55,132 nucleotides of DNA from an uncultured Clostridium sp. (lineage in GTDB: Bacteria > Bacillota_I > Bacilli_A > RF39 > UBA660). Below are positions 1 through 55,132 of this stretch, in pieces (within the stretch, counting starts at the first letter, position 1; every line of letters starts with the position of its first letter). The notes below the pieces were generated by a model. It was given only the letters and a program-made list of their open reading frames with translations, did not search any database and was not told the origin of the DNA. The stretch is from assembly GCA_964649245.1 (NCBI GenBank), contig CAZYOS010000002.1:1-55132 (forward strand), read 5' to 3'. The translations under genes and the position numbers were made by a program.

Positions 1-387
1 GAATTTAAAGATAAATATCCAAGTTCTTTATCAGGAGGTATGAAACAAAGAGTTGCTTTGATCAGAACACTATCTACTAAACCAGATATTCTTTTACTAG
101 ATGAACCCTTTTCTGCATTGGACTATCAAACAAGACTAAAAGTAAGTGATGATGTATATAACATTATAAGAAATGAAAATAAAACTGTTCTAATGGTAAC
201 TCATGATATATCTGAAGCAATATCGATGTCAGACAAAATAATAGTATTGACAAAGAGACCTTCTAATATAAAAAATATACATATAATTAATCTATCAAAT
301 AAGAGTACTCCTATTCATAATAGAACAGCTAAAGAATTTTCTTCTTATTATGATAAAATATGGAAAGATATTGACAGCCATGAGTAG
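1..387 (+). CDS. ABC transporter ATP-binding protein, NitT/TauT (sulfonate/nitrate/taurine)-like; 5' end cut by window edge
   Basis: Frame 1 is open from nt 1 (EFKDKYPSSLSGGMKQRVALIR...). It shows the ABC signature LSGGMKQRV, Walker B LLLDEPFSALD and H-loop VTHD. Confidence 0.85.
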   Translation, partial: EFKDKYPSSLSGGMKQRVALIRTLSTKPDILLLDEPFSALDYQTRLKVSDDVYNIIRNENKTVLMVTHDISEAISMSDKIIVLTKRPSNIKNIHIINLSNKSTPIHNRTAKEFSSYYDKIWKDIDSHE

Positions 388-1156
388 AGAACAAAAAATA
401 TTTTTAAATAAAATTAAATTAAATAAAGTAATTATTGTATCTATTCAAATACTAATAATATTATTATTTATATTTTTTTGGCAGTTACTTGCTAATAAAC
501 AAATAATTAATACATTTATAACTAGTTCTCCAAAAGAAATAATAAAAACAATAATTTCATTGTATAATAATAATTTATTAAAGCACATTTTTGTTACCAT
601 TAAAGAAACCTTAATTGCATTTTCATTTACTACTATACTTTCATTAATATTCGCTATTATATTATATAATGAAGAGTTTTTAGCAAAAATATTAGATCCT
701 TTTTTAACAATATTTAATTCACTTCCAAAAGTAGCATTAGGTCCCTTATTAATAATTATTATTGGTTCAAATACAAAAAGTATTGTTACAATGGCAATAC
801 TAATATCAATTATTATAAGCTTAGAAACAATATTAAATAGTTTTAAAAGCACAGATCCTATTAAGATAAAATTACTTAAAACATACAATGCATCTAAGTA
901 TGATATTTTAACGAATGTCATATTACCTTCAAATAAAGACACAATTATAAATACATTAAAAATAAATATATCAATGTGCCTAATCGGAGTAATACAAGGA
1001 GAATTTTTAACTTCAAAAGCCGGTATTGGTTATTTAATACTATATGGTTCTCAAGTATTTAATTTGAATTTAGTAATGACAGGAATTATAATATTAGGTA
1101 TTATTTCTATAATTATGTATAAATTAATAATGATGATTCAAAAAAACAAGTACTAA
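380..1156 (+). CDS. ABC transporter permease (TauC/SsuC-like, binding-protein-dependent family)
   Basis: Multi-TM protein directly coupled to the ATPase. The motif SLPKVALGPLLIIIIGSN is typical of this permease family. The ATG at 380 overlaps the upstream stop (ATGAGTAG). The ORF-track start at 350 remains possible. Confidence 0.75.
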   Translation: MSREQKIFLNKIKLNKVIIVSIQILIILLFIFFWQLLANKQIINTFITSSPKEIIKTIISLYNNNLLKHIFVTIKETLIAFSFTTILSLIFAIILYNEEFLAKILDPFLTIFNSLPKVALGPLLIIIIGSNTKSIVTMAILISIIISLETILNSFKSTDPIKIKLLKTYNASKYDILTNVILPSNKDTIINTLKINISMCLIGVIQGEFLTSKAGIGYLILYGSQVFNLNLVMTGIIILGIISIIMYKLIMMIQKNKY

Positions 1157-1165
1157 ACTTGTTTT
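1143..1165. terminator. Bidirectional intrinsic terminator between convergent genes
   Basis: AAAACAAGT-ACTAA-ACTTGTTTT is a perfect 9-bp stem flanked by A/T runs. It straddles both stop codons. Confidence 0.6.
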
Positions 1166-1848
1166 TAATTGTCCTTTTCTTTGTATAATTTAAATAATAC
1201 CATCGTAATTATTATTAATGTAAATAACACAACACCAACAATAATATAAATTGTATTAAATAGTTTTGTTATGGAAAAATCAGATTTACTTATAGCGAAC
1301 TTAATATTATTATCTTCTTCTTTAAGAATCCACGTATATTTTCCATTATTTAATGTATCTTCATTACTATCAGAAACTATTTTATCTGATGTTACCGTAA
1401 ACAAAGTATCTTCATAATTACACAATGCTTTTCCTGTTAATTGATAATAATAGTTAACATCATCTTCATAATAAGAAAATGTTTCAAAACAATTTTTAAA
1501 ATAATAATTAGTTTCAAAATTTGAATAATTAAATGAATAATTGTATTTAATTAAATATTCATCTCCTTCTTCAAATGATGATTCAGTATATCTTGTATTA
1601 ACATCATCATTATATGCTGGTATTAACAAATTGTTTTTATATTCGATTAGTAACTCTTTTAATTCATTTTTTGAATAATCTTCAGTAAATTCAGGGTTTG
1701 TATTTATATAATAGTTTTTAAATTCATCTAATGTAAATTCAGATGTTATGGTTGATTCAATATTCTTATCATTAAAATTGTAATTTATTTCATTAGTGCA
1801 TCCCGTTAATAATATTAGTAATAAAATTATAATTATATATTTTTTCAT
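1165..1848 (-). CDS. Hypothetical lipoprotein with C-terminal TM helix
   Basis: Strong RBS (TAGGAGG). The N-terminus MKKYIIIILLLILLTGC is a signal peptide plus lipobox Cys. There is a C-terminal hydrophobic helix. No family recognised. Confidence 0.6.
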   Translation of the reverse strand: MKKYIIIILLLILLTGCTNEINYNFNDKNIESTITSEFTLDEFKNYYINTNPEFTEDYSKNELKELLIEYKNNLLIPAYNDDVNTRYTESSFEEGDEYLIKYNYSFNYSNFETNYYFKNCFETFSYYEDDVNYYYQLTGKALCNYEDTLFTVTSDKIVSDSNEDTLNNGKYTWILKEEDNNIKFAISKSDFSITKLFNTIYIIVGVVLFTLIIITMVLFKLYKEKDN

Positions 1849-1857
1849 TATTACCTC

Positions 1858-2883
1858 CTAACAAGAAAAACTTTTCTTATTAACTGTAGAGCATCCACCA
1901 TTAGTTAATTCAAAATGCATAGGATCATAGTATTGAGCTCCCCAATTACCACCCCAGCACCATCCGTTACCTTGGAAATATTTTTTGTATATAATATAAT
2001 TAACATTATATTTGCAGTCTTCTTTTCCATTGCATGCTTCACAAATAAATTTATTATAATTATACCATTCGTTAGGACCATATCCCGAATAAGGAGTATA
2101 TGTTTTTCCATTTACCGTTACAGACCATAGATTATTTAAATCAACAGCTAAGCCTCTACCATGATATCCTGCTTTAGGAACATAAGCACCTGCTGTTTCA
2201 AGATTGATAATAATTGGTGTTGATTTAACATAAGTACATACATTAGATAATATCGAATGAATTTGTGTAGAAATCTGAGAATTAAATCCTAGTCTTCTAT
2301 AAATAGTATGATGATCAGAATAATATAAAGTACATCCTAAATTAGTAGTATCAATATATGTAATATTTGAAGAATCAATCGTACTTCCATCAACATATGA
2401 ACTAGAATCACTACTTCCATTGCCAATCGAAGCTAAAATATCATTTAACTTTTGTCTTTTTATTTCAGCTTCTTTTGCAAGCTCCTCTTTTCTTCTTTGC
2501 ATTTCTTGTTTTAATTTTTCTATTTCTAATTGCTTTTCAGCAGCTTCTGCGCTTTTCCTTTGAGAAATATACTCAATATTAGCATTTGAATAACAAGTAG
2601 TATATTGATTATTAAAACCTATTATATTACATAAAATTCCTATAAAAGTGGGTACCAAAAAAACTATAACAGCAGAAACAGACTTTTTAACAATACTACT
2701 AGTTATTTCACTCGAAGTCTTATCGCTAGCATCCATTATTCCTCTTACAAGAGTAAACATTAAGGAAACTATCAAGATAATTGGTACAAATGTACATACA
2801 GCTAAAATTATGGTTTTAACTATATATACAACTTGCAGTATTCCTGAACTTTCACAAAAATTAATTGCTAATAAATTAATCAT
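1858..2883 (-). CDS. Membrane-anchored LAS/M15-family (VanY / D,D-peptidase-like) zinc peptidase with coiled-coil linker
   Basis: RBS AGGAAG. N-terminal TM helices are followed by a Glu/Lys coiled coil (EKQLEIEKLKQEMQRRKEELAKEAEIKRQK). The C-terminal motifs GYHGRGLAVDLN (H-x6-D) and DPMHFE are typical of M15 peptidases. Confidence 0.6.
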   Translation of the reverse strand: MINLLAINFCESSGILQVVYIVKTIILAVCTFVPIILIVSLMFTLVRGIMDASDKTSSEITSSIVKKSVSAVIVFLVPTFIGILCNIIGFNNQYTTCYSNANIEYISQRKSAEAAEKQLEIEKLKQEMQRRKEELAKEAEIKRQKLNDILASIGNGSSDSSSYVDGSTIDSSNITYIDTTNLGCTLYYSDHHTIYRRLGFNSQISTQIHSILSNVCTYVKSTPIIINLETAGAYVPKAGYHGRGLAVDLNNLWSVTVNGKTYTPYSGYGPNEWYNYNKFICEACNGKEDCKYNVNYIIYKKYFQGNGWCWGGNWGAQYYDPMHFELTNGGCSTVNKKSFSC

Positions 2884-2995
2884 ACATACACTTCCTACTA
2901 TATTATAACAATTTTATTTTCTTTCTTCAATAAAATATGACATACATTATTGATAAAATAATAATAACACATATATTATTATAAAGGAGGAATTT

Positions 2996-3652
2996 ATGAA
3001 TAAATGTAAATGTGATTGTAACAATGAAAGATTTATATGTCCATCTGTATATACATGTTTTGGGCCAACAGGTCCTACTGGCCCTACTGGTCCCGCTACA
3101 ATAACTGTAGGAACTACTGTAACAGGAAGTCCTGGTACTAATGCTAGTGTTACTAATCAAGGAACAAATAAAAATGCTGTATTAAATTTTACAATACCAC
3201 AAGGATTAACGGGTGCAACAGGACCTACTGGTCCTACTGGAGCTACACCAACTATATCTTTAGATAGTATTTTAGTATCAAATGATGGATTACAAACCGT
3301 AACTACAAATTCAGCATTAAATTTAGGGACAGTTATTAATACAACAGGAACAAACATTACCTTCACTGCACCAAACACAGTTAATATAACTACACCAGGA
3401 ACATATTATGTTCTATTTGAAGTACTAGCAGCAAATACATCTACTTCAGGAGATGTAGGTGCTTCAATGGAAATTAATGGAACAATAGTACCAACTGCAT
3501 CAGAATATGTATCATCAACAACAACACAGACACAATTTGTGCTACAACATAATATAACAATAACATCTAATTCTACAATTACTATAAATAACAATTCTAC
3601 AGTATCAAATAATTATCATGATTCAAGTATATCAGTCATTAAAATAGCATAA
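2996..3652 (+). CDS. Collagen-like (G-X-T triplet) BclA-like exosporium/surface protein with C1q/TNF-like C-terminal domain
   Basis: Strong RBS AAAGGAGG. The N-terminus is Cys-rich. Two collagen-like tracts are present (GPTGPTGPTGPAT and GLTGATGPTGPTGAT). The Thr/Asn/Ser-rich C-terminal beta domain resembles the BclA C-terminal domain. Confidence 0.7.
   Translation: MNKCKCDCNNERFICPSVYTCFGPTGPTGPTGPATITVGTTVTGSPGTNASVTNQGTNKNAVLNFTIPQGLTGATGPTGPTGATPTISLDSILVSNDGLQTVTTNSALNLGTVINTTGTNITFTAPNTVNITTPGTYYVLFEVLAANTSTSGDVGASMEINGTIVPTASEYVSSTTTQTQFVLQHNITITSNSTITINNNSTVSNNYHDSSISVIKIA
3062..3100 (+). repeat. Collagen-like G-P-T triplet tract 1 (coding)
   Basis: ggg cca aca ggt cct act ggc cct act ggt ccc gct aca translates to GPTGPTGPTGPAT. 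Confidence 0.9.
3203..3247 (+). repeat. Collagen-like G-X-T triplet tract 2 (coding)
   Basis: The translation is GLTGATGPTGPTGAT. Confidence 0.9.
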
Positions 3653-4716
3653 TGAAAGTAATAGTATATGCAATATCAAAAAATGAAAGCAAATTTGTAA
3701 ATCGTTGGTTCAATTCAATGAAAGAAGCAGATCAAATATTTGTTTTAGACACTGGATCAACTGATGATACAATAAAAAAATTAAGAGCTAAAAATGTAAT
3801 TGTAAATGAAAAGAAATATAATACATGGAGATTTGATATAGCAAGAAACGATTCTCTTTCATTTGTGCTTAACGATGTTGATATTTGTGTATGCACTGAT
3901 TTAGATGAAGTATTTGAAAAGGGATGGAGAAAAAAATTAGAAGAAGTATGGAATAATAAAATAACAAGATGTGAATATACATACAACTGGTCATTAAAAA
4001 ATAACATACCTACAGTGTCATTTGTATATGATAAGATTCATAGTAGAAAAGACTATATTTGGAAAAATCCAGTTCACGAAATATTAATAAATATTAACAA
4101 TAATGAACTAAGAACTAAAGATGAGAATATTGTTTTAAATCATTATCCAGATGAAAATAAAAGTAGAAGTTCGTACCTATCTTTATTAGAACTAGCAGTA
4201 AAAGAAGACAATAATAATGATAGAAATATGCATTATTTAGGTAGAGAATATATGTATCGTAAAAGATATAATGAAGCAATAGATACATTAATAAAACATT
4301 TAAATCTTGCTACTTCAGTTTGGAAAGATGAAAGATGTGCATCTATGAGATTTATAGGTAGATCATACAAACTGCTCAAACGATATAAAGAAAGTGAAAT
4401 GTGGTATAAACTAGCAATTAAAGAGTCGCCTCATTTGAGAGACCCATATATAGAATTAGCATTATTATATTACGAATTAAATAATTACAAAAAAGTAGAA
4501 TACTATATAAGAAAATCATTAAAAATTATTAAACATCAAAAAACATATATAAATGAAGTATTTAGTTGGAATGAATTTCCATACGAACTATTATATATAA
4601 GTTGCTTTTATCAAAAAAAATATAAAGCAGCACTAAAATATATAAATATTGCATTAAAATATAATAATAACAAGAGAATTATTAATAATAAGAATATTAT
4701 AAACAAATACTTATAA
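3652..4716 (+). CDS. Glycosyltransferase (GT-A/GT2-like N-domain) fused to TPR repeats
   Basis: The start overlaps the bclA-like stop (TAATG). The N-terminus VIVYAISKNESKFVNRWFNSMKEADQIFVLDTGSTDDT and the acidic CTDLDE (DxD-like) motif fit a GT-A domain. The C-terminal half is TPR-like (YLGREYMYRKRYNEAIDTL..., YKLAIKESPHLRDPYIELALLYYELNNY). Confidence 0.65.
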   Translation: MKVIVYAISKNESKFVNRWFNSMKEADQIFVLDTGSTDDTIKKLRAKNVIVNEKKYNTWRFDIARNDSLSFVLNDVDICVCTDLDEVFEKGWRKKLEEVWNNKITRCEYTYNWSLKNNIPTVSFVYDKIHSRKDYIWKNPVHEILININNNELRTKDENIVLNHYPDENKSRSSYLSLLELAVKEDNNNDRNMHYLGREYMYRKRYNEAIDTLIKHLNLATSVWKDERCASMRFIGRSYKLLKRYKESEMWYKLAIKESPHLRDPYIELALLYYELNNYKKVEYYIRKSLKIIKHQKTYINEVFSWNEFPYELLYISCFYQKKYKAALKYINIALKYNNNKRIINNKNIINKYL

Positions 4717-4770
4717 ATATGAGTATTTGTTTTTATATAAATCTATGATAAAATATAATTGTGATTTAGA

Positions 4771-5400
4771 ATGAATGATGATAGTAAAATAAAAGAATTA
4801 AGCAAAATAAGATTAAAAAAATCAGTAGTAGGATTATTCTTTGCTGTGCTTTCTTTTTTATCTTATCAAATATTCTATTTATCAATATTTTTTGCTATAT
4901 TGGCAATATTATTTTCAATTATAAGTCTTTTTGAAAAGCAATGGTTTGGCATATTTGTAATTATTATAAGTATAGCATCTATTATAATATACTTCTTATA
5001 CTACAAGCCTAAATATACAGACCCAAATATAAAAGAAAATATTTTTATAGGTACTTGGACGTATAATACATCTGGAGGAACATATGTATTTAGTGAAGAC
5101 TATACATATTATCAGTATATTACTAATGACATAACAGATAATTACTGTTTAGGAACATATAGGTACACTTATGGTATAGAAAACGCATATGGAATAACAA
5201 CATATCAAGATTATGATTATTATTACTACGTTATGAGACTCAATCCATCAGAATGTATTATTAGTGGAAAAACGCAAGAAGACACAACAAAATTTAATAA
5301 AGATATGATATTTGGATTCAATAAATTTGACAGCAATACAAAATCAATAATTATTAATGCTTCGTCAGAAAATATATTTCATTTAACAAAAATAAAATAA
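4771..5400 (+). CDS. Hypothetical membrane protein (2-3 N-terminal TM helices, Tyr/Thr-rich C-domain)
   Basis: Long ORF with hydrophobic segments (VVGLFFAVLSFLSYQIFYLSIFFAILAILFSIISL...). The RBS is weak. No family recognised. Confidence 0.5.
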   Translation: MNDDSKIKELSKIRLKKSVVGLFFAVLSFLSYQIFYLSIFFAILAILFSIISLFEKQWFGIFVIIISIASIIIYFLYYKPKYTDPNIKENIFIGTWTYNTSGGTYVFSEDYTYYQYITNDITDNYCLGTYRYTYGIENAYGITTYQDYDYYYYVMRLNPSECIISGKTQEDTTKFNKDMIFGFNKFDSNTKSIIINASSENIFHLTKIK

Positions 5401-5450
5401 AAACAATCAAATGTACTTCTAAATTAGAAAATACAATGATTGTTTTTTAT
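5399..5450. terminator. Long imperfect hairpin, probable bidirectional terminator
   Basis: AAACAATCA..TGTA..TTCT-AAATT-AGAA..TACA..TGATTGTTT is followed by TTTTTAT and preceded by an A run. It lies between convergent genes. Confidence 0.5.
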
Positions 5451-5458
5451 TTGTAAAA

Positions 5459-8400
5459 TTATGAATCGATTAAATACCATGCATAGAATACACTATTTGC
5501 ATAATTATCAGCATTGCCATTTGCCGTATCTAATGGATAATTAATAGTAAGGCCTGCATTATTAGGCAAAAATTCAAATCCGGTTAGATAAGGCGGAACT
5601 ACTCCAGCAAAAGTAACGGTAGTTAGATTTGTTGCGCTAGTAAATGCTCTTTCAGAAATAGCAATAATTCCAGAAGGAATAGTAATTCTTCTAAGCCTTG
5701 TATTACCAGTAAATGAACCACTCGCAATTACTTTTACCGTACTAGGAATAGTAAATGTATTTCCACTTAATGATTTAGCATTAGGCACTTTTATTAAGGT
5801 TTCCATGTCTTTACTATATAAGACTCCATTACTTGAAGCAAAATATAGATTGTTAGTATTAACATTAATAGTAGTTACATATTGATTTCCTGATAAGAAT
5901 GCATTACCTACATTCATTACATTAACTCCTAATGTAACCGTTGTAGCATTAGTAACATCATCAAATGCATCGGTTTCAATTTGTCTTACGGGATACGTTA
6001 CATTACTAATAGTGAATGTATCTGGAACACTAATATTATTACTTGATAAATAACCAGTAATTTTTATATAATCTACGTCCGCGTCAACAATTTCATATAC
6101 AAAATTTTGATAAGTATCTCCCAATTGCCTGATGTTTTGTAATCCCCATAAACTGTCATTTGAATAAGCATCCGTATACCCTCTAGGTACATATACGTAC
6201 AAATAACTTGTATACCATGTATATCCAAAGAAAGATTGTGGTGTTCTAGCTGGTAAAGTGGTTTCAGTTATTTGAGGAGGAACTTGAGTATTAATGTTAA
6301 TTCTAGTTAAATTATTAGTAGCATATGAATTATATAAAGCATAAGCACCAATTGATAATACACCAGTACCTAATGTTGCTGTTCTTAGGTTAGTACAGCC
6401 ATTAAATGCATAATCTTCTATGTAAGTAACCGAGTTAAACGTAATAGTTCTTAATGTAGTTGATTGTTCAAATGAATGAGCACCAATAGTAATTAAATTG
6501 CTACCGCTCAGTGAATATACATTTCTTCTATAGAATGCATAATCCCCAACATCAACAACAGTAGAAGGTAATGTTAAATTCCAGTTTACCCCAGAAACTA
6601 CATTAACTAAGTAGTAAGCTCTCTCACCGATACTTCTTACGAAGTAGTCATCTTCTCCTATTACTATTCTTGATGGTATTGTATAAGAAGAAGATATATC
6701 AGCACCATGATATTCAATGAGAACCCAACCTGTAGAACCATTAATATTAGCAAGTTTTACAGAATAAGCTCCAATATCATATCCATTATGTGTATAAGAT
6801 CCTTGAATTATACCCGTTTCATAAACATAAGGATCAAGTTCAGTAGGCAATATTTCTTGATATGCTTCAACCATAGTCATTGCACCCGCTGTACCAGAAG
6901 GAACATAAACTCTTAGTCTACTTCCTATAACTGTTCCACAATTAGAAAACGCGGTAGGATCAATCGTAATATTAATAGTACTTGAATAAGTTGTGTTATT
7001 AAATATTATTCTTGCAACATTTGTGTCATTTAAGAATGCATTTGCAGCAATACTAGTTACTGTACCAAGGTTAATAACTATCAGGTTGGCGTTATTTTGA
7101 AATGCCGATTCACCAATAGAATACAATCCTTCAAAAGTTGCTGCAGTTAAATTACTTGCACCATTAAATGCATTTTCTTTTATATATAAGCAATTATTAG
7201 CAGTTATGTTTCTAATACCAGTATTATTTTGAAATGCTGATACACCTATATTTAACAAATAATCACTGCTTATATCATAAGATGCTGTTCCATCAAATGA
7301 TGCATGTCCAAATGCATAGTCTCCTATTGAAATAACTGGTATACCAGAAGTTGCATTTTGACTAATTGAAGTTATAAATACAGACAAGTCAGAAATTGAA
7401 TGTCTAACTCGAATTGTAAGACTATATGTTGCACCTGGTTGTATGATATTATTATGAGTTACACTCGTTAGTACAGCAGTATTACCACTAATCACAGCAC
7501 CATTATTATCTGTTGATATTCCAGATATAGTTCCAGAGTTCGGCATATTAATTGTAACTCTCCATGCAGTAGTAGCAGTAGTTCCATTATTAGTAATATC
7601 AATAACAACATTTTTTACATAGTCGCTTCCTTCAATCCATCCAGTGCCATATGAAACCTCACTGCTTAAAAATCTATCATTCAAATCTAATAATGTTGGG
7701 AATTGATAACTACCATCTATTGTACTTCCGTGATATTCAACTATTTCATATCCATTGTTACCATTTATTGTAGTATTTTTTATTGAATAGTCTCCGATAT
7801 CTATTTCATCAATTAAACCACTAGGAATATAACTTCCAACTATATCATCATATGAATAAAAGTAAGGCTGATACTGTGTTGGAAAATGGGCTTTATAAAC
7901 ATCAACAAATTCTTCATTAGTTGTTGTAACTCCATTTGAAACATAGAATCTTTGCCTATTCTCGGTAGATGTTCCAATATTACTAAATACATTAGCATCT
8001 ATTGATAATGAAGGACTACTAGGAGAATCAAAGATTACTTGATATAAATACGGTGCATTTGTAATAGTATTCGCACCCATGGTTTGAACTTTACCAAAAT
8101 TCATTATGTATAAATTATTTGTATTTCTAAATACTCCTGTTCCTAATAAATTTAAGTTATTAAATGACCCTTGAGTAATAGATGATCCAGAGAATGCATA
8201 ATTATCTATTGTAACAACATTATTTAATGTTACATGTCTAATTCCAGAGTTATTAGCAAACGCATTCTTTCCTATATATAAGATATTACTTGATTCAATA
8301 TCAAATGTAGTACCAGTTTCAGTAGCAACATGAGAATAAGCATTTTCTCCAATAGATATAACATTATGAGATGTTGCATTAGGAACAGTAGTTCTAATGC

Positions 8401-11400
8401 TTGATATTTCAATATCTGTTATTCCATTAGTTGTACTCTTAATATGGAAATTAACTGTTTTAGAAGCACCTGCAGCTAATTTACCTATAGAAGCATTTCC
8501 ATTCTTAAAAGTTATAACACTTGTTCCATTTACCGCTGTAACTCCTGCACCAGTTTCACCATACATACCGCCATCAATAACAACATCAACTTCCCAAGCA
8601 CTTATTTCTAAATCACTCGTATTAGTCATTGTTACAGCGACAGAAACATCTCTTAATCCTGCTCTATTTACAAAATATGAAATATCTAAAGCATCAGTAC
8701 CAAGAGTAACAGTCGCGGGTAAAACATAACTACTATTTAAATCAGGTCCGTGATATTCAATTATTTCATAGTCAGTAACATCACTACCAGAAGCATTCTG
8801 TTTAGTTACCTCTCTTACGGAGAACAAACCAATATTATAATTAATTGCTCCAGTGTAATGGCCAATAATTGTACCAGTTGGATATATATAATCAGCTAAA
8901 TCTGTAAAAATACCTCTATAAAAATCAAGTAAATTGTTTTCATCAGGTACATACATTCTAAATCTATTAGCAATATTAGTACCTGTGTTTTCAAAAGCAT
9001 CACTTGCATAATTAACATTTCTAAGAGTATTAGTAAAAAATACACTAGTCAAATTAGGTGTTTCAGCTGCAGCTAAAGTTCCAACTTCAGTTACAGGACC
9101 TAGTTTAAGTCTGTAAAGTTCATCACAATTATAGAATGCTCTAGTTCCCAAAGTTTTAAGTTTCTCAAAGAATCCATAATGTATAGTACTTCCTTCAAAT
9201 GCCGATTCACCTATAGTAGCAACTTTTGCTGCAACTACATGACCAATATCAAATCCATAAAAAGCACCTTTGCTAATGTTTATAAGTTTTTCAGATTCAA
9301 TATTAAATTCAGAACCACTAGCAACAACTGTATTCTGATAAGCACCTTCACCTATAGATACAACATCTTTTGTTGTTCCGTTTGCTGTTAAATAAGTTGG
9401 TAAGTTTGAAGTTAAATCAGGTCCTTGATAACTAATTATTTCATATCCAGTCACACTGGCATTATTTGTATCTCTAACAGTAACAGTTCTAACTGTATAA
9501 TTAGATAAATTATAAGGAACAGCCATATACTGATATGAACCAACATCAATTCCAGTAATATAAATATAATTAGCATTATCAGGAAATTTTTCTTTATATA
9601 GTGATAATACAGTTTTTCCACTTGCAAGAGTAGCATCTGGAACATAAAATCTAAGTCTACCATCGATATAAGCTCCCCAATTATTAAAGAATGCATTAGT
9701 TCCCACAGTTAAATCAATTTCTTCAGTATTATTAACAAGTAAACTATTACCATTGTTAATATAAAATCTTTGCATTTGAGGACAATTAGAAAATGCATAA
9801 TCTCCAACAACAGAAAGAGTACCTACACTTGCTTCATATAGATTAAGAGAATTTGCAAATGCATAATCATCGATAGTTATAACATTATTAAGTTGAATTG
9901 TCTCTATAGGAGTATTATAAAATGCATAATTTCCTATATAAGTAGCCCTATTAGCAGTAATACCAGTTAAATTAGTTTGATAAAATGCATAATCTCCAAT
10001 GTACGTAACATTATTAAAGTACTCTACAGCAGTTAAATTAAGTCCATAAAATGCACTAGGATCTATTCTAGTTATAGTATCGGGTAGAGTTAATTTAACA
10101 CCACTCGTGTTTACAATATTCATTTCTCTAAAACTATTATTTCCAATTTCAGTAACATTCTTTGAAGAGCCCTGATATGTTATAGTTTCAGGAATTCCCA
10201 ATGTAGTAGCAGCAGCAGATAAATATTTATTAACAACATATGATATTCCAAGTCCTGTATTAGTATTAAACACAAAATATCTTCTATCATCATCTAAATT
10301 ACCACTTATAAATAAATATTCAGGAGAAATACCTTGAACATTAGAATAAGTTGATATACTTCCATTTGGAACGAATATTCTAGCACTTGTTCCAAAAGTA
10401 TTAGTTGCTAACGTAGGTGGAACAGAAGAAACAAATTTTACATATATAGAAGAGTCAAAAGCCGCACTTCCAATAGTTGTTACTGTACTAGGTATAGTAA
10501 TAAAATTAAATTCATCATCAGTTGAAGCAGGAATAGCTCCTAGTTGAACTCCAGAAAAAGCATTATTTCCTATTTCAGTAACAGTTTTAGGTAAAATAAC
10601 TGTTTTAAGAGTAGTCTTATTTAAAAAAGCATTATTAGGAATTTTATTATTAGTAGTTCCATCAGTAACTCTCGAATTGTATAAACTAATATATTCTAGT
10701 GAGGACATTGCACTACTGTTAGCATAAACGAAATCTTCAAGTTCAAAATACTGTGCATTTAATGTCCATATAACGAGTTTCTCAATATTATCTATATCCT
10801 GTGAAATAGTAGTAGATCCCTGATTTTCGAAGTAAGCTTCAAGAAGTCCCTGTAATGTATCCGGAGCCGCCTTAATATAAACTATATATGAATTTAATTC
10901 ATTTTCTATAGGAACAACAGATATATCATCTTGATTCGTTTGAATATCACCTATATCAAAGTTTTCTGAACCTCCAACAGTAATATCACCAGATGTAATA
11001 CCTTTAATTATCAAAGTATTTCCACTATTAGGTGCTAAATATGGAGCAGCATTAGATGGCAATAATATTCCATAACTGCCTAGTATTCCATAAATTTCTC
11101 CTAAATTATATACATAAATTTGAGCTTTCGTGTATGTTTCTTGTAAAGTCATATTACTAAAGTCCAATTGAGTAACTGATCCATTGTTTACAACTTCTAT
11201 ATTAGTTGAACCATCAGCAGCTGTAATATTTCCAACTACGACTTCGGGTCCAATAGTTATTCTTGAGTTAGAGTCAACAATCATATCTATAGGTACTAGT
11301 CCAGTTGAACTCTTTACTATATGAGCAGAATCTAAATATAATCCATCAGTTTCACCATCTTGTATTACATTAACATTAAATTCTCCACCAACCACGACAT

Positions 11401-12508
11401 CATATGAATTTTCGGATCCTACAATTGTTACATTTGCTTTTGGAGTATTCAATATAAAATTTTCTCCAACATTTAAACTTCCATATCCAGAAGCGTTAAT
11501 AGTAAGATTTCCAAGATTAGCAAATTCATACACTAAGTCCTGTGAAACATTTAAATTAAATCCATTAAGATCCAAGTTAACGCGCTTTGTTATATTTAAT
11601 GTACCAGACAAATTAATATTATCCATTAATCTAATAGTATCACCAGCAACTGCTGAATTAAGAATTTCTCTTAATTGAGTTTCGTTTTGAACATCAAGTA
11701 TTTGTCCTTCTCTATTCTCTGCAGTAATTACGCCAACTTGACTACTATATGCATTTAAATGAATAGATAGACTGCTATCGGAATATCTTCCAGTATTAAC
11801 TCCCGAATACATACCATAATCAAGTCTATATATTTTACTACTTTTAACATTTTCAACCGGAGCTGCAACAGTATCTATTTTCATTAAATTATTAAGCAAT
11901 GTCATATTTCTAACAGGTATAGCTGTATCATTTTCCATAGAAGCAGATGGTTGATGTGATGCTGCATAAGCTTCAAGTTTACTATCATATGTTCCTAAAA
12001 CAGTATCATTTACCGCACCAGTCACTTCATATAATCTATAATATAAAATTCCAGCAACTTGTGTTAAATCAGAAGATGGAGTAGAACTAGTAGATACTTC
12101 AATGTAATGGCCTTCTAAACTAAATGCTAATGAAAATTCCATATCTAAAGTACCAGTATTTTCAACTTCAATATATTTAGATCCTACTGTGATATTACTC
12201 ATATTAGTTTCATACATAATTGTTTGTACTTCATTATTATCAGATATTTCAATACCATCTTCATCATATTGCGTTATGTTATGTGAAATACGACCTGTAT
12301 TAAGTAAAGCCCCTGCTCCAGCAAATTCATCATATAGCCATGCAAATGACTCAGTTAAAATAAATGCTACAAATATGATAATAGCCAAAGATTTTCTAAT
12401 ATTCTTATTTTTCAATAATTCTTTAATATTATTAGATGCAAAAAAGTATTTTATATTTGTAAAACATTTATTTATTGCACTACTAATACTATGAATTATT
12501 TTTTTCAT
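5459..12508 (-). CDS. Giant (2,349 aa) surface adhesin: SipW-type signal, TasA/CalY-like N-domain, beta-helix-like segment, about five BspA-type LRR super-modules with Ig/CBM-like inserts
   Basis: The ATG at 12508 (MKKIIHS...) is preferred over the TTG at 12529 used by the ORF track. The signal ends ...AFILTESFAWLYDEF. The N-domain has TasA-like hallmarks (IEVENTGTLDMEFSLAF ... GRYSDSSLSIHLNAYSSQ). BspA/TpLRR-type repeats recur many times (IGNNAF/IGDYAF/IGESAF...L..I.LP..V). There is no LPXTG, SLH or choline-binding anchor. Confidence 0.8.
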   Translation of the reverse strand: MKKIIHSISSAINKCFTNIKYFFASNNIKELLKNKNIRKSLAIIIFVAFILTESFAWLYDEFAGAGALLNTGRISHNITQYDEDGIEISDNNEVQTIMYETNMSNITVGSKYIEVENTGTLDMEFSLAFSLEGHYIEVSTSSTPSSDLTQVAGILYYRLYEVTGAVNDTVLGTYDSKLEAYAASHQPSASMENDTAIPVRNMTLLNNLMKIDTVAAPVENVKSSKIYRLDYGMYSGVNTGRYSDSSLSIHLNAYSSQVGVITAENREGQILDVQNETQLREILNSAVAGDTIRLMDNINLSGTLNITKRVNLDLNGFNLNVSQDLVYEFANLGNLTINASGYGSLNVGENFILNTPKANVTIVGSENSYDVVVGGEFNVNVIQDGETDGLYLDSAHIVKSSTGLVPIDMIVDSNSRITIGPEVVVGNITAADGSTNIEVVNNGSVTQLDFSNMTLQETYTKAQIYVYNLGEIYGILGSYGILLPSNAAPYLAPNSGNTLIIKGITSGDITVGGSENFDIGDIQTNQDDISVVPIENELNSYIVYIKAAPDTLQGLLEAYFENQGSTTISQDIDNIEKLVIWTLNAQYFELEDFVYANSSAMSSLEYISLYNSRVTDGTTNNKIPNNAFLNKTTLKTVILPKTVTEIGNNAFSGVQLGAIPASTDDEFNFITIPSTVTTIGSAAFDSSIYVKFVSSVPPTLATNTFGTSARIFVPNGSISTYSNVQGISPEYLFISGNLDDDRRYFVFNTNTGLGISYVVNKYLSAAATTLGIPETITYQGSSKNVTEIGNNSFREMNIVNTSGVKLTLPDTITRIDPSAFYGLNLTAVEYFNNVTYIGDYAFYQTNLTGITANRATYIGNYAFYNTPIETIQLNNVITIDDYAFANSLNLYEASVGTLSVVGDYAFSNCPQMQRFYINNGNSLLVNNTEEIDLTVGTNAFFNNWGAYIDGRLRFYVPDATLASGKTVLSLYKEKFPDNANYIYITGIDVGSYQYMAVPYNLSNYTVRTVTVRDTNNASVTGYEIISYQGPDLTSNLPTYLTANGTTKDVVSIGEGAYQNTVVASGSEFNIESEKLINISKGAFYGFDIGHVVAAKVATIGESAFEGSTIHYGFFEKLKTLGTRAFYNCDELYRLKLGPVTEVGTLAAAETPNLTSVFFTNTLRNVNYASDAFENTGTNIANRFRMYVPDENNLLDFYRGIFTDLADYIYPTGTIIGHYTGAINYNIGLFSVREVTKQNASGSDVTDYEIIEYHGPDLNSSYVLPATVTLGTDALDISYFVNRAGLRDVSVAVTMTNTSDLEISAWEVDVVIDGGMYGETGAGVTAVNGTSVITFKNGNASIGKLAAGASKTVNFHIKSTTNGITDIEISSIRTTVPNATSHNVISIGENAYSHVATETGTTFDIESSNILYIGKNAFANNSGIRHVTLNNVVTIDNYAFSGSSITQGSFNNLNLLGTGVFRNTNNLYIMNFGKVQTMGANTITNAPYLYQVIFDSPSSPSLSIDANVFSNIGTSTENRQRFYVSNGVTTTNEEFVDVYKAHFPTQYQPYFYSYDDIVGSYIPSGLIDEIDIGDYSIKNTTINGNNGYEIVEYHGSTIDGSYQFPTLLDLNDRFLSSEVSYGTGWIEGSDYVKNVVIDITNNGTTATTAWRVTINMPNSGTISGISTDNNGAVISGNTAVLTSVTHNNIIQPGATYSLTIRVRHSISDLSVFITSISQNATSGIPVISIGDYAFGHASFDGTASYDISSDYLLNIGVSAFQNNTGIRNITANNCLYIKENAFNGASNLTAATFEGLYSIGESAFQNNANLIVINLGTVTSIAANAFLNDTNVARIIFNNTTYSSTINITIDPTAFSNCGTVIGSRLRVYVPSGTAGAMTMVEAYQEILPTELDPYVYETGIIQGSYTHNGYDIGAYSVKLANINGSTGWVLIEYHGADISSSYTIPSRIVIGEDDYFVRSIGERAYYLVNVVSGVNWNLTLPSTVVDVGDYAFYRRNVYSLSGSNLITIGAHSFEQSTTLRTITFNSVTYIEDYAFNGCTNLRTATLGTGVLSIGAYALYNSYATNNLTRININTQVPPQITETTLPARTPQSFFGYTWYTSYLYVYVPRGYTDAYSNDSLWGLQNIRQLGDTYQNFVYEIVDADVDYIKITGYLSSNNISVPDTFTISNVTYPVRQIETDAFDDVTNATTVTLGVNVMNVGNAFLSGNQYVTTINVNTNNLYFASSNGVLYSKDMETLIKVPNAKSLSGNTFTIPSTVKVIASGSFTGNTRLRRITIPSGIIAISERAFTSATNLTTVTFAGVVPPYLTGFEFLPNNAGLTINYPLDTANGNADNYANSVFYAWYLIDS

Positions 12509-12518
12509 AAAATCCTTT

Positions 12519-13397
12519 CTAATCTTCAATTATTATAATATCTGCCACTTTTTCACTATATTCTTTAATTTCATCAGATAGTTTTGAATTAATTAAAGTA
12601 TTTTCTAATCCTCTGCTAGGAGTAGAAACTTTCTTTTCCTCCTTATATTTCATTATTTCATTTCTTAAATCATCACTTATAATAGTTTTTTCAAGTTCAC
12701 GATCTATTTCTTCTTTAAACTCTCTACTATAAATTGTTTTTTCAAGTTCCTCATTTTTATTTTTAATTTCTACAACCATATTGTCTGGCTTTTTAGTTTT
12801 AAACAATGAGAATTTTTTCTTATTTTTGTTTTTATAATCATTTAACAATTGTATTTCTTCTGAAGTTAATCCATTTGGTTTAATTTCATGTTTAATATTT
12901 GATAACTGCTTTATTAAAATTATTATTAATGGAATAAATACTAGTATCACAAACCCAATTTTCGATCTAATAATTTTACTTACTAGACTTATTAAGAACA
13001 TTCTATAAACAAGTTTCCCATATATCTGACTTCCTTTTACTACGGGGTCTATCATATTTGTTACCGTTCCTTTAGTATAAAATAAATACTCACCTGTATC
13101 AGAAACATCAACTGTTTTAACCATATGTGTTACTGTTTTTCCTTTAAAATCTGATTCCAATCCTTGGTAAGTAACTATATCTCCTTCTTTTATTGTTTTA
13201 GGTTCAACCTTTTTAACAAGTATTACATCACCAACTTCCAAATTAGGTGACATAGAACTGGTCACAATTACGAATGTTCTGTATCCAAATATACCATCTT
13301 TTTTAAACACAAATTTTTGAGCCAATATAAAGACACATATCACTATTGATAATACAAATAATAAATTTTGAATAAAATTAAATATTTTTGTCTTCAT
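12519..13397 (-). CDS. sipW: Archaeal/ER-type signal peptidase I (SipW-like) paralog 1 with long charged C-terminal tail
   Basis: RBS AAAGGA. An N-terminal TM helix is followed by the Ser box VTSSMSPNLEVGDVILV and the His box KTVTHMV. A second TM helix is followed by a roughly 125-aa Lys/Glu-rich tail containing the repeat ELEKTI(Y/I)S. Box E is divergent (TKGTVTNMID instead of GDNN). Confidence 0.75.
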   Translation of the reverse strand: MKTKIFNFIQNLLFVLSIVICVFILAQKFVFKKDGIFGYRTFVIVTSSMSPNLEVGDVILVKKVEPKTIKEGDIVTYQGLESDFKGKTVTHMVKTVDVSDTGEYLFYTKGTVTNMIDPVVKGSQIYGKLVYRMFLISLVSKIIRSKIGFVILVFIPLIIILIKQLSNIKHEIKPNGLTSEEIQLLNDYKNKNKKKFSLFKTKKPDNMVVEIKNKNEELEKTIYSREFKEEIDRELEKTIISDDLRNEIMKYKEEKKVSTPSRGLENTLINSKLSDEIKEYSEKVADIIIIED

Positions 13398-13409
13398 ATT
13401 ATATCCTTT

Positions 13410-13976
13410 CTATGGTTTCAAAAAATTAATATGCTCTATAGATAAACTTTTATCAGCAACCTCATTAGCAGCAGTTTTATCAATTGTAATATACCAATAT
13501 ATGCTTTTTGTTTCTAAAGGTTCTACTGTAAAATTATCAATAAATTTAAGTATTTTTTCACCACTTGTTGATTCTTCAATGTTTTCACCTAAATTAAGTT
13601 TTTTTATCATTGGAGAAGTAGTACCAAAATACATTTTAGGACTTAATGCTGATACATCACCAGTAATATCTGAAAAAACTATTGAAGTAGATGCTCTAGT
13701 GTTGCCATTATTTGTTATGTCTATTCTATATAATTTTGTATCATTAGGTGCCATATTAACAACGCTAAATATAGGAGTGGTAATTAATTGATAAGTTAAT
13801 GTTTCAGAATTATATTCATATAATTCAACATCAATATCTAATGTATTAATTATCAGGTCTCTATTATAATTAACAATTTCACCTTGAGAGGCAACAGTAA
13901 CCATCCATGCTACAGAAGCAGCTATTAATAAAATTGTTATTATTAAATTAAAATATGATTTTATATTTTCTTTCAT
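13410..13976 (-). CDS. Small TasA/CalY(camelysin)-like secreted protein, SipW-type signal
   Basis: The signal is ...LLIAASVAWMVTVASQ. Further hallmarks are NTLDIDV, YRIDITNNGNTRASTSIVF and the C-terminal ADKSLSIEHINF. Confidence 0.55.
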   Translation of the reverse strand: MKENIKSYFNLIITILLIAASVAWMVTVASQGEIVNYNRDLIINTLDIDVELYEYNSETLTYQLITTPIFSVVNMAPNDTKLYRIDITNNGNTRASTSIVFSDITGDVSALSPKMYFGTTSPMIKKLNLGENIEESTSGEKILKFIDNFTVEPLETKSIYWYITIDKTAANEVADKSLSIEHINFLKP

Positions 13977-13984
13977 ATTTACCC

Positions 13985-15058
13985 CTAGTTAAACACTACT
14001 GTTGTTACATAAGATTCAGGACTCACATTTGCAACTGCTGCATATCTTACATATACTGTTTGTCCTCTGGCAAATGTCATGGATGAATTGGTTACCGCAG
14101 TCCATGATGTTGAACTTGAACTCGTTGTATTATATTCCATAGAAGTATCTAAATTAGTTATAGTTAGTAATGAGTTGTTAGCATAAACGTTTGGAGCATC
14201 TCTTAATACATTAGCACTTCCGAATTTAATAGTAGCATCTATTGTTGATGAAGCAAGAATATTTGTACAATCAAGATCCCCTCCTTCAAGCCATATTTTA
14301 ACATTTACTTTTACAGTAGTATTTGCAGGAATAGTAAGAAGAATTTTATTTAAATCTATCGATGCATCATCACTGGTTCCTCTTCCGCCATTTTTTTCAT
14401 CAAATGTATATACAGTTTGATTCCCTATAAGATTGGAAGAAGTAGATGTATCAAAATAATCAAATTCACCGATTGCTCTTACTGCCCTTGTTGTATATGG
14501 TGCAGCTGTCGTTCCCTTTTCTGCAGTATCTCCAAATATATATAATACATCATAATTTTCATCTCTTATTGTAATTGCTACTCTAATTGCATCACTTGCA
14601 GCTCCGGAAATAGAAGTATCATTATGTAAGTACACATGTTTCGCATAATTTTCGGTTTGCAAGTAGAAATCATAATCAACACAACCATATTGTTCCATAT
14701 TTAAATGCCCATCTGCTTCAGGATTAATAAGTACATATTGAGGCATATTATTTGCAAGTCCAGCACCAAAATCTATTGTATAAAATGTTAAACCATCAAC
14801 ACTTGACATTTGTTTCAGTTCAAATAAACTGAAATCATTAAATATTTCTTCCAAATTAACAACAGTTCTTGCAGCACTATCAGGAGTTAGCCTAATTACC
14901 AAACCTTCAGCAGCACTAACCTTTATATTGTTCTGAGTAATACTAGGATTACTTTTATCAGAAAACCATGCATAAGAAGCAACAGACAAAAGAACTGCAA
15001 CTTCAACTATAGCAATTATTGTTGATGAAAATGTAGTTTTATGTTTTATTTCTTTCAT
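13985..15058 (-). CDS. Large TasA-superfamily-like secreted protein (W-x-EG-x-D-x-DC family), SipW-type signal
   Basis: RBS AAAGGAAAA. The signal is ...LLSVASYAWFSDKSN. The central motif is SDAIRVAITIRDE and the C-terminal motif is VKIWLEGGDLDCTNILASSTIDATIKFGS. Confidence 0.6.
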   Translation of the reverse strand: MKEIKHKTTFSSTIIAIVEVAVLLSVASYAWFSDKSNPSITQNNIKVSAAEGLVIRLTPDSAARTVVNLEEIFNDFSLFELKQMSSVDGLTFYTIDFGAGLANNMPQYVLINPEADGHLNMEQYGCVDYDFYLQTENYAKHVYLHNDTSISGAASDAIRVAITIRDENYDVLYIFGDTAEKGTTAAPYTTRAVRAIGEFDYFDTSTSSNLIGNQTVYTFDEKNGGRGTSDDASIDLNKILLTIPANTTVKVNVKIWLEGGDLDCTNILASSTIDATIKFGSANVLRDAPNVYANNSLLTITNLDTSMEYNTTSSSSTSWTAVTNSSMTFARGQTVYVRYAAVANVSPESYVTTVVFN

Positions 15059-15088
15059 AGTTTTCCTTTCTAATATTAATTTTAATAT

Positions 15089-16207
15089 CTAATATTCTAA
15101 TATCGTTTTACTTGATGCAAAATATTGCATGTTTTCACTTTTTCTTACATATACAATGTCTCCGGTTTCAAATGTAGGATTGTTGTTTTCATTGTAAGTA
15201 GTCCAATTTAAGCCATAATCACTTGAATACTCCATACCTTCAACATAGCCATCTATTGTATTTCCTGTTCCTACTAATACAACTGGTGCAACATTATCAA
15301 GCCCTTTATTTATTGCTGAAAATTGAAGATTCATTTTAAATAATCCTCCAGTTAATGCGGTCACATTATCTCTGTCATTTCCCTCAATCCATATCCTTAC
15401 TAATACTTTTCTTACACCTGCATTTTCGTTAATATCTGTAGTAGTTATTACAGGGTCTCCACATGCACTTTGATTGGCAGCTGACGCACATATTTCATCT
15501 TTGACATTTATTACATCTTCGATGGTAACTGGATTGTTAGCGGCCTCGATATATTTATAATCTTGTGGGTTTGTTGAATTTATATTAGCAGTACATGTCC
15601 CAGTACAACTAATTTCATAATTCTTATTAGGAGCCCAAACTAAACTAGCTTCCGAATTCATAACATATTCCCCATCAATCAATTCATTTTCTATAAATGC
15701 AATTCTAACTGATGATGCAATTAAGTCTCTACTAAAATCACCATCAATACTTATTCTTTCTACATCACTACCTAATAAGTCAGTAGACAAAGTGCCAACA
15801 GCAGGAGATACATATGATGAAGCATCTAGAAATATTGATGCATTAGCAGCCAATTTGAACATAAGACTAAATTCTAAATAATCGCTTGTACCATTAGCAG
15901 TAGTAAATGATACAGGAGTTCCATCATCTCTTTTATTTGAAGGAATGTACATATTAATTCCATTGCCTGTTATTTCGTGTTTAAATTCAAAATCACCAGG
16001 AAGATTTAATGCTGTTTCAGTAATCCATGTTTCTCCTGAATCAAGAGAAAGCAACAAGTTATAATGAGCATCAGCCCTTAATGTTACATCATTTGCTTTA
16101 ACTTCCTTATTATCAGTAAGCCATGCATAAGTAGCAACTAAAACAGTTACTATAATAAGTAATAATTCTAAACCAGCAATCCAAGTTTTCTTATGTGATT
16201 TAAACAT
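15089..16207 (-). CDS. Large TasA-superfamily-like secreted protein (W-x-EG-x-D family), SipW-type signal
   Basis: RBS AGGAG. The signal is ...VTVLVATYAWLTDNKE. Further motifs are SSVRIAFIENE, LVWAPNKNYE and the C-terminal VRIWIEGNDRDNVTALTGGLFKMNLQFSA. Confidence 0.6.
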   Translation of the reverse strand: MFKSHKKTWIAGLELLLIIVTVLVATYAWLTDNKEVKANDVTLRADAHYNLLLSLDSGETWITETALNLPGDFEFKHEITGNGINMYIPSNKRDDGTPVSFTTANGTSDYLEFSLMFKLAANASIFLDASSYVSPAVGTLSTDLLGSDVERISIDGDFSRDLIASSVRIAFIENELIDGEYVMNSEASLVWAPNKNYEISCTGTCTANINSTNPQDYKYIEAANNPVTIEDVINVKDEICASAANQSACGDPVITTTDINENAGVRKVLVRIWIEGNDRDNVTALTGGLFKMNLQFSAINKGLDNVAPVVLVGTGNTIDGYVEGMEYSSDYGLNWTTYNENNNPTFETGDIVYVRKSENMQYFASSKTILEY

Positions 16208-16215
16208 CTACACTC

Positions 16216-17325
16216 CTATTCTAAATTATTAGTTATTTTCAACATATCTTTTCTATATTTTTTAAAATATTTTTTAAATATAGCTTCAATTCTATTTTCT
16301 CTCTTAATTTTTTCTCCATAAGCAAGTTTAAATTCTTTATTAATAGATTTTTTAAATTTAAATTCATCTATTTCATCATTACTATCTACATAATCTTTTA
16401 TAGCTTTAGAAATAACATATTCACTATAAGATTTCTTTTTAGTTCCCTTATCCTCTTTTGAATTAAGAACTAAATAATCAATTAGGAAAGCCTGATCCAT
16501 GTTATCCTTAACTTCACCCGTAATATCATAATTATTATCTTCATTAACTTCTTCTTTAGCATTAACATTATATCTTTCAATAAATTCCCATAATTCTAAT
16601 GCCTTTTTGAAATCATTATTTTTAAGAATAACATTAGTTTTTCTTATTGGAGATTTAACAAATACTATATTAGCAGAAGCAAGTTCTTTAAAAAATGCAC
16701 TATGCATAAAGTCAGCAATTATCAATTGAATTTTTTCTAATCTTTGATCAACTGTTAAGCCGGAGCCATTTACCGTTAGATCCTCAAATACATTACTTTC
16801 CATATTCAAATTAATTTTAACTATTTCTTTACCAAGTTTAGTTTCAGAATTATAATTATATTGTTTATTAACATTTGAACTTGATCCACCAGTCATAAGC
16901 TCTTTTCTTTTAGCAATAAACATTGAAAGATTCATAAGTAGCGTATATATAAATCTATTTTCATATATATCATAACTTTCTTCTTTATTTATGTTTAATA
17001 CTTTAGAAGGTGTAATAGTATCTTCTACTGGATCATATTTTTGTATAAAATTTGTATGAGTAGCTAAATGTACAACACTCTCTTGTGTTAATTTTTTTGC
17101 CTTTTCAACATTAACTACCTCTTCTTCTTGCTGAATAAACTTTTTTGGATTTCTTACAATGTTATCTAAACTAGGAATACATTCCTCAATCTTATCAATC
17201 CAACTATAATCAAATTGAACTTTTTTTTGACTATCATGCATTAATAATTTAGAATTAGCATTATCGATAAACTCATTTTTTGTTTTTTCATCAGCTCTAT
17301 CAATTAATCTATTTATTTTTTCCAT
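16216..17325 (-). CDS. DUF2357 / McrC-N-terminal-like partner of the McrB-like GTPase (paralog 1); no nuclease motif seen by eye
   Basis: RBS AGGTGA, 7 nt after the upstream gene. It carries the motif YDIYENRFIYTL (compare the tpENRF motif of DUF2357 proteins) and SPIRKTNVILKNNDFKKALELWEFI. It is about 55-60% identical to the 26475-27569 product by eye. Confidence 0.5.
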   Translation of the reverse strand: MEKINRLIDRADEKTKNEFIDNANSKLLMHDSQKKVQFDYSWIDKIEECIPSLDNIVRNPKKFIQQEEEVVNVEKAKKLTQESVVHLATHTNFIQKYDPVEDTITPSKVLNINKEESYDIYENRFIYTLLMNLSMFIAKRKELMTGGSSSNVNKQYNYNSETKLGKEIVKINLNMESNVFEDLTVNGSGLTVDQRLEKIQLIIADFMHSAFFKELASANIVFVKSPIRKTNVILKNNDFKKALELWEFIERYNVNAKEEVNEDNNYDITGEVKDNMDQAFLIDYLVLNSKEDKGTKKKSYSEYVISKAIKDYVDSNDEIDEFKFKKSINKEFKLAYGEKIKRENRIEAIFKKYFKKYRKDMLKITNNLE

Positions 17326-17332
17326 AACTCAC

Positions 17333-18907
17333 CTACATTAATTTCTTAAGTCTTTCTAAATATGCTTTACATTCATTCATATTTTCTTTTCCAAACTCTG
17401 TATTTAAGTATGAAATATATCCATCAATTTCATCTCTAATAAATGAAAGATTTAATTGTTCAAATTTTCTTAATACTTTTTTACACAATATATAATCAAA
17501 TCCATCTATTTCTTTTCCACCACAGCCAACGTATACAGGAACGAATTCCTTAATATGTTTAACAATTCTGTTACCAAAAGCAAGTCTAAAGTGTTCAATA
17601 ACATAATCATCCATTTTTTCTAGTTTATCAAGAATTTCTTGACTAACTGGATGCTCAGCTTTAGCTTCATCAAATTTACTTTCAAGATATTTACTGCTTA
17701 TTTCTAATTGATCAGTAGGAGGAGCATCAAATGGCACACCTTTTTCATTTATATCTATTGGCATTGCACGGTCGTAAACCTTATCAGTTACCATAAATGT
17801 TGAATCATCATTATTTATTGTTCCAATATACCACATATTATCAGGTATCTTTAATTTACCTTTTTCTATTTTAATTGGATCATTTGGCCAAACATTAGGT
17901 ACTAGGTCTATAATCCACTCATCTCTACTAGGCATTTCAAGTATAGACAACATTTCTGCAAAATAATATTCAACACGAGCTATATTCATTTCATCTAAAA
18001 TTGTTAAATAAACTATATCTTTATATTTTGCTTCATACATTTTACTTAAAACTTCTGTTTCGTTAAACTTTTTAGTAAATTCGTTAAAGAATCCAAATAG
18101 TTCTGTCCTATCTCTCCATGATGGCTGTACTGAAGCAATTACTGCATCGTTTTTAGTAAATTTACCCCAAGCATATGGAAGAGAAGTTTTACCTGTACCA
18201 GAGATACCTTGTAAAATAACTAATCTAGTAGCACCTAAAGCTGATACAAATAGTCTAATAATATCAATTCTATAATATAATCTCATTTTTGAAGCAGAAA
18301 ACAATCTAAACTGTTCACATAATTCTTCAAGAGTAAATTTATTATTAAAGTTAGGTGGCTTATATCCCTCCATTGCAATATCAATTTGGGTAAGTTTATA
18401 GAATCTACTTTTTTCTCTATCAGCAGAACTAACAGCAGATTCTTCTTTCTTTTCACCAGTTCCAGCATTTTCTTTATCTTCAGCTACATTCTCAGGTAAT
18501 GCTTCTGTAGCACTTACTCCAGGTTGCAATCCAATTTGGCTTACTTTCATAGCAAGTATATCTTCTTTTTCTTGAGTTAATTTATAGACGGCTTGATTTA
18601 AATCACCTATTTCTTGTAATAATGATTCTTGCTCAACTAAAGTTTTTCTTATTCTTATATATTTTCTTACTAAAAGCACTATCATAAGTATTATCATTGC
18701 AAGTATTATTAAAAACACTAAAATAACTAATCCAACTACTACCCAAGCAGGACCAGATATTTCGCTTTTATATCCATTAACAATATTAAAATATGCTTTA
18801 AAATTAAACATATCATATAAACCTAATCCTATGTTTTTAAAGATTCTTATTAAACCATTAAAAAATTGGGACATAAAGTCAAATAGAAATCTTATAAAAA
18901 AATTCAT
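17333..18907 (-). CDS. Membrane-anchored McrB-family AAA+ GTPase (paralog 1), 524 aa
   Basis: The start is re-set to the ATG at 18907 (RBS AGGAG, downstream of the predicted promoter). An N-terminal Phe/Gly-rich amphipathic segment is followed by one TM helix (AWVVVGLVILVFLIILAMIILMIVLLV-RKYIRIRK, positive-inside) and a coiled coil. The AAA+ domain has Walker A LQGISGTGKTSL, Walker B/McrB motif ILDEMNIARVEYYFAEMLS and YIGTINNDDSTFMVTDKVYDRA (compare McrB MNTADRS..D.ALRRRF). Confidence 0.7.
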   Translation of the reverse strand: MNFFIRFLFDFMSQFFNGLIRIFKNIGLGLYDMFNFKAYFNIVNGYKSEISGPAWVVVGLVILVFLIILAMIILMIVLLVRKYIRIRKTLVEQESLLQEIGDLNQAVYKLTQEKEDILAMKVSQIGLQPGVSATEALPENVAEDKENAGTGEKKEESAVSSADREKSRFYKLTQIDIAMEGYKPPNFNNKFTLEELCEQFRLFSASKMRLYYRIDIIRLFVSALGATRLVILQGISGTGKTSLPYAWGKFTKNDAVIASVQPSWRDRTELFGFFNEFTKKFNETEVLSKMYEAKYKDIVYLTILDEMNIARVEYYFAEMLSILEMPSRDEWIIDLVPNVWPNDPIKIEKGKLKIPDNMWYIGTINNDDSTFMVTDKVYDRAMPIDINEKGVPFDAPPTDQLEISSKYLESKFDEAKAEHPVSQEILDKLEKMDDYVIEHFRLAFGNRIVKHIKEFVPVYVGCGGKEIDGFDYILCKKVLRKFEQLNLSFIRDEIDGYISYLNTEFGKENMNECKAYLERLKKLM

Positions 18908-18948
18908 AAAAATACTCCTATTATACCTATTATTCAGTATACATACTA

Positions 18949-18977
18949 AGTATATCATTATTCGACATTATTCTCAA
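18949..18977 (-). promoter_or_regulatory. SigmaA-like promoter with extended -10 (TTGAGA-17-TGaTATACT)
   Basis: The -35 TTGAGA is at 18977-18972, the spacer is 17 nt, and TGa plus TATACT is at 18957-18949. It lies just downstream of the sipW-2 terminator and upstream of the RBS/ATG at 18907. Confidence 0.45.
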
Positions 18978-19024
18978 CAAAAAAAATAGGTTTTTTATAG
19001 ATTTTAAGCAAAAAATCTTATCAT

Positions 19025-19054
19025 AAAAAAAGAAAATCAAGCAACTTGATTTTC
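19025..19054 (-). terminator. Intrinsic terminator straddling the sipW-2 stop codon
   Basis: On the minus strand the sequence reads GAAAATCAAG-TTG-CTTGATTTTC followed by TTTTTTTAT. The stem is a perfect 10-bp inverted repeat; with a 3-nt loop the innermost pair may stay open. Confidence 0.65.
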
Positions 19055-19621
19055 CCTCTTTATTTGTTCTATTAGCTCTCTCTTTTTTTCTTCCATTATA
19101 GTACTAATAAATTTATATATTTGATATATAAATAGTATAAACAATGGGAAGACAATGAATACAAAGAATCCTACTCTTCCTGATAAGAATGAGAATATAG
19201 TACCTAAAACAGGTATTCTTGTACCAGTGTACATGGATACTACTGAACTAGGAAATACATCTTCAGAATCGACTGTTGGATTATTATCTCCTTTTGTAGT
19301 ATAAGAAACAGATCCACCTAAATCATTAACAGCGGTAATACGGTGAGTTTTAATAATTAAATCCTTACCCTCATATCCAACAAAAGATATTACATCACCT
19401 TTGCTTAAATTATATGGATTTGCAACTGCTTTAGTAACTATCAAATCCCCCGTCATAATTGCTGGTTCCATTGAACCAGATTGAATGTTCATCAACATGT
19501 ATCCACCAACTTCAGGAAGACCCTTTTCATTAGTCTTTAATGAAGCAAATGTCATTACTACGGCAATTACAATGATAATTACCAAGAGAGTATTTCCTAA
19601 AACTGATAATACTTTTTTCAT
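19037..19621 (-). CDS. sipW: Archaeal/ER-type signal peptidase I (SipW-like) paralog 2
   Basis: RBS AGGTGA. It has an N-terminal TM helix, the Ser box QSGSMEPAIMTGDLIV, the His box IKTHRI, box E TKGDNNPTVD and a C-terminal TM helix. At 194 aa it matches B. subtilis SipW in size. Confidence 0.85.
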   Translation of the reverse strand: MKKVLSVLGNTLLVIIIVIAVVMTFASLKTNEKGLPEVGGYMLMNIQSGSMEPAIMTGDLIVTKAVANPYNLSKGDVISFVGYEGKDLIIKTHRITAVNDLGGSVSYTTKGDNNPTVDSEDVFPSSVVSMYTGTRIPVLGTIFSFLSGRVGFFVFIVFPLFILFIYQIYKFISTIMEEKKRELIEQIKRENQVA

Positions 19622-19641
19622 TTATTCACCTATATTTAAAC

Positions 19642-20742
19642 CTATGGTGTTGCTACTTTAGCATTTAAATTAATAGTAACTCCAACAGCAGTACCAAGTG
19701 TAGCTGTATTTTCACAGTCAACATCTTGTCCTTCTATCCAAATATAAACTCTTACTTTTGTAATACCTTGTGAAACTGTAACAACAGTAGGATATCCTGT
19801 AAGTGTACTACTATTCCAAGCAGTTGCACCAGTTAATGTTCCATCAGCAACAGTAGTTCCTTTATTAAAGTGTCCATTACTTGTTTCAGTTTGTATTAAA
19901 TTACCAACTCCACTTGTTTGAGATGGTGTAGCTAAGAAATTAGTAGTACTAGTTAAATCAACATTTGTTCCAACTGCAGTAGCACCCTTATAAGCTTTAG
20001 TTTGTCCAGCTGTTACATAACCTCTATTAATAGCAGTTGCAGTATGTGTATCAGCATTTGGTTCCCAAATTGAGTAAGCAGTATTTGTTGCTAATGCCCA
20101 AGCAGCTGTAGCACTTGAAGCATTACCAGAATTAATAAATCCTACTCTTATTGAACTTTTAAGTCCAGCGTCTTGTCCACCTTCGTTTATGCTTACAGTT
20201 GAAGTTGGAAGTAACCCTACCTCAACAGCATCTGGATTAGATGATTGAATAAAGATATCAAATGCAATAAAATATGCATTTGCAGCTTCAGTCCATGTTG
20301 CACTTCCAGCAACACAAGCAGAAGGAGTAGTGAATGTATTATCAGAACAACTTCCGTTTGTTTCGGTAGCGGCAGTTAAATTTATACTTCCATCTTCTTG
20401 TAATTGTCCATAATACATTTTAAATTTTCCAGAATCCATTGTTCCATCAGTAGATACTGGTTGTAAATAATCACCGACATTTCCTGTTATATTTGTAGCA
20501 TCAGGAAATTGTGTAACTGAACCAGTATAATAAGCATTTCTTATATGATCAGTTGTAAGTGTTGTTTTCCAATCGGTAGCATCAGTAGATACCTGAATAC
20601 CATTAGTAGCAGATACTTGAACATCAATTCTACCTAATTGAATCAATGTGTTAGCCGTAAACCATGCATAGGTTGCAGTTGATAAGGCAACACCCGTTAA
20701 TAATAGCATAGCAAATGCTATTATAATGTTTTTCTTTTTCAT
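19642..20742 (-). CDS. Large TasA-superfamily-like secreted protein (W-x-EG-x-D-x-DC family), SipW-type signal; candidate fibre subunit
   Basis: The signal is MKKKNIIIAFAMLLLTGVALSTATYAWFTAN. The protein is Thr/Ala/Gly/Ser-rich. Further motifs are SSIRVGFINS, YSIWEPNADTH and the C-terminal VRVYIWIEGQDVDCENTATLGTAVGVTINLNAK. sipW-2 follows directly. Confidence 0.6.
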   Translation of the reverse strand: MKKKNIIIAFAMLLLTGVALSTATYAWFTANTLIQLGRIDVQVSATNGIQVSTDATDWKTTLTTDHIRNAYYTGSVTQFPDATNITGNVGDYLQPVSTDGTMDSGKFKMYYGQLQEDGSINLTAATETNGSCSDNTFTTPSACVAGSATWTEAANAYFIAFDIFIQSSNPDAVEVGLLPTSTVSINEGGQDAGLKSSIRVGFINSGNASSATAAWALATNTAYSIWEPNADTHTATAINRGYVTAGQTKAYKGATAVGTNVDLTSTTNFLATPSQTSGVGNLIQTETSNGHFNKGTTVADGTLTGATAWNSSTLTGYPTVVTVSQGITKVRVYIWIEGQDVDCENTATLGTAVGVTINLNAKVATP

Positions 20743-20764
20743 TTTAACCTTCTTTCTAAGTATT

Positions 20765-21463
20765 TTATTTGTCTTCTGCTAAAGACAAAACCATTTTCAT
20801 TTCACCACCGAGTATGGCATCTACACATTCAAAGTCATTTCCTTCCATAAAAATAACTATTGTATATTTATCCACCTCATTAGGTATAATATTTTTCCTC
20901 TGTTTTACAAAAGCTTCGGTATTACTGGGAAAAGGTATGGTTCCTTCTTCCGTTTCACCAGTTCTTGCACTTTTTTTTGCATAAACCTCTTTTGGTTCAT
21001 CATTAGTGTACATGATGATTCGAATAGCATCATCTACATTCTTAATAACTGAAAGTATATCAAGCGACATTACATAATTAGTCGTTTCGGTACCTATATT
21101 TTTGACAAAGAATGTATAAGCCATATAATTATTTCCATTATGCTCACCTTCATAATCGGTAGCAATATTTAATGGAAGCCAACTCTCAGTTATATTGTCC
21201 ATATAATCTAAAGCAGTCGCTTCAAGTCTCAAAGGAGTTTCTTTAAAATCACTAGTGGCAGACATAACTATATGCTTATTAGCACTTAAGTTAGGATCTA
21301 AAGTAATTGTGAAATTTCCTTTTTGATTAACAACATAAAGTACACAATATAATGTTGATAAGAATAGTAATAAAAACAGAAAAATTATAAAACATACTCT
21401 TCCAAACATATTTCTTCTGTATACTTTCTTTGCTGTTGTATTAGCAAACAATTTATCTTTCAT
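20765..21463 (-). CDS. Membrane-anchored (uncleaved-type TM) member of the W-x-EG-x-D-x-C beta-sandwich family
   Basis: RBS GGAGG and an ATGA overlap with the upstream gene. The TM helix VCFIIFLFLLLFLSTLYCVLYVV lacks an AWF motif. Further motifs are YTFFVKNIGTETTNYVMSLDI, DDAIRIIMYT and the C-terminal IVIFMEGNDFECVDAILGGEMKMVLSLA. Confidence 0.55.
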   Translation of the reverse strand: MKDKLFANTTAKKVYRRNMFGRVCFIIFLFLLLFLSTLYCVLYVVNQKGNFTITLDPNLSANKHIVMSATSDFKETPLRLEATALDYMDNITESWLPLNIATDYEGEHNGNNYMAYTFFVKNIGTETTNYVMSLDILSVIKNVDDAIRIIMYTNDEPKEVYAKKSARTGETEEGTIPFPSNTEAFVKQRKNIIPNEVDKYTIVIFMEGNDFECVDAILGGEMKMVLSLAEDK

Positions 21464-22659
21464 TTCTTGTCCTCCGTAGATGCTATTGTATAATATTCAA
21501 TTTTATATTTAGATAATATATTCTTGTTAATAATATTTGTTACAATAGGTATCATCTTGTTATCAATTATTTCTGATAAACGTTTACCAAACATTTCATT
21601 TTTACTATAATTTATTAGTAAAAACTTAAAATCTCTAATATCTTTTAAATCAAAACCATTTTCGACATTTTTTTCACTAAATCTTATAGCTAAATTAATA
21701 TTATTATTTTTAATAATATCAATCATATCACTATATTTTTCAAGTGAATCCAAAGGAATAACTAAATATACATAATCTTTTATGTAATTTAACCTATTAA
21801 TTATATATTGAATATTAGTATTATTTGATATAAATCCAGTATTAATTTCAATAAATAATTTAATAGGATTATTAGTTAAAACTGACATGCCTAAGAATAA
21901 TGAACTTATCTCAATCTTAATTTTATTAAGACCAGTTTTAATAATTTCCCTATCACTTATCCTGTTAATTTCTTTCCTACTATCATCTTCAAACTCTTTA
22001 AAATTGTATTTAATATCACTTATACACATTTTTTCATTGTTAGCATTTTTAATTTTGCATAAACTTCCAACAAATTCAGAATATGTATTAAGACTATCTA
22101 AAAAATCAGAGTTCTTAATAATAGTTTTTTCAAATAACATCTTAATTAATTCAGACTTTCGATCTAATTTAATTAGCAATTCAACATCAACAAATTCCTT
22201 AAGATAATTAATAATGTCTTTGTTGATTTCGTCAAAAGATACTTTTTTGCTTTGCAATAACGCTTTATCATATTGTAAAGCAATATAAATAGTAGTGGCA
22301 ATGTCAATAACTGACTTTCTATACTTCAATTCATTTAAATCATTAGTGTTATTTTTTAAATCAAATAAAGTATCGACTTCAATTATACAAAAGCATATTT
22401 CTTGTAATTCTTTATTCCTAATATTTAATTTGTTAAATATATCGAATATTGAATTATTAGTTTCTTTTATATCATTATCAAAATCATACTTGTTAAACTT
22501 TTTAAGAATATAATAATTATATAATTTACTTTTAATGCTCTTGTTATTACTGATTTTACAGGGTAATATTATATCACATATACTAGTAATAAAATTTAAT
22601 CTAAATTTTATGTACTTATCAAGTATACTTCTACTGCCCTCAATATACCTAATCTTCAA
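21460..22659 (-). CDS. Cytoplasmic hypothetical protein, paralog of 29100-30242; the 5' end is problematic (TTG start, in-frame TAG just upstream)
   Basis: The ORF-track start is a TTG. An ATG with a strong RBS (GGAGG) lies at 22686 in the same frame but is separated by a TAG at 22665-22663. The protein shares an ILDKY N-terminal motif and a similar C-terminal region with the 380-aa paralog. Confidence 0.5.
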   Translation of the reverse strand: MKIRYIEGSRSILDKYIKFRLNFITSICDIILPCKISNNKSIKSKLYNYYILKKFNKYDFDNDIKETNNSIFDIFNKLNIRNKELQEICFCIIEVDTLFDLKNNTNDLNELKYRKSVIDIATTIYIALQYDKALLQSKKVSFDEINKDIINYLKEFVDVELLIKLDRKSELIKMLFEKTIIKNSDFLDSLNTYSEFVGSLCKIKNANNEKMCISDIKYNFKEFEDDSRKEINRISDREIIKTGLNKIKIEISSLFLGMSVLTNNPIKLFIEINTGFISNNTNIQYIINRLNYIKDYVYLVIPLDSLEKYSDMIDIIKNNNINLAIRFSEKNVENGFDLKDIRDFKFLLINYSKNEMFGKRLSEIIDNKMIPIVTNIINKNILSKYKIEYYTIASTEDKK

Positions 22660-22709
22660 TGTCTAAATTATAATACTTCCTTTCATTTTAGCCTCCTACT
22701 ATATATTTG

Positions 22710-22738
22710 ATTATAGCAAAATTATAATTGTAATGCAA
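22710..22738 (-). promoter_or_regulatory. Near-consensus sigmaA-like promoter (TTGCAT-17-TGcTATAAT)
   Basis: The -35 TTGCAT is at 22738-22733, the spacer is 17 nt, and an extended -10 TG is followed by TATAAT at 22715-22710. It lies about 14 nt upstream of the GGAGG RBS. Confidence 0.5.
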
Positions 22739-22747
22739 TAATAATAC

Positions 22748-22772
22748 AAAAAAAGTATAATATTTCATACTT
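22748..22772 (-). terminator. Weak AT-rich hairpin plus T-run after the coiled-coil gene
   Basis: On the minus strand AAGTAT-GAAATATT-ATACTT is followed by TTTTTTG. The stem is only 6 bp. Confidence 0.3.
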
Positions 22773-24378
22773 AATTATTTTTAATAATATACTTATTAAT
22801 ATACTTAACTACAACAGGATTAAGTTTAGCTATACTTGCATTATTAGAATTAATAATAACTTGGCATGAATCTATATAATCATCTATATTATCTTCATCA
22901 AGTTCAATATTAATATCTATTAATTTATATCTATCCGCTATTCTTAAAGCAACATCATCTTTTTTAACAAAATCAAATGTATTTATTATCTGAATGGTAG
23001 AAGAAGTAATCAGTGCATGAAAATCATCACAAATCTTTTTTCTTTCTTCTTTTGATAAATTAAGCTCATATTTATTAATACTATCGTTTAACACATATAC
23101 ACTATTTTTAAATAGTAAAAAATCATCTAAAATTGTATACGTTTTACTTATTATTGTAGATACTTTTTCTCTAAATAAACATAAATCATAATCCACAAAT
23201 CCATCTCTAATCAAACTTATTGATGCATTAAGGCTAGTATCAAGTTCATCTATTTTTTTTGCAAGTACATCAAGTTTCTTTTGTTTTTTCTTTTCTCCAA
23301 AAAATAATGAACTTTTTCTTCTTGTTAATCTTCCTCTTTCAATAGTAACTTTGCTAAGTTCAGAATATATTTTATTTTTATTATCAAGTTCCTTTTTTAA
23401 ATCATTACTTTTTGTTGTATATACTGTTTTGTATTCTTCCTTTTTATCTGCAATTTCACTAACTATGGATATTAAATATTTGAATTTTTCATAATATTTA
23501 TATTCCATTAAATTTTCTTTTAACTGAATAATATTATTTATAAAATCGATTTTATTACATGTTTCATACTTTTCTTCACTAATAAATTTTGTCACAGAAT
23601 CTTTATATAGAGAACTATCTTTATCTAGGCTATCTGCATCTATTTCACCATTTTTAATAGCATATAATATATTAATAGGATTTTGCGAATCATCAATACT
23701 CTTTTTAAGTATTAAGTCATTTAATTCTTTTCTAGCAAATGATTCATCTATTTTATTATCTTCAACATATTTTTCTTTTTTCTTTTTTAAAAATTCTGCT
23801 ATGCCTTCTTTTTTTACAAATATGATAATCTTAATATTTAATAAAATATCATTAAGCAAATCATGACTTGTCCAATATAATTGATCAAGTTTGTCCTTCA
23901 TAAGCAATAAATAATCTTCTTTTTCCCTTACTTCAAAAAATCTAATAATATATTCTTTAACAGGAGATGATACATTAAAATCATTAGGTGTCAATGGCAT
24001 TTCATAACTTTCAAATAAAGAAAATAATTTTCTTAATATAGTATTATATTCACCTAAATCTTCAGGATACTCTAAAGCATATAATAAAGTGCACAAATCG
24101 TAAAAAACATTTGTGCCACTATAATTATCAAGTATATGAAAGTATTCTTTTAAAATATTAATTCTTTCGGAACTCTCAGGTTTTTCTTCAATAGTGGGCA
24201 TATTGGATAATAATATATCTTTCAAATCATTTGTAAGAGATTCTTGTAAACTTGTTGCCTCACTTAAAAGAACTTTTAGTGCTTTAACATCTTTAATGTT
24301 TTCAGCTAAAAGTTTTTTACTTCTATCTTCCATTGAAGAGACAGTTGATTCAATTTTACTTAAATCACTTTTCTGCAT
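22771..24378 (-). CDS. Cytoplasmic coiled-coil-rich hypothetical protein (535 aa)
   Basis: Long ORF with an ATG start and no TM or signal. It is Lys/Glu/Leu-rich with heptad-like stretches. No family recognised. Confidence 0.6.
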   Translation of the reverse strand: MQKSDLSKIESTVSSMEDRSKKLLAENIKDVKALKVLLSEATSLQESLTNDLKDILLSNMPTIEEKPESSERINILKEYFHILDNYSGTNVFYDLCTLLYALEYPEDLGEYNTILRKLFSLFESYEMPLTPNDFNVSSPVKEYIIRFFEVREKEDYLLLMKDKLDQLYWTSHDLLNDILLNIKIIIFVKKEGIAEFLKKKKEKYVEDNKIDESFARKELNDLILKKSIDDSQNPINILYAIKNGEIDADSLDKDSSLYKDSVTKFISEEKYETCNKIDFINNIIQLKENLMEYKYYEKFKYLISIVSEIADKKEEYKTVYTTKSNDLKKELDNKNKIYSELSKVTIERGRLTRRKSSLFFGEKKKQKKLDVLAKKIDELDTSLNASISLIRDGFVDYDLCLFREKVSTIISKTYTILDDFLLFKNSVYVLNDSINKYELNLSKEERKKICDDFHALITSSTIQIINTFDFVKKDDVALRIADRYKLIDINIELDEDNIDDYIDSCQVIINSNNASIAKLNPVVVKYINKYIIKNN

Positions 24379-24475
24379 TTTTCTTTTCCTCTGTCTTTAT
24401 TGTGGTAGATAGTTTATTAATTATATTTGTCATCCGAGTTAATAACTCATCAATTTTATCTAACTCTTCCTTCAT
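24365..24475 (-). CDS. Small ORF (36 aa), possible translationally coupled leader protein
   Basis: GGAGG-ATAT-ATG at 24475. The translation is MKEELDKIDELLTRMTNIINKLSTTIKTEEKKNAEK. Its stop overlaps the start of the 535-aa gene by 14 nt. It is not in the ORF track because it is too short. Confidence 0.4.
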   Translation of the reverse strand: MKEELDKIDELLTRMTNIINKLSTTIKTEEKKNAEK

Positions 24476-24483
24476 ATATCCTC

Positions 24484-24711
24484 CTACATTGATAAGAATA
24501 TAGCAAACTTCTCAATTACTTTATTATCTATATTATCATCAATATAATAGTTTTCATTTTCTTTTGTTAATTTATATATTTTAATTGCATCTTTTGTCTT
24601 TTTACCTATTTCTTCAGTTAATACATAATATTCCCTATTGAACATCAATTGTGAGTACACATAGTAAGATACATCACTCACATCTATTATTTTCCCAGTT
24701 AAATTATTCAT
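24484..24711 (-). CDS. Small cytoplasmic hypothetical protein (75 aa)
   Basis: The start is re-set to the ATG at 24711 (MNNLTGKIIDV...), which overlaps the upstream stop as ATGAATAA. The longer ORF-track version would overlap the upstream gene by 100 nt. Confidence 0.5.
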   Translation of the reverse strand: MNNLTGKIIDVSDVSYYVYSQLMFNREYYVLTEEIGKKTKDAIKIYKLTKENENYYIDDNIDNKVIEKFAIFLSM

Positions 24712-24964
24712 TTTTATCAACCTCATTTGTTTTAGATAGTGACTCAAATACCTCATTCCACATTTTCTCATTCTCAGTATATACTTTTTCTTCATGGATA
24801 TCAATTATTTCTGGTACATCATTTAAAACATCTTCTTCCTTTTGTTTAGGCTTTTTAGGAATATCAATACTTTTTAAATAATCAATTACATTTTTAACTT
24901 TTTTTTCATATTCCGTTAAGGTTTTTTCATTAATGTCATTAACTTTATCAATTATCCTTTTCAT
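24704..24964 (-). CDS. Small acidic cytoplasmic hypothetical protein (86 aa)
   Basis: RBS AGGAG with an ATG at 24964. It is helical and charged. No family recognised. Confidence 0.55.
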   Translation of the reverse strand: MKRIIDKVNDINEKTLTEYEKKVKNVIDYLKSIDIPKKPKQKEEDVLNDVPEIIDIHEEKVYTENEKMWNEVFESLSKTNEVDKNE

Positions 24965-25041
24965 ATTAAACTCCTATTATAAGTATACTATAAAAACAAC
25001 AAATATTAAAATGTTTTTATATAAAATAAATAATTTTACAC

Positions 25042-25062
25042 AAAAAAAGGAGTAAAACTCCT
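25042..25062 (-). terminator. Short hairpin plus T-run overlapping the stop of the 460-aa gene
   Basis: On the minus strand AGGAG-TTTTA-CTCCT is followed by TTTTTTTG. Confidence 0.4.
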
Positions 25063-26443
25063 AATCAACTGAATATACTTGAAAATAACCAGAAAACGAT
25101 TTGCCTTGATCAAAATTTTGATTTTCATTTAGACCTTTAACTTTAAAAGTAAAAGTATATTCTTGTGTTGAAGTTGGGCCTATTACAACTGTATCAGCAA
25201 TAAATGATGTATTTCTTGGTACCATAGTATAATCCTGTGAATAGCCTTCTCCTGTTGATTCAATCTTATATAGGAAATTATCACTAGTGAAAGTATAATT
25301 AGTAACTACCATTTCAATTTTATATCTTACATACTCTGAAGACCTGTTTGTAATTGTTATCTTCTTAGTTGCATATTTAGTAACATTACCAGTCTGATCT
25401 TCAGGAAACAAATTATCAATAACAATTTGTTTGGAATCAATAAAATCTATAATAAACTCTGCAGTTGCTATATCTGCTTGATTATTTCCTATCGCAGTGG
25501 AAGAACCAGTATTGTTTTCAATAACAGCTATATTTTTAACGCAATTAAGATCACAGACTCCATCTCCATCTGTATCACAATGAAGATTACATACTCCATT
25601 ATTATTTGTATCAAAATTCAAGTCAGCATTTCCATCATTGTCATTATCAATATACATGTTAGCCTTTCCATCACCATTTAAATCTATGTTGGTGTCTGGC
25701 CATCCATCCCCATTAACATCACAATTCAAATCACAGACTCCATCATTGTCTAAGTCTTGATTAATTAAATTAAAGTCTGCTTTTCCATCTCCAGTCGTAT
25801 CCACATTAAATACAGCTTTTTGATTTCCTTTATAATCAATATTTACATATGGTTTTTTTCCATCATTAGAAATATTAATATTTTCCTTATCATCTTTATC
25901 GGTATCAATATTTAAATCAGCAATTCCGTCATTATCTATATCTAAATTTAAATGTGCTATTGATAGGTATCTTAATGTGACATAAGTTGAACCAAGTGCA
26001 ATGAAAGTAAACAATCCAAGCAATATAATTATTAATATTAAACTTCCTTTTTTGTTTGTTTCGAAACTAAAGTTCATTTTATTGCCATCTTTAGTTACAA
26101 CTAATTTATATGGTAATCTTAAATTATTATCATCAGGATCACAACTTAATTTTAAACATTTAATGGCAAGCTTTCTTATTATTGAATAATCAATATCATC
26201 ATAATCTTTATAAAGGTCAGTTAAAACAAGAGCAAATACTCTAGACTGATCTTTTACATCTAGGCCTTCTAACTTATATAAATCAACAGTATTTGATTTA
26301 TATACATCGTCTAGAAATGAATCATCAATAATATATGAATCCGCAGTATTTTCTTTTTTAATTTCTGGTTGTTCAGTAGTAGCAGAATTTTGATTATCAG
26401 AAACTATTTCTTCGGAAATATTATTATTTTCTTCATTACTCAT
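25061..26443 (-). CDS. Bitopic membrane protein: cytoplasmic N-domain, TM, about nine Ca-binding DxDxDG (TSP type-3/dockerin-like) repeats, C-terminal TasA/CalY-like beta-sandwich
   Basis: The start is re-set to the ATG at 26443 (RBS AAAGGAG; MSNEENNN...). The TM helix is SLILIIILLGLFTFIALGSTYV. The repeats read DIDNDGIADLNIDTD...DVNGDGWPDTNIDLNGDGKANMYIDNDNDGNADLNFDTNNNGVCNLHCDTDGDGVCDLNC. The C-terminus reads KITITNRSSEYVRYKIEMVV...NENQNFDQGKSFSGYFQVYSVD. Confidence 0.65.
   Translation of the reverse strand: MSNEENNNISEEIVSDNQNSATTEQPEIKKENTADSYIIDDSFLDDVYKSNTVDLYKLEGLDVKDQSRVFALVLTDLYKDYDDIDYSIIRKLAIKCLKLSCDPDDNNLRLPYKLVVTKDGNKMNFSFETNKKGSLILIIILLGLFTFIALGSTYVTLRYLSIAHLNLDIDNDGIADLNIDTDKDDKENINISNDGKKPYVNIDYKGNQKAVFNVDTTGDGKADFNLINQDLDNDGVCDLNCDVNGDGWPDTNIDLNGDGKANMYIDNDNDGNADLNFDTNNNGVCNLHCDTDGDGVCDLNCVKNIAVIENNTGSSTAIGNNQADIATAEFIIDFIDSKQIVIDNLFPEDQTGNVTKYATKKITITNRSSEYVRYKIEMVVTNYTFTSDNFLYKIESTGEGYSQDYTMVPRNTSFIADTVVIGPTSTQEYTFTFKVKGLNENQNFDQGKSFSGYFQVYSVD
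25538..25948 (-). repeat. Coding tandem array of Asp/Asn/Gly-rich Ca-binding-loop repeats (period about 11-13 aa)
   Basis: The D-x-[DN]-x-D-G-x-x-D motif recurs about nine times. Paired Cys residues (GVCDLNC, GVCNLHC) resemble thrombospondin type-3 repeats. Confidence 0.7.
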
Positions 26444-26474
26444 TTTAACTCCTTTCATTTATTTCTGTATTTTA

Positions 26475-27569
26475 TTAAATATTATCACAAATCTTGTTAA
26501 TATAAAAATCATTTGCTTTTATAAACTTATCGTATATTTTAATAATATCTTCTTCTTTATTCTTTCTTTTCTTTATAGCAGATTTTATCTCACTCATTAT
26601 AAAAGTAGATAATTTTTTTTCAGATATATCAGATATATCTATATATTCTTCTAATAAAGCTAATATTTTTTCAGCAAGAGCATTGCCTGAAATATCTTCC
26701 CTATTTTCTTTTATATTCATACTTATATAATCTAAATAATATGTTAAATCAAATTTATTCTTAATATTTAAATTGCTTAGATTTTCTATTGTTGATGCCT
26801 TATATATAGGTTCCCCTATTTCACTATTCATTAAGAATTCCCATAATGTTAATGCTTTTTGAAAATTAGTATCCTTTAATATAATATTTGTCTTTCTAAT
26901 AGGAGATTTAACGGGTACTGCTTGAGACAAACTTTTAATAAAAATACTATTTTCAAAATCAGTTACAATATTTTGAAGGTTCACAATTCTTTCTTGCATT
27001 TCTTCTTTATTAAAATCTTTAGGCAATTCATTTTTTAAAGATTCAAAATTAACTGATATTTTAATGTTTTCGTTATTATATGATGATTCTCCATTATATT
27101 CTAATGAATTAATTATTTCAATATGAGGTTCTTCTAATTCCTTCTCAGTATATTTTCTAATAAATCTACCTAACTCTTTTATTAGTGTGTAGATAAATCT
27201 ATTCTCATATAAATCCCATGTTTCTTCTTTTTGAACATTTAATACTTTGGATGGTTTAATCATTCCATCTTTATCAATGTCTTGAATAAAATTAGTATGC
27301 TGTGCTAAATGTTGTATTGTTTCAGTGGATATTTTTTTTGATTTTTCTACTATAACTATATCTTCTTCTTGTTGAATAAAACGTCTAGGATTTCTAATAA
27401 TATTATCTAAATATGGAAGGGCTTCTTCTACAATTGGCATCCAACTAAAATCACGAGAAACAGTATCAGTTTTTCGACTATATTCTAGTTCGGAATTAGT
27501 TTTATCATTAAATAATTTAAAATCTTCAGCACTAATTTTACCAATTATTTCTGTAATTTTATCTGTCAT
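26475..27569 (-). CDS. DUF2357 / McrC-N-terminal-like partner of the McrB-like GTPase (paralog 2); no nuclease motif seen by eye
   Basis: RBS GGAGG. It carries the motifs NIIRNPRRFIQQEEDIVIVEKSKK, WDLYENRFIYTLIKEL and SPIRKTNIILKDTNFQKALTLWEFL. It is collinear with the 16216-17325 product. Confidence 0.5.
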   Translation of the reverse strand: MTDKITEIIGKISAEDFKLFNDKTNSELEYSRKTDTVSRDFSWMPIVEEALPYLDNIIRNPRRFIQQEEDIVIVEKSKKISTETIQHLAQHTNFIQDIDKDGMIKPSKVLNVQKEETWDLYENRFIYTLIKELGRFIRKYTEKELEEPHIEIINSLEYNGESSYNNENIKISVNFESLKNELPKDFNKEEMQERIVNLQNIVTDFENSIFIKSLSQAVPVKSPIRKTNIILKDTNFQKALTLWEFLMNSEIGEPIYKASTIENLSNLNIKNKFDLTYYLDYISMNIKENREDISGNALAEKILALLEEYIDISDISEKKLSTFIMSEIKSAIKKRKNKEEDIIKIYDKFIKANDFYINKICDNI

Positions 27570-27586
27570 CTATTCCTCCAATAACT

Positions 27587-29107
27587 TTATATATTTTTTT
27601 TAAGGTTTAATAAATATTTTACACACTCTTTCATATTTCCATCGCCAAATGTTTGGTTTAAGAAATCAATAAATCCATCAACTTCATTTCTTATATATGA
27701 CATATTTAGTTGTTCAAATTTTCTTAATATTTTGTGACATACCAAGTAATCAACAGCTACTATTTCACTACCACCACATGCAACATATACTGGAATAAAC
27801 TCTCTCATTTGTTGTAAAATACGATTACCAAAAGATAATCTGAAATGATCAATAACATAATCGTCCATTTTAGAAATTTTATCAAGAATATCTTGACTCA
27901 ATGGTTTAGATTTTTGTGCTTCATCAAATAATTGTTCTAAATATTCTGATGTAATATGAAGTTTTTCAGTTTTAGGGGCATCAAATTTTGGTGCTTTGTC
28001 ATTAATATCTATAGGTAAAGCACGATCATAAACTTTATCAGTTACCATGAATGTTGAATCATCATTATTTATTGTTCCTATATACCACATGTTTTTTGGT
28101 ATTTTAAACTTGCCATCAATAAGCTTTTTGGGATCGGTTGGCCAAGGATTAGCAACTAAATCAATAACCCACTCATTATAACTAGGCATTTCCATAATAG
28201 ACAACATCTCAGCAAAATAGTACTCAACACGGGCTATATTCATTTCATCTAAAATAGAAATATATATTTTATCATTATAAGATGCTTCATACATTTTACT
28301 TAATAATTCAGTTTCATTAAATTTTTTAGTAAATTCATTAAAATATCCAAATAATTCAGCTCTATCTCTCCATGACGGTTGAACAGGGGCTATTACAGAT
28401 TCATTATCTAAAAAACTACCTGCAGCATATGCAAGAGAAGTTTTACCTGTACCAGAAATACCTTGTAAAATTATCAATCTATTAGAAGCAAATGCAGAAA
28501 TAAATAATCTGATTAAATCAATATTATAAAAAAGCTTTAATTCAGATGCAGCATAATTTCTAAAAGAATCGCATAATTCATTCAATTTTATTGTGCTATT
28601 AGTTGGTTCTGGAACGTAATTTTCCCATTTTTCGTCAATTCTACTTAATTTATAAAATCTTTCATCATGCTCATGCTCTAATTCTTCAATTTCTTCTTTT
28701 TCTTTAATTTCTCCATTTTCATCAGTTGAAGGAATTTCACCATTCGCCATTGCTAAATATTTTTCATTTTCTTTTTTTAATTTTATATTTTCATAATTAA
28801 GATTTTCATTTTCTTCAAGAAGCATTTCATGTTCATGAGACTTTCTTCTGACTCTTACTATTCTTTTAAATATTTTAATAATAATAAATATTAATATAGC
28901 TACTAAAGCGACTAAACAAATAATAGCAAGAACAACTATAAATACTTTTGCCCCAGTTAAATCACTTTTGTATTTTCCTATAATATCTATATAATTAATT
29001 ACATTAAACATCTGTAATAATCCTTTAAAGACTCCTTCAAAAATGCCTATAAAGCCTTTAAAGAAAGGTGCTAGAAATTCTAAGAAAAATTTTTCCACAT
29101 TACCCAT
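27587..29107 (-). CDS. Membrane-anchored McrB-family AAA+ GTPase (paralog 2), 506 aa
   Basis: RBS GGAGG. The N-terminus MGNVEKFFLEFLAPFFKGFIGIF is followed by a TM helix (VFIVVLAIICLVALVAILIFIIIKIF-KRIVRVRRK) and a coiled coil. The AAA+ domain has Walker A LQGISGTGKTSL, ILDEMNIARVEYYFAEMLS and YIGTINNDDSTFMVTDKVYDRA. The AAA+ region is about 75% identical to paralog 1 by eye. Confidence 0.7.
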   Translation of the reverse strand: MGNVEKFFLEFLAPFFKGFIGIFEGVFKGLLQMFNVINYIDIIGKYKSDLTGAKVFIVVLAIICLVALVAILIFIIIKIFKRIVRVRRKSHEHEMLLEENENLNYENIKLKKENEKYLAMANGEIPSTDENGEIKEKEEIEELEHEHDERFYKLSRIDEKWENYVPEPTNSTIKLNELCDSFRNYAASELKLFYNIDLIRLFISAFASNRLIILQGISGTGKTSLAYAAGSFLDNESVIAPVQPSWRDRAELFGYFNEFTKKFNETELLSKMYEASYNDKIYISILDEMNIARVEYYFAEMLSIMEMPSYNEWVIDLVANPWPTDPKKLIDGKFKIPKNMWYIGTINNDDSTFMVTDKVYDRALPIDINDKAPKFDAPKTEKLHITSEYLEQLFDEAQKSKPLSQDILDKISKMDDYVIDHFRLSFGNRILQQMREFIPVYVACGGSEIVAVDYLVCHKILRKFEQLNMSYIRNEVDGFIDFLNQTFGDGNMKECVKYLLNLKKNI

Positions 29108-30242
29108 TATTTACCTCCATAAAATCTAATTTTGTAAAAATTAAATCATCCTCTTTGTATATTTTTTCATCACATTTTTTAATATACTTAATCTTTTTTG
29201 ATTCAATATTTTCTTTATATTTAGTAATATATTCTTCGTTTGCAATTAAAATAACATCATTACTAAATTTTATGTTACTTACATCTTCTAATTTATTACA
29301 ATCAATAAATATTTTAATACCATATGACATTATTTTATTTAATTCTTCACATTCTTCATATTCATCACTATCAATTATTAATGATATGTGACTACATATA
29401 TAACGGTTTTTTAAAGGTTTAATGAAAGTGGATATCATAGTTTTCTTTTTATAAAAATTCTTATTTACTTTAAAAGCCATACAAATTCTCTGATCATATA
29501 ATATGCATTTTAATAATGATACTATGGCTAATTCATAAGATATTAAAATAAATGTATTATCTATTCCTATCTTGTTATTAACTTTTTCAATATCGCTTTT
29601 TTGAAATGTTTTTATATCATCTAATATATAATTATATTTTACCTGATACAATCTATTATTTTCATTTAATAATAAGTAGTCATTATAGGAACTATTATTA
29701 ATAGATTTCCTTAAATATGATCTTAATCTCTTATCATCCTTTGTATTTGTTTTAACTAAATCCAATAACTTATTCATATGTATTTTAGTCTTGTCATCTT
29801 TTTTATAAATAAAATTTTGTGATACTTTTCCCGCAATACTAATAATAAAATCTGATTTATTAGGTACAATAACAATAGCATCTCTTAATCTATTTATTAA
29901 AAAAGCAAAATAGATAATATATGATAAATATATTATCTCAATATTTTTATTTTTAATATCCAGTTTCTCTTTTTCATAATGTTCTATTACACATTGTAAT
30001 ATAATTTTAATATCATTATCTGTTTCAGAGTCAAACTTATAATGTTTATTTACTATACTATAATCATTAGAAAGCATCATATAATACTTGCTATAATAAA
30101 TATCTAATATCTTTTTTACAGTACTTAATTTACTAGGTATTATTACATCTAATTTGTATTGAAAAACAATTAATATTTCATTAATATAATCAACTAATTC
30201 AGACTTCTTTTTAGAAAAGTATTTATCTAATACACTAGTCAT
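29100..30242 (-). CDS. Cytoplasmic hypothetical protein (380 aa), paralog of 21460-22659, translationally coupled to the McrB-like gene
   Basis: RBS AAGGAG. There is no TM or signal. An 8-nt overlap joins it to the downstream McrB-like gene. The C-terminal part (GIKIFIDCNKLEDVSNIKFSNDVILIAN) is loosely reminiscent of a degenerate EAL/TIM-barrel segment, but this is very uncertain. Confidence 0.55.
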   Translation of the reverse strand: MTSVLDKYFSKKKSELVDYINEILIVFQYKLDVIIPSKLSTVKKILDIYYSKYYMMLSNDYSIVNKHYKFDSETDNDIKIILQCVIEHYEKEKLDIKNKNIEIIYLSYIIYFAFLINRLRDAIVIVPNKSDFIISIAGKVSQNFIYKKDDKTKIHMNKLLDLVKTNTKDDKRLRSYLRKSINNSSYNDYLLLNENNRLYQVKYNYILDDIKTFQKSDIEKVNNKIGIDNTFILISYELAIVSLLKCILYDQRICMAFKVNKNFYKKKTMISTFIKPLKNRYICSHISLIIDSDEYEECEELNKIMSYGIKIFIDCNKLEDVSNIKFSNDVILIANEEYITKYKENIESKKIKYIKKCDEKIYKEDDLIFTKLDFMEVNNG

Positions 30243-30267
30243 ATATTCTCCTTATTATTCTTTATTA

Positions 30268-30296
30268 AGTATATCAAACAATGAAATTAAATGCAA
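30268..30296 (-). promoter_or_regulatory. SigmaA-like promoter with extended -10 (TTGCAT-17-TGaTATACT)
   Basis: The -35 TTGCAT is at 30296-30291, the spacer is 17 nt, and TGa plus TATACT is at 30276-30268. It follows the sipW-3 hairpin immediately. Confidence 0.45.
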
Positions 30297-30310
30297 TATT
30301 TTATAAAATA

Positions 30311-30330
30311 AAAGATAGTTGCCTATCTTT
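30311..30330 (-). terminator. AT-rich hairpin plus U-rich tail abutting the sipW-3 stop codon
   Basis: On the minus strand AAAGATAG-GCAA-CTATCTTT is followed by TATTTTAT. Confidence 0.4.
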
Positions 30331-30950
30331 TATATATTTCCATTTTTATTTCTTAAACTTAACATTTTATTTTTCAAAAGTAATAGTTTTAATATCTTAT
30401 AAATATCATAAGATATAATTGCAAGTGATGGTATCATAACAGCTATAATCCAGCCGCCCTTACTAGCTAAAAAGAACTGCAATCTTCCAAGTTGAGGAAA
30501 AACTGCTACCACTTTACCAACTACATTATCAGGAGATACTTTTTCATTATCTGCTTTTTGATTAGCATCTCCTTTAGTTTGAAAAACCAGTCCTCCTAAA
30601 TCAGGAACATTCAGTACATCTGCTACTCTATGCGTAATCGGAGTACCCCCAAAAAAATCATTTGTAGAAAAGAAAGTAATAACATCTCCTACTTTTATTT
30701 TAGAAGGATCATCTTGCCTATATGTTAACACTACATCATATACTGCTATATTCGGTGTCATACTTGGACTAATTATAGTATACAATCCAACTAGTGGCTT
30801 GTGTCCTTTTGCTTCTGCAGCCTTTCCTGATACGACATAAAATACAAGAAATAATCCTATTATAACTAAAAGCCCTACAATAAAGTATCCAACTGTTTTA
30901 GAAATAATATTTAGTATTTTTTTAATTTTTTCTTTTTTTGTTAGTTCCAT
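30330..30950 (-). CDS. sipW: Archaeal/ER-type signal peptidase I (SipW-like) paralog 3
   Basis: RBS AGGTGA. It has an N-terminal TM helix, the Ser box IISPSMTPNIAVYDVVL, the His box TPITHRV, box E TKGDANQKAD and a C-terminal TM helix. Confidence 0.8.
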   Translation of the reverse strand: MELTKKEKIKKILNIISKTVGYFIVGLLVIIGLFLVFYVVSGKAAEAKGHKPLVGLYTIISPSMTPNIAVYDVVLTYRQDDPSKIKVGDVITFFSTNDFFGGTPITHRVADVLNVPDLGGLVFQTKGDANQKADNEKVSPDNVVGKVVAVFPQLGRLQFFLASKGGWIIAVMIPSLAIISYDIYKILKLLLLKNKMLSLRNKNGNI

Positions 30951-30957
30951 AATTCAC

Positions 30958-31491
30958 CTAATCTATCGCCTTTTCCAAAGTAATCATTCCATCAAATATC
31001 CCACTACTTTTTTCACCAGTATACTTGATATTTAAAGTATAATAGTGTACTTCATCAGGTGATATTTTTCCAGTACCAAGTGTAGTGCTTTCAGCAGGCA
31101 TATTTCTATTAGATATGTTAATGACTGTATCATTTGAATCCTTGGTTTTAGTATAACAAGATAAAGAATAAGTAAAATCATCATTTTCACCATCAAAAGC
31201 TTTAGAATTTACATCGAATAACAATTTATAATTAGCACTATATTCATAAGAATTATTACTAATAGAAAAATCATAATTATAATCTGTATTAGGCTCTAGA
31301 CCATTAAAAATTATTTTATTAGAACTATTATAACTAATTAATAAACTTACTTTTTTAACAACAATGTTTATATTATTTTCTTTTTCATTTTTCGTTTTAT
31401 AATAATTATAAATTATTCCAGAAGTCATAGTTATTAAAACAAGTAATATTATAACAAAAATTATCATTAACCTTTTACTATCATTTTTCAT
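30958..31491 (-). CDS. Small membrane-anchored TasA/CalY-like beta-sandwich protein (no AWF cleavage motif)
   Basis: RBS GGAGA. The TM helix is LMIIFVIILLVLITMTSGIIY. Further motifs are YDFSISNNSYEYSANYKLLFDV and the C-terminal HYYTLNIKYTGEKSSGIFDGMITLEKA. Confidence 0.5.
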   Translation of the reverse strand: MKNDSKRLMIIFVIILLVLITMTSGIIYNYYKTKNEKENNINIVVKKVSLLISYNSSNKIIFNGLEPNTDYNYDFSISNNSYEYSANYKLLFDVNSKAFDGENDDFTYSLSCYTKTKDSNDTVINISNRNMPAESTTLGTGKISPDEVHYYTLNIKYTGEKSSGIFDGMITLEKAID

Positions 31492-31509
31492 TCTATCTCC
31501 ATATAATAT

Positions 31510-31538
31510 ATAATATCAAAAATAATATAATTATTCAA
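31510..31538 (-). promoter_or_regulatory. Possible internal promoter (TTGAAT-17-TGaTATTAT)
   Basis: Hexamers with a 17-nt spacer and an extended -10 TG lie between the terminator and the 177-aa gene. The AT-rich context and very short leader lower confidence. Confidence 0.3.
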
Positions 31539-31545
31539 TAAATAT

Positions 31546-31569
31546 AAAAAAAGTAGACATTTGTCTACT
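31546..31569 (-). terminator. Intrinsic terminator after the 216-aa TasA-like gene
   Basis: On the minus strand AGTAGAC-AAAT-GTCTACT is followed by TTTTTTATAT. It is preceded by two further hairpins (TTCAAC..GTTGAA and the GC-rich palindrome TATGTGCGCGCATATA). Confidence 0.6.
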
Positions 31570-31636
31570 TGTGTTTACAATTATATATGCGCGCACATAT
31601 TCAACGGATAGAGTTGAATAACATACAATATAATTA

Positions 31637-32287
31637 TTAAGATCCTGAAGTAACAGTAACACGTAATCTACCAAGGAATGCTTTTCCTTGAGCAGCATTT
31701 TGATCAGAATTATCATCCTTAAACTTAATAGTGTAAGTATACTTGTGAACTGATACTCCTGTTATTGTTCCACGATGTGCAGCTGTTAATTCATTATTAG
31801 TTCCAACTAATGGTACTGGGACAAAATCAGCTGATGAACCAGTTCCGGTAAATGCAGCAACATCACCAGTCAAGAATGTTGAACCAGTTGCAGTATATTC
31901 TATCTTATTAGTAAACCAATCACCAGATGTACCTGTTGCGCCTTGAGATGTATTAACTAGTGCAGATAAAGTATTAGTAGTAACATCTAACCAAATAGTA
32001 TAAATAATATTACTTGAAAGATTTGATGTACTGTTAGATATAGTAAATGTTTTAGTTGCTATATTCCCTGTCTCACCTTCAGGTCTAATATTTGATAAAT
32101 TAATAGTATCGCCATCTTCAAAAGTAATGCTACCTAAAACAGCAGTTGTTACTATAATACTTGATGCGTTATCATTTCCAGAAACAGTAACAGAGAACCA
32201 CGCAAATGTAGCACCTATGATTGCAACTAGTAATGTGGCAATTCCTATAACTGATAAAAATATCGTTTGACCCTTGTTATTATCCAT
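31637..32287 (-). CDS. TasA/CalY-like secreted protein (216 aa), SipW-type signal; candidate major fibre subunit
   Basis: Very strong RBS AAAGGAGG with its own promoter and terminator. The signal is ...LLVAIIGATFAWFSVTVSG. The protein is Thr/Ser/Gly-rich. Further motifs are KTFTISNSTSNLSSNIIYTIWLDV and the C-terminal DQNAAQGKAFLGRLRVTVTS (compare TasA NKYQGNSIKLQFSFEATQ). Confidence 0.6.
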   Translation of the reverse strand: MDNNKGQTIFLSVIGIATLLVAIIGATFAWFSVTVSGNDNASSIIVTTAVLGSITFEDGDTINLSNIRPEGETGNIATKTFTISNSTSNLSSNIIYTIWLDVTTNTLSALVNTSQGATGTSGDWFTNKIEYTATGSTFLTGDVAAFTGTGSSADFVPVPLVGTNNELTAAHRGTITGVSVHKYTYTIKFKDDNSDQNAAQGKAFLGRLRVTVTSGS

Positions 32288-32311
32288 AACTCTTCCTCCT
32301 TTACTATATTA

Positions 32312-32340
32312 AGTTTATCAGCAATTGATTTTTTTTTCAA
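32312..32340 (-). promoter_or_regulatory. SigmaA-like promoter with extended -10 (TTGAAA-17-TGaTAAACT) for the 216-aa gene
   Basis: The -35 TTGAAA is at 32340-32335, the spacer is 17 nt, and TGa plus TAAACT is at 32320-32312. It lies in the divergent intergenic region shared with the yfhO-like gene. Confidence 0.45.
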
Positions 32341-32386
32341 TACTTTTTCACTATTTTATGATAAAATATTTTTTGTGAGGTTAAAT

Positions 32387-34936
32387 ATGAAAAAAATAAA
32401 TACGTTTATAAAGAAATACTACCCTGAGATATTGTCAATTATTGTTCCAATCATTATTCTCTTAGTAGCATCTGTATTTTCAAAAATATATCCATTAGGC
32501 ACATATTCATTCGCAAAATATGATGGTTACTATCAATACCCAGGATTCACATCATATTTTAAAAAAGTTTTATTAGGACAAGAAAGTCTGTTTTATTCGT
32601 TCAAAGGATTATTAGGTTATAATTTTTATGCAACAGCTATTTATTACATGTTTAATCCTACAAATTTATTATGTATTTTTTCAAATAATAATAATATTTT
32701 AATATATTATACATTTCTTGTATATTTAAGGATTGCATTATGTGGATTTACTATGTGTAAATACTTAAGATATAAATATAAAGATAAGCCTAATATGTAC
32801 CTAGTTATTTTTAGTATTGCCTATGCTCTAATGGCATATAATGTTTGTTACTTTTTCAATTTTATGTATTTTGATGTTGTAGCATTATTTCCAATTGTTA
32901 TGATAGGCTTGGAAAAGCTAATATATGAAAAAAAGGTAACACTTTATATAATATCATTAACAATAACAATCATTTCAAACTTTTACATAGGGTATATGGT
33001 ATGTATTTTTTCAGCGCTTTATTTTATATATAATTATATATTACTTGAAAATAAAGATAAAAAGATAATTAAAAAATTTATTATTTCAAGTTTATTAGCA
33101 GGTTTAATGTGCTCAATTATACTATTACCAGTTATTTACGAATTATTTCAAGGAAAAGTAGAATTATATAAAGATTCTATACAAACAAACTATTTTGATT
33201 TTAATTTAAACTTTTTAAACTTTTTTTACAAAGCTACTCCTGGTTCAACTGTTACTTATGATATTAAATATGGAACTGTAAATATATATTGCTCTCTATT
33301 AGTAATAATTTCAGTAATAAAGTACTTCTTTAATACAAAAATATCAACTAAAGAAAAAATAGTAACTGGTTCATTTATTGCATTCTTCTTATTAAGTATT
33401 AGCTTTAATTTAATAGATTATTTTTGGCATTTAATGCAAAGACCTATATGGTATCCTAATAGATATATATTTACTTTCGATTTCTTTTTAATAATGATAG
33501 CATACAAATCAATAAAATATAATTCATATGTAAAAATGAATTGGGTTGTAAGGTTAATAGTTTGCTTTGCATATATTGCATTAATGTCATATCCTGCTAA
33601 AGAAGCTGCATTTATTGATAAATTAATGCCATGCATATGTTTTATTGTTACAATAATGTTATTATTTGAATATGTATTCTTCTCAGATAAAAAGTATGCT
33701 TGGATATTAGTACTTTGTTTATTTACTGTAGAGGTACAACTAAATACAATAATGACCTTTAAACAATTATCTAATGCTTCTGAAATAGAATCTTTTCAAA
33801 TAACAAACTCCTCCTATGAAAATGCTGTTAAAGCTGCTGAAGAAGATGCAAAAGATGAAATATTTTATAGATTAGAATTTTCTAGAAACTTAAATTATAA
33901 TAACCCCGCTTTATATAATTATAATGGAGTAGCAATTTTCAGTTCAATTAGAAATGGAAAAATAATGGCTTTCTTTGATGATTATTTTGATTACACAATC
34001 AAAGATAGAGCAAGTATTGAATTTAACATGTCAAATCCATATATGACATCAATATTAGGAATTAAATATTTTAATGGAACTGAAGGTACAAACTATTATG
34101 ATTATATAGATGTTGGAGAGATTAGTATACTTAAAAATAATGATGCATTAAGTTTAGGATATATGGTAAATAATAGTATTTATAATTATGAATTCAGTAA
34201 AGATACCAAAGTTCTTAATATTAAAGAACTTGAGAACAGTATGTTGGACAATGAAGAGCCTGTGTATACTGTATTAGATAACTTCATATATAATGGTACA
34301 GAAAGAGTATACTCAGAAGAAACAAAAAAGACTACTATAAATAGAATTCCAGGTGTTGAATCACCATATACGTCTATTGTTGGTATTGCTCCATATGATG
34401 GATTTCTGTATTATAATAAGAGTTCTGCATTTTATACAAATGCCGTACTTTATATAAATGGTACTGAAACAACAATTTATAATATTGAAAATACTGCTCC
34501 CTTATTCTTACATGAAGGTGATTCATACGAAATAAGATTTACAGCAACTGTTGATTATGAAATAAAACATGCAGAGTATTATTTATTAAAATTTGACACT
34601 TATAAAAGTTTTATAAATGAATTAAAACAAAATGAGTTAGAAATAACTAAATATGATAAAGATTCTCATCTAGAAGGATATGTTACAAGTACAGATAATA
34701 AAAATGTATTATTTACAACTATCCCATATGATAAAGGATGGACTATAAAAATTGATAATAAAAAAGTATCATACAAATCATGCTACAATGCATTCGTATG
34801 TTTAGATTTAGAAGAAGGAAAACATAAAATAGAATTTAATTATATTCCGAAATATTTTATAATTGGTTCTATTATAAGTATTATGTCACTATTAGTATCA
34901 ATATTTTATATAAGAAAAAATAAGGTTAGAAAATAG
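32387..34936 (+). CDS. YfhO-family polytopic membrane protein (GT-C-type glycosyltransferase family)
   Basis: The start is re-set to the ATG at 32387 (RBS GTGAGG; MKKINTFIKKYYPEILS...). There are about 12 or more TM helices, a large extracytoplasmic C-domain and a terminal TM helix. The 849-aa size and architecture fit YfhO. Confidence 0.7.
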   Translation: MKKINTFIKKYYPEILSIIVPIIILLVASVFSKIYPLGTYSFAKYDGYYQYPGFTSYFKKVLLGQESLFYSFKGLLGYNFYATAIYYMFNPTNLLCIFSNNNNILIYYTFLVYLRIALCGFTMCKYLRYKYKDKPNMYLVIFSIAYALMAYNVCYFFNFMYFDVVALFPIVMIGLEKLIYEKKVTLYIISLTITIISNFYIGYMVCIFSALYFIYNYILLENKDKKIIKKFIISSLLAGLMCSIILLPVIYELFQGKVELYKDSIQTNYFDFNLNFLNFFYKATPGSTVTYDIKYGTVNIYCSLLVIISVIKYFFNTKISTKEKIVTGSFIAFFLLSISFNLIDYFWHLMQRPIWYPNRYIFTFDFFLIMIAYKSIKYNSYVKMNWVVRLIVCFAYIALMSYPAKEAAFIDKLMPCICFIVTIMLLFEYVFFSDKKYAWILVLCLFTVEVQLNTIMTFKQLSNASEIESFQITNSSYENAVKAAEEDAKDEIFYRLEFSRNLNYNNPALYNYNGVAIFSSIRNGKIMAFFDDYFDYTIKDRASIEFNMSNPYMTSILGIKYFNGTEGTNYYDYIDVGEISILKNNDALSLGYMVNNSIYNYEFSKDTKVLNIKELENSMLDNEEPVYTVLDNFIYNGTERVYSEETKKTTINRIPGVESPYTSIVGIAPYDGFLYYNKSSAFYTNAVLYINGTETTIYNIENTAPLFLHEGDSYEIRFTATVDYEIKHAEYYLLKFDTYKSFINELKQNELEITKYDKDSHLEGYVTSTDNKNVLFTTIPYDKGWTIKIDNKKVSYKSCYNAFVCLDLEEGKHKIEFNYIPKYFIIGSIISIMSLLVSIFYIRKNKVRK

Positions 34937-34942
34937 CCTTTT

Positions 34943-36103
34943 TTATCTTTTTATAGTAATCACAGGTCTTATGTCCAATAAATTATTTACTGGTTCACCA
35001 AGAAACACTTCGCCATTACTTATAATAGATATTCCACTATTATTTTCTTTATATGAATTTATGGTCCAATAGTTTCCATATAATATTTCTTTGTTTTTAA
35101 TACTATCATATAAGTAAGAATATTCATCATAAGATATTATTCTAACTTTACTTTTAGTGTATGAATCACAGCTCCATTTATATTTTTCTATTGTTGACTT
35201 CTTATATCCCCCGCATCCATCATTTGAGTCGCATCCTAAAGTACCACTAGAATTATTACATATTTCTACTTCTACTAGTGAAGACTGAATATCATTATTT
35301 AATGAATAAATATATTCACTATTTAAATAAGTATTAATTAAAGAATCACTCCATTTGTATTCACTAATTTGATTAGAGTGACTTAATTTTTTATTAATTG
35401 GATTTATTTTCATAAGAGTTATTTCTTTATTATAATCTTCAATCACAATCCATTTTTCATCATCAATGATAATTGTTGAGCCAATGCAATATAAATTATC
35501 CTTGGAAAACTGAGAATTATTACCTAATAAACAATTTACATCAAAATTTATTGTTTCACTTAAATATCCATTTTCGTCTTTAAACCATATATAATAATTA
35601 CCAGATTCAAACATATTAACAACTAATTTATTTTTGTTTAATTTAATCCATTTCCCTGTACAATCATCATTTTTAGATACTAAATATTCAATTATCTTAC
35701 GATTGAAATTAAAAGTAATTTGTGAGTTGTTTTTATTTATTTGAACAACTATATTATTGTCATCGCAAGAACTAGTAATGTTAACTTTTCCAAATGCAGT
35801 TTTACTAATACATCTGTTCTTAGTTTTAATTTCTAAAACTATATTATTATACTTATCCTTAATAATATTTCCTTCCCCATTAATATAATAGTCAGTTGAA
35901 ATTATATTACTATTAGAATCATATAGAACACCATTTTTATAATAATAATTATCACTCTCTAAAGTACTTACATATTTAACCATAATTTTAGTCTTATTCT
36001 TTAGGGAGATATTTATCATACTATTATTAAACACAAAAAATATACATAATAATGCAATAACAAATATTCCTAATAAAAATATTATATTTTTAATTTTCTT
36101 CAT
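34943..36103 (-). CDS. Hypothetical membrane-anchored/secreted protein (386 aa)
   Basis: It has an N-terminal TM helix (IIFLLGIFVIALLCIFFVF) and a Cys-containing extracytoplasmic domain. No family recognised with confidence. Confidence 0.5.
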   Translation of the reverse strand: MKKIKNIIFLLGIFVIALLCIFFVFNNSMINISLKNKTKIMVKYVSTLESDNYYYKNGVLYDSNSNIISTDYYINGEGNIIKDKYNNIVLEIKTKNRCISKTAFGKVNITSSCDDNNIVVQINKNNSQITFNFNRKIIEYLVSKNDDCTGKWIKLNKNKLVVNMFESGNYYIWFKDENGYLSETINFDVNCLLGNNSQFSKDNLYCIGSTIIIDDEKWIVIEDYNKEITLMKINPINKKLSHSNQISEYKWSDSLINTYLNSEYIYSLNNDIQSSLVEVEICNNSSGTLGCDSNDGCGGYKKSTIEKYKWSCDSYTKSKVRIISYDEYSYLYDSIKNKEILYGNYWTINSYKENNSGISIISNGEVFLGEPVNNLLDIRPVITIKR

Positions 36104-36142
36104 ATCAAAATTATATCACATAAAAAAACCGAATTAAATAAT

Positions 36143-37492
36143 TCAGTCTCCATATTCTATATTTATTTTGTTAAGTGTCTCTTCATTTCCTATTATATTC
36201 ATGTACTTTTGCTCAAAATTATTATCATAATCATATAGATTACCTTTTTTAATATCATTAATAAGCTCTTTAAACAATAATGATTCATTAACTGAATAAT
36301 AGATATCTATATATTGATTATCACTATTCATATTACTATAATATGAAGATTGATAACTAGCACCATATACATTTATAATTATTTCATCATTTTTCATATT
36401 CTCATCAATTGTCTTATTAATTTTATTGCATTCATAACAGTTTACATTAAAATTATTTGTACTAGATATATTAATGTTGTAGTTACCTATTAATTCTTCT
36501 TTTTTATTATAATCAGTAAAATTTAAATTAGTTACTTCTAGTATACTTACTCCAAATCCAACACCACATAGAACTAATGCTACTATAAAAGTAATAAATG
36601 ATTTTGTAAAGCTTCCACTCTTATTAAAAATAAATCTAAATATTACTTCAGTTAACCATATTGATCCACAAAGTACACCTAAGCATAATATTATAGGTCC
36701 GAAAAATGCAACATATTTAATTGAAAATATTATCATAAAAGCAAATCCAACTGAAGAAAATAATACTCCTATAATACTTGGAATTAATATAAATGCGGAA
36801 AGAAATTTAATTATTATTAATAATAAATCACCTATTGTATCAAAGAAAGATTTTTCATTTTTATTTACTATTTTCTTTTCAACAAATACTTTTTCCTCTT
36901 TTTTTGAGTTTCTAGTACTTTTACTATTTTTTATTACAGTTTCTTCTTCTACATATTGATCTAGCATCTTTTCTTTAAGCATTTTGATAAAAAATAAGAA
37001 TGCAAGAATAATATATGAAAGATTAATAAAAATTGATAATATTGTGTCAAATATTTTTTCTATTCCTTCAGGAAGAATATCAAATGCATTTTCAATCACT
37101 TCACAAAGAAATTCAAATGGTATTTTCATAATAGCACACATAACTATAAGTATAAAAATATAAATTATTAGTTTCAATACATCTTTTACACTACCATGAG
37201 ATAAAACTTTTATTATCTTATTACATACTTCTTTAACATTATCAATAACTTCATCAACAAAATTACTAACTCTATCACTAGAATGATTTTTATTAATTTT
37301 ATAAGCACTTAGTATTTCACTAGCTAGCTCATCTATATCACCAAATTCTTTTATAGCTTCCTTCTCAGTAGACCCAGATTTTATTTTTTCATCAATATGT
37401 TCACTATACTCTTCAACAATATCTGATATTTCACTTTCTTCTAATATTGAAATTTTTTCTTCTAATTTTTCGAGAAATTCCTCTTTGTTCAT
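36143..37492 (-). CDS. DUF1700/HAAS-domain membrane protein (PadR-associated anti-repressor-like sensor)
   Basis: The start is re-set to the ATG at 37492 (1 nt after the padR stop; the ORF track used a GTG). The N-terminus MNKEEFLEKLEEKISILEESEISDIVEEYSEHIDEKIKSGSTEKEAIKEFGDIDELASEI is typical of DUF1700. It is followed by multiple TM helices. Confidence 0.7.
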   Translation of the reverse strand: MNKEEFLEKLEEKISILEESEISDIVEEYSEHIDEKIKSGSTEKEAIKEFGDIDELASEILSAYKINKNHSSDRVSNFVDEVIDNVKEVCNKIIKVLSHGSVKDVLKLIIYIFILIVMCAIMKIPFEFLCEVIENAFDILPEGIEKIFDTILSIFINLSYIILAFLFFIKMLKEKMLDQYVEEETVIKNSKSTRNSKKEEKVFVEKKIVNKNEKSFFDTIGDLLLIIIKFLSAFILIPSIIGVLFSSVGFAFMIIFSIKYVAFFGPIILCLGVLCGSIWLTEVIFRFIFNKSGSFTKSFITFIVALVLCGVGFGVSILEVTNLNFTDYNKKEELIGNYNINISSTNNFNVNCYECNKINKTIDENMKNDEIIINVYGASYQSSYYSNMNSDNQYIDIYYSVNESLLFKELINDIKKGNLYDYDNNFEQKYMNIIGNEETLNKINIEYGD

Positions 37493-37493
37493 A

Positions 37494-37808
37494 TTATTCA
37501 CTCTCCTTTATAAACTTATTAACACTACTTTCAAATTTCTTCCATTCGTCTAATAATGAAGTCATTCTATTTTTTCCAAGTATCGTTAAATGATAGTATT
37601 TTCTAGATGGTCCTTCTGATGATTCTTTCAAATATGTTTCAAAATATCTTTCATTTGTTAATCTTTTAAGTATAGGATAAATCGTTCCTTCATTTACATT
37701 AACAACTTTGCTTACCTCTTCGACTAGTTCATATCCATATCTGTCTTTTTTAGATACAAATATTAAAACAAGTAATTCCATAACACCCTTTTTAAATTGC
37801 GTATCCAT
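37494..37808 (-). CDS. padR: PadR-family transcriptional regulator
   Basis: RBS AGGTGA. The sequence KGVMELLVLIFVSKKDRYGYELVEEVS...EGTIYPILKRLTNERYFETY forms the winged-helix PadR signature. Confidence 0.85.
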   Translation of the reverse strand: MDTQFKKGVMELLVLIFVSKKDRYGYELVEEVSKVVNVNEGTIYPILKRLTNERYFETYLKESSEGPSRKYYHLTILGKNRMTSLLDEWKKFESSVNKFIKESE

Positions 37809-37920
37809 TGCTTCACCTCATGTACAATGCTATCACCACTACTATGTTTTGTCAAGTAGTATTTTATACATTGTATGTAAATTGCATTATTTTTATACTA
37901 TAATTTACTTAGGAGTATTT

Positions 37921-38646
37921 ATGAATAAAATAGAAAAATTACAAGAAATGATAAATGAATCAAATAATATTGTTTTTTTCGGAGGTGCTGGTGTATCAAC
38001 AGAAAGTGGCATAAAAGATTTTAGGAGTAAAGACGGTTTATATAGTATGAAATATAAATATTTCCCAGAATCAATATTAAGTCATACTTTTTTTATGAAT
38101 GAAACAAAAGAATTTTATATCTTTTACAAAGATAAGTTAAATTGCCTAAATGCATCTCCTAATATTGTACATAATTATTTAAAAGAGCTAGAAGATGCTG
38201 GAAAACTAAAAGCCATCGTTACACAAAACATAGATGGATTGCATACTAAAGCTGGATCAAAAGTAATATATGAATTACACGGAAGTATTTATAGAAACTA
38301 TTGTATGAAATGCCATAAATTTTATGATGAAAAAATAATATTTGATAATAACAATTCTATTCCAAAATGTAAATGTGGCGGAATAATTAAACCAGATGTT
38401 GTTTTATATGAGGAACCACTAGATGATAACATTTTAGATGGTGCTATTAAGGCAATATCATCATGTGATCTTCTTTTAGTAGCAGGTACTTCATTAACAG
38501 TTTATCCAGCCAGTGGTTTAATCAACTATTTTAAAGGTAAAGACATTGTCATAATTAACAGAAGTACAACAGATTATGATAAAAAAGCATCATTAATTAT
38601 TAATGATGAACTTAAAAATGTTTTTTCAAAACTAAAAATTAAATAG
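37921..38646 (+). CDS. cobB: NAD-dependent protein deacylase, Sir2 family
   Basis: The start is re-set to the ATG at 37921 (RBS AGGAG). Motifs present are GAGVSTESGIKDFRS, QNIDGLH and the Zn-binding CMKC...CKCGG. Confidence 0.85.
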   Translation: MNKIEKLQEMINESNNIVFFGGAGVSTESGIKDFRSKDGLYSMKYKYFPESILSHTFFMNETKEFYIFYKDKLNCLNASPNIVHNYLKELEDAGKLKAIVTQNIDGLHTKAGSKVIYELHGSIYRNYCMKCHKFYDEKIIFDNNNSIPKCKCGGIIKPDVVLYEEPLDDNILDGAIKAISSCDLLLVAGTSLTVYPASGLINYFKGKDIVIINRSTTDYDKKASLIINDELKNVFSKLKIK

Positions 38647-39340
38647 AAAATCTTGAATCATTAATTGATTCTTTTTGTACGCTTTTTATAGCAAATATAG
38701 CAGAGATAATTAAAACAACAATAAATCCAACAACAGAGTATTCTTTTTCAATAAAAATAATATAATCATACAATCCATGAATAAATAACGGAATAATAAG
38801 AGCAAGTAATTTATTTTTAACTGATGGTACTCCTCTTAAATCATTTATTTTTGCTTTGTTTAAAAATAATCCCATGAATACGCCACAACAAACATGAAGA
38901 GGAATTGCAGTTATTGCTCTAACTAGTCCAGTAGATACTCCATCAGGCATTACATAAAAGAAATTCTCGAAACAAGCAAAACCCAATGAAACAAAGGCCG
39001 CGTAAACTATCATATCAAAAGAACTATCAAATTCTTTATTGTTATATCCTATTTTATATGTAAAATAAAATTTACATCCTTCTTCAACCAAAGCAACGCC
39101 GACAAAAATAGATATAAAAAGTTCATAATAGTTTAAATTCTTCGCATCATATGCAAATATTGGTGATACAAACGTTAATGCAATTGAAATTAATACAACA
39201 GCTATGCAAGATAATATTCCTCCTAAAAACAGTCTAAATAAAAGTTTAAGAGGTTCTTTTTCCCTATCCTTTTTATAAATATAAATTGCAAATACAATAA
39301 TTGGTATAACAGAAACGGCTATTAATATTAAATCATTCAT
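38639..39340 (-). CDS. prsW: PrsW-family intramembrane protease
   Basis: The start is re-set to the ATG at 39340 (RBS AGGAG). Motifs present are IYIYKKDREKEP, EEGCKFYF and HGLYD. The protein is polytopic. Confidence 0.75.
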   Translation of the reverse strand: MNDLILIAVSVIPIIVFAIYIYKKDREKEPLKLLFRLFLGGILSCIAVVLISIALTFVSPIFAYDAKNLNYYELFISIFVGVALVEEGCKFYFTYKIGYNNKEFDSSFDMIVYAAFVSLGFACFENFFYVMPDGVSTGLVRAITAIPLHVCCGVFMGLFLNKAKINDLRGVPSVKNKLLALIIPLFIHGLYDYIIFIEKEYSVVGFIVVLIISAIFAIKSVQKESINDSRFSI

Positions 39341-39427
39341 AAGTACTCCTATAAAAATTATATCAAAAATCAATTATTTATAATAATATAATAAAAAAAA
39401 TTTACACATACGTGTAAATTCTATAAT

Positions 39428-40156
39428 CTATATATTATCATTATTCATTTTATTTTTAAATATTAATAAAGACAAAATGCATATTATAATAGTTGCTAAA
39501 AAGGTAATAAGTAAAGGTAAACACACTTCTCCATAATTCCCTGATAGTGAATTTCTAGCTACATCAAGAGTATATTTAAAAGGTAATATTTTACATATTA
39601 TTCCAAAAAATTTCCCTACCATACTAGTGTCGAACCACATTCCACTCGTAAAACAAACTAGTTGTAGAATAATAGATGATACAGCTGAAGCATTTCTACT
39701 ATTTGCAAGGCAACCAATAAGTACACCTAAAAATACATAAAGTAAGCTCACAGGTACTAACAATAATATTGTATACAAAATATTAATAGAAATGTCTAAC
39801 CCTAAAAATAATGATGCAGAGAAAAATATAAGGCACTGAATAAATGCTATAGGAATAGCAGACAAACTATATCCTAATATAAAATTTATCGGCTTCATCG
39901 GAGAAGTAAATAACCTTTTTAAAAATGATGTATTTCTATCATTAGCTATTAATTGTGCTAAAAATAAAGTAATAAAGCAAAATCCAAATATTATTATAGC
40001 AGGAGCAAAATTATTAATATTATAAATATCATTAGGTATTTTAAATTGTTGAAATACAAATAGTAAAAATAATGGTAAAAATAACAAGAATACTATATTA
40101 GTAAGATCTCTTATTATTTCTTTAATATTTCTTTTTGCAAAGACAAGTGATTTCAT
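39428..40156 (-). CDS. ABC-2 type transporter permease
   Basis: Six-TM protein with a TAATG overlap to the upstream ATPase gene. Confidence 0.7.
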   Translation of the reverse strand: MKSLVFAKRNIKEIIRDLTNIVFLLFLPLFLLFVFQQFKIPNDIYNINNFAPAIIIFGFCFITLFLAQLIANDRNTSFLKRLFTSPMKPINFILGYSLSAIPIAFIQCLIFFSASLFLGLDISINILYTILLLVPVSLLYVFLGVLIGCLANSRNASAVSSIILQLVCFTSGMWFDTSMVGKFFGIICKILPFKYTLDVARNSLSGNYGEVCLPLLITFLATIIICILSLLIFKNKMNNDNI

Positions 40157-40881
40157 TATTTTTCTCCTTCCACTATTTTAATAAAAGCTTCTTCAAAATT
40201 TTTTGTTTTGGCTTTCTTAATAATATTTTTTGGACTATCAGTAATAATGATTTTACCATTTACCATTATTGCTACTCTATCAGATAATTCTTCTGCTTCT
40301 TCCATATAATGTGTAGTTAAAATAATTGTTATCTTTCCTTTTAAATCATTAATTAATTTCCATAATTCTCTTCTAGCTAAAACATCTAATCCTAATGTTG
40401 GCTCATCTAAAAATAAAATTTTAGGTTCTGTTATAAGTGCCATAGCAATTGATAATTTTCTTTTCCATCCTCCAGATAATGTATTTGCTTTTTCATCTTC
40501 AATATTTTTAAATTTAAACTCTTCTATTATTTTATTTATCTTATTTATATCATTTATTCCATAAATATTAGCTATAAAAACAATATTTTCTCTTACTGTT
40601 AAATTGGGGGCAATAGCTGTTTCTTGTGGAGATACACTCATTAGTTCTTTAATGCTATAGGTATCTTTTAATATGCTTTTATTAAATATTAAAGCATCTC
40701 CACTAGTCGGTTTACTTAGACAAGATAACATGTTAATTGTAGTTGTTTTTCCAGCACCATTAACTCCAAGTAAAGAAAAAAGTTCTCCCTCATTTATAGA
40801 TAAATTAATCTTATCAACGGCTACTTTATCTCCATATTTTTTTTCTAAATTTTTTGTTTGTATTGCTATACTATTCATCAT
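40156..40881 (-). CDS. ABC transporter ATP-binding protein (ABC-2/CcmA-like exporter)
   Basis: The start is re-set to the ATGATG at 40881/40878 (RBS GGTGA). Motifs present are Walker A GVNGAGKTT, signature LSGGWKRKLS and Walker B LFLDEPT. Confidence 0.85.
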   Translation of the reverse strand: MMNSIAIQTKNLEKKYGDKVAVDKINLSINEGELFSLLGVNGAGKTTTINMLSCLSKPTSGDALIFNKSILKDTYSIKELMSVSPQETAIAPNLTVRENIVFIANIYGINDINKINKIIEEFKFKNIEDEKANTLSGGWKRKLSIAMALITEPKILFLDEPTLGLDVLARRELWKLINDLKGKITIILTTHYMEEAEELSDRVAIMVNGKIIITDSPKNIIKKAKTKNFEEAFIKIVEGEK

Positions 40882-41086
40882 TATCACCTTTAAGTATTTT
40901 TTCAGTAAAATCATCAAACACTTCACTTTTTACTATAGCAATTCCTTGTTTTATATCTCCTAACATTACAAGTGAATCTCCAGGTTTAATATTAAATACA
41001 TCTCTTGCTTCTTTTGGTATCACTATTTGTCCCTTTTCTCCCACTTTACATATTCCAAATAAATATTTTCCTTTTGGATTTTCCAT
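40871..41086 (-). CDS. AbrB/MazE/SpoVT-family (SpoVT-AbrB domain) small DNA-binding protein
   Basis: The start is re-set to the ATG at 41086 (RBS AAGGAGAAAAT). KVGEKGQIVIPKEARDVFNIKPGDSLVML forms the swapped-hairpin motif. Its stop overlaps the ABC ATPase start. Confidence 0.7.
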   Translation of the reverse strand: MENPKGKYLFGICKVGEKGQIVIPKEARDVFNIKPGDSLVMLGDIKQGIAIVKSEVFDDFTEKILKGDNDE

Positions 41087-41151
41087 ATTTTCTCCTTTGT
41101 ATAACTTTTCATACTTTTCATACCTATTATACAATAAAAAAGAATAAATGT

Positions 41152-41670
41152 CTACATTATTCCTCTTATAATGCCAAATGATATAAACATCATTATAATA
41201 CTTGCCATTATTACTCCACAAAGTATTGAAAAAAATGCTTTCTTTCTTTCCATATTGAATACTGATGCTACTAAACAACCTGTCCAAGCACCAGTACCTG
41301 GTAATGGAATTCCTACAAATAATATTAATCCTAAATATCCATATTTTTCTATACTTGTTTTATTTTTATCTGCTTTCTTAAGTAACCAATTAGCAAATTT
41401 ATTCATCCACTTTACTTTACTTTTACTCATCCATTCAATTATTTTATTAATAAACAATAAAATAAATGGCACGGGTAATAAATTTCCAATCATTGATATT
41501 ATATAGCTTTTTAAAGGTGTTAGTCCAAGTAATGATGCTGCTATCAAACCGCCTCTAAGCTCTAGTATTGGCATAATAGATATTATAAATACTATTATTT
41601 CCTTTCCATATTTAAGAGCGCTTAATCCAGAAAAAGCTCCTAATATCCAATTAATAATTCCTTCCATCAT
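41152..41670 (-). CDS. Small multidrug-export-like membrane protein (COG2426-type)
   Basis: ILELRGGLIAASLLGL, four to five TM helices and a 172-aa size fit this family. Confidence 0.55.
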   Translation of the reverse strand: MMEGIINWILGAFSGLSALKYGKEIIVFIISIMPILELRGGLIAASLLGLTPLKSYIISMIGNLLPVPFILLFINKIIEWMSKSKVKWMNKFANWLLKKADKNKTSIEKYGYLGLILFVGIPLPGTGAWTGCLVASVFNMERKKAFFSILCGVIMASIIMMFISFGIIRGIM

Positions 41671-41760
41671 TCCTCCGTGTATAATTATTATAACATACTA
41701 TATTTAATTTTATTCATATATTATTTCATTATACAAAAAAAGAATAATAATGTTTATTCT

Positions 41761-42312
41761 TTATTCCATAATTTGTAGAGCTATTACTATACCAACAAAT
41801 GTAGTTACAACAAAAGTCAATAACAGTAGTTCTAATATACCAATATATCCTTGTGTCTTACTTATTACTTTTTCAGATTTATATCCATTAAACTTAACAG
41901 CAGGTATTTGTTTAATATTATAATCAATTTCTTTTACAAAAGAGGAATCAATTCCACTAATGGTTAATACATTACCATCGTTTGAATAAGATTCAAATTT
42001 AAATTTTGATGTGCTTTTAGGCATTGGGCTATAAACTGTATCTAACATAGGATTTCTTTTAGCATACCCCACAATAGCTGGTATTAATAAATTCTTTTTA
42101 AAGTACTCATCATACTCAAATTTAGATGTTAACATTACAGTTTGATTACCATCTTCAATCCAAATTAGTTTATGGCTACATTTCTTACCCTTTATTTTAA
42201 AATAAGAGTGAATACAAATATCATTAGAAGTGTCTTTTTTATATATGCTTCTAATTTGTGATAAATATTCTTTATACGAATCAATTCTATTATCGCTATC
42301 GATTTCACTCAT
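41761..42312 (-). CDS. Hypothetical protein with C-terminal TM anchor
   Basis: The start is re-set to the ATG at 42312 (RBS AAGGAG). The C-terminal TM helix is GILELLLLTFVVTTFVGIVIAL. No family recognised. Confidence 0.5.
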   Translation of the reverse strand: MSEIDSDNRIDSYKEYLSQIRSIYKKDTSNDICIHSYFKIKGKKCSHKLIWIEDGNQTVMLTSKFEYDEYFKKNLLIPAIVGYAKRNPMLDTVYSPMPKSTSKFKFESYSNDGNVLTISGIDSSFVKEIDYNIKQIPAVKFNGYKSEKVISKTQGYIGILELLLLTFVVTTFVGIVIALQIME

Positions 42313-42396
42313 ATTAAAACTCCTTATTCTATATCTAAATAATATCACTTTATTACGAAAAACGCAAACTAATTAACAAATAATTATATTATTATG

Positions 42397-42873
42397 TTAC
42401 TTTAAGTTATAGAGACTTTTTTCATAATTATCAACATAATATTTAATATTTTTTGTTCCTTTTTTAATTATTTTGTGTCCTTCTTCTTCAAGTTTTTTCT
42501 TTTGATTAGACACTCCACCAGGATACTTTGGGTTTAATTCTCCATTTGATTTTAATATTCTCCAATATGGAGTGATATTTTCAGTTCTTTGGAAACTTGC
42601 CCATGCACAAATATTTATAAATATACCGGCTGTTAAAGGACAAGTAATATCAGCATTGTTTTTACAAGCAATATATTTTCTAATTTCATTTATGGTAATT
42701 ATTTTTCCTGAAGGTACTTGTTTCATAACTTTATCATAAAATAATGGTGGTGCTATAATCATTTTTTCTCCACCCCATTTTTTAATAGCATCTCCTTTGA
42801 GAAATACTATTTTCGGCATATCTTTACTATTATGCATCATTAAATTAAAATCTTTACTATTCTCTTTTGACAT
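42397..42873 (-). CDS. MGMT-family DNA-binding-domain protein without active-site Cys (Atl/COG3695-like)
   Basis: The sequence GKIITINEIRKYIA...PLTAGIFINICAW...ITPYWRILKSNGELN carries PYWRI in place of the canonical PCHRV. Confidence 0.5.
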   Translation of the reverse strand: MSKENSKDFNLMMHNSKDMPKIVFLKGDAIKKWGGEKMIIAPPLFYDKVMKQVPSGKIITINEIRKYIACKNNADITCPLTAGIFINICAWASFQRTENITPYWRILKSNGELNPKYPGGVSNQKKKLEEEGHKIIKKGTKNIKYYVDNYEKSLYNLK

Positions 42874-42944
42874 ATTTACTCAATCACTTTCTCTAATAGA
42901 AGTTTTTTACTAAAACCACCATTTTTATTTCTTTTTTTATCAGC

Positions 42945-43201
42945 TTAATCAATAATATCTTGTAAACTATAACCATTATATTTCGCCATTGATATAATTA
43001 ATTCTAATTTATCAGACAATTCTTTTTTCGCTCTTCACTAGACTGAGCATGTTTTACTTCTTCTAATTCTTCACTATCCTTTTTTAATAAATATTCTAAA
43101 TATTTTTCTTCTGATAACGTTCTTACGAAAGGAGTAGCACCATTATTTTTAATAATAGTAGGTATCTCATCTCTTATGAGTTTATCATATATAGTTTCCA
43201 T
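42945..43201 (-). pseudogene. MazG/PRA-PH-like NTP pyrophosphohydrolase, frameshifted at an A6 run
   Basis: The ORF METIYDKLIRDEIPTIIKNNG...SSEERKK stops at 43004. Adding one A to the A6 run (plus-strand T6 at 43023-43028) continues it as ELSDKLELIISMAKYNGYSLQDIID* and ends it at 42945. Confidence 0.55.
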
Positions 43202-43270
43202 GTTATTGTTATCTTTTCAATTATTATTATAACAAAAAAAGATGATTGAGAAAACATCTTTAATTACTAA

Positions 43271-43344
43271 TGGCAGGGGTAGAAGGAATTGAACCCTCAT
43301 AAACGGTTTTGGAGACCGGCATTCTACCATTAAACTATACCCCT
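43271..43344 (-). tRNA. trnW: tRNA-Trp (anticodon CCA), CCA end encoded
   Basis: The minus-strand 74-mer is AGGGGTATAGTTTAATGGTAGAATGCCGGTCTCCAAAACCGTTTATGAGGGTTCAATTCCTTCTACCCCTGCCA. It has a 7-bp acceptor stem, the anticodon loop CUCCAAA and a T-loop TTCAATT. It is closely similar to the Bacillus tRNA-Trp layout. Confidence 0.9.
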
Positions 43345-43394
43345 ATGCACAACATCTATGGAGTATTTTACCATAAACACACAAATAATTCAAC

Positions 43395-43943
43395 TTACTT
43401 TTTGCTAATTTCCTTAATACCACTAAAAAACTTACTAATAATGAACACTATTCCAAGTAAAATTATAAATATTGTTCCAGATATTTTTAAAGATTTTATT
43501 AATATTTTAGAATACTCTTTTCTTAATATACTAATTCCAGAAGCATTAAAAAAATCAGTTTCACTCAACAAATACTTTTTTTTATCATTATTATATTTAT
43601 ATGTAAAATAAATATATTTATTTTGAAAATTCCATTCAGAATTATATACTTTTCCTGTTCCTTTCATTAATACAGCAATCTTATATTCAGTATCACTTAT
43701 TTCAATAAAACTAATATTTTCATCATACGTAAGAGTTCCTTTCCCAATATTATTTCTAATATTAGAATAAAGTTCACTACTATTTAGATCTATATATTTA
43801 TATATTTCTCGATTATTATTATTGTAACAATCAATAAATTGTGAAAATAAAAATTTAATGTCTTCTTCTACAGTGGCACACAAGAATACATTAAAATTCA
43901 AAAAAATAATCAATAAAAATATAACCTTTTTTATTCTTTTCAT
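43395..43943 (-). CDS. Hypothetical secreted/membrane protein (signal peptide plus C-terminal TM)
   Basis: The N-terminus is MKRIKKVIFLLIIFLNFNVFLCA and the C-terminal hydrophobic helix is GTIFIILLGIVFII. No family recognised. Confidence 0.5.
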   Translation of the reverse strand: MKRIKKVIFLLIIFLNFNVFLCATVEEDIKFLFSQFIDCYNNNNREIYKYIDLNSSELYSNIRNNIGKGTLTYDENISFIEISDTEYKIAVLMKGTGKVYNSEWNFQNKYIYFTYKYNNDKKKYLLSETDFFNASGISILRKEYSKILIKSLKISGTIFIILLGIVFIISKFFSGIKEISKK

Positions 43944-43998
43944 ATTATGATTATATCACTAATTATTAAAAAAACATATAATATTTTAGGAGAGTAAA

Positions 43999-44424
43999 AT
44001 GTTAATAAATTATACAACAAAAGAACTGGATTTATGCGCAAGACTTATGAGAGCCGAAGCATTATCAGATGGAGATTTAGCAATGTTAATGGTCGGTAAT
44101 GTAATTGTTAATAGAGCAATAGCAAACTGCATAGACTTTAAAAATATCAGAGCAATAACTGATGTCATTTATCAAAATCCAGGAGGATTTGTAGGTACTA
44201 ATAGTTCTCTATTCAATAGTGGTTCTTCGACTACAAAAGAAAAAGAACTTGCAAAAAGAGTATTAAAAGGAGAATATTATTATCCTGCTACTAACGCTCT
44301 ATGGTTCTATGCGCCTGGAAATAGTGAATGTAAAAGTACTTGGTTTAATCAAATAAATACAGGAAGATATAAATCTCATTGTTTCTATGCACCTGATCCC
44401 GGGGTATGTAATGAACTATATTAA
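43999..44424 (+). CDS. Cell-wall hydrolase, SleB/CwlJ family (Hydrolase_2 domain)
   Basis: RBS AGGAGAG. The sequence LCARLMRAEALSDGDLAMLMVGNVIVNRA...VIYQNPGGF...ALWFYAP is typical of spore cortex-lytic enzymes. Confidence 0.75.
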   Translation: MLINYTTKELDLCARLMRAEALSDGDLAMLMVGNVIVNRAIANCIDFKNIRAITDVIYQNPGGFVGTNSSLFNSGSSTTKEKELAKRVLKGEYYYPATNALWFYAPGNSECKSTWFNQINTGRYKSHCFYAPDPGVCNELY

Positions 44425-44428
44425 AATT

Positions 44429-44451
44429 AAAAATTGCATTAAGCAATTTTT
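44429..44451. terminator. Bidirectional AT-rich hairpin between convergent genes
   Basis: AAAAATTGC-ATTAA-GCAATTTTT forms a 9-bp stem. Confidence 0.5.
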
Positions 44452-45812
44452 TAATTAGTTGGAATTAATAAGGATTGTCCAATAGATAGATTACTATTTG
44501 TCAAATTGTTTATAGTCATAAGTTTATTTACACTTGTTCCATATGTATTAGCAATTTTCCAAAGAGAATCACCTTTTTTGACCATATAGCTGTTATAATT
44601 TGTTGATCCAGGTATTTTTAATACATCTCCTATAGTTAGTAAATCTGATGATAAATTATTAAGAGTTTTTATATCGTTAATTGTTACCCCATATTTATTT
44701 GCTATGTTATATAGATTATCGCCAAGTTGAACAACATAATTTATTTCACCGGTTGATGAATTTGGAATAATTAAGACTTCGCCAACAGATAAGTTATCAA
44801 TAGTTTTATTATTTGCAGTTTTTAAATCTAAAATATTCACACCATTTTTATTAGCAATACTATACAATATATCTCCAGACTTTACTACATATGTTTTTTG
44901 GCTATTTACACCCAAGTTATCTGTTTTAGGTATAAATAATTGCTGATTTATTGTTAGATTGCTATTAGTTAAATTGTTAATACTTGTTAATGTGTCAACT
45001 GTAGTATTATACTCATTAGCTATTTTCCATAAAGAATCTCCACTTTTGACTTTATATATTAAATAATCCTCTGGAATTATTTCATTCTCTGAACTTGCTA
45101 CTTTTATGGTATCTCCCACTTTTAACATATTACTTGATAAATCATTTAGTTTCTTTAATTCAGAAACAGTGATTCCATACTTATTTGCTATACTCCACAA
45201 TGTGTCTCCTTTTTTAACAGTATAGAAGTCTCCTCCTTCTGGGGCAATATATGATATACCTTTATAATCTAAAACTGATTTTATTACAGCTTCTGCATAT
45301 TTCTCATAATTATTTTTAATTTGTTCAACATCGTCTTTTGGGCTGTCAATAAAACCATACTCAACAATAACAGTTTCATTTTCAGGTGTATCCCTATGCA
45401 TGAAATAATAGTCTTTGCTTGGATTACTTGGTAATCTTTGCTGATAATATTTTCTTACATTTTGTCCTTCATTTTCTAGTGCGTCTAATATTTTTTTTGA
45501 TAATGTGCCATTGTTTCTAAGAGCATATATGACTTCAGCACCATCGCCACCCCCTGCATTCAAGTGATTGGAAATAACAACTACATCTTTACCACTACCA
45601 TAAAAATTTTGTACCTTATTTGTTCTTTCACTTGGAGATAAAGTAACATCAGTATCCCTTATTAAAGAAACAGGTACACCTAATTTTTTAAATCTATCAT
45701 ACATATACTTACTAATTAATAAGTTATAATCTTTTTCTTTTATATCATTTGCTACAGCTCCAGGATCATTTCCACCATGTCCAGGATCTATAACAATACC
45801 TTTTAAAGCCAT
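44451..45812 (-). CDS. N-acetylmuramoyl-L-alanine amidase (Amidase_3) with five C-terminal LysM domains
   Basis: The start is re-set to the ATG at 45812 (RBS AGGTGA; the ORF track used a GTG). Motifs present are IVIDPGHGGNDPGA and NAGGGDGAEV. There are five repeats of the type Y.VK.GD.LW.IA..Y....L...N.L....L..G..L.IP. Confidence 0.85.
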   Translation of the reverse strand: MALKGIVIDPGHGGNDPGAVANDIKEKDYNLLISKYMYDRFKKLGVPVSLIRDTDVTLSPSERTNKVQNFYGSGKDVVVISNHLNAGGGDGAEVIYALRNNGTLSKKILDALENEGQNVRKYYQQRLPSNPSKDYYFMHRDTPENETVIVEYGFIDSPKDDVEQIKNNYEKYAEAVIKSVLDYKGISYIAPEGGDFYTVKKGDTLWSIANKYGITVSELKKLNDLSSNMLKVGDTIKVASSENEIIPEDYLIYKVKSGDSLWKIANEYNTTVDTLTSINNLTNSNLTINQQLFIPKTDNLGVNSQKTYVVKSGDILYSIANKNGVNILDLKTANNKTIDNLSVGEVLIIPNSSTGEINYVVQLGDNLYNIANKYGVTINDIKTLNNLSSDLLTIGDVLKIPGSTNYNSYMVKKGDSLWKIANTYGTSVNKLMTINNLTNSNLSIGQSLLIPTN

Positions 45813-45894
45813 TTTCTTCACCTACATTATTGTATGAAAAAAAGTTATTATTGTGCCTAAGCATTATGCCAACTTATATTATTCACAAATAAAA

Positions 45895-45915
45895 ACGCAG
45901 AATTTTAATCCACGT
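45895..45915 (-). terminator. Possible terminator after the permease gene
   Basis: On the minus strand ACGUGGAUU-AAA-AUUCUGCGU (with G-U pairs and one mismatch) is followed by UUUUAUUU. Confidence 0.3.
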
Positions 45916-45927
45916 TATTTGACATAT

Positions 45928-47349
45928 CTATTCGGTTTCTAATTTTTTATTTTTATCACCTATACTTAATAGTAAATTTAATAAAATACCAAAAATTGCA
46001 GCACCCGCAACGCATGGAACATTTAACCCAAATAATGGTATATTTCCACCAAATACATATTGTCCACCTATTCCAATAACCATCATGGTAGCAATTACAG
46101 CTATATTTTTTGAATTAAACATATCTACTTTTTTATCAACCATTATAGCTAGTCCTTGTGTAGCAATAGCTCCAAATAAATATATTTCTAATCCACCTAT
46201 AACCGCAAGAGGTATTCCATATATCACTTTAATAAATGGTGTAAAGCATGATATTACCATTGCAATTATAGCCGCTGCAATAAGTACTGGAACCGAAAAC
46301 ACTTTAGTAATTGCCATAGTACTTATATTTTCCCCATAGTTTGTACCAGCGGGTCCCCCAATAAGTCCAGAAACCATATCACATAAACCATCACCTATTA
46401 AATTTTTTGATAATAACTTGCTAATTCCATAATTCTTTTTACTTTTTTTCTTTTTTGCTAAATCATTAACACAAATATCTAATTGATAGATATGTGCTGT
46501 CGACTCAGGAATAGTAGCAATCGCTATAGGCATAATTGCTATTATAGCAGCCCAAGACCACTTAGGCAAACTAAATGCAGGAATAGAGAATATTCCATTT
46601 GATGAAGTCCAAAGTGATGCATTGATAGCAGCCTCTGGAACACTTCTAAATAAATTAACATCACCAATTTTGCATATTAAGAAAGCTGTAAAGCACCCAG
46701 TTAATGCGCCTAACAATAAAGGTAACTGTCCAAGAAATCCTTTAAGATATTTTGAATATAATATTGTTGATAATAATGTTATTAAAGAAATTATCCATAC
46801 ATAATTACTACCTAATGCACCAGCAGTAGCACTAGGAGCAGCATCAGAAAGTGCATTTCCTGCTAAAGTTAATCCTATAATAATAGCGGTAGAACCCGTA
46901 ATAGTCGCAGGTAATACTTTTTCAACAGAATCCTTTCCAAAATATTTTACTAGAAGACCAGCGATAATAGATATAAGACCTGAAGCAATAATTCCACATT
47001 GAGCATAACTAATTAATTCAGTTGGTAATATACCAGATGCACTAAATTGAGCTAATTGATCAACTGTTCCTTCTGCAATGACCATACTTGAAATAGCAGT
47101 TAAATACGCAAAGCTAGATCCATAATATAAAGGTATCTTTTTCTTTGTAATAAGAATAAAACATATAGTTGCTAACCCACTTGCAAATATTGTCGTTGAT
47201 ATTTGAAATCCTGTAATCAATGCAACAGTTACAGTTGCAGGAAACATTACTATGACTTGTTGTAGTGCATATAATAATAATTTCCAAAACGTTGGTTTTT
47301 CATCAGGAAGGTAACCAATAACCTCTTCTTTTTCCTTTCTTTTTTTCAT
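45928..47349 (-). CDS. NCS2-family nucleobase (uracil/xanthine-type) permease
   Basis: RBS AAAGGAG. The protein has about 13-14 TM helices and is Gly/Ala/Ile-rich. The N-terminal pattern LLYALQQVIVMFPATVTVALITG is typical of uracil-xanthine permeases. Confidence 0.75.
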   Translation of the reverse strand: MKKRKEKEEVIGYLPDEKPTFWKLLLYALQQVIVMFPATVTVALITGFQISTTIFASGLATICFILITKKKIPLYYGSSFAYLTAISSMVIAEGTVDQLAQFSASGILPTELISYAQCGIIASGLISIIAGLLVKYFGKDSVEKVLPATITGSTAIIIGLTLAGNALSDAAPSATAGALGSNYVWIISLITLLSTILYSKYLKGFLGQLPLLLGALTGCFTAFLICKIGDVNLFRSVPEAAINASLWTSSNGIFSIPAFSLPKWSWAAIIAIMPIAIATIPESTAHIYQLDICVNDLAKKKKSKKNYGISKLLSKNLIGDGLCDMVSGLIGGPAGTNYGENISTMAITKVFSVPVLIAAAIIAMVISCFTPFIKVIYGIPLAVIGGLEIYLFGAIATQGLAIMVDKKVDMFNSKNIAVIATMMVIGIGGQYVFGGNIPLFGLNVPCVAGAAIFGILLNLLLSIGDKNKKLETE

Positions 47350-47366
47350 AAAACTCCTTTCTTTCT

Positions 47367-47396
47367 AAAAAAAACACCAAAGCCAACGCTTTGATG
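47367..47396 (-). terminator. Intrinsic terminator or attenuator hairpin 20 nt upstream of the permease RBS
   Basis: On the minus strand CAUCAAAGC-GUUG-GCUUUGGUG (9 bp including one G-U) is followed by U8. The mismatch makes it weaker on the plus strand. Confidence 0.55.
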
Positions 47397-47524
47397 TTTC
47401 TTTACAATAATAATAAAGATGAAAATAGTAAATCACATATATCACATAAATAATTATTTATAAATACATAATTCATATTTATCACCTAGTAAAGATTATC
47501 ATAAATATTTATTAAATGCAACAA

Positions 47525-48226
47525 TTATTTTAATAATTTAAGTTTAGTTTCAAAATCATTAAAAGTAACAACTTCTTCTCCAGATTCTTTTTCTATCTCA
47601 CTTATAATTTCAGAAAGTAATATTGAAGGTTTCATTTTTCCTTCATATGTACATAAATCTCTATATTTTCTTAATAATTCAGATTTAAATTCAACTCCTC
47701 TTAAAAATGTGCTGTCAAATGTATTACCAAGTTCCTTAATATTATCCTTATATGTTTCGTAAATATCATATGGTGTTGGATCATATAAATCTGTATCTAT
47801 AATAGATAATAATCCATTATCATAAATCAAATTTCCCATATTTATATCATTCATCAATAATCCTTGTTCAGATAATCTTTTAATTTCTTTTTCTAATCTA
47901 TCAGTAGCATTAATAAATAATTTAAAATTTTCTTTACCATTTATTTTATAAAGTACACTGCCACCTATATATTTCATAGTATATCCCCTAAAACATTCAG
48001 CGCTTTTCTTTCCAAGATATATTAGTTCTTTGGGGAATGCTACAAAATCACTTTTGAATCCAACTAAATATTCAAATATGCTATGTTGTTCTTCTGTAGT
48101 ACCTTCATCAAAACTTTTAAATACATCACCATCTTTTGTTCTATAACAAGTATTGTTTACGCCATCAACGTCTTTCATCATTCTGTTTTCATAATGATTT
48201 AGTTTTCCATTCGTTTCAAGTATCAT
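47525..48226 (-). CDS. Protein-kinase-like-fold protein (putative small-molecule or protein kinase)
   Basis: RBS AGGGGGG. The sequence LLMNDINMGNLIYDNGLLSIIDTDLYD resembles a kinase catalytic loop (D..N) plus a metal-binding IDxD. The assignment is tentative. Confidence 0.4.
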   Translation of the reverse strand: MILETNGKLNHYENRMMKDVDGVNNTCYRTKDGDVFKSFDEGTTEEQHSIFEYLVGFKSDFVAFPKELIYLGKKSAECFRGYTMKYIGGSVLYKINGKENFKLFINATDRLEKEIKRLSEQGLLMNDINMGNLIYDNGLLSIIDTDLYDPTPYDIYETYKDNIKELGNTFDSTFLRGVEFKSELLRKYRDLCTYEGKMKPSILLSEIISEIEKESGEEVVTFNDFETKLKLLK

Positions 48227-48340
48227 AACTTATCCCCCCTAAAATATTGTATAGATTATACCATATTTCATCTAATAAGTCAATTTTAAGGTTTATATAC
48301 CTAACAAACTAATTAAAAATAAAGAATAAATTCTCTATTT

Positions 48341-51300
48341 TTAATCGGTTTCAATCTCAAGCAATTCATTATCTAAAATTGAATATAGATATGTATATAC
48401 TTTTTTATTTATTTTTTTTGATACATATTCTTTATATATTTTTAATTGTTCTGTGTATTTTTTGTCATTAATATTTTTAAGCTTATAATCAATTATCTTT
48501 ATATAATCTGGGTATTCTAATAATAAATCAATAATTCCATGAAATTCTTTATTGTCAGTAACAGTTATAAACTCATGTTCTTTATATATTTTAGCAGTAC
48601 TTATATCTCCTATTTTAGATACTAAATTGTTAATAATATCTATTTTAGAGCCATAAAAATTATTTTCTTCTAATATTTTATGCACTTCAGCACCATATTC
48701 CAATTTTTTTAATTCATCAGTTGTTAATAACTTGTTAATTTCCTTAGATGCATGTTTTTGCTCTAACTCAGAATTCTCAATATGTATTTCTTTAACATTA
48801 ATTTTAAAGTCAGATTTTTCAATATTAATCATCTTATTTATATTGTTATATGATTTAGTTAAATTAATATCATCAATATTAAGTATTCTATTTTCAATAT
48901 TTGATTTTATCGATTCAATAATACTTAAAAACGAATTATATGAGGATTTTACATCATCATTTAATATAATCTCATCTTTTGACAAACTAGTTACTATTAT
49001 CATCTTCTCTTTGGCTCTAGTTAAAGATACATAAAATAATCTAATTCTTTCTGATATGTCTTCTTGATTATATTTAGTTTTATATAATTCTTTAACTATC
49101 GTATTGCCTATACCATCATCATAAAATGGTAAAATAAACCCTAAATCTTTATCAAAACTTATTTTATCATTTAAATCCATTCTATTGTATTTATTTGTAT
49201 AACCAGAGAAGTAACAAATAGGAAACTCTAGTCCTTTTGATTTATGTATATTCATTAATTTAACATTGTTAGGAACTTTAGCATTAAGTGAAAAAGATAT
49301 ATCACTATCATTTATAACCATATCATTTAAATAATCACTAAATTCAATTATAGAATATCCTAATTTTGACAATGAATCACCTAAATATTTTAAATAATCA
49401 ATTCTAACAATAAACTTCTCAATATCTCCTACTTTAATTACATTTTCATAAAAATCAAATTCATTTACTATTTCTACAATTAATTCACTATTAGAATATG
49501 AATTGATTTTTTCAGATATATTTTCACATTTTTTATATAATTCACTATTTTTAAAATCATTATTAATAAAATATTCAAGATAAGATTCATCATCAACATT
49601 ATATAAATAGCTTCTATATATAGAATAAAAATCATATTTAAATTTTTTATCGAATTCCTTATTATATATTTTAATAATTATATTAATTATATTCTTTATT
49701 ATTAATAAATCTTTTTCATTAGTAATCTTTTCATCATAATATATTACTAATGGTATTCCTAAATATTCAAATATTTTCTTATATAGTTCAAAGTTACCTT
49801 TTCTATCTATAAGAATACAAAAATCATCATAGCGAGCATTTCTCAATTTATTACTAATTTTATCGACAACTTGATAATTATTTTTTATTTTTTCTTTAAT
49901 ATCATTTGCTATAATAAATGCTTCGTACTCACTATTTTTATACTTTTTATTACTACGTTCATAATTATATATTTCAAGATTCATATTTTGTGATGTTTTA
50001 TTCTCAGTATATATATTATTACCAAAATTCATTTGATGAGATGTTTTATAATCAGCTCCTCCAAATGAATCAGTCATAACTAAATTAAATATATCATTTA
50101 TATCATCTAGAACTTCTCTTCTACTTCTAAAGTTATTTAATAAGTCTATTCTTAAACCACCAATATTATTTGAGTAATCATTATATTTATTTTTAAAAAT
50201 TGTTGGATTAGCATTCCTAAATCTATATATTGATTGTTTAATATCTCCAACCATATAAACATTATTATTACTTATAAGTGATATAAGCTCTTCTTGTATA
50301 TCAGAAGTATCTTGGTATTCGTCAAGCATTATTTCATTAAATGTATTTTTAAGTTCTTCTCTCACATCATCATGTTTTTTTACTAGTTCAATAGCCATCT
50401 TTGCTATATCATTAAATTCATACTCATCATTCTCATTTTTATAATTTTTTAACCTTTTATCAAGCTCTATTACAATATTAATAATTGCTTGAGCATAAGA
50501 TTTAGTAGATAAAAGAGTATCTTTAATATGATTTTCATCTTTATATATTAAAGATTTTTTTAATTCTTTAATTTTATCACTAATTAGCTTTTTAATATTT
50601 TTAAGTTCATCGCATGAATTTCTTGGTACAATTGGAAGTTTCACCTCTATAGTATTAACCACTTCATTGTAGCATTTTGCTTTTATTAATGAGCAAAGTG
50701 AAGCATATACTTTTTCATAATAATCATTATTACAATATGATGATAATTCAGTTAGTCTAATATTAATAAAACTAATTTTTTCTAACATATTATCTTCATA
50801 ACTTTTAATTAATTTATCTATATTGTTTTCACTATAATAAACATTAATATAATTATTTAAATATTCATTTTTATTTATTAATCTATCAAGTTTTTCATTA
50901 ATATCAATAATACCTTTTTTAACATTAGAATCATCTTTAACACAAAAATCATTTATTAATTTTATAAAATTATTCTCTTTGGTTTCATAATTTTCATCAA
51001 ATATAGTATCAATTATTTTCTTTCTAATCATATCACATATCGTTTTTTCAACTATACTTATTTTTGGAGAAACATTTAACAAATAATGGTATTTTCTAAC
51101 TATAGAAATAGAAAATGAATCAAAGGTTGTTATATAAGATGAATCTATATAATCGAGTTGACTCTTCAATATTGGATCTTTAGATATAGCCTTTCTAATT
51201 CTGTCTTTCATTTCTGTAGCGGCCGCATTTGTAAATGTTAATATTAATAGATTTTGAATATTTATTCCACTTTTTAATTTAGTAATTACTCTCTCTGTTA

Positions 51301-51400
51301 ATACAGCTGTTTTTCCACTACCAGCACCGGCACTAACTATTATATTTTGTCCACTTTCATTAATAGCTCTTTGCTGTTCAATTGTCCAGTTAGGCATCAT
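48341..51400 (-). CDS. addA: ATP-dependent helicase/nuclease subunit A (AddA/RexA, UvrD-like plus C-terminal PD-(D/E)xK)
   Basis: The start is re-set to the ATGATG at 51400/51397 (RBS AAGGTGA; the ORF track used a TTG). Motifs present are Walker A SAGAGSGKT, DEYQDTS and the C-terminal GIIDLLLEY...IIDYK nuclease motif. Confidence 0.85.
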   Translation of the reverse strand: MMPNWTIEQQRAINESGQNIIVSAGAGSGKTAVLTERVITKLKSGINIQNLLILTFTNAAATEMKDRIRKAISKDPILKSQLDYIDSSYITTFDSFSISIVRKYHYLLNVSPKISIVEKTICDMIRKKIIDTIFDENYETKENNFIKLINDFCVKDDSNVKKGIIDINEKLDRLINKNEYLNNYINVYYSENNIDKLIKSYEDNMLEKISFINIRLTELSSYCNNDYYEKVYASLCSLIKAKCYNEVVNTIEVKLPIVPRNSCDELKNIKKLISDKIKELKKSLIYKDENHIKDTLLSTKSYAQAIINIVIELDKRLKNYKNENDEYEFNDIAKMAIELVKKHDDVREELKNTFNEIMLDEYQDTSDIQEELISLISNNNVYMVGDIKQSIYRFRNANPTIFKNKYNDYSNNIGGLRIDLLNNFRSRREVLDDINDIFNLVMTDSFGGADYKTSHQMNFGNNIYTENKTSQNMNLEIYNYERSNKKYKNSEYEAFIIANDIKEKIKNNYQVVDKISNKLRNARYDDFCILIDRKGNFELYKKIFEYLGIPLVIYYDEKITNEKDLLIIKNIINIIIKIYNKEFDKKFKYDFYSIYRSYLYNVDDESYLEYFINNDFKNSELYKKCENISEKINSYSNSELIVEIVNEFDFYENVIKVGDIEKFIVRIDYLKYLGDSLSKLGYSIIEFSDYLNDMVINDSDISFSLNAKVPNNVKLMNIHKSKGLEFPICYFSGYTNKYNRMDLNDKISFDKDLGFILPFYDDGIGNTIVKELYKTKYNQEDISERIRLFYVSLTRAKEKMIIVTSLSKDEIILNDDVKSSYNSFLSIIESIKSNIENRILNIDDINLTKSYNNINKMINIEKSDFKINVKEIHIENSELEQKHASKEINKLLTTDELKKLEYGAEVHKILEENNFYGSKIDIINNLVSKIGDISTAKIYKEHEFITVTDNKEFHGIIDLLLEYPDYIKIIDYKLKNINDKKYTEQLKIYKEYVSKKINKKVYTYLYSILDNELLEIETD

Positions 51401-53738
51401 CTTCACCTTCTTCCACAACTATATTAACTTCATCACTTGCTGATTTATAGCATATGTCATTATATTTGCAATACTTGCAACTAATATTATTATCTTTATA
51501 TATCTTAGGATTAATATCGAATTTAGCACTTAAGATATTATTAATACATTCATTTATAACAAAATTAACTTTTTTAATTAAGCTTTCAATTTCACCATTT
51601 GTTAAAACTTTAGATGAGCTTGAAAAAACTCTATCATTTGTAAATTTTAATCCTTTAATAATATTAGAATCTTTATAACTACTATCAAATAATTTAATTA
51701 TATCTTCATCCATATTAGAATAGCCATTAAGTTTCATACTATCTTCTTTTTGATCAGTTAAACTAGTATCTTTATTATATTTAATCTCACCACTTAACAC
51801 TTTTTGAAGATAAAATCCTGTAAAAGTTGCATTTTTAATAGAACTATTTACTAAATACAAATAAACTGGTAATTGAATATTTAACCCGTAATTTAATAAA
51901 TCAAGTTTAATATCAGAATCATATGTTTTATAGTCAACTATAGCTACATATGTTCTACCTTTATCTTCAAGCATCATTACTTTATCTACGTATCCTTTAA
52001 AAGCAACATAAGGATTTTCTTTAATTAATATTTCAAATTTATTTTCAGTTTTAATATTATTCAAACTCGTATATCTCAAAGAATCATTAATATATTTTAA
52101 TGAAGAATCCATATCATTGATTAATTTATCTATAAAAAATTTTTCTTTTTCTGTTAGTATTTTTTGACTAACAAAATTACATACTTCATCTCTTACATTA
52201 ATATTATTTTTAATACCTATTTCCAATATATGATGAAATATTGTCCCTATATATGCACTAAATGTATCTTCGTAAGGATCCAATTTCAATATATTGTTTA
52301 TATAATATTTAAATGAGCATTCATTATATGATTGCATACTTGAATAAGAAAGTAATAATTTATTATTTATTATTTTATTAAACGAATCAGGTAATATTCC
52401 ACTGAATTTATTATCATATTTTCTATAAGAAATATCATAATTAGAATTTAATTTAGTAAGTTCATCACTACATATATTGTATTTGTAATATTTATCTAAA
52501 TCTTTACACAATTTAACTTTGTTAGCAATAACAGAATATGAATGATTAATATCTTCATGTATAATGTTACAATCTATATCATTAATTAAATTTGAAATTG
52601 AATAACTATTATTATAACTCTCTTTTTTATATGTTATAACTAAGTTCTTAATATTATTAATATTATTTATTGTTGCAATCTTCACCATATTCGATATATC
52701 AATAGTAGTACTTAATTCTAAAATTGTTTTATCATTATTAGAAAGATAATCTTCATCTTTAATAACTTTTGGAATAGAACCTTCATTAAAGTTTAATAAA
52801 AATACGTATTCACTATCATCAACATAATCATCGTAATCAATTAAATCTATACAATTTACCAAAGTATTACTTTTTACACATGTATCAAATAAATCATGAA
52901 TTATCATATCTTTAACTTCATTCTTATTTTGAGTAAATGAATATTTATTTATAACATCTATTATTTGATTAACAATATTATCATTATATTTATCAATTAA
53001 TAATTCAATTGTTTTATTTATATCATCATCAAAATTATCTATAAAAAACTTTCCAATAATTGTACTTGCTAATGTAGTTTTATTATCAAGTTCTACTGGT
53101 ATATTATACATTTTAAATATTCTTGTTATTGAATAATTGTATTCTTCGGAAACATTTGATAATTTTATCTTATTAATATCAATACCATTATTAATAAGTT
53201 TGCATATACTAGAAGCAACATACTCCACTTCATTTTCTATATGATCAAACTCTATGACATCATGCTTATATTTTTTTGTTTCTTTTTCAATTATTTTAAC
53301 TTCAGTTATTTTTTTTAGTGAATTAATACTTTTTTGCATAAATTTATCTAAAAAATCAAATCCGAAAAATAATATCATTTTATTTTTAATATAATCATTA
53401 AAATATTCATCTGTTATTATTAAATTATTTAAACTTAATTTATTTTTTATATTTACCAATTTATCAATTTTATTTTTATGATAAACTTTATCATCTACAT
53501 ATATAAGTGAATTTAAATATGTTAGCGCAACATCATATTTAATATTATATTCTTTTATCAAAAAGTTAATTGCCTTTATATCATATGAAAAATACATAGA
53601 ATTATATAATTCTTTTATATTAAAAAATTTAACATTATATAATCCATTATTCTTATTTAACTCTTTTAATATGCTTTTTTTGCAATGATCATTACAAACT
53701 ATAATATTATCATCCGTTAATTCATTAATAATATTCAT
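51390..53738 (-). CDS. addB: Helicase/nuclease subunit B (AddB/RexB type) with C-terminal nuclease and Fe-S Cys cluster
   Basis: RBS GAGGA. It lies upstream of addA and overlaps it. Motifs present are GYVDKVMML...IVDYKT (nuclease) and C...CKYCKYNDIC (iron-staple cysteines). No N-terminal Walker A is seen. Confidence 0.75.
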   Translation of the reverse strand: MNIINELTDDNIIVCNDHCKKSILKELNKNNGLYNVKFFNIKELYNSMYFSYDIKAINFLIKEYNIKYDVALTYLNSLIYVDDKVYHKNKIDKLVNIKNKLSLNNLIITDEYFNDYIKNKMILFFGFDFLDKFMQKSINSLKKITEVKIIEKETKKYKHDVIEFDHIENEVEYVASSICKLINNGIDINKIKLSNVSEEYNYSITRIFKMYNIPVELDNKTTLASTIIGKFFIDNFDDDINKTIELLIDKYNDNIVNQIIDVINKYSFTQNKNEVKDMIIHDLFDTCVKSNTLVNCIDLIDYDDYVDDSEYVFLLNFNEGSIPKVIKDEDYLSNNDKTILELSTTIDISNMVKIATINNINNIKNLVITYKKESYNNSYSISNLINDIDCNIIHEDINHSYSVIANKVKLCKDLDKYYKYNICSDELTKLNSNYDISYRKYDNKFSGILPDSFNKIINNKLLLSYSSMQSYNECSFKYYINNILKLDPYEDTFSAYIGTIFHHILEIGIKNNINVRDEVCNFVSQKILTEKEKFFIDKLINDMDSSLKYINDSLRYTSLNNIKTENKFEILIKENPYVAFKGYVDKVMMLEDKGRTYVAIVDYKTYDSDIKLDLLNYGLNIQLPVYLYLVNSSIKNATFTGFYLQKVLSGEIKYNKDTSLTDQKEDSMKLNGYSNMDEDIIKLFDSSYKDSNIIKGLKFTNDRVFSSSSKVLTNGEIESLIKKVNFVINECINNILSAKFDINPKIYKDNNISCKYCKYNDICYKSASDEVNIVVEEGEDDA

Positions 53739-53750
53739 ACTATCCTCATA

Positions 53751-54395
53751 CTAATTATCTATTTGCTCTTCAAATGAAGAATCATGATATTCTAGAGTAA
53801 ATCTTTTTTCGTTTGTAAGGAAAATTGTACTTAAATAATTTTCTTGTAAATCTATTATTCCATAATTATATTTAGTATCACCATTATATATGTTTTTAAA
53901 ATCTTCAAAAGTTGTAAGATTAAAATAATCAAATGCAGTATCTAAAATTTCATCACTAGATGATGATAAGACACACTTAACTAAAACTTTATATAGATTA
54001 TAAGTTACCTCTAAATTATTTTCACTATCTTCATATACAAGCGGAAACGAATAAAGTAAATCTACTATGTTTGATTCATCACTATTACCATCAAAATATA
54101 TGGAAAATTCACCTATTGAAGTAAAATTTGGATAATTAATATCATTAACTCCACTTTCTTCATATAAAGAATATCTTCTACCATATCCAGCATTTATATT
54201 AATACCGGTTACAACTAAACTATAAGAAGAGTTATTGTTAATAAATTCATCTATTTTACTATTAAAGTCACTTCTTACACCTATTTTTTCAGCTAAAGAG
54301 ATATGTTCAACATTTTCATAAGTGCTTTTCTTGGTGCATGAACACAATAGCATAGTAATCACAAATAATATAAATATTCTTTTCATTAGTTTCAT
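53751..54395 (-). CDS. Hypothetical lipoprotein
   Basis: The start is re-set to the ATG at 54395 (RBS GAGGTG; the ORF track used a GTG). MKLMKRIFILFVITMLLCSC contains a lipobox. Confidence 0.55.
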   Translation of the reverse strand: MKLMKRIFILFVITMLLCSCTKKSTYENVEHISLAEKIGVRSDFNSKIDEFINNNSSYSLVVTGININAGYGRRYSLYEESGVNDINYPNFTSIGEFSIYFDGNSDESNIVDLLYSFPLVYEDSENNLEVTYNLYKVLVKCVLSSSSDEILDTAFDYFNLTTFEDFKNIYNGDTKYNYGIIDLQENYLSTIFLTNEKRFTLEYHDSSFEEQIDN

Positions 54396-54536
54396 AGTAA
54401 ACACCTCTATTTAATTGTATCACATATAAATAAAAAATGATTATCTAAGTTTTGTCAAATTGTAATTATTATGATATTATAGATATGACAAAAAGAACTG
54501 AGATACCTCAATTTTTTTAAAATTATAGGTAAAAGT

Positions 54537-55132
54537 CTATTTGTTTTTGTATAGACAATTTGAAGAACATAATTTATAAATGATTTTACATAATTTTGTT
54601 TCGCAAGCAATTATGCATTTATAATGATGTTTACCTTCAGATTGTTTTTTTCTAAAAAACAAATAGACAGGATTACTTTTATCTGCATGAGCTGATATTT
54701 GAATAATTGTAGTAACAATATTAAATAATATAGTTCTACCAAATTTACATCCTGTTTTTGATATTGAGCCATGATAAGTAGAAACACCAGATTGTGATGT
54801 TACTGAGTCAATTCCAACAAATGATATAAATTGATACTTATTATCAAATCTAGTTATATCACCAACTTCAGCCAAGAATAATGCAGTACTAAATTCTCCA
54901 AATCCAGGGATAGAATTAATTATTTTAAATAAATCTTTGTCTTTCATTTCATTAATTAATTGTTTTTTAATCTTGTTTATTTCTGCTTTATGATATTGAA
55001 TCATCTCGATAACTTGAACTAGATTTTGAACTTGATAAGAATCAAATGCAACATAGCATAGTGAATTTGAAGCGATACTTTTCATTTTTAAAACTTTATT
55101 TTTAAATCTAAAAGCCTGAGTAGTTCCATTTT
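54537..55132 (-). mobile_element. IS110-family transposase gene, C-terminal part (N-terminus lies beyond the window edge)
   Basis: The frame stays open to nt 55132. IPGFGEFSTALFLAEVGDITRFDNKYQFISFVGIDSVTSQSG....SISKTGCKFGRTILF is the IS116/IS110/IS902 C-terminal signature. Confidence 0.8.

Follow-up and report, generated by a model that had tools for sequence, protein, structure and literature searches.

What would a run of genes be for that sets SipW-type signal peptidases and secreted proteins beside a giant adhesin and two membrane-anchored McrB-like GTPases? We addressed this question by examining the products, gene order and relatives of the locus found in the window, that is, the whole stretch of 55,132 nucleotides that was analysed, which comes from an uncultured gut bacterium of the Bacilli.

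Layout of the locus

Between positions 5459 and 32287, 21 minus-strand ORFs were found, all co-directional (Table 1). The earlier note had counted 22 tightly spaced minus-strand genes; the tight train was recovered, with an intergenic spacing of mostly -11 to +30 bp and larger gaps of 682, 145, 111, 87 and 78 bp, but the count dropped to about 20 because the ORFs at 24484-24804 and 24704-24964 overlap each other and are doubtful. The genes do not form the single 27-kb super-locus that had been proposed. They fall into a module a (32287-25061) and a paralogous module b (about 24964-5459), which are separated by a terminator-like hairpin and the 682-bp gap; in other genomes the two occur separately, on different contigs. 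Both modules contain one or two SipW-type peptidases, secreted proteins, an uncleaved anchored paralogue of these, a GTPase, a McrC-like protein and an EAL-fold protein. The RNA fold of positions 31530-31640, which cover the hairpin after T216, gave a z of -3.9, and we read this hairpin as attenuation behind the gene of a likely major subunit.

Table 1. Features of the locus, by position in the window (a slash marks the predicted end of the signal)
Feature	Position	Strand	Evidence
Giant 2356-aa BspA-type LRR adhesin	5459..12529	-	LRR_5 303 bits
SipW1	12519..13397	-	TIGR02228 70.8 bits; two TM segments
T188, small secreted protein (ASVA/WM)	13410..13976	-	motif; synteny
T357, secreted family-A protein (VASYA/WF)	13985..15058	-	hhalign prob 100; motif
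T372, secreted family-A protein (VATYA/WL)	15089..16207	-	hhalign prob 100 to T366, T357
McrCb, second DUF2357 partner, nuclease-less	16216..17325	-	Pfam DUF2357 1.8e-13
McrBb, second membrane-anchored NxD-type McrB-like GTPase	17333..18958	-	TM 77-95
SipW2, immediately upstream of McrBb	19037..19621	-	TIGR02228 95.9 bits
T366, secreted family-A protein	19642..20742	-	signal TATYA/WF
M232, membrane-anchored family-A protein without cleavage motif	20765..21463	-	TM 23-41
X399, X380 paralogue (EAL-fold family), first conserved gene of module b	21460..22659	-	hhalign
Y535, cytoplasmic protein	22771..24378	-	beside several type-b modules
Terminator-like hairpin, end of module a	25048..25062	-	pattern scan: 1 found vs 0.2 expected
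M465, bitopic membrane protein	25061..26458	-	alignment, TM 138-156, hhalign, synteny
McrCa, McrC-like partner	26475..27569	-	Pfam DUF2357 2.1e-9
McrBa, membrane-anchored McrB-family GTPase, NxD branch	27587..29107	-	TM 59-77, then coiled-coil-like segment
X380, cytoplasmic, helical N-terminal domain and degenerate EAL fold	29100..30242	-	AF2 pLDDT 90.3
SipW3, ER/archaeal-type signal peptidase I	30330..30950	-	TIGR02228 90.0 bits
M177, small membrane-anchored family-B-like protein	30958..31491	-	TM 9-27
Terminator-like hairpin directly 3' of T216	31551..31570	-	pattern scan
T216, secreted family-B subunit, module a	31637..32287	-	signal end GATFA/WF

The three ER/archaeal-type signal peptidases recognised earlier all exceeded the NCBIfam TIGR02228 cut-off (51.85 bits), and their sequences show the SM.P, TH and KG..N motifs. 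Against the SipW-Bacillus model, SipW2 scored 129 bits, under the cut-off of 190. SipW1 has a K/E-rich C-terminal extension of about 120 aa, and the adhesin gene starts inside the SipW1 gene. A six-frame translation of the entire window (55 kb) contained the motif [ST][YFV]AW[FLM] six times and no more, when 0.01 occurrences are expected by chance from composition, and all six copies close the N-terminal hydrophobic helix of a gene of the locus, as had been claimed for six proteins with AW-type signal ends. These signals end in T-[YF]-A/W-[FLM], so that P2' is aromatic or hydrophobic, as it is in TasA, whose P2' Phe and SipW rule is given in PMC10269814; signals of the GATYAYF and GATFAYF types are found in relatives.

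The GTPases, their partners and the conservation of neighbouring genes

McrBa and McrBb share 57% identity, and their Walker A (GISGTGKTS), Walker B (ILDEMN) and McrB signature region (INNDDS) are invariant between them. The TM scan placed one strong TM segment in each, where the DNA-binding N-domain would stand. Together with the DUF2357 matches of their partners, these results bear out the two paralogous pairs of a TM-anchored McrB-like protein and a DUF2357 protein. McrBa matched the AAA+ domain of McrB in the PDB (E = 1.4e-7) and an 813-aa AAA family ATPase of Polaromonas (36% identity, E = 1e-60), in which the GTPase domain occupies the C-terminal part and an N-terminal extension of about 430 residues is present. 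Its alignment with the NHDE motif of the latter is ungapped, and this motif fits the pattern given by Bell et al. 2024, "NxD followed by E or D". The signal-peptidase-linked NxD McrB GTPases, with their FtsB-like TM/coiled-coil, were named CoCoPALM in that study (eLife, PMC11090510), so the association is not undescribed, contrary to the earlier note's candidate reading; it was given a few sentences there and left unanalysed, and the system is thus named but never characterised. The TM and coiled-coil N-terminus of the McrB-like proteins gave sub-threshold matches to DivIC and FtsL.

McrCa consists of a DUF2357 N-domain only and a K/E-rich helical tail, with no TM segment in the TM scan. The Pfam search of the McrC-like proteins detected DUF2357 alone and no nuclease, and the alignment of 19 sequences contained no conserved D..(D/E)xK nuclease motif; clostridial versions have K/E/R/A-rich helical tails, roughly 270-530 aa. 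New here are McrC-like proteins that appear, from their sequences, to be without a nuclease and to keep only the GTPase-binding DUF2357 domain.

The X380 gene directly precedes the McrB-like gene, a position that is conserved. When the X380 model was compared with the PDB by Foldseek, the best 50 of 528 matches were EAL domains without exception, with E-values as low as 2.9e-5, and the matches listed include the degenerate EAL c-di-GMP receptors FimX and LapD. The EAL catalytic residues are not conserved in X380 and the metal- and c-di-GMP-binding residues are absent; neither a GGDEF motif nor a c-di-GMP riboswitch was found in the 55-kb window. The X380 and X399 families aligned with an hhalign probability of 95.6 over 308 columns, and the predicted degenerate EAL fold of this conserved partner is also new here. 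Y535 had no Pfam, NCBIfam or PADLOC match, and homologues of it are present in five related loci.

At least 560 relatives were found among GTDB species representatives, and the synteny survey covered 48 type-b and 35 type-a loci from representatives of Bacilli and Clostridia. The proposed co-occurrence of the GTPases with SipW and TasA-like genes held for type-b loci, where SipW adjoins the McrB-like/DUF2357 pair in 47 of 48 and family-A proteins are present in 46 of 48, but not for type-a loci, where SipW lies within 10 kb in only 5 of 35 and an X380-type and a M465-type protein are present in all 35. The M465-type protein and the EAL-fold protein are therefore the invariant partners of the type-a GTPase, and an adjacent peptidase is not strictly needed by the GTPase module. 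Three family-A homologues used as starting points returned the same 11-gene order (X-Am-A-SipW-McrB-DUF2357-A-A-T188-SipW-LRR giant) in 3 of 3 loci (L085-L087), with a gene of 373-396 aa in the place of X399 and LRR_5 giants at the adhesin position. Relatives from two classes of Firmicutes preserve this gene order and stay above 50% in identity, and hundreds of gut Firmicutes share the arrangement.

McrBC genes are widespread and mobile, and two copies are present in the window; ordinary McrBC-like restriction genes might have been inserted by chance into a SipW/TasA-like operon with which they share no function. This is scarcely credible given the association in 47 of 48 type-b loci of different families and classes, the three reciprocal look-ups, and the loss of the DNA-binding and nuclease domains with the gain of a TM anchor. 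The synteny survey effectively refuted it and supports a functional tie of the GTPase pairs to the SipW and secreted-protein genes.

Such a tie might also reflect envelope immunity. The membrane McrBC-like pair and the EAL-fold protein would then be a defence or abortive-infection sensor, CoCoNuT-related and derived from type IV restriction, which monitors the fibre or adhesin as a phage receptor, or DNA entry at the membrane, and the secreted proteins would be what is guarded and not the product. The NxD branch holds the predicted defence systems called CoCoNuTs (Bell 2024, PMC11090510), and the closest non-membrane relatives of the GTPases are in predicted defence systems (PDC-M26A, NxD/CoCoNuT-like branch). 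The PADLOC candidate defence model PDC-M26A was matched by both McrBa (4.5e-36) and McrBb (2.1e-33), and GTPase domains related to theirs were found on 248 plasmid records. However, searches of the McrC-like protein and its neighbours detected neither a nuclease nor another effector domain, the locus is surrounded by housekeeping genes and not by a defence island, its 11-gene order is preserved unlike that of fast-turnover defence genes, and a TM segment replaces the DNA-binding N-domain; we regard immunity as improbable.

Secreted families, their anchors and the adhesin

T366, T372 and T357 form family A, to which M232 also belongs (hhalign probability 97-99; 99.0 with T357). T366, rich in Thr, Ala and Gly, is likely the major subunit of module b; T372, which has an additional C-terminal DUF4073-like domain (28.0 bits, just under the cut-off), and T357 are candidate minor subunits. 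M232, at a conserved position upstream of a family-A gene, is a candidate anchor or nucleator. In module a, T216 has an N-terminal TM helix (residues 8-26), and its richness in Thr, Gly and Ser (T16 G10 S10) makes it the likely major subunit. It is homologous to the C-terminal domain of M465 (hhalign probability 99.7), a protein composed, in order, of a cytoplasmic domain of about 135 aa, the TM segment, about 170 aa of Asp-rich, Ca-binding-like DxDxDG repeats with Cys pairs, and this family-B domain; its gene always follows McrC in type-a loci. M177 also aligned with the C-terminal domain of M465 (probability 89), and the three further membrane-anchored proteins noticed earlier are assigned to family A (M232) and family B (M465 and M177). 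The presence in each module of a membrane-anchored copy of a secreted subunit is new here.

The presence of a giant LRR adhesin was upheld, and a CBM_2-like domain (25.6 bits) was found in addition to the LRR_5 match. Its signal is of the SipW type (TESFA/WL, residues 61-65), as in giants of six related loci. Its score against the HupY/LrrG-like model was 70 bits, far under the 1250-bit cut-off, and we propose it as a candidate tip or cargo adhesin. The T188 gene is conserved just before the last SipW gene and the giant adhesin, and T188 aligned with the adhesin N-terminus (hhalign probability 85 over 97 columns); it is a candidate adaptor.

The "nine TasA/CalY-like proteins" of the earlier note were an interpretation, and it was not borne out: what is shared with TasA/CalY is the type of signal peptide and one short motif. 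Comparison of every family with verified TasA by hhalign gave probabilities of 4.5% or less. Pfam Peptidase_M73 matched one protein of the window, T216, at the cut-off (22.5 bits) and over the N-terminus only. None of the 1394 homologues of T366 has a Pfam domain, and its confident AF2 model (pLDDT 86.9, pTM 0.86) found no match in the PDB by Foldseek (best TM-score 0.16), known pilins such as TasA and AbpA included. On these profiles and this model, homology to TasA is not supported.

That polymerising homology of the TasA type is demonstrable in no family agrees with a regulated display or release of adhesin in which no polymeric fibre is formed: SipW-processed monomeric proteins of the wall or matrix and the LRR adhesin would be held or released by M465 or M232, with LapD-like inside-out signalling across the membrane by the EAL-fold/GTPase complex. 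The invariant type-a core (EAL-fold protein, GTPase, McrC-like protein and bitopic M465 in 35/35, SipW usually absent nearby), the build of M465 and the resemblance of X380 to LapD and FimX are all compatible with it. Nevertheless, the terminator behind the T/G-rich first gene, the giant adhesin at the operon end and the presence of several secreted subunits that are paralogues make up a classic pilus-operon layout, and the c-di-GMP-binding residues are not conserved; we consider display of this kind rather unlikely.

A proposed apparatus and the known systems

Domain identities, membrane topology, nuclease loss, the EAL fold and strict gene-order conservation across two classes were established computationally. 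The locus probably builds a surface fibre, or displays an adhesin, in a SipW-dependent manner, with an exapted McrBC-EAL complex that controls or powers the apparatus. Subunits would be exported by Sec and cleaved by SipW after the Ala of the motif. With M232 or M465, the membrane-anchored paralogue, as their base, these family-A or family-B proteins would then polymerise into a fibre or matrix at the surface that presents the LRR adhesin. At the cytoplasmic face, a McrB hexamer with the McrC-like and EAL-fold proteins would form a switch or motor, driven by nucleotides, by which assembly or wall passage is licensed or energised, and its role could be either to power assembly or solely to regulate it. 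The FtsB/FtsL-like TM-coiled-coil would hold this complex at the membrane, where a contact with the anchor protein's cytoplasmic domain is probable; its input may be a cyclic-dinucleotide-like signal.

As the earlier note had maintained, the locus contains no sortase, type IV pilus, flagellar or T7SS components, and its proteins have no LPXTG and no prepilin-like motif. A precedent for a SipW-dependent polymer with an NTPase apparatus is BsaA of C. perfringens, whose passage through the wall needs an NTPase-driven apparatus, there made of type IV pilus proteins (PMC11580942). It counts against the proposed apparatus, on the other hand, that none of the TasA, CalY and BsaA systems is known to need a McrB-like GTPase of its own.

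Organisation of the locus and its surroundings

We found 21 minus-strand ORFs between positions 5459 and 32287 of the window, whose G+C content is about 26%, and counted about 20 genes after discounting two small, overlapping and doubtful ORFs. The earlier note had counted 22 genes in a tight co-directional train; the count was slightly too high while the train and its spacing stood, the intergenic gaps being mostly -11 to +30 bp. In the names used here, T, M, X and Y denote secreted, membrane-anchored, EAL-fold-family and unassigned cytoplasmic proteins, respectively, followed by the length in amino acids; SipW1 to SipW3 are the signal peptidases, McrBa and McrBb the McrB-like GTPases and McrCa and McrCb their DUF2357 partners.

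The train had been read as one 27-kb super-locus, and it resolved instead into two modules, a and b, separated by a terminator-like hairpin 3' of M465 and then a gap of 682 bp. A second hairpin was located directly after T216, the first gene of module a. Both module types were also present in one metagenome-assembled genome on separate contigs (L006 and L057), so the adjacency of the modules in the window is not general. Two small ORFs that overlap each other, one of 106 aa starting with TTG and one of 86 aa, were all that the intermodule gap contained; neither matched a family, and the gap gave no Rfam match. Module b may have its promoter or regulatory region there.

Housekeeping genes flanked the locus on its sides. 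The ORF of a membrane glycosyltransferase of the YfhO family (511 bits), divergent from T216, overlaps the start of T216 by 21 bp as called; its Pfam match begins at residue 57, so that the true start is probably downstream. This glycosyltransferase could glycosylate the Thr/Ser-rich subunits; it was a neighbour of the system only in the nearest relative (L004) and is probably not part of it. Just past it lies a gene for a DUF6273 protein, and one large relative of a secreted family of the locus (family B, described below) matched DUF6273 weakly (E = 0.009), a hint that modules of surface proteins are shared.

Positions of the modules and of neighbouring features in the window
Feature	Position	Strand	Content
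Module a	32287 to 25061	-	T216, M177, SipW3, X380, McrBa, McrCa, M465
M465 gene	25061-26458	-	bitopic membrane-anchored protein
Hairpin	25062-25048		terminator-like, 3' of M465
Intermodule gap	24379-25060		two overlapping small ORFs
Module b	~24964 to 5459	-	Y535, X399, M232, T366, SipW2, McrBb, McrCb, T372, T357, T188, SipW1, LRR giant
YfhO-family gene	32267-34936	+	membrane glycosyltransferase
DUF6273 gene	34943-36103	-	DUF6273 protein
AddA/AddB-like pair	48341-53738	-	helicase-nuclease pair (UvrD plus PDDEXK_1) near the window end; unrelated to the locus
IS110-family fragment	54537-55085	-	transposase fragment at the window end; unrelated to the locus

The GTPase and its McrC-like and EAL-fold partners

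McrBa and McrBb were 57% identical, with an invariant Walker A motif (GISGTGKTS), Walker B motif (ILDEMN) and signature (GTINNDDST), and each had one strong transmembrane (TM) segment (59-77 and 77-95), behind which lies a charged helix with a heptad-like pattern. The downstream partners matched Pfam DUF2357, the N-domain of McrC, with E-values of 1.8e-13 and 2.1e-9. These motifs, TM segments and Pfam matches confirmed the two pairs of a TM-anchored McrB-family protein and a DUF2357 partner that had been noticed from the sequence.

The GTPase domain was weakly similar to E. coli McrB (E = 1.4e-7), and 36% identical (E = 1e-60) to an 813-aa "AAA family ATPase" encoded on a Polaromonas plasmid, in which the GTPase domain is C-terminal and preceded by an extension of about 430 residues. 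A variant signature, NxD followed by E or a second D, defines the branch that holds CoCoNuT and CoCoPALM (Bell et al. 2024, eLife 13:RP94800). This shortened NxD signature, a CoCoPALM trait, was present in the window GTPases, a reading that depends on the gapless alignment of NHDE of the Polaromonas homologue to NNDD of the window, since NNDD alone can be read as NxxD too. The string INNDDS was invariant in eight members of the family. In one McrB-like homologue, the 646-aa P0012, a part of the GTPase domain of about 135 residues is duplicated internally (alignment columns 427-562), through either a genuine tandem duplication or an error of assembly.

The N-terminal 150 or so residues of the McrB-like proteins comprised an amphipathic segment, the TM helix and the charged helix, and the N-terminal DNA-binding domain of McrB was not found in the window proteins. 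This region gave matches below threshold to Pfam DivIC (E = 0.38) and FtsL (E = 0.015), and the TM segment with its charged helix, judged from the sequence, fits an FtsB-like architecture.

The McrC-like proteins kept DUF2357 (NPRRF, YENRF), the only Pfam domain detected in them, and no conserved D...(D/E)xK of a PD-(D/E)xK nuclease was seen after position 135 in 19 sequences; a search of the PDB with the profile of this family did not find McrC. In the window these proteins end in a K/E-rich, poorly conserved tail of about 70-100 aa. Their Clostridial orthologues (L053:11569-13743 and those of 18 other loci) are 640-895 aa long and have no TM segment, and their tails are repetitive, helical, rich in K, E, R and A and about 270-530 aa long, e.g. 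KEKERIAKEKAK, so that they look like a putative single alpha-helix or coiled-coil spacer. PADLOC recognised on the locus the AAA+ core only (PDC-M26A) and gave no other match; a role of the McrBC-like pair in defence, to which this match and the ancestry of the GTPase would point, is quite unlikely, since no effector accompanies the pair and the synteny is stable and resembles that of housekeeping genes.

The proteins X380 and X399, one in each module, were paralogous (hhalign probability 95.6). X380 carried no annotation; a simple search returned seven homologues of it and an exhaustive profile search of the representatives returned 61 clusters, all of about 360-400 aa, which made a structure prediction possible. 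The AlphaFold model of X380 (pLDDT 90.3) was compared to the PDB with Foldseek, and EAL domains accounted for all 50 matches listed, with a probability of 1.0, E-values down to 2.9e-5 and target-normalised TM-scores up to 0.53; FimX and LapD, which are degenerate c-di-GMP receptors, were among these matches. X380 as modelled thus has the (beta/alpha)-barrel fold of EAL domains. Pfam EAL (PF00563) matched 2 of the 43 members of the X family, weakly (best E = 7.8e-4), and the E/N/E/D/K/E set of catalytic and c-di-GMP-binding residues was not conserved, the positions that the family does conserve being occupied by Y, K, N and S. The window contained no GGDEF motif, and Rfam matched a tRNA only and no riboswitch. 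The modelled fold of this degenerate partner suggests control by a second messenger.

Signal peptidases and exported proteins

The three peptidases scored 70.8, 95.9 and 90.0 bits with the model of the ER/archaeal-type signal peptidase I (TIGR02228), all above its curated NCBIfam cut-off of 51.85 bits, which agrees with their first identification; SM.P and TH motifs were seen in the three, and the score with the Bacillus SipW equivalog model was under its cut-off of 190 bits. SipW2 adjoins McrBb, and a single gene separates SipW3 from McrBa. Some type-a relatives (type a and type b being the relatives' loci that resemble modules a and b) have another form of peptidase, a 385-aa protein with a multi-TM N-terminal extension and an S26 peptidase domain at its C-terminal end only (residues 258-319), followed in L001 (15281-16438) by a DUF5305 protein (L001:16455-17531). 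Four to six SipW paralogues were present in some Clostridial type-b loci, namely L045 (3519-13865; Clostridium sp. CAG:567), L054, L063 and L065. Several of them each precede a secreted protein of about 200 aa whose signal is a variant peculiar to it (STTYALF, NSYAWF), as if each of these substrates had a peptidase to itself.

The six signal ends of the form AW[FLM] described by the earlier note were recovered exactly: the 55-kb window, translated in all six frames, contained the motif [ST][YFV]AW[FLM] six times, where 0.01 occurrences are expected from composition, and each time the motif closed the hydrophobic helix at the N-terminus of a product of the locus. Relatives of family B elsewhere begin with GATYAYF or GATFAYF, and the SipW-cognate type of signal, T-[FWY]-A-x-F with a bulky P2', is thus present in six window proteins and in their relatives, while no signal-peptide model of the kind that the earlier note suggested (TIGR04088) was matched at E <= 0.01 in an NCBIfam scan of the locus products. 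One study of TasA (PMC10269814) gives the Phe at P2' as the reason why TasA needs SipW. By analogy, a SipW cut after the Ala of the motif would place W at P1' and F, L or M at P2'.

The secreted and anchored proteins formed two families by hhalign. Family A consisted of T366, T357, T372 and the membrane-anchored M232 (probability 97-100), and family B of T216, the C-terminal domain of M465 (99.7) and M177 (89); T188 showed a weak likeness to the N-terminus of the giant adhesin (85 over 97 columns). T366 and T216 were rich in Thr, Ala and Gly and low in Lys and Glu, as expected of abundant structural subunits. M465 is bitopic, with a cytoplasmic domain of about 135 aa, a TM helix, about 170 aa of Asp-rich DxDxDG repeats with paired Cys, and the family-B domain. 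These repeats (about ten copies of N/D-x-D-x-D-G-D-G-x-x-D at residues ~165-335, with regular CDxNCD pairs) matched no Pfam family and resemble thrombospondin-type-3 or dockerin-like loops that would bind Ca2+. The giant adhesin of the earlier note proved to be a 2356-aa protein with BspA-type leucine-rich repeats (LRR_5, 303 bits) and a CBM_2-like domain.

The secreted and anchored proteins had also been taken for nine TasA/CalY-like proteins, a likeness that was confined to their signal peptides. Pfam and NCBIfam were run on all products, and Pfam Peptidase_M73 matched T216 alone, with 22.5 bits, equal to the gathering cut-off, over residues 14-88, which cover the signal and the first strand; it matched 2 of 14 members of family B and 0 of 25 of family A. 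A tblastn search of T216 against plasmids was also made. TasA was not found by three family profiles searched against the PDB, and hhalign of every family against a TasA sequence, checked to be identical to PDB 8AUR, gave probabilities of at most 4.5%. Six types of test thus left just one Pfam match at threshold level, dominated by the signal peptide. Several families aligned weakly and insignificantly to one stretch of TasA (residues ~23-55, NLKPGD..F.F.N.G), a suggestive likeness that we take as no more than a lead.

Family A had 1394 detected homologues, none with a Pfam domain. The model of T366, built from an alignment of 47 sequences (pLDDT 86.9, pTM 0.86), showed an N-terminal helix followed by an all-beta body, and Foldseek returned no PDB match for it at E < 0.001, the best TM-score being 0.16; the TasA-type jellyroll was thus not found for family A. 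Family A is best described as an uncharacterised family of putative SipW substrates whose predicted fold has no match in the PDB. Neither a sortase/LPXTG nor a prepilin motif was present in any locus protein, as had been stated, and no sortase or PilB/PilC-type family of Pfam or NCBIfam was detected in the locus or in the scanned ORFs of the window, which exclude several, including those at 41-44 kb.

Conservation, proposed mechanism and comparison with known systems

More than 8000 proteins of the McrB-like family were detected, and the best 120 listed were 52-98% identical to the query and nearly all full length. At least 560 relatives were found among GTDB species representatives, the carriers seen here being mostly uncultured gut and rumen Firmicutes. 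The 80 best loci belonged to uncultured gut and rumen Bacilli (some labelled "Tenericutes"), Christensenellaceae, Acutalibacteraceae, Oscillospiraceae, Ruminococcus and Oribacterium. Modules of the Bacilli or Clostridia type were also seen on contigs titled "uncultured Muribaculaceae" or "Bacteroidales" (L010, L025, L035, L038, L041, L051 and L077), which are probably mis-binned or mislabelled genomes.

Annotation of the relatives' loci with HMMs built from the window proteins yielded two orthologous types of module. Type b had the order (X)-Am-A-SipW-McrB-McrC-A-A-T188-SipW-giant or a rearranged one with SipW genes on both sides of the McrB/McrC pair, and contained SipW in 47 of 48 loci and family A in 46 of 48, the single exception being a contig of 4 kb. 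Reciprocal look-ups from three family-A homologues recovered the full 11-gene order in 3/3 cases, ending in an LRR_5 giant with or without CBM_2, and six further loci encoded giant proteins with the same kind of signal. The proposed co-occurrence of the GTPase genes with sipW across genomes was therefore borne out for type b; in type a, SipW was within the flank in only 5 of 35 loci. The linkage of the GTPase pair to SipW is real and strongly conserved. The type-a module (X-McrB-McrC-M465) contained X and M465 in 35 of 35 loci and secreted family B in 11 of 35.

Since it is the EAL-fold protein and the bitopic M465, and not SipW, that invariably accompany the type-a GTPase, a LapD-like role of the GTPase module in inside-out signalling is a serious, if doubtful, alternative to a role in assembly. 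Starting from the domain identities, topology, nuclease loss, EAL fold and synteny established computationally, we tentatively put forward assembly as a possible reading: a new Gram-positive fibre pathway in which an exapted, membrane-bound and nuclease-less McrBC motor with an FtsB/FtsL-like tether, together with a degenerate EAL sensor, would drive or gate the SipW-dependent assembly of pilins of unseen fold (family A) on an anchored paralogue, with the LRR giant as the tip. Sec would export the subunits, and SipW would cut them behind the Ala of the motif. The membrane-anchored paralogue that stays uncleaved (M232 or M465) would then be the platform for their assembly, a role analogous to that of TapA; the structure built by module b would carry T188 as an adaptor and the giant as the adhesin. 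The membrane-tethered McrB ring, the McrC-like activator and the EAL-fold protein would together act in the cytoplasm as a switch or motor, by which assembly or wall passage is permitted or powered.

If this assembly pathway is real, a cell-surface assembly machine has taken over an AAA+ GTPase of a kind otherwise known from DNA restriction alone. The machine would be widespread, in hundreds of species of gut Bacilli and Clostridia, and to sortase pili, type IV pili and TasA-type fibres it would add a fourth Gram-positive means of building or controlling fibres on the surface. The system would probably govern adhesion of its carriers through giant BspA-type LRR/CBM adhesins. It offers as experimental handles a secreted family with a confident but unmatched predicted fold, the degenerate EAL-fold partner and a minimal core of four genes (EAL-fold protein, GTPase, McrC-like protein and bitopic anchor).

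CoCoPALM was named and treated in a few sentences by Bell et al. (2024, eLife 13:RP94800), and its study was deferred to a future paper. The window locus shares with it the NxD McrB-like GTPase, here with an N-terminal TM segment and a putative coiled-coil whose layout fits an FtsB-like region, the McrC homologue and the adjacent signal-peptidase genes, the last trait being present for both window GTPases; relatives of the window locus also have long McrC tails that look like a coiled-coil or a single helix, whereas those of the window are short and helical, and the type-a module usually lacks an adjacent peptidase. By these sequence traits the locus would belong to the CoCoPALM kind, which is named but unexplored. 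Full-text searches on the name returned only that paper and its preprint, with no follow-up of the 2024 idea in the searchable literature, and searches on SipW/TasA with McrB, TasA-like pili and SipW pili in gut Clostridia returned nothing on the system beyond Bell et al. The association was thus already named and the system not undescribed as the earlier note had it; the observations of that note held, and of its interpretation the linkage was retained, whereas TasA kinship, the single super-locus and the claim of novelty were not. SipW-type substrates, anchored paralogues, an EAL-fold partner and giant adhesins are absent from the CoCoPALM paper and all present here, and what is newly seen is the EAL-fold partner, the unmatched fold of family A, the anchor paralogues, the adhesin cargo and the minimal core of type a.

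The system has in common with McrBC and CoCoNuT the AAA+ GTPase core with its Walker A, Walker B and signature motifs and the DUF2357 McrC N-domain, a stimulator of the GTPase; it differs from them in having neither a DNA-binding nor a long soluble coiled-coil N-domain and no PD-(D/E)xK, HEPN or other nuclease, and in having a membrane anchor and a neighbourhood of secretion genes. FimX acts on the type IV pilus ATPase via PilZ, and LapD controls adhesin retention. X380 is like both in its modelled EAL fold without catalytic residues, encoded beside an NTPase linked to a surface-structure system, and unlike them in lacking GGDEF, PAS and HAMP domains and conserved c-di-GMP-contacting residues.

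With tapA-sipW-tasA of B. subtilis and sipW-tasA-calY of B. cereus the locus shares a dedicated ER/archaeal-type peptidase and a T-[FWY]-A-x-F signal with a bulky P2', and with the former also a membrane- or wall-associated accessory paralogue, as TapA is. The B. subtilis operon has three genes and no NTPase, whereas the window modules, of about 7 and 12 genes, each encode a GTPase, a McrC-like protein and an EAL-fold protein, and their secreted proteins have no significant sequence or structural likeness to TasA. In C. perfringens, BsaA of the sipW-bsa operon forms a SipW-dependent matrix or pilus-like polymer, and the passage of its oligomers past the peptidoglycan has been proposed to need type IV pilus proteins and to be NTPase-driven (PMC11580942). 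BsaA would by analogy be a precedent for the need of a SipW-processed polymer for an NTPase. A SipW-dependent secreted polymer in a Firmicute would be common to both systems, and they differ in that the helper type IV pilus machine of C. perfringens is encoded elsewhere whereas the McrBC-like GTPase is co-encoded with the exported proteins.

Follow-up and report, generated by a model that had tools for sequence, protein, structure and literature searches.

The window, the whole 55,132-nt stretch of contig CAZYOS010000002.1 that was analysed, carries a cassette of about ten genes that ends in a giant gene (Table 1). The gene order is p232 – p366 – sipW-2 – membrane-anchored McrB-like AAA+ – DUF2357 protein – p372 – p357 – p188 – sipW-1 – giant. 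The giant starts with an ATG at 12508, preceded 5 nt upstream by an AAAGGA ribosome-binding site, and its stop codon occupies positions 5459-5461 of the minus strand. It follows the sipW-1 stop codon by exactly 10 nt and closes the run of genes transcribed in its direction, since the gene downstream (4771-5400) lies on the plus strand; both points had been made in the original prediction. The sipW-1 operon described there was rightly recognised but drawn too small, as the real unit is the cassette of about ten genes with its two SipW paralogues and its McrB-like/DUF2357 pair. The N-terminal peptides quoted earlier are all found in the giant translation. This reading frame is a real gene with both close and distant orthologues in metagenomes: Logan contig L001 encodes an identical protein, and the orthologues in L002 and L003 have full-length identities of 66% and 45%, respectively.

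Table 1. Coordinates of the giant gene, its parts and the other genes of the cassette.
Feature	Position	Strand	Basis or remarks
Giant gene, 2,349 aa	5459..12508	-	Long signal, TasA-like N-domain, conserved 376-aa region, BspA-type LRR super-modules
BspA/LRR_5 blocks, aa 641-2349	5462..10588	-	LRR_5 matches, motifs, internal repeats
CBM_2-like beta-sandwich insert, module 4, aa 1634-1704	7397..7609	-	32.3 bits, cut-off 24
CARDB-like weaker counterpart, module 3	within aa 1255-1385	-	19 bits
Conserved region, aa 265-640, possibly beta-helix	10589..11716	-	Conserved in long homologues
TasA-like jelly-roll domain, aa 57-264, putative fibre handle	11717..12340	-	Homologues, AF2 model, Foldseek, hhalign
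Signal, aa 1-56	12341..12508	-	Basic N-region (38 aa) and hydrophobic segment, ending S-F-A56/W57, predicted SipW cleavage site
sipW-1, SipW/archaeal-type signal peptidase I	12519..13397	-	TIGR02228 70.8 bits, cut-off 51.85
p188, small secreted beta-sandwich subunit	13410..13976	-	Homologous to first half of giant N-domain (hhalign)
p357, secreted subunit, W-x-EG-x-D-x-D/C family	13985..15058	-	
p372, secreted subunit, W-x-EG-x-D-x-D/C family, DUF4073-like C-terminal domain	15089..16207	-	
DUF2357 protein, like N-terminal part of McrC	16216..17325	-	PF09823 50.7 bits
Membrane-anchored McrB-like AAA+ NTPase	17333..18958	-	Weak McrB matches; PADLOC PDC-M26A E 2e-33
sipW-2, second SipW paralogue	19037..19621	-	NF046067 129 bits, TIGR02228 95.9 bits
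p366, secreted subunit related to p372 and p357	19642..20742	-	
p232, EG-x-D-x-EC motif, N-terminal hydrophobic segment without A-W motif	20765..21463	-	

Eight related loci, with GC contents of 26-46%, have the cassette in full or partially. The giant is its last gene in L002, L003, L005 and L007-L010, at protein identities down to 23%, and it usually abuts or overlaps sipW-1, whose orthologues adjoin the giant or sit near it in L002, L003 and L005-L010. These orthologues lack the C-terminal tail of sipW-1, which is rich in lysine and glutamate. The second paralogue, sipW-2, has its own orthologues in L008, L009 and L010. The best-conserved cassette protein is the McrB-like AAA+, which has hydrophobic segments at aa 65-102; its orthologues reach 601-847 bits in L003 and L008-L010, and the truncated copy in L005 reaches 420 bits. 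The DUF2357 protein, in which no nuclease domain was detected, is conserved in L002, L003, L005 and L007-L010. Among the secreted proteins, p188 has 24 homologues, all unnamed (one further member of its cluster is annotated 'hypothetical protein'), and its AF2 model (pLDDT 82.4), disordered at residues 28-44 after the signal, retrieved only generic beta-sandwiches with Foldseek, not TasA. By its sequence, p232 is a candidate uncleaved membrane anchor.

As originally proposed, the giant has leucine-rich repeats of the BspA type: Pfam LRR_5 matches seven stretches (303.6 bits), and its sequence relatives in the PDB are BspA-type LRR proteins, PcpA included. Internal repeats recur with a period of about 230-340 aa. 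The repeated modules of the original prediction are there, but four of them are full and motif-bearing, flanked on both sides by partial LRR blocks, where about five had been predicted. The motifs R(F/M/V)YV(P/S) and (Y/W)x(I/L)(I/V)(E/S)Y(H/Q)G each occur four times, paired by block at aa 953/1022, 1184/1247, 1520/1587 and 1866/1928. While the motifs stand, the Ig-like domain that was said to follow RxYVP and end at EYHG is probably wrong anatomy. We take RxYVP for the cap that normally closes an LRR_5 block at its C-terminus and the ~35 aa before EYHG for a short hairpin or N-cap instead of an Ig domain, and the beta-sandwich inserts detected by Pfam lie only after EYHG, in modules 3 and 4. 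Nor could the predicted beta-helix-like stretch be substantiated. The corresponding region, aa 265-640, is kept in all long homologues (phmmer, E 1e-20 to 1e-127) and, except where LRR_5 begins at its end, is without a Pfam match. In short relatives that share the N-domain, Beta_helix or Pectate_lyase_5 matches come just after it, but a phmmer search with aa 265-640 did not match these proteins; the region is possibly a beta-helix, its tie to these relatives coming from a reading of the sequences by eye.

The predicted lack of a cell-wall anchor was borne out. The giant has a single hydrophobic segment (aa 39-57 by hydropathy), neither LPXTG nor a hydrophobic C-terminal tail, and no SLH, LysM or choline-binding match in Pfam; a C-terminal sorting signal or hydrophobic tail was seen in none of the 36 long homologues. 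Known BspA/TpLRR proteins are held at the surface by choline-binding repeats, LPXTG, Por/T9SS signals or lipid anchors. The giant family shares the LRR_5 repeat type with such surface proteins (for example S. pneumoniae PcpA, PDB 4CP6) but has none of their anchors, and a TasA-like N-domain instead.

Searches of Pfam, NCBIfam and the PDB sequences with this N-domain gave no direct match, and its direct sequence similarity to B. subtilis TasA is below detection. A phmmer search with aa 1-300 against 1.84 billion representatives found 58 homologous proteins, 36 of them longer than 1,000 aa with the domain at their N-terminus. The short relatives among them (E 5e-7 to 1e-3) do pass the cut-offs of Pfam PF12389 Peptidase_M73 (up to 31.6 bits, cut-off 22.5) and TIGR04088 cognate_SipW (up to 27.2, cut-off 19). 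The family profile aligns with TasA over the signal, cleavage site, first strand and NxGxL strand (hhalign, E 2.5e-4, with a probability of 43% against the single TasA sequence), and with the p188 family at a probability of 96.4% (E 1.4e-9). The AF2 model of the domain is of good quality (pLDDT 88.1, pTM 0.79), and only one Foldseek match in the PDB, to the TasA fibre 8aur_A (E 3.4e-4, probability 1.00), has E<1e-3; it comes with a large rmsd and TM-scores of 0.38/0.41 that are low in part because the signal helix was modelled too. The monomer model confidently shows the first strand of the domain folded back, as is likewise the case in monomeric TasA. The originally proposed likeness to TasA thus stands as to fold and by transitive homology, though not as something that a direct sequence search detects, and the combination supports placing the N-domain in the TasA/camelysin superfamily. 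For the p372/p357 family, the signal region was the only link to the giant N-domain that could be made.

The proposal of a SipW-type signal also fared well. In the hhalign alignment the TFA-WF of the giant family falls on the TWA-AF of TasA, whose mature chain in 8AUR begins at A28, directly after the aligned Ala. The motif [ST][FY][ASG]-W ends the signals of the giant, p188, p357, p372, p366 and p216, and those of their orthologues, at all loci. It is kept in all the long giant homologues, 25-303 residues from the start, and W57 is invariant in the homologue alignment A1. Cleavage between A56 and W57 by a locus-encoded SipW is thus predicted from the sequence. The N-regions ahead of the hydrophobic segment are long, variable and basic, reaching about 280 aa in giant homologues. 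As regards p216, it is a Peptidase_M73 protein at the Pfam cut-off (22.5 bits) and lies beside a third sipW in the window.

Given the TasA-related N-domain and the last place in a conserved fibre-building cluster, the giant most likely sits on a fibre instead of being anchored in the cell wall. The best explanation of the whole, to which we give about an even chance, is that SipW processes it and that it serves a donor-strand fibre as tip or nucleating adhesin. The protein would be exported via Sec and cut between A56 and W57, after which its N-domain would join it, by donor-strand complementation, to a heteropolymeric fibre made of the cassette's other SipW-signal proteins (p188, p357, p372 and p366), which p232 may anchor in the membrane. 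The homology of the N-domain to p188 supports a pilin-like handle such as a tip or decorating subunit should have. At the distal end the giant would act as the tip adhesin, and probably also as nucleator by providing the first donor strand, a part that TapA is proposed to play for TasA, and TafC in Tafi. Its ~2,080-residue beta-rich and BspA-LRR part would project outwards and may bind host or microbial surfaces. No NTPase requirement is known for TasA systems, and the conserved McrB-like/DUF2357 pair therefore means that the mechanism is not simply that of TasA.

The long N-regions count against a fibre-borne tip adhesin, as some 280 aa would be unusual for a signal that is simply discarded. 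They suggest an N-terminal function of their own, and such a cytoplasmic tail could be a target of the membrane-anchored AAA+ of the cassette. The giant might then be a membrane-tethered adhesin, with its single N-terminal hydrophobic segment, the only anchor available, kept as a signal anchor, or with the protein membrane-bound after cleavage; the LRR rod would span the wall and the TasA-like domain would be a stalk base or docking site, not a fibre subunit. We consider this unlikely: the -3/-1 residues and the invariant +1 Trp match the motif of the small secreted subunits and align with the TasA site, two dedicated SipW genes are conserved, one usually abutting the giant gene, and it is p232, without the motif, that looks like the uncleaved protein of the set.

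Equally doubtful is that the giant self-polymerises or is distributed along the fibre, whose LRR arms would then form a bottle-brush with no single tip; this assumes an N-domain with both donor strand and acceptor groove. That domain is indeed a complete TasA-like domain with its first strand folded back in the monomer model, stand-alone relatives of about 190 aa exist and presumably polymerise, and L004 carries tandem giant genes. Nevertheless, per cassette there are three to five small subunit genes but a single giant gene, always last; a steric cost would be expected if every subunit bore a 2,080-aa passenger; and the proposed archaeal precedents put two-domain proteins at the tip. The absence of any kind of anchor in the giant family, and the occurrence of the same N-domain with other passengers (e.g. 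a lone beta-helix) in loci that lack the McrB-like pair, would also fit a secreted matrix protein or soluble adhesin, released into matrix or medium, for which the TasA-like domain is only a module for SipW export and processing. This seems the least probable, as a folded jelly-roll of ~210 aa far exceeds what SipW recognition needs and is conserved together with a paralogous small subunit and the whole cassette.

The B. subtilis tapA-sipW-tasA operon (TasA structures 8AUR and 5OF1) resembles the cassette in its SipW-type signal peptidase, in signals ending at the aligned T-x-A/aromatic site and in its fibre, the best structural match of the giant N-domain. TapA is an accessory protein proposed to start TasA assembly by strand complementation (PMC10151520), comparable to the assembly-starting role proposed here. 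Unlike that system, the cassette has two SipW paralogues, at least four other subunit genes and an integral McrB-like AAA+/DUF2357 pair; no TapA homologue was seen in it, and the TasA-like domain is only the first 9% of the 2,349-aa LRR protein.

In its architecture the cassette also resembles the haloarchaeal Tafi, with its tip adhesin TafC, adapter TafE, major subunit TafA, anchor TafF and signal peptidase I TafD (PMC11821415). Both would be multi-subunit TasA-superfamily fibres with a dedicated signal peptidase I, a putative membrane anchor and a two-domain protein (an N-terminal pilin-like donor-strand part and a C-terminal adhesive part), which for TafC is a proposed tip adhesin joined by a donor strand (PMC11821415). 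However, Tafi subunits use the Tat pathway whereas the cassette signals look Sec-type, TafC carries a laminin-G-like domain in place of about 2,000 aa of BspA LRR, the membrane span is C-terminal in TafF and N-terminal in p232, and an AAA+ module is not reported for Tafi. AbpX-type loci, also of the TasA superfamily, likewise encode minor subunits and predicted tip proteins of varied structure along with a signal peptidase I (bioRxiv 10.64898/2026.01.04.697558). There DUF5305 is the accessory protein and the bacterial loci are associated with SLH-type anchoring proteins; no LRR giants or McrB-like genes are described in the accessible text, unlike in the cassette. A tip adhesin on a TasA-superfamily fibre, already proposed in archaea for Tafi and for AbpX loci, is thus no new principle, and to call the giant a new way of displaying BspA-type adhesins was an overstatement. 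A clostridial SipW-dependent matrix fibre, as proposed here, has a parallel in the C. perfringens SipW-BsaA matrix pilin (TIGR04090), whose polymers reportedly owe their stability to intermolecular isopeptide bonds (PMC11580942). The proteins of the window showed no similarity at the BsaA level; the short N-domain relatives have sub-threshold TIGR04090 matches.

The gene for the giant LRR protein lies where the original prediction had placed it, at the end of the sipW-1 operon: the coordinates agree, the interval between the sipW-1 stop and the ATG of the giant is exactly 10 nt, and, since the convergent gene downstream is on the opposite strand, the giant gene is the last of its transcription direction (Table). 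An assembly chimera or artefact was rejected because the identical protein is present on an independent Logan contig (L001) and full-length orthologues occur at 66% identity in L002, from a MAG of an uncultured Clostridium, and at 45% in another contig, L003. The locus scan with a single sequence gave two loci only. The G+C content of the window is 26%. Contig L003 (CAZHOG010000003.1) is labelled as a Muribaculaceae MAG, with 25.8% G+C, a cassette of the clostridial type and this 45% identical giant, and it may be mis-binned.

Direct sequence comparisons do not connect the N-terminal domain of the giant (the N-domain, aa 57-264) with TasA. Residues 1-330 had no match to PF12389 (Peptidase_M73) even at E<=10, nor did the N-domain match any NCBIfam model at this threshold (with no direct TIGR04088 match); for this domain the PDB sequences gave no match with either the giant protein or the 36-sequence family profile, and no TasA chain was found; BLASTP of the N-domain against the neighbouring proteins and against TasA was not significant. 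Another protein database, searched with both the domain and the profile, yielded no matches. Since phmmer, run exhaustively against 1.84 billion representatives, recovered 58 homologues, 36 of them giants with the domain at the N-terminus, it seems that the former database or its word index misses the family.

Four lines of evidence tie the N-domain to TasA: transitive homology, the predicted fold, the alignment with TasA and the small paralogue p188. Five homologues (P0038, P0039, P0043, P0052 and P0058) match the N-domain at whole-library E values of 5e-7 to 1e-3 and themselves score 23.2-31.6 bits with PF12389 (cut-off 22.5), and the domain is therefore linked to this family through proteins that pass its model; short relatives also pass TIGR04088 (cognate_SipW), with up to 27.2 bits against 19. 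The homologue alignment also yielded a confident AlphaFold2 model (pLDDT 88.1, pTM 0.79), which had the TasA fibre chain 8aur_A as its sole Foldseek match below 1e-3 in the PDB (E 3.4e-4, probability 1.00), the next matches being viral jelly rolls at E>5e-3. The TM-score is a modest 0.38/0.41, lowered because the model takes in the signal helix and also the beginning of the following domain, and the modelling thus gives moderate support to a TasA-like jelly-roll fold. Comparison of the family profile with B. subtilis TasA by hhalign, at E 2.5e-4 and a probability of 43%, paired the signals, the cleavage sites, the first strands and the NxGxL strands of the two; the TasA sequence used agrees residue for residue with the 8AUR chain in the PDB. 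Finally, hhalign shows homology between p188 and the first half of the N-domain (probability 96.4%, E 1.4e-9). The predicted TasA-like domain is thus borne out, with moderate rather than strong support, as a divergent member of the TasA superfamily.

Behind this domain, the BspA-type nature of the leucine-rich repeats is clear, with LRR_5 (PF13306) matching seven stretches of the giant at 303.6 bits against a gathering score of 27.7 and with the BspA-type structures 4gt6, 4h09 and 4cp6, including that of pneumococcal PcpA, as sequence relatives of the region in the PDB. In anaerobes of the gut and mouth, few kinds of large surface protein are as common as the BspA-type LRR proteins, and for many of these we know of no established mode of cell attachment. 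The prediction of about five super-modules needs some revision. Self-comparison does detect internal repeats, which recur about every 230-340 aa, and the motifs R(F/M/V)YV(P/S) and xEY(H/Q)G are both present, in four copies each (aa 953/1022, 1184/1247, 1520/1587 and 1866/1928), which makes four complete modules with both motifs, flanked on either side by partial LRR blocks. Going by BspA-type proteins in general, we take the RxYVP motif to cap an LRR_5 block at its C-terminal end; the approximately 35 residues before EYHG are presumably a hairpin or N-cap and not an Ig domain. The beta-sandwich inserts that Pfam detects, one CARDB-like and one CBM_2, follow EYHG in two modules only. Pfam assigns nothing to residues 265-640, which are kept in every long homologue. 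Short relatives have Beta_helix or Pectate_lyase_5 matches right after the N-domain; phmmer with residues 265-640 did not match these proteins, so that the link to a beta-helix is one made by eye only.

Coordinates of features in the window, in related contigs and in the giant protein
Feature	Position	Strand	Remarks
Giant ORF	stop 5459-5461, ATG at 12508	(-)	2,349 aa; AAAGGA 5 nt upstream of ATG
CARDB-like insert	giant aa 1255-1385		Pfam, 19 bits
CBM_2 insert	giant aa 1634-1704		Pfam, 32.3 bits (cut-off 24)
sipW-1	12519-13397		TIGR02228, 70.8 bits
Gene downstream of giant	4771-5400	opposite to giant	
Glycosyltransferase-TPR gene	3652-4716	(+)	
McrB-like/DUF2357 pair 1	16216-18958	(-)	inside the giant's cassette
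McrB-like/DUF2357 pair 2	McrB-like 27587-29107, DUF2357 26475-27569	(-)	near sipW-3
Third SipW module	25061-32287	(-)	p216, p177, sipW-3, p380, McrB-like-2, DUF2357-2, p465
sipW-3	30330-30950	(-)	
p216	31637-32287	(-)	PF12389 at cut-off, 22.5 bits; one of further TasA-like ORFs
p465	25061-26458	(-)	N-terminal stretch of ~135 aa, one hydrophobic segment (aa 135-153)
p232 family	window 20765-21463; L008 756-1460; L009 1137-1835		N-terminal hydrophobic segment, G(N/S)FT(I/V) strand, terminal EG-N-D-x-EC
EAL-domain gene	L008 1-715; L009 1-1089		
p399	21460-22659		
tRNA gene	43274-43344	(-)	
Tandem N-domain proteins	L012 4136-7744		non-LRR passengers

The expectation that the giant has no wall or C-terminal anchor was confirmed by motif, hydropathy and Pfam scans. 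Its only hydrophobic segment is at aa 39-57; it has neither an LPXTG motif nor a C-terminal hydrophobic tail, and Pfam detects no SLH, LysM or choline-binding domain. A C-terminal anchor is likewise absent from all 36 homologues of more than 1,000 aa, in which the few LPxT matches are internal. What the giant does share with every other secreted member of the cassette is the motif [ST][FY][ASG]-W that closes the hydrophobic segment and whose Trp does not vary in any of three separate alignments. In the hhalign alignment mentioned above, S-F-A56|W57 of the giant occupies the same columns as T-W-A|A of TasA, and the TasA chain in 8AUR begins at A28, directly after T-W-A. Among the giants the motif lies 25-303 residues from the start, the extreme being P0009, and in this protein as well as in P0016, P0018, P0019 and P0021 the hydrophobic segment is preceded by an N-region of 100-280 aa rich in Lys, Arg and Glu. 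Basic N-regions of this length are not what one expects of a signal that is merely cut off and discarded. Inspection by eye revealed no conserved twin-arginine before the hydrophobic core in the subunits of the window or their orthologues; p232 has RR in its signal and its L008 orthologue has KR.

The gene order of the cassette is p232, p366, sipW-2, McrB-like AAA+, DUF2357, one to three p372/p357-like genes, p188, sipW-1 and the giant, and as far as the contigs reach phmmer recovered this set and order in L002, L003, L005, L007, L008, L009 and L010, while L006 carries the last three genes only. These loci span 26-46% G+C, with giants of as little as 23% identity. The association of SipW with the giant (sipW-1, sipW-2 and sipW-3 in the window) is kept in L002, L003 and L005-L010, sipW-1 being two genes before the giant in L010; sipW-1 and sipW-2 are paralogues, each with its own orthologues. 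The window's sipW-1 has a Lys/Glu-rich C-terminal extension of about 115 aa, which its orthologues in L003, L005, L006 and L008-L010 (187-205 aa) lack. Such homologues as were looked up are unnamed or annotated as hypothetical protein.

Among the small proteins, the p372/p357 profile matched none of the PDB sequences, hhalign aligned it with the N-domain in the signal only, and the p188 model gave only generic beta-sandwiches with Foldseek. The p232 protein and its orthologues lack the putative cleavage motif but share EG-x-D-x-EC with the p372 family, which suggests that p232 may stay uncleaved and anchor the fibre in the membrane. In the distant loci L008 and L009 an EAL-domain gene lies directly upstream of the p232-like gene, a hint of c-di-GMP control; no EAL domain is detectable in p399, the window gene at that position. 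Rfam revealed no riboswitch in the window, its only match being a tRNA gene, and the promoter/terminator scan performed no better than on shuffled sequences. Just past the end of the cassette is a gene that encodes a fusion of a family-2 glycosyltransferase with TPR repeats.

The AAA+ protein, apparently membrane-anchored, is the best conserved of the cassette (full-length orthologues score 601-847 bits, the truncated L005 copy 420), and its association with the fibre genes may prove more novel than the fibre-adhesin reading. Its core weakly resembles McrB (E 2e-4), with hydrophobic segments at the N-terminus in place of the DNA-binding domain, and in its partner Pfam detects DUF2357 only and no nuclease domain; the pair therefore differs from a McrBC restriction system, with its DNA-binding McrB and PD-(D/E)xK McrC. 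A second, paralogous pair (phmmer E 1e-187 for the AAA+ proteins and 1e-63 for the DUF2357 proteins) lies in the third SipW module. That module ends with p465, whose hydrophobic segment is followed by Asp/Asn/Gly-rich DxDxDGxxD-like repeats with Cys, which from their sequence look like calcium-binding motifs, and by a C-terminal domain related to p216. A stray restriction system was rejected as the main reading since the pair has a fixed internal position in six loci whose contigs include it, at 26-46% G+C (the position is the same in L003, L005, L008, L009 and L010), and is duplicated beside sipW-3. The pair looks like a part of the fibre system instead, and would then be a McrBC-type NTPase co-opted for fibre assembly, the other reading being a defence module that is unusually tightly linked. 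An ambitious version, which we consider rather unlikely, makes the cassette an undescribed fibre machine in which a TasA-superfamily donor-strand fibre bears the giant as its LRR tip and the AAA+/DUF2357 pair drives or gates export, assembly or release; within it, a nuclease-less McrBC-type motor recruited to surface biogenesis would possibly act on the long cytoplasmic N-regions.

In the simpler mechanism, the giant would be exported by Sec and cleaved by SipW at A56|W57, and its TasA-like domain would link it by donor-strand complementation to a fibre polymerised from the small subunits. The giant would be at the distal end, where it could serve in adhesion and might also nucleate the fibre as donor of its first strand. 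The conserved N-terminal strand motif of the N-domain, with its invariant Gly (G72), and the disordered segment after the signal in the p188 model are hints only of such complementation. Three other placements of the giant remain. It could be a membrane-tethered adhesin, and here both the single hydrophobic segment, which ends in the putative cleavage site, and the long N-regions have to be considered; it could be a repeating or lateral subunit, carried along the fibre by the same TasA-like domain; or, having no anchor of its own, it could be a released matrix protein, the conservation of its N-domain together with the cassette and with the paralogous p188 being the feature to set against this. 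Besides the N-regions, the McrB-like/DUF2357 pair is awkward for the simpler mechanism. All in all, the observation behind the original prediction was largely right, and its interpretation of the giant as a fibre-borne adhesin, with homology, fold and synteny behind it, is plausible though unproven.

The closest characterised bacterial system is the tapA-sipW-tasA operon of B. subtilis, whereas the closest architecture is archaeal, that of the haloarchaeal Tafi, for which a two-domain tip adhesin (TafC), an adapter (TafE), a major subunit (TafA), an anchor (TafF) and a signal peptidase (TafD) have been proposed (PMC11821415). The window and contigs L003, L005 and L008-L010 similarly combine in one locus a two-domain candidate tip protein, small subunits and a signal peptidase I, a match in architecture only; Tafi subunits have Tat signals, whereas by eye none is conserved on those of the cassette. 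AbpX-type loci with predicted tip and minor subunits beside a signal peptidase I are also described in a preprint (bioRxiv 10.64898/2026.01.04.697558). In view of these two proposals, placing an adhesin at the tip of a TasA-superfamily fibre is not new in principle, and the claim of a new way of displaying BspA-type adhesins goes too far. What does appear to be new is that the setting is clostridial, and hence bacterial, that the passenger is a giant BspA-LRR region, that SipW is present as two paralogues and that an AAA+/DUF2357 module is included; among the papers searched, none names both SipW and DUF2357, and the two naming both SipW and BspA were unrelated to this system. If the fibre-adhesin reading is true, the display of an anchor-less family would be accounted for by its N-terminal TasA-like handle and dedicated SipW peptidases, the idea of tip adhesins, hitherto put forward for TasA-superfamily fibres of archaea, would reach bacteria, and TasA-type fibres would be adhesive organelles besides matrix scaffolds.

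The N-domain also occurs with non-LRR passengers, in proteins of about 480-590 aa (two in tandem in L012, a locus without the McrB-like pair, and P0038, P0039, P0043 and P0049), two of which have Beta_helix or Pectate_lyase_5 matches. With such varied passengers behind it, the N-domain seems to be a reusable handle.

Follow-up and report, generated by a model that had tools for sequence, protein, structure and literature searches.

A gene pair related to the restriction enzyme McrBC lies among genes for secreted fibre proteins in the stretch of DNA analysed here (the window; 55,132 nucleotides from an uncultured Clostridium sp.), which raises the question of what an McrBC relative does in a fibre operon. 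We regard it as probable that the pair is a CoCoPALM-type McrBC derivative and a dedicated part of SipW-dependent surface fibre/adhesin biogenesis, not a restriction system. The two ORFs of this pair (pair 1) were found on the minus strand at the coordinates given in the initial annotation. The features of the window are as follows:

30330..32287, minus strand: fibre genes of pair 2, comprising a SipW gene (30330..30950; TIGR02228 E 1.4e-25, above cut-off), a gene for a 177-aa secreted protein and a TasA/camelysin-like gene (31637..32287)
26475..29107, minus strand: paralogous pair 2, GTPase of 506 aa (27587..29107) and partner of 364 aa (26475..27569)
20765..21463, minus strand: protein of 232 aa with one TM segment, detected by tblastn in 41 of 80 loci; conserved companion of the TasA-like gene
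19642..20742, minus strand: secreted TasA-like protein, 366 aa, N-terminal ATYAWF motif
19037..19621, minus strand: SipW-type (archaeal/ER-type) signal peptidase I, 194 aa (NCBIfam SipW E 1.5e-37; TIGR02228 E 2e-27, above cut-off)
18908..19060, minus strand: intergenic control region upstream of the GTPase gene, with hairpin plus U-run, promoter-like element and AGGAG
17333..18907, minus strand: GTPase of pair 1, 524 aa, McrB-like by PDB and NCBIfam matches, NxD-branch AAA+ (CoCoPALM)
18758..18907, minus strand: GTPase residues 1-50, N-terminal Phe/Gly-rich amphipathic segment, modelled as three short helices
18668..18754, minus strand: GTPase residues ~52-80, transmembrane helix (Kyte-Doolittle scan of family members and sequence GPAWVVVGLVILVFLIILAMIILMIVLLV)
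18536..18667, minus strand: GTPase residues 81-124, juxtamembrane long helix predicted by AlphaFold2, FtsB/FtsL-like 'coiled coil'
18416..18535, minus strand: GTPase residues 125-164, disordered acidic linker (pLDDT <50 over residues 120-161)
17336..18415, minus strand: GTPase residues 165-524, AAA+ domain and helical lid (Walker A G234-T241, Walker B D305-E306, signature N365-N-D367-D368, R380)
16216..17325, minus strand: McrC-like partner of pair 1 without nuclease, 369 aa (Pfam DUF2357 E 1.8e-13)
16576..17325, minus strand: partner residues 1-250, extended DUF2357 / McrB-engaging module (YENRF at 121-125, SPIRKTNVILKN at 225-236)
16219..16575, minus strand: partner residues 251-369, one strand plus helices and no nuclease fold in the AlphaFold2 model
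13410..16207, minus strand: three secreted pilin-like genes for proteins of 372, 357 and 188 aa (ATYAWL and ASYAWF motifs)
12519..13397, minus strand: second SipW-type signal peptidase, 292 aa, with a charged C-terminal extension of ~120 aa (TIGR02228 E 1e-19, above cut-off)
5459..12529, minus strand: giant 2356-aa BspA-type LRR surface protein with the SipW-type N-terminal motif SFAWL (Pfam LRR_5 E 1.5e-91, 7 stretches; CBM_2)

In the long ORF, an ATG first occurs at 18958, but a start at 18907 is preferable, because all homologues start there (MDxFIRFLYDF...), an AGGAG is present 7 nt upstream of this ATG, and 18958 lies inside the promoter-like element. The hairpin with its U-run (~19026-19060; -13.9 kcal/mol, z -4.5) spans the sipW stop codon and is followed by the promoter-like sequence TTGAGA-17-TGnTATACT at 18977..18949. 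This arrangement makes the promoter of its own that had been proposed for the pair plausible, but the promoter match is not above chance, as the AT-rich DNA of the window contains 110 such matches versus 103 expected from shuffled sequences. From the GTPase gene to the giant adhesin gene, the genes are separated by only 7-30 nt or overlap, and no minus-strand terminator was found in this part of the window. The three pilin-like genes are located directly downstream of the partner gene, with gaps of 8, 30, and 8 nt, and the giant adhesin gene and the second sipW gene overlap by 11 nt. The fibre-operon setting described initially was thus confirmed, with the pair embedded and tightly spaced among SipW, TasA-like and giant-adhesin genes.

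The secreted proteins are putatively TasA-like. An N-terminal (A/S)(T/S)(Y/F)AW(F/L) motif is present in four genes of the window and points to such proteins, but the family match was confined to a single borderline one, Peptidase_M73 on the TasA/camelysin-like gene of pair 2, whose 22.5 bits lie exactly at the cut-off. All three SipW-type genes of the window score above the TIGR02228 cut-off. The long tail of the second SipW is conserved among close relatives only, and a proposed docking of coiled-coil SipW tails to the complex was abandoned because tails of at least 60 aa are rare, occurring in 7 of 54 SipW copies downstream and in 25 of 71 upstream. The 232-aa protein had no family match in Pfam or NCBIfam. 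The flanks of the window carry chromosomal genes (AddAB, YfhO, LysM amidase).

The same association was found in other genomes. In all 80 species-representative genomes the partner gene follows the GTPase gene within 10-275 nt, in 73 of them SipW is encoded within 5 kb of the pair, and pilin-like genes or giant adhesins are frequent company. Since it holds across 80 species-level genomes, the association with SipW and surface proteins is no quirk of the window. A window-like operon ending in a giant adhesin is present at 10 of the 80 genome loci (e.g., L003-L008, L010, L033, L045, L057, L063) and at the contig loci L001/L002; the window-like order of pilin-like genes after the partner recurs in L001-L008, and a protein of ~2760 aa is encoded directly after the pair in L043 and L061. 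The TasA-like gene and the gene for the 232-aa protein are neighbours in other genomes, too, and the strict (A/S)(T/S)(Y/F)AW(F/L) motif was found in only 36 of the 80 loci. The GTPase is the most conserved protein of the cluster: its median identity is 60%, that of the partner 38%, that of SipW 31% and that of the pilin-like genes 30%. It is carried by at least 574 species-level genomes, predominantly MAGs of uncultured gut and rumen Bacillota, and a search of 2.9 million viral contigs revealed only one distant relative of the family. With the top conservation of the GTPase in the cluster, the spread of the family, its near-absence from viral contigs and the chromosomal flanks of the window, the pair behaves housekeeping-like.

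The locus is a member of CoCoPALM, a class already named in 2024, when Bell et al. (eLife 2024; PMC11090510) described the architecture in one paragraph and deferred its analysis. It shares with that class the NxD-branch McrB-like GTPase, the TM-plus-helix region, the adjoining DUF2357 partner, nearby signal-peptidase-family genes and long helices on both proteins, and nothing speaks against membership. We found no follow-up literature on CoCoPALM. Nor did we find published the operon with TasA-like genes and a giant BspA-type adhesin, the presence of two paralogous pairs per genome, the predominance among MAGs of uncultured Bacillota from gut and rumen, the position of the GTPase as most conserved gene of the cluster, or the polytopic sister class without pilus genes described below. 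In the B. subtilis tapA-sipW-tasA, B. cereus sipW-calY and Clostridium perfringens bsa operons (PMC11580942), a gene for a SipW-type signal peptidase likewise adjoins genes for motif-bearing secreted subunits. These operons lack a dedicated NTPase, whereas in the window sipW is separated from the subunit genes by the McrBC-derived pair, and the giant LRR adhesin gene comes last.

Besides a role in fibre biogenesis, a pilus-linked defence or abortive-infection module has to be considered, in which the membrane-tethered pair monitors the envelope or the fibre, a likely phage receptor. On infection, such a module would arrest growth or damage the membrane via the N-terminal amphipathic/TM region, and the McrBC core would serve immunity without cleavage of DNA. 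The descent of the GTPase is consistent with this idea, as its NxD branch also includes the GTPases of CoCoNuTs, systems regarded as relatives of Type IV restriction (PMC11090510). CoCoNuTs share long helical/coiled-coil additions and McrC homologues often without active nuclease with our pair; unlike it, they are soluble and always have another nuclease (HEPN or similar) nearby, of which none was found at this locus, and the membrane anchor and the SipW/pilin context set the pair apart. The PADLOC model PDC-M26A, a defence candidate on which we found no literature, matches the GTPase with E 2e-33 and has a similar core. This match covers profile positions 313-435 of 724 and is limited to the P-loop core, leaving the N-terminal 300 positions of the model unmatched, and the partner had no PADLOC match. 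Polytopic relatives (4-5 TM helices) form two-gene modules that lack SipW and pilins; on the contig of one of them, L086, TIR and Mrr_cat genes lie 136 nt upstream. The conserved F/G-rich amphipathic N-terminus could act on a membrane. We nevertheless consider a defence function unlikely. No nuclease, HEPN, TIR or pore-forming effector was detected in the GTPase or the partner (Pfam, PADLOC, partner scan), the family is almost missing from viral contigs, the surroundings in the window are no defence island, and the pair was duplicated along with SipW and a pilin set. Defence genes are usually variable and patchy, whereas the GTPase is highly conserved at full length (57-70% identity, at least 80 species) with a synteny fixed inside fibre operons.

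The N-terminal region of the GTPase carries the predicted membrane anchor. Residues 1-50 contain 11 Phe and 4 Gly; F16, G29, Y39 and Y46 are invariant family-wide and G18 is present in 24 of the aligned sequences. The region has a single strongly hydrophobic stretch, and both the F-rich amphipathic segment and the one TM helix of the initial annotation were confirmed. RKYIRIRK immediately follows this stretch and, as judged from the sequence, favours a cytoplasmic location of its C-terminal side. In the AlphaFold2 model, residues 52-124 form one continuous helix, residues 125-160 a disordered acidic linker, and the AAA+ domain starts at ~165, which leaves no space for a DNA-reader domain. No DNA-binding family was matched by Pfam or NCBIfam, so the reported absence of a DNA reader was borne out, residues 1-164 being accounted for by amphipathic segment, TM helix, long helix and linker. 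The linker varies in length among homologues and is the gap-rich part of the alignment. Of the coiled coil claimed for this region, the long helix is predicted, and heptad periodicity was not above shuffles, as the value observed in a crude heptad test was reached by 124 of 500 of them; the term 'coiled coil' thus refers to a predicted long helix only.

This TM-plus-helix region, described as FtsB-homologous by Bell et al. (PMC11090510), might target the complex to the division site or the poles. The GTPase cycle would then be a timer or switch that makes the deployment of fibres or adhesins follow the cell cycle or nucleotide status, and the pair would be a positional or regulatory scaffold without mechanical work on the fibre. 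The low intrinsic GTPase turnover of the McrB type, which in E. coli McrBC is switched on by the partner (PMC11090510), would suit a switch. The likeness to FtsB/FtsL is sub-threshold (NCBIfam FtsL TIGR02209 E 0.031; FtsL_2 in 2 of 31 members), FtsB has no counterpart of the conserved N-terminal 50 residues, and division genes are absent from the neighbourhood. The pair is strictly part of operons that encode structural fibre proteins, which indicates a structural role or one in biogenesis, and a pure scaffold appears doubtful and less probable than a defence module.

The DUF2357 match of the partner lies above the Pfam cut-off, confirming the motif recognized earlier, and DUF2357 was matched in all 37 partner homologues; YENRF stands in the context SYDIYENRFIY in the partner of pair 1 and TWDLYENRFIY in that of pair 2, and invariant alignment columns mark the module. 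The ~2500 partner homologues have a constant length of ~370 aa, and residues 16-250 are homologous to the partner of a polytopic-TM relative (hhalign probability 95%). No PDDEXK or other nuclease family was found in any of the 37 homologues. A conserved acidic/Lys triad is missing as well: none of the D or E residues after position 136 is invariant, and a D...(D/E)xK pattern does not occur. In the AlphaFold2 model (pLDDT 80.6), long beta hairpins are predicted at 24-38/63-72, 94-117 and 148-183, and the C-terminal region is mostly helical with a single strand and a last helix of 48 residues (321-368), a predicted fold that differs from the alpha-beta-beta-beta-alpha-beta core. A crude heptad test on this helix was not significant. 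A Foldseek search of the PDB for a nuclease fold hidden in the C-terminus, as suggested in the initial annotation, gave nothing at E<=1e-3 and no nuclease. Family scan, conservation pattern and predicted fold therefore agree with the reported lack of PD-(D/E)xK. The partner keeps the DUF2357 module, and the nuclease has been lost, with a helical C-terminus in its place.

These results bear on the possibility of conventional McrBC-type restriction, in which the C-terminal region of the partner would conceal a cryptic or strongly diverged nuclease. The order of an McrB homologue followed by a DUF2357 protein is that of McrBC (E. coli / Thermococcus; PDB 6hz4, 6ut6, 6ut4), and so are the AAA+ core, Walker A, Walker B and the sensor-1 Asn signature, one of the paired arginines (R380 aligns with R348) and the DUF2357 stalk module. 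The pair differs in having a TM anchor where McrB has its N-terminal DNA reader, in a family signature of NxD versus NxxD, in a partner without PD-(D/E)xK nuclease, and in its location in a fibre operon versus defence or methylation genes. With a GTPase anchored in the membrane and a nuclease family found in none of 37 partners, conventional restriction is very improbable.

The assignment of the AAA+ domain to the McrB type was judged by sequence and by the DUF2357 partner. All quoted motifs are present: LQGISGTGKTSL (Walker A, GISGTGKT), ILDEMNIARVEYYFAEMLS (Walker B, LDEMN) and YIGTINNDDSTFMVTDKVYDRA, with the signature NNDD. Searches of the PDB with phmmer and with a family profile retrieved E. 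coli McrB alone (E 2e-4 and 6e-6), and NCBIfam gave McrB at E 3e-4 for the GTPase of pair 1 and 1e-7 for its paralogue of pair 2. A search of representatives retrieved 7978 proteins with E<=1e-3, of which 733 reached E<=1e-30; at full length there are at least 8000 homologue clusters, and the 120 matches listed are 56-85% identical. The N-x-x-D element of the initial annotation was corrected: a signature is present, but family-wide it reads N-x-D-(D/E)-S-T, with an invariant D at the third position and D/E/G/A/Q at the fourth (~120 of 150 family representatives with detectable motif), which places it in the NxD branch, and NNDD of pair 1 fits both readings. Misreading of a MoxR/RavA-type chaperone-like ATPase as McrB is hardly credible: Foldseek places RavA (E 3.2e-4) nearly level with McrB (E 2.2e-4) and cannot by itself separate McrB from RavA/MoxR, and Pfam gave no match for the GTPase of pair 1 and weak, sub-threshold AAA_5 matches in 23 of 31 relatives, but Pfam, NCBIfam and PDB yielded no MoxR or RavA sequence match, the similarity is limited to the generic fold, the Nx(x)D signature after sensor 1 is invariant, the obligate neighbour is a DUF2357 (McrC N-terminal) and not a vWA protein, and Bell et al. 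(PMC11090510) place the architecture within the McrB tree.

For the role in fibre or adhesin biogenesis that we favour, we infer a GTP-driven, membrane-tethered mechanism. The DUF2357 module of McrC plugs the McrB ring and turns on GTP hydrolysis. The GTPase might form a hexameric ring that is suspended under the membrane from six TM/helix stalks, and the partner would sit in its pore as GTPase activator. The stalks could relay cycles of GTP hydrolysis to the membrane, where the conserved N-terminal segment lies. This would resemble the mechanotransmission of FtsEX/MacB-type ATPases, in which a cytoplasmic NTPase cycle is sent via TM/stalk helices to an extracytoplasmic enzyme or assembly; the comparison is an analogy only and implies no homology, and the folds are unrelated (ABC versus AAA+). 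Movement of the N-terminal segment might gate or drive an extracellular step, candidates being the cleavage by SipW of precursors held in the membrane, the ordered assembly of subunits into polymers, and anchoring of the fibre base and the giant adhesin. Contact of the segment with extracytoplasmic SipW or pilins is speculative, because its side of the membrane is not settled by the charges (net +2 for residues 1-51 versus +3 after the TM helix). Bacillus TasA-type fibres assemble extracellularly and are not known to involve a dedicated NTPase, so that an energy requirement was not to be expected in advance.

With regard to the module as such, three observations speak against an intrinsic pilus specificity: the polytopic relatives lack SipW and pilins, the candidate defence protein PDC-M26A is the annotated protein most closely related to the GTPase domain, and the clade in its entirety falls within Type IV restriction-like systems (PMC11090510).

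The second pair of the window has the same family matches as pair 1 and is 56% identical to it in the GTPase and 38% in the partner. A fibre cluster with SipW and a pilin set belongs to each of the two pairs, which suggests a pair-to-fibre specificity.

The window has a G+C content of about 25%, and the region of the first McrBC-like pair (pair 1) is transcribed from the minus strand. The open reading frame of the McrB-like GTPase spans 17333..18958, with the first ATG at 18958. We kept the start at 18907 chosen in the initial annotation, because it is shared by every homologue and has an AGGAG sequence 7 nt upstream, and because 18958 lies inside a promoter-like element. The resulting 524-aa product contains the motifs quoted earlier, namely Walker A (GISGTGKT), Walker B (LDEMN) and YIGTINNDDSTFMVTDKVYDRA. 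Residues 1-50 include 11 Phe and 4 Gly, and a strongly hydrophobic stretch (residues ~52-80) is followed by RKYIRIRK. In the AlphaFold2 model (24 sequences, pLDDT 73.7), residues 1-45 form three short helices, residues 52-124 a single unbroken helix and residues ~125-160 a disordered acidic linker, followed from ~165 onward by the AAA+ domain and a helical lid. This predicted layout leaves no space for a DNA-reader domain, the absence of which had been claimed before. In one homologue, P0010 (646 aa), a ~120-residue internal duplication spans the sensor-1/signature region and the lid, and may be either an assembly artefact or a genuine tandem duplication.

The AAA+ domain had been assigned to the McrB type, with MoxR as the alternative. 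E. coli McrB was the only match of the GTPase in a phmmer search of all PDB sequences (E 2e-4) and again the sole match of the GTPase family profile, over a span from before Walker A to past the signature (E 6e-6). The NCBIfam McrB model was likewise the only ATPase model matched (E 3e-4; 1e-7 for the paralogue). Pfam gave no match for the GTPase of pair 1 and a sub-threshold AAA_5 match in 23 of 31 relatives. When the GTPase model was searched with Foldseek, McrB ranked top (6hz4, E 2.2e-4) with RavA, MCM and dynein close behind; fold comparison alone neither separated McrB from these three nor excluded MoxR. The sequence matches, the signature motif and the obligate DUF2357 neighbour, taken together, favour McrB and rule out a MoxR identity. 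The signature itself, previously read as N-x-x-D, had to be corrected to N-x-D-(D/E)-S-T: among 150 representatives of the wider family position 2 is free, position 3 is an invariant D, and position 4 is D or E, occasionally G, A or Q. Bell et al. (2024; PMC11090510) define one of the major branches of McrB-like GTPases by an NxD motif after which E or another D usually stands, and the signature of the window family is, judged by sequence, this NxD motif. In an ungapped alignment to E. coli McrB, whose register past the motif is uncertain by one residue, R380 lies opposite R348, and R337 and R349 have no counterpart.

The McrC-like partner (16216..17325, 369 aa) begins 7 nt past the GTPase stop codon and ends 8 nt short of the next gene. 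Pfam DUF2357 covers residues 31-151 (E 1.8e-13, above the cut-off) and was matched by all 37 aligned partner homologues, none of which matched a PD-(D/E)xK family. Invariant positions concentrate at 39-136, including YENRF at 121-125, and a second conserved block reads V223-SPI-x-x-TN-x-ILK-235...K241...LW-246. The homologue alignment holds no invariant acidic residue beyond position 136, and its conservation pattern revealed no D...(D/E)xK arrangement. AlphaFold2 (pLDDT 80.6) predicts long beta hairpins across the N-terminal two thirds and, from residue 190, helices and one strand ending in a 48-residue helix, a predicted C-terminal topology which differs from the nuclease core. A Foldseek search of this model against the PDB gave no match at E<=1e-3, McrC included; McrC was probably missed because the model is made of extended hairpins. 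The partner family profile had no relevant or significant match among PDB sequences. The initial annotation had seen no nuclease in the partner, and this is borne out by three negative lines (family scan, conservation and predicted topology), with no positive alternative fold. The partner family comprises about 2500 clusters, all of ~370 aa.

The genomic surroundings of the pair are listed here.

Genes in and around the two clusters (positions in the window, strand, product)
5459-12529, minus strand, giant BspA-type LRR_5 protein of 2356 aa (LRR_5 E 1.5e-91; CBM_2 match at 1641-1711)
12519-13397, minus strand, SipW of 292 aa
16216-17325, minus strand, partner of pair 1
17333-18907, minus strand, GTPase of pair 1
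21460-22659, minus strand, fast-evolving 399-aa protein, no family match
22771-24378, minus strand, fast-evolving 535-aa protein, no family match
25061-26458, minus strand, 465-aa protein with a central TM helix, then Asp-rich DxDxDG-like (calcium-binding-like) repeats and a beta-rich C-terminal region
26475-32287, minus strand, cluster 2: TasA/camelysin-like protein of 216 aa, secreted protein of 177 aa, SipW of 206 aa, 380-aa protein, GTPase of 506 aa, partner of 364 aa, 465-aa protein
29100-30242, minus strand, fast-evolving 380-aa protein, no family match, overlapping the start of GTPase 2 by 8 nt
32267-34936, plus strand, full-length YfhO-family membrane protein (E 8e-153), divergent from and adjoining cluster 2
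48341-53738, minus strand, AddA/AddB-type helicase-nuclease pair with UvrD-helicase domains and PDDEXK_1

From the GTPase gene to the giant LRR_5 gene, neighbouring genes overlap or are separated by 7-30 nt, and no minus-strand terminators were found between the two. The stop codon of the 194-aa sipW lies inside a 16-bp hairpin bordered by runs of A and U (19026-19060, minus strand; -13.9 kcal/mol, z -4.5), a possible partial terminator dividing an upstream sub-operon from the GTPase sub-operon. The hairpin is followed by a TTGAGA-17-TGnTATACT element, which makes the earlier proposal of an internal promoter ahead of the GTPase plausible but unproven, since promoter-like matches are no commoner than in shuffles of this AT-rich DNA. 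At its N-terminus the giant LRR_5 protein has a hydrophobic stretch and then TESFAWLYDE, a motif common to the TasA-like genes. This shared motif suggests that the giant protein may be a SipW substrate, incorporated into or anchored with the fibre. The two paralogous pairs are 56% (GTPase) and 38% (partner) identical, and neither shares its SipW or secreted proteins with the other. The gene order of cluster 2 is unlike that of cluster 1 and resembles the commonest type among homologous loci elsewhere, e.g., L014. The window is flanked by ordinary chromosomal genes, such as those for AddAB, YfhO, a LysM amidase and permeases; the AddA/AddB-type pair marks the region as ordinary chromosome, and the amidase together with a D-Ala-D-Ala carboxypeptidase domain indicates a walled cell.

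The GTPase family comprises at least 8000 clusters at E<=1e-5, and the best 120 of these matches are full-length and 56-85% identical. A scan with one genome per species confirmed at least 574 relatives, and all those listed come from uncultured gut, rumen or digester MAGs, their record titles naming Bacilli, Mycoplasmatota/Tenericutes, Clostridia and Erysipelotrichaceae and, in a few cases, Muribaculaceae or Acidaminococcus. In all of 80 related loci a DUF2357 gene follows the GTPase gene on the same strand at a distance of 10-275 nt. A SipW-type peptidase is present within 5 kb in 73 of the 80; the loci without SipW number five, two of them on contigs shorter than 4 kb. About half of the loci also have the 232-aa gene and a TasA-like gene, and ten, as well as L001/L002, keep the window order of 232-aa gene, TasA-like gene, SipW, GTPase, partner, three pilin-like genes, SipW and giant adhesin. 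The strict pilin N-terminal motif, a similarity-independent marker, occurs in 36 of the 80, with variants such as AYASYESE elsewhere. At two loci (L043:12809-21115 and L061:12875-21160) a ~2760-aa protein directly follows the pair and no SipW is detectable within 10 kb, which suggests a link that may concern giant surface proteins no less than SipW. Measured against the window proteins, median identity over the 80 loci is 60% for the GTPase compared to 43% for the 232-aa gene, 38% for the partner, 31% for SipW and 30% for the TasA-like genes. Of the whole cluster, the motor has thus evolved most slowly. Among 2.9 million viral contigs only one distant relative (27% identity) was found.

Scanning with the AAA+ domain recovered 7978 representatives at E<=1e-3, of which 733 reach E<=1e-30. 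They show three architectures: proteins of ~450-560 aa with one or two TM helices, the class of the window GTPase; proteins of ~550-700 aa with four or five TM helices; and proteins of ~700-870 aa with soluble N-termini. Three examples of the polytopic class, with four or five N-terminal TM helices (L084:10001-14359, L085:10001-14158 and L086:10001-13272), are modules of two genes, the downstream one encoding a protein of 488-837 aa. These downstream proteins have no Pfam match, and no SipW or pilin genes lie near the three modules; association with pili is thus no inherent property of the membrane McrBC core. The downstream protein of L086 is homologous to residues 16-250 of the window partner, including YENRFI and PI..TN.L.K (hhalign probability 95%). 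Partner residues 1-250 therefore represent the shared module that engages the GTPase; the last 120 residues are specific to the class. The polytopic modules look like a wider family of membrane McrBC-like machines, of which we found no description in the literature.

Bell et al. (2024; PMC11090510) described a GTPase fused to an FtsB-homologous domain with transmembrane and coiled-coil helices, named the class CoCoPALM and left its analysis to a forthcoming publication. The window locus fits the testable features of this class: the NxD branch, a TM segment with a long helix, the adjacent DUF2357 partner and the association with SipW. FtsB homology and true coiled-coil character of the window pair came out weak in our analysis, and a simple search for heptad periodicity did not reach significance. 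We found no later CoCoPALM paper and nothing on PDC-M26, and the papers found on SipW, TasA and McrB together gave strain genotypes only. The interpretation in the initial annotation was thus essentially right and its observation real, but not new in kind, the class having been named in 2024; the architecture will not surprise a specialist aware of that census. The locus is a well-preserved, duplicated case of a class with a name and a one-paragraph description. The pair is very probably a CoCoPALM-type McrBC derivative and not a restriction enzyme.

McrBC is the textbook example of a restriction motor driven by GTP. Its core, a ring GTPase and a pore-plugging activator, occurs here without any nucleic-acid part, fixed in surface-fibre operons of hundreds of uncultured gut and rumen Bacillota and better conserved than the fibres. 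We lean towards a direct role in fibre or adhesin biogenesis. A pili-coupled defence or abortive module would agree with the clade ancestry, the PADLOC PDC-M26A match of the GTPase and the sister class without pili, but is unlikely given that no effector domain was found and that high conservation, fixed synteny and near-absence from viruses speak against it. A division-site or timing scaffold, proposed on the basis of weak FtsB/FtsL similarity, is improbable. Conventional restriction, contradicted by the nuclease and DNA-reader tests, and MoxR identity, contradicted by the clade tests, are both hardly credible.

The ring formed by McrB is a hexamer; the DUF2357 stalk of McrC inserts into its pore, repositions Nx(x)D/Walker B and switches on GTP hydrolysis (PMC11090510). 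With a role in fibre biogenesis, the GTPase ring would be tethered below the membrane by six TM/helix stalks with the partner as plug, and the GTPase cycle would shift the stalks and the conserved N-terminal segment. This movement could control one biogenesis step, candidates being the processing by SipW of precursors held in the membrane, the incorporation of subunits and the giant adhesin in a set order, or anchoring. Mechanotransmission of this specific kind is doubtful. Tentatively, the pair might be an essential GTP-powered assembly or mechanotransmission machine for lineage-wide SipW-dependent TasA-like pili with giant BspA-type adhesins as tip or anchor; in that event a TasA-type fibre system would for the first time be seen to run on an NTPase, a restriction motor would have become a surface-biogenesis motor, and the polytopic sisters would then represent a broader unrecognised membrane McrBC family. 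If the role in fibre biogenesis holds, it would provide a clean case of a defence motor turned into cell-envelope machinery and introduce an energy-requiring step into the assembly of TasA-type fibres, for which none is known to be needed. The carriers are abundant uncultured gut lineages, in which giant BspA-type adhesins are plausible colonisation factors. Operon anatomy and conservation data make the question testable and build a case for a potentially important reuse of a restriction motor.

Two further candidates were rejected. The 399- and 380-aa upstream proteins were considered as a conserved third cytoplasmic subunit; they match each other only weakly in their N-terminal part (E 0.005), the protein at the corresponding position in L014 is unrelated (E 3.8), and tblastn found them in one of 80 loci. 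The 292-aa SipW has a highly charged C-terminal extension of ~120 aa past its second TM helix, and docking of this cytoplasmic tail onto the GTPase/partner helices was dropped because long tails are not conserved: comparable ones occur in close relatives only (L001, L008), the median length being 23-37 aa, with tails of at least 60 aa in 7 of the 54 SipW copies downstream and in 25 of the 71 upstream. The 465-aa protein had no Pfam, NCBIfam or PADLOC match and no detected homologue in the 80 related loci. The YfhO family consists of glycosyltransferases for envelope polymers, and a link of the YfhO-family protein next to cluster 2 to fibre or adhesin glycosylation is therefore possible.

Follow-up and report, generated by a model that had tools for sequence, protein, structure and literature searches.

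A bitopic protein with a TilS CTD1-like cytoplasmic domain and a TasA-like outer domain is encoded last in a CoCoPALM operon of uncultured gut Bacilli

In Bacillus biofilms, TasA-type fibres form the main protein scaffold, and related fibres occur in clostridia and archaea. As far as is known, such fibres otherwise form by spontaneous assembly on the outside of the cell and need no input of energy. Their subunits are joined by N-terminal donor-strand exchange, with TapA supplying a first strand (PMC9674648). The attachment of the fibres to the cells is poorly understood and TapA explains it only in part. The BsaA fibres of C. perfringens have been described as attached via the cytoplasmic membrane, with an anchor that is not known (PMC11580942).

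A second known system concerns the neighbouring genes. Bell et al. 2024 have named a CoCoPALM class of operons, defined by a McrB-like GTPase with a transmembrane/coiled-coil N-terminus that these authors describe as FtsB-like, a DUF2357 partner and linkage to signal peptidases. For the sister CoCoNuT systems, a role in RNA-targeting defence has been predicted. The publication only names CoCoPALM and defers its description; its supplements hold no text on the class, and a literature search found no follow-up paper. Neither the protein family analysed here nor any of its TasA-like, repeat and TilS-like parts is described there.

Here, we describe the gene of a 460-aa protein in the window, which is the whole stretch of 55,132 nucleotides that was analysed. 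The locus combines a McrB-like GTPase carrying a transmembrane helix and coiled coil, a DUF2357 partner and nearby signal peptidases, as in CoCoPALM. We favour the reading that the 460-aa protein is a membrane-tethered anchor or adaptor of the TasA superfamily that is coupled to the GTPase module, and we would give this reading slightly less than an even chance. The features are collected in Table 1; residues are numbered from the start codon at 26443.

Table 1. Positions of the 460-aa protein gene, its parts and its upstream neighbours in the window.
Feature	Positions	Strand	Basis or remark
Whole gene, 460-aa bitopic protein	25061..26443	minus	stop codon 25061-25063
Shine-Dalgarno AAAGGAG	26449..26455	minus	5 nt upstream of ATG 26443, read from sequence
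Residues 1-36, polar/acidic leader, predicted disordered, cytoplasmic	26336..26443	minus	pLDDT <50; gaps in alignment A1
Residues 37-130, folded cytoplasmic alpha/beta domain	26054..26335	minus	AF2 pLDDT ~90; TilS CTD1 remote homologue
Residues 133-155, single TM helix (signal-anchor), N-in	25979..26047	minus	hydropathy, AF2 helix, positive-inside bias
Residues 151-165 (GSTYVTLRYLSIAHL), SipW-type cleavage-site-like motif at outer helix end, then donor-strand-like segment	25949..25993	minus	
Residues 166-301, 11 tandem 12-residue DxDxDG units	25541..25948	minus	sequence pattern, AF2
Residues 302-328, predicted flexible linker	25460..25540	minus	pLDDT <50 at 312-328; conservation
Residues 329-460, C-terminal beta-sandwich	25064..25459	minus	hhalign, AF2, Foldseek
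Terminator-like hairpin AGGAGTTTTACTCCT and T-run	25048..25062	minus	directly after stop codon; transcription unit end
Operon partner, 364-aa DUF2357 (McrC N-domain-like) protein	26475..27569	minus	Pfam PF09823 E 2.1e-9
Operon partner, 506-aa McrB-like AAA+ GTPase, N-terminal TM helix and coiled coil	27587..29107	minus	NCBIfam McrB E 1.1e-7
Operon partner, 380-aa cytoplasmic protein, first gene of four-gene core	29100..30242	minus	translation
SipW-type signal peptidase, 206 aa, upstream, same direction	30330..30950	minus	NCBIfam TIGR02228 E 1.4e-25; SipW model E 2.3e-24
Pair of secreted short TasA-like subunits (177 and 216 aa)	30958..32287	minus	mature domains homologous to C-domain of the 460-aa protein

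The gene, its operon and its relatives

The longest open reading frame covers 25061..26458 on the minus strand, and the ATG at 26443 is the real start of the gene. The sequence-only reading had already placed the start there, and this was correct: a Shine-Dalgarno site lies just ahead of it, the alternative ATG at 26458 overlaps that site, and the database copy of the protein (P0001) begins at the same Met. The distance from the DUF2357 stop codon is 16 nt to the start of the longest frame and 31 nt to the real ATG. The same reading had proposed a bitopic protein with a cytoplasmic N-domain in one operon with the membrane GTPase, and both proposals hold. The protein passes the membrane once, N-in/C-out. 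It has only one hydrophobic segment (Kyte-Doolittle peak at residues ~133-157; AF2 helix at 131-162), there is no signal peptide before the folded N-domain, and among the 78 members the 17 residues before the helix hold on average 5.0 Lys and Arg versus 1.8 after it. As to the operon, the order cytoplasmic protein, McrB-like GTPase, DUF2357 protein, 460-aa protein is found in 58/61 loci with enough upstream DNA, and a DUF2357 gene lies directly upstream in 79 of the 85 loci. The gene is the constant last, that is fourth, gene of the CoCoPALM core.

At least 386 proteins in the database have the same architecture, as do relatives in at least 472 species-level genomes, and it is hence not a chance pattern; both numbers are lower bounds. 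It is kept in all of the 120 best homologues and in the 85 loci. The carriers are uncultured, low-GC gut Bacilli, and all of their genomes fall into a single lineage.

Fibre genes are a less regular company. The window holds three SipW-type peptidase genes and many TasA-like genes. Across the family, a SipW gene lies within 10 kb in 11/85 loci and is absent from that neighbourhood in 74, and other TasA-like genes lie within 10 kb in 25/85. That fibre genes accompany the operon in a minority of genomes had escaped the sequence-only reading. The core operon is thus not obligatorily placed next to fibre genes, and this speaks against an anchor or adaptor of fibres.

Other neighbours might point to the cell envelope. 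A class-B PBP gene (PBP_dimer/transpeptidase/PASTA) is found within 10 kb in 26/85 loci. It often follows the gene immediately (at 42-83 bp in 6 loci), and in about 7 loci it lies ~4.8-5.2 kb before the gene start, at a place immediately ahead of the four-gene operon. Of the 85 loci, 12 have MraY nearby and 12 have FtsW, and the association occurs in both halves of the family tree. Together with the FtsB-like GTPase N-terminus described by Bell et al., this would fit a four-gene module that works with the PBP/MraY/FtsW machinery in the envelope or in division. The 460-aa protein would then be an extracellular scaffold like FtsL or DivIB, with a beta-sandwich whose ligand would be peptidoglycan or a PBP instead of fibres. 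We consider such a role improbable. Since all genomes come from this one lineage, the linkage can be accounted for by synteny that was inherited. The locus in the window has no PBP, MraY or FtsW genes nearby and has SipW and TasA-like genes instead, and the C-domain and the helix motif described below are specifically like those of TasA subunits.

The GTPase itself raises the question of defence, as it matches the phage-defence candidate PDC-M26A of PADLOC at E 4.5e-36. One could imagine a McrBC-derived system for defence or stress with the 460-aa protein as its sensor at the surface: the outer part would detect phage, a ligand or a change in Ca2+ and would signal through the cytoplasmic domain to the GTPase. 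The predicted RNA-targeting defence role of the sister CoCoNuT systems and the derivation of the N-domain from a tRNA-contacting domain would agree with this. We regard it as quite improbable, a shade below the envelope role. PADLOC recognised only the GTPase and gave no match for the 460-aa protein, the DUF2357 protein or the 380-aa protein, and no effector domain was identified in the operon analysis. In many genomes the operon lies at conserved chromosomal positions by housekeeping envelope genes and not in variable islands.

A cytoplasmic TilS-like domain and a TasA-type helix end

Within the cytoplasmic part, residues 1-36 are weakly conserved and vary in length among relatives. The following residues 37-130 are a remote homologue of CTD1 of TilS, the substrate-binding domain of tRNA(Ile)-lysidine synthetase, on which three methods agree. 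Generic beta-sandwiches dominated the Foldseek search with the full model, and the match became visible with a second model from which the C-domain had been left out; with it, TilS takes ranks 1-4 and 8 (rmsd 2.7-4.9 Å over 83-96 columns). A profile of the N-domain run against 1.84 billion proteins matched authentic TilS proteins with E-values from 1.4e-6 to 8e-4. Finally, hhalign aligned the domain to a TilS with 94.1% (E 1.3e-7) over TilS residues 254-325, a stretch that includes the Pfam TilS domain at 256-311. The conserved residues of the domain are Q66, Y78, D105, L110-P111 and K118. The Pfam TilS model (PF09179) gave no direct match in the 460-aa protein or in 78 members. Pfam and NCBIfam scans of the 460-aa protein returned nothing usable and no PP-loop catalytic domain. 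Searches of PDB sequences with profiles of the N-domain, the family and the small subunits yielded chance matches only (filamin, heat-shock protein, GCN4 zippers). The sequence-only reading had not noticed the TilS likeness.

The outer end of the membrane helix carries a motif with the family consensus [GAS]-[AS]-[TS]-Y-[SA]-[GA]-[FVI]-x-Y, as judged from counts per alignment column, around a G-A-T-Y-[SA]-[GA]-[FVI] core. It occurs in 43/85 family members and in 22/44 TasA-like subunits versus 3/1027 other proteins of the same loci, and it is specific to this family and the TasA-like subunits. To judge from sequence, it copies the published SipW cleavage site of TasA, TWA↓AFND (arrow, cleavage). 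The donor strand of TasA, residues 28-38, begins directly at that site (PMC9674648). This motif, too, went unnoticed in the earlier reading.

A SipW-type cleavage motif on the helix means that the ectodomain might be released, and processing by SipW is a serious rival to the membrane anchor. The protein would be a secreted TapA-like nucleator or spacer, with a helix that is a true SipW substrate cleaved after G-A-T-Y-[SA]. The freed N-terminus ([AG]-[FVI]-x-Y-[LI]...) would serve as donor strand, and the repeats and the acceptor sandwich would join or nucleate fibres. The TilS-like domain with the helix would be left in the membrane as a long leader, and the McrBC-like module may gate the processing. 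The correspondence with TasA from P3 to P4' argues for this, and some orthologs read ATYS-AFNY; those of the L001 clade read GATYS-AFNYIK, to be compared with the AFND start of TasA. So do the specificity of the motif, the position of the TasA donor strand and the three SipW-type peptidases in the window. Moreover, T or S occupies -3 in nearly all orthologs and 65/80 have a small residue (S, A or T) at -1, which is compatible with cleavage and release and counts against anchoring. Nevertheless, we find this doubtful for the protein at hand. Its own -1 residue is Val (Val-155), and V, I or F stands there in its own clade among the 80 orthologs listed; these are poor residues for type I signal peptidases, and cleavage of this ortholog is doubtful for that reason. 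A conserved, well-folded cytoplasmic domain of 90 residues is unexpected for a mere leader, AF2 continues the helix past the motif with high confidence, and most loci lack a SipW gene within 10 kb.

The repeat array and the C-terminal domain

The helix is followed by an array with the unit pattern D-x-[DN]-G-D-G-x-x-D-h-N-h. Seven strict D/N-x-D/N-x-D/N-G-x-x-D/N windows stand at residues 168, 230, 242, 254, 266, 278 and 290, and four degenerate units begin at 180, 192, 203 and 215. The earlier count of about nine loops was thus a fair one. The period is 12 across the 11 units, with one exception of 11 and one of 15. In 78 relatives the unit consensus is D91%-[TIL]-[DN]-G-D-G-[KIV]-[A/C/P]-D-[ILF]-N67%-[I/C/L], in which D1, D5, G6, D9 and N11 are conserved. 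The region holds 31 Asp and 26 Asn and has a net charge of -24 in 136 residues. Paired cysteines had also been seen in several repeats, and they are indeed there: three C-x3-C pairs at 237/241, 285/289 and 297/301 (units 6, 10 and 11), always at unit positions 8 and 12 and conserved in 75-78 of the 78 relatives. An N-C-D-x-N-G-D-G-W-P core is invariant. AF2 models the repeats with pLDDT 89-97 (blocks of 10 residues) as a regular stack with isolated beta-bridges every 12 residues, one short bridge ladder per unit, and DSSP assigns no helices within residues 166-301.

DxDxDG calcium loops are known from thrombospondin type-3 repeats, integrin FG-GAP loops, dockerin F-hands and Excalibur, and the cysteine spacing of thrombospondin type-3 repeats is D-x-x-D-x-C-P. 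The sequence-only reading had taken the array for such thrombospondin/COMP-type repeats and had pointed to dockerins. What favours true modules of either kind, acquired by the 460-aa protein, is the common DxDxDGxxD core and the paired cysteines only. The models TSP_3 (PF02412), TSP3_bac (PF18884) and Dockerin_1 (PF00404) gave no match at E <= 10 in the protein, in the isolated repeat region or in relatives with 15-22 repeats, and none at E <= 1 in any of the 78 members. EF-hand models found nothing in the protein or in 78 relatives, and the weak sub-threshold Pfam matches of family members point instead to FG-GAP (13/78) and DUF6802 (29/78). The strict period of 12 and the cysteines at positions 8 and 12 differ from the thrombospondin spacing, and the helix that should follow each dockerin loop is missing. 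Foldseek searches of the PDB with two models gave no thrombospondin, COMP or dockerin entry, although Foldseek is weak on irregular loops and this is not strong negative evidence. We have also considered a Zn/Fe site formed by C-x3-C...C-x3-C and a 12-residue beta-helix like that of the Tenebrio antifreeze protein; Foldseek returned no such match, and no solved fold was matched to the repeats. Thrombospondin or dockerin modules are therefore very improbable. The repeats are an unclassified DxDxDG array, which, judged from its acidic pattern, very likely needs Ca2+.

A linker that keeps a G313-x-S315...G319-[ND] motif leads to the C-terminal domain, modelled with nine strands (pLDDT ~77-97, mostly ~90). 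The ...QNFDQGKSFSGYFQVYSVD motif at its end is conserved across the family, and the domain closes with Q-N-x-D-Q-G-K-x-F-x-G, a motif common to the short SipW-type subunits. hhalign connects it with the two neighbouring short subunits at 97.4% and 93.3%, and profile against profile the two families align at 99.4% (E 2.6e-21). A 232-aa membrane-anchored TasA-like neighbour (20765-21463) was tried as a further relative and rejected (hhalign 4.5%). Six of 18 short SipW-type subunits match Pfam Peptidase_M73 (PF12389; best E 4.2e-5) and some database relatives carry this domain; the short subunits next to the gene lie at the fringe of the TasA/camelysin family. By this transitive link the C-domain is homologous to recognised members of the superfamily. 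The TasA-like domain proposed earlier is hence supported in part. Its homology to the short subunits stands, while there is no direct Peptidase_M73 match in the protein or in 78 relatives and TasA is not among the top 50 Foldseek matches of the full AF2 model. The list consists of generic beta-sandwiches, with the archaeal TasA-like pilins 7ueg and 7pnb at ranks 10 and 31. The TM-scores for the full model are low, at most 0.41 (7ueg, 0.35), and carbohydrate-binding modules score about as high. These results weigh against a TasA-like anchor.

A putative anchor compared with known systems

In the anchor or adaptor reading, which builds on the observed domain architecture, homologies, conservation and operon linkage, the 460-aa protein would be a complete TasA-superfamily subunit that has been rebuilt in two ways. 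Such a subunit combines a signal-like helix of SipW type with a donor-strand-like segment and an acceptor beta-sandwich. The TilS CTD1-like domain would have been added before the signal helix, so that the helix would work as an N-in signal-anchor holding this domain flat against the inner membrane face. Between helix and sandwich, about 11 Asp/Asn-rich DxDxDG loops of 12 residues with three Cys pairs would have been inserted. We infer that this array binds Ca2+ and would then form a rigid stalk that would lift the sandwich off the membrane; with a rise of 4.8 Å per unit it would be about 5 nm long. With Val before the would-be cleavage site, this ortholog is expected to stay anchored. As a base or adaptor it might receive the secreted short TasA-like subunits by beta-strand complementation, and large adhesins could dock likewise through a TasA-like handle at their N-terminus. 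On the inner side, the cytoplasmic domain would make the contact with the membrane-tethered complex of McrB-like GTPase and DUF2357 protein encoded just upstream, and the protein would thus provide the transmembrane link between GTPase and fibre that the sequence-only reading had suggested.

A stronger version, which we think unlikely, sees a TasA-type fibre system driven by NTP, with the protein as its transmembrane coupler and a McrBC-derived GTPase ring gripping the TilS CTD1-like domain. The grip could either gate SipW cleavage at the TasA-like site and so decide between release and anchoring, or exert mechanical control over an anchor that calcium stiffens and that carries donor-strand fibres and TasA-handle adhesins. 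In a bolder variant, the TilS-derived domain might still bind tRNA or RNA and tie fibre display to the translational state; such a tie would echo the RNA targeting predicted for CoCoNuT.

New in this analysis are the TasA-like cleavage motif with the donor-strand-like segment at the helix end and the TilS CTD1-like nature of the cytoplasmic domain; that a domain of a tRNA enzyme is re-used at the membrane was unexpected. As a membrane anchor or adaptor in the gut Bacilli that carry it, the family is a concrete candidate, and its 12-residue repeat with DxDxDG and Cys is a putative calcium module. As the only extracellular component of the CoCoPALM core, the protein is an obvious handle on the role of this nuclease-less, membrane-bound McrBC relative.

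With TilS CTD1 (PF09179; PDB 2E21, 3A2K, 1WY5, 1NI5) the cytoplasmic domain has in common the fold and the motifs L..F..L...Q....IL...Y and x-L-P-x-x-L-x-V-x-K....L-x-F. In contrast to TilS, there is no PP-loop catalytic domain and no CTD2, and the CTD1-like domain is fused to a membrane helix. The known DxDxDG calcium loops have in common with the repeats the acidic D-x-D-x-D-G-x-x-D loop, the tandem arrangement and the extracellular place, and cysteines stand near the loops as in thrombospondin type-3 repeats and Excalibur. Unlike them, the array has no HMM or fold match and no helices; it has a fixed period of 12 with Asn at 11 and Cys at 8 and 12, and its hydrophobic positions 10 and 12 form a beta-bridge ladder in the model. 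Compared with CoCoPALM as named by Bell et al., the gene is the fourth and last one of exactly such an operon.

A further comparison is that with TasA, TapA and SipW of B. subtilis and with the BsaA system of C. perfringens. As in TasA, the helix ends in T-aromatic-small followed by small-hydrophobic, a short segment with alternating hydrophobic residues stands at the place of the donor strand, the C-terminal jelly-roll or sandwich is homologous to the SipW-type subunits of the locus and ends in Q-N-x-x-Q-G, and SipW is encoded in the locus. Like TapA, the 460-aa protein would be an accessory protein and not the major subunit. Unlike TasA, it has no direct Peptidase_M73 match and is possibly uncleaved. 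Unlike TasA, TapA and BsaA, it has a folded cytoplasmic domain before the helix and ~135 residues of DxDxDG/Cys repeats between the strand-like segment and the sandwich, and in contrast to the tapA-sipW-tasA arrangement its gene belongs to a GTPase operon.

Operon context and limits of the gene

The most economical reading of the 460-aa bitopic target protein, whose residue numbering is used here, is a membrane-tethered anchor or adaptor of the TasA superfamily, a reading to which we give somewhat less than an even chance. The sequence 5' of its gene reads ...AAATGAAAGGAGTTAAAATGAGT..., and because both the position of the Shine-Dalgarno element and the database copy of the protein (P0001, 460 aa), which likewise starts there, point to the ATG at 26443, the gene coordinates first read from the sequence are right. 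A hairpin with a T-run closes the gene, which is therefore, judged from its sequence, the last one of its transcription unit. Another terminator-like hairpin with a T-run stands right after the gene of the 216-aa TasA-like protein and upstream of that of the 177-aa one; it agrees with stronger expression of the first subunit relative to the operon that follows.

Features of the window and of related loci (L numbers are loci among the 85 compared)
Feature	Location	Strand	Remarks
Longest ORF of the target	25061..26458	-	465 aa
Shine-Dalgarno AAAGGAG	26449-26455	-	strong; 5 nt before ATG at 26443; overlaps earlier ATG
Hairpin AGGAGTTTTACTCCT, then T-run	25062-25048	-	directly on target stop codon
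Terminator-like hairpin, T-run	31551-31570	-	
McrB-like GTPase	27587-29107	-	
Second McrB/DUF2357 pair	16216-18958		
Membrane-anchored TasA-like protein, second module	20765-21463	-	232 aa
PBP 42-83 bp after target	L005, L036, L043, L049, L055, L061		
PBP directly upstream of four-gene operon	L050, L057, L062, L063, L065, L071, L085		
Large proteins, SipW-type signal and TasA-like N-terminal domain	L017:16949-18319, L031:3610-5658, L050:13067-17775, L059:11491-13059, L063:9878-12511		

At least 386 database members share the target architecture, and relatives are present in no fewer than 472 species-representative genomes; those listed are all MAGs, labelled uncultured Bacilli, Tenericutes, Mollicutes, Erysipelotrichaceae or Clostridium, besides a batch of third-party assemblies labelled Muribaculaceae. 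Of 85 loci annotated with HMMs built from the window's proteins, 61 have more than 4.8 kb of upstream sequence, and 58 of these keep the order 380-aa cytoplasmic protein, transmembrane McrB-like GTPase, DUF2357 protein and target, which bears out the proposal that the target shares an operon with the membrane GTPase. This four-gene operon is of the CoCoPALM class, named without description by Bell et al. 2024, and our literature search found no later paper on CoCoPALM. Via its AAA+ core the GTPase is recognised by PDC-M26A, a PADLOC model of a phage-defence candidate (E 4.5e-36), and PADLOC gave no match for the other three core proteins. The second McrB/DUF2357 pair of the window has no target paralog of its own. 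Loci L013 and L037 (also L068 and L070) show no detectable McrB-like or DUF2357 gene upstream despite upstream sequence being present; apparently the target protein can also occur where the GTPase module is missing. A TasA-like gene lies directly 3' of the target ortholog in L037 and L038.

The locus in the window is itself of a fibre-rich type, having many TasA-like genes besides its three SipW-type peptidases and a divergent YfhO. Across the 85 loci, SipW lies within 10 kb of the target in only 11 and other TasA-like genes in 25. A class-B PBP (PBP_dimer/transpeptidase/PASTA) is commoner than SipW, being found within 10 kb in 26 loci and often directly adjacent, while MraY and FtsW are nearby in 12 loci each. 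The family tree shows this linkage in both its halves; either inherited synteny or a functional tie to cell-wall synthesis and division could account for it. Together with the FtsB-like anchor described by Bell et al., it has prompted the alternative that the target acts in division or the envelope; we consider such a role improbable, and a role as a defence sensor slightly more so.

Membrane topology and the cytoplasmic domain

The target has a single hydrophobic segment (residues ~133-157), which AlphaFold2 extends to a helix over 131-162, in agreement with the transmembrane helix claimed by the sequence-only reading. Since a folded domain of 90 residues without a preceding signal must remain intracellular, and since in 78 members the 17 residues before the helix carry on average 5.0 K+R versus 1.8 after it (net charge +3.2 before versus -1.6 after), the predicted topology is N-in, C-out, with the N-domain inside the cell as had been proposed.

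Residues 37-130 adopt a confident AlphaFold2 fold of helix-strand-helix-helix and a three-stranded sheet. The best Foldseek matches of the model without the C-domain were the TilS structures 2e21, 3a2k, 1wy5 and 1ni5 (probability 0.98-1.00, rmsd 2.7-4.9 Å over 83-96 columns, E down to 0.0075). A domain-only profile run against 1.84 billion proteins retrieved just 73 representatives, nearly all from the target family; the exceptions were bona fide TilS enzymes or fragments (E 1.4e-6 to 8e-4), matched at about residues 236-328 when full-length and confirmed by Pfam to carry PP-loop and TilS_C. In the TilS protein P0290 the substrate-binding domain (256-311) lies beneath this match, and hhalign joined the domain profile to P0290 at 94.1% (E 1.3e-7), aligning the motifs L..F..L...Q....IL...Y and x-L-P-x-x-L-x-V-x-K....L-x-F. 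By three lines, fold, sequence profile and profile-sequence alignment, the cytoplasmic domain is tied to TilS CTD1 as a remote homologue, a new observation. In TilS, CTD1 is located near the tRNA anticodon stem (PMC11947777).

The Asp-rich repeats

Downstream of the helix follow 11 units of 12 residues (starts 168, 180, 192, 203, 215, 230, 242, 254, 266, 278 and 290), comprising seven windows that fit D/N-x-D/N-x-D/N-G-x-x-D/N and four degenerate ones; the consensus of 78 relatives is D-[TIL]-[DN]-G-D-G-[KIV]-[A/C/P]-D-[ILF]-N-[I/C/L]. Units 6, 10 and 11 each have a nearly invariant Cys pair at their positions 8 and 12 (237/241, 285/289, 297/301); the N-C-D-x-N-G-D-G-W-P core is nearly invariant too. 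The region holds 31 Asp in 136 residues and has a net charge of -24.

The array with its paired cysteines had been recognised from the sequence alone and is confirmed. Its reading as thrombospondin type-3 or dockerin repeats fails the Pfam test proposed with it: the target has no TSP_3, TSP3_bac, Dockerin_1, EF-hand or Excalibur match at E <= 10, and these models match neither the excised repeat region nor relatives with 15-22 repeats, included because a repeat model would accumulate score there. When the 78 aligned relatives were scanned one by one, all matches stayed below threshold: FG-GAP in 13 members (best E 0.0023), DUF6802 in 29, and low-complexity SGP. The family profile found nothing meaningful among PDB sequences, and Foldseek, with models with and without the C-domain, no solved structure resembling the repeat rod. 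Both assignments are thus very unlikely, and the repeats are an unclassified repeat type.

AlphaFold2 models the repeats with pLDDT 89-97 (blocks of 10 residues), without helices and with isolated beta-bridges that recur every 12 residues, at positions 10 and 12 of the unit. From this model we infer a regular stack with an Asn/hydrophobic ladder, unlike the irregular thrombospondin "wire". The repeats have DxDxDG calcium-loop chemistry and very likely need Ca2+ to neutralise their charge. In the family member P0276 (703 aa) the units are expanded to a far longer Cys-rich array (...CQYNCDLDGDNKCDWNCYAPGKKPSDGPQYC...), behind which lies a Thr-rich linker. Stalk length thus varies widely: family members measure 392 to 703 aa and have 2-22 strict loops.

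Relationship to TasA and proposed role

The C-terminal motif QNFDQGKSFSGYFQV, already noticed in the sequence-only reading, is kept family-wide. The C-domain aligns with the 216-aa (97.4%, E 1.2e-11) and 177-aa (93.3%, E 2.8e-7) neighbours encoded a few genes upstream and, profile against profile, with 18 short subunits from related loci (99.4%, E 2.6e-21, 136 columns). These begin with a SipW-type N-terminus, G-A-T-F-A-[YWF]-F, and have the C-terminal motif Q-N-x-x-Q-G-K in common with the target. Pfam Peptidase_M73 (TasA/camelysin) is matched by six of the 18, the 216-aa protein lying exactly at threshold, and PF12389 is carried by some of their 557 database relatives. However, neither the target nor its 78 aligned relatives match Peptidase_M73, and Foldseek with the target model returned many generic sandwiches (E about 1e-3). 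In this list the TasA-like bundling pilin 7ueg, from archaea, stands at rank 10 and the thread subunit 7pnb at rank 31; TasA itself is not among the top 50. The proposed TasA-like C-domain is supported by transitive homology and motifs, not by a direct match. The 232-aa TasA-like protein of the second module has no detectable similarity to the target profile (hhalign 4.5%). The large proteins of five loci (456-877 aa) have a common ending, ...RP(S/V)xxL....(S/G)GDG(T/S)xxxPYxV, apparently a C-terminal module, so far undescribed, that surface proteins of this lineage share.

At its outer end the helix of the family carries [GAS]-[AS]-[TS]-Y-[SA]-[GA]-[FVI]-x-Y (A/S in 78, T/S in 77 and Y in 76 of 78 members). 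Of the 85 family members, 43 contain a seven-residue pattern for this motif, as do 22 of the 44 TasA-like subunits; among 1027 other proteins from these loci it occurs in just 3. TasA is cleaved at TWA↓AFND, and Phe at P2' is characteristic of SipW substrates (PMC10269814); several orthologs read GATYS-AFNYIK. The helix would thus be a SipW-type signal in disguise, a new observation. At -1, 65 of 80 orthologs have S, A or T, and the clade to which the window's protein belongs has V, I or F, so SipW-type cleavage is plausible for much of the family and doubtful for the window's ortholog. The main rival, SipW-processed release as a TapA-like nucleator, draws on the cleavage site conserved in most orthologs; we regard it as rather unlikely, though well ahead of the other alternatives.

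The donor strand of TasA (residues 28-38, key hydrophobics F29 and I32) starts right at the cleavage site (PMC9674648), and positions +2 and +5 are likewise hydrophobic in the target family. With the motif at the helix end, the target therefore looks like a whole TasA-type subunit to which a cytoplasmic domain was added before the signal, with calcium repeats inserted, as a second change to the plan, between the donor-strand-like segment and the sandwich. As a membrane-tethered anchor or adaptor, it would hold an acceptor sandwich off the membrane on a calcium-stiffened stalk, short subunits that are secreted, or adhesins bearing a TasA-like handle, could dock on it by strand complementation, and the TilS-like domain may be the cytoplasmic contact for the GTPase module. 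Such an anchor fits the report that BsaA fibres are fixed through the membrane by an unknown factor (PMC11580942).
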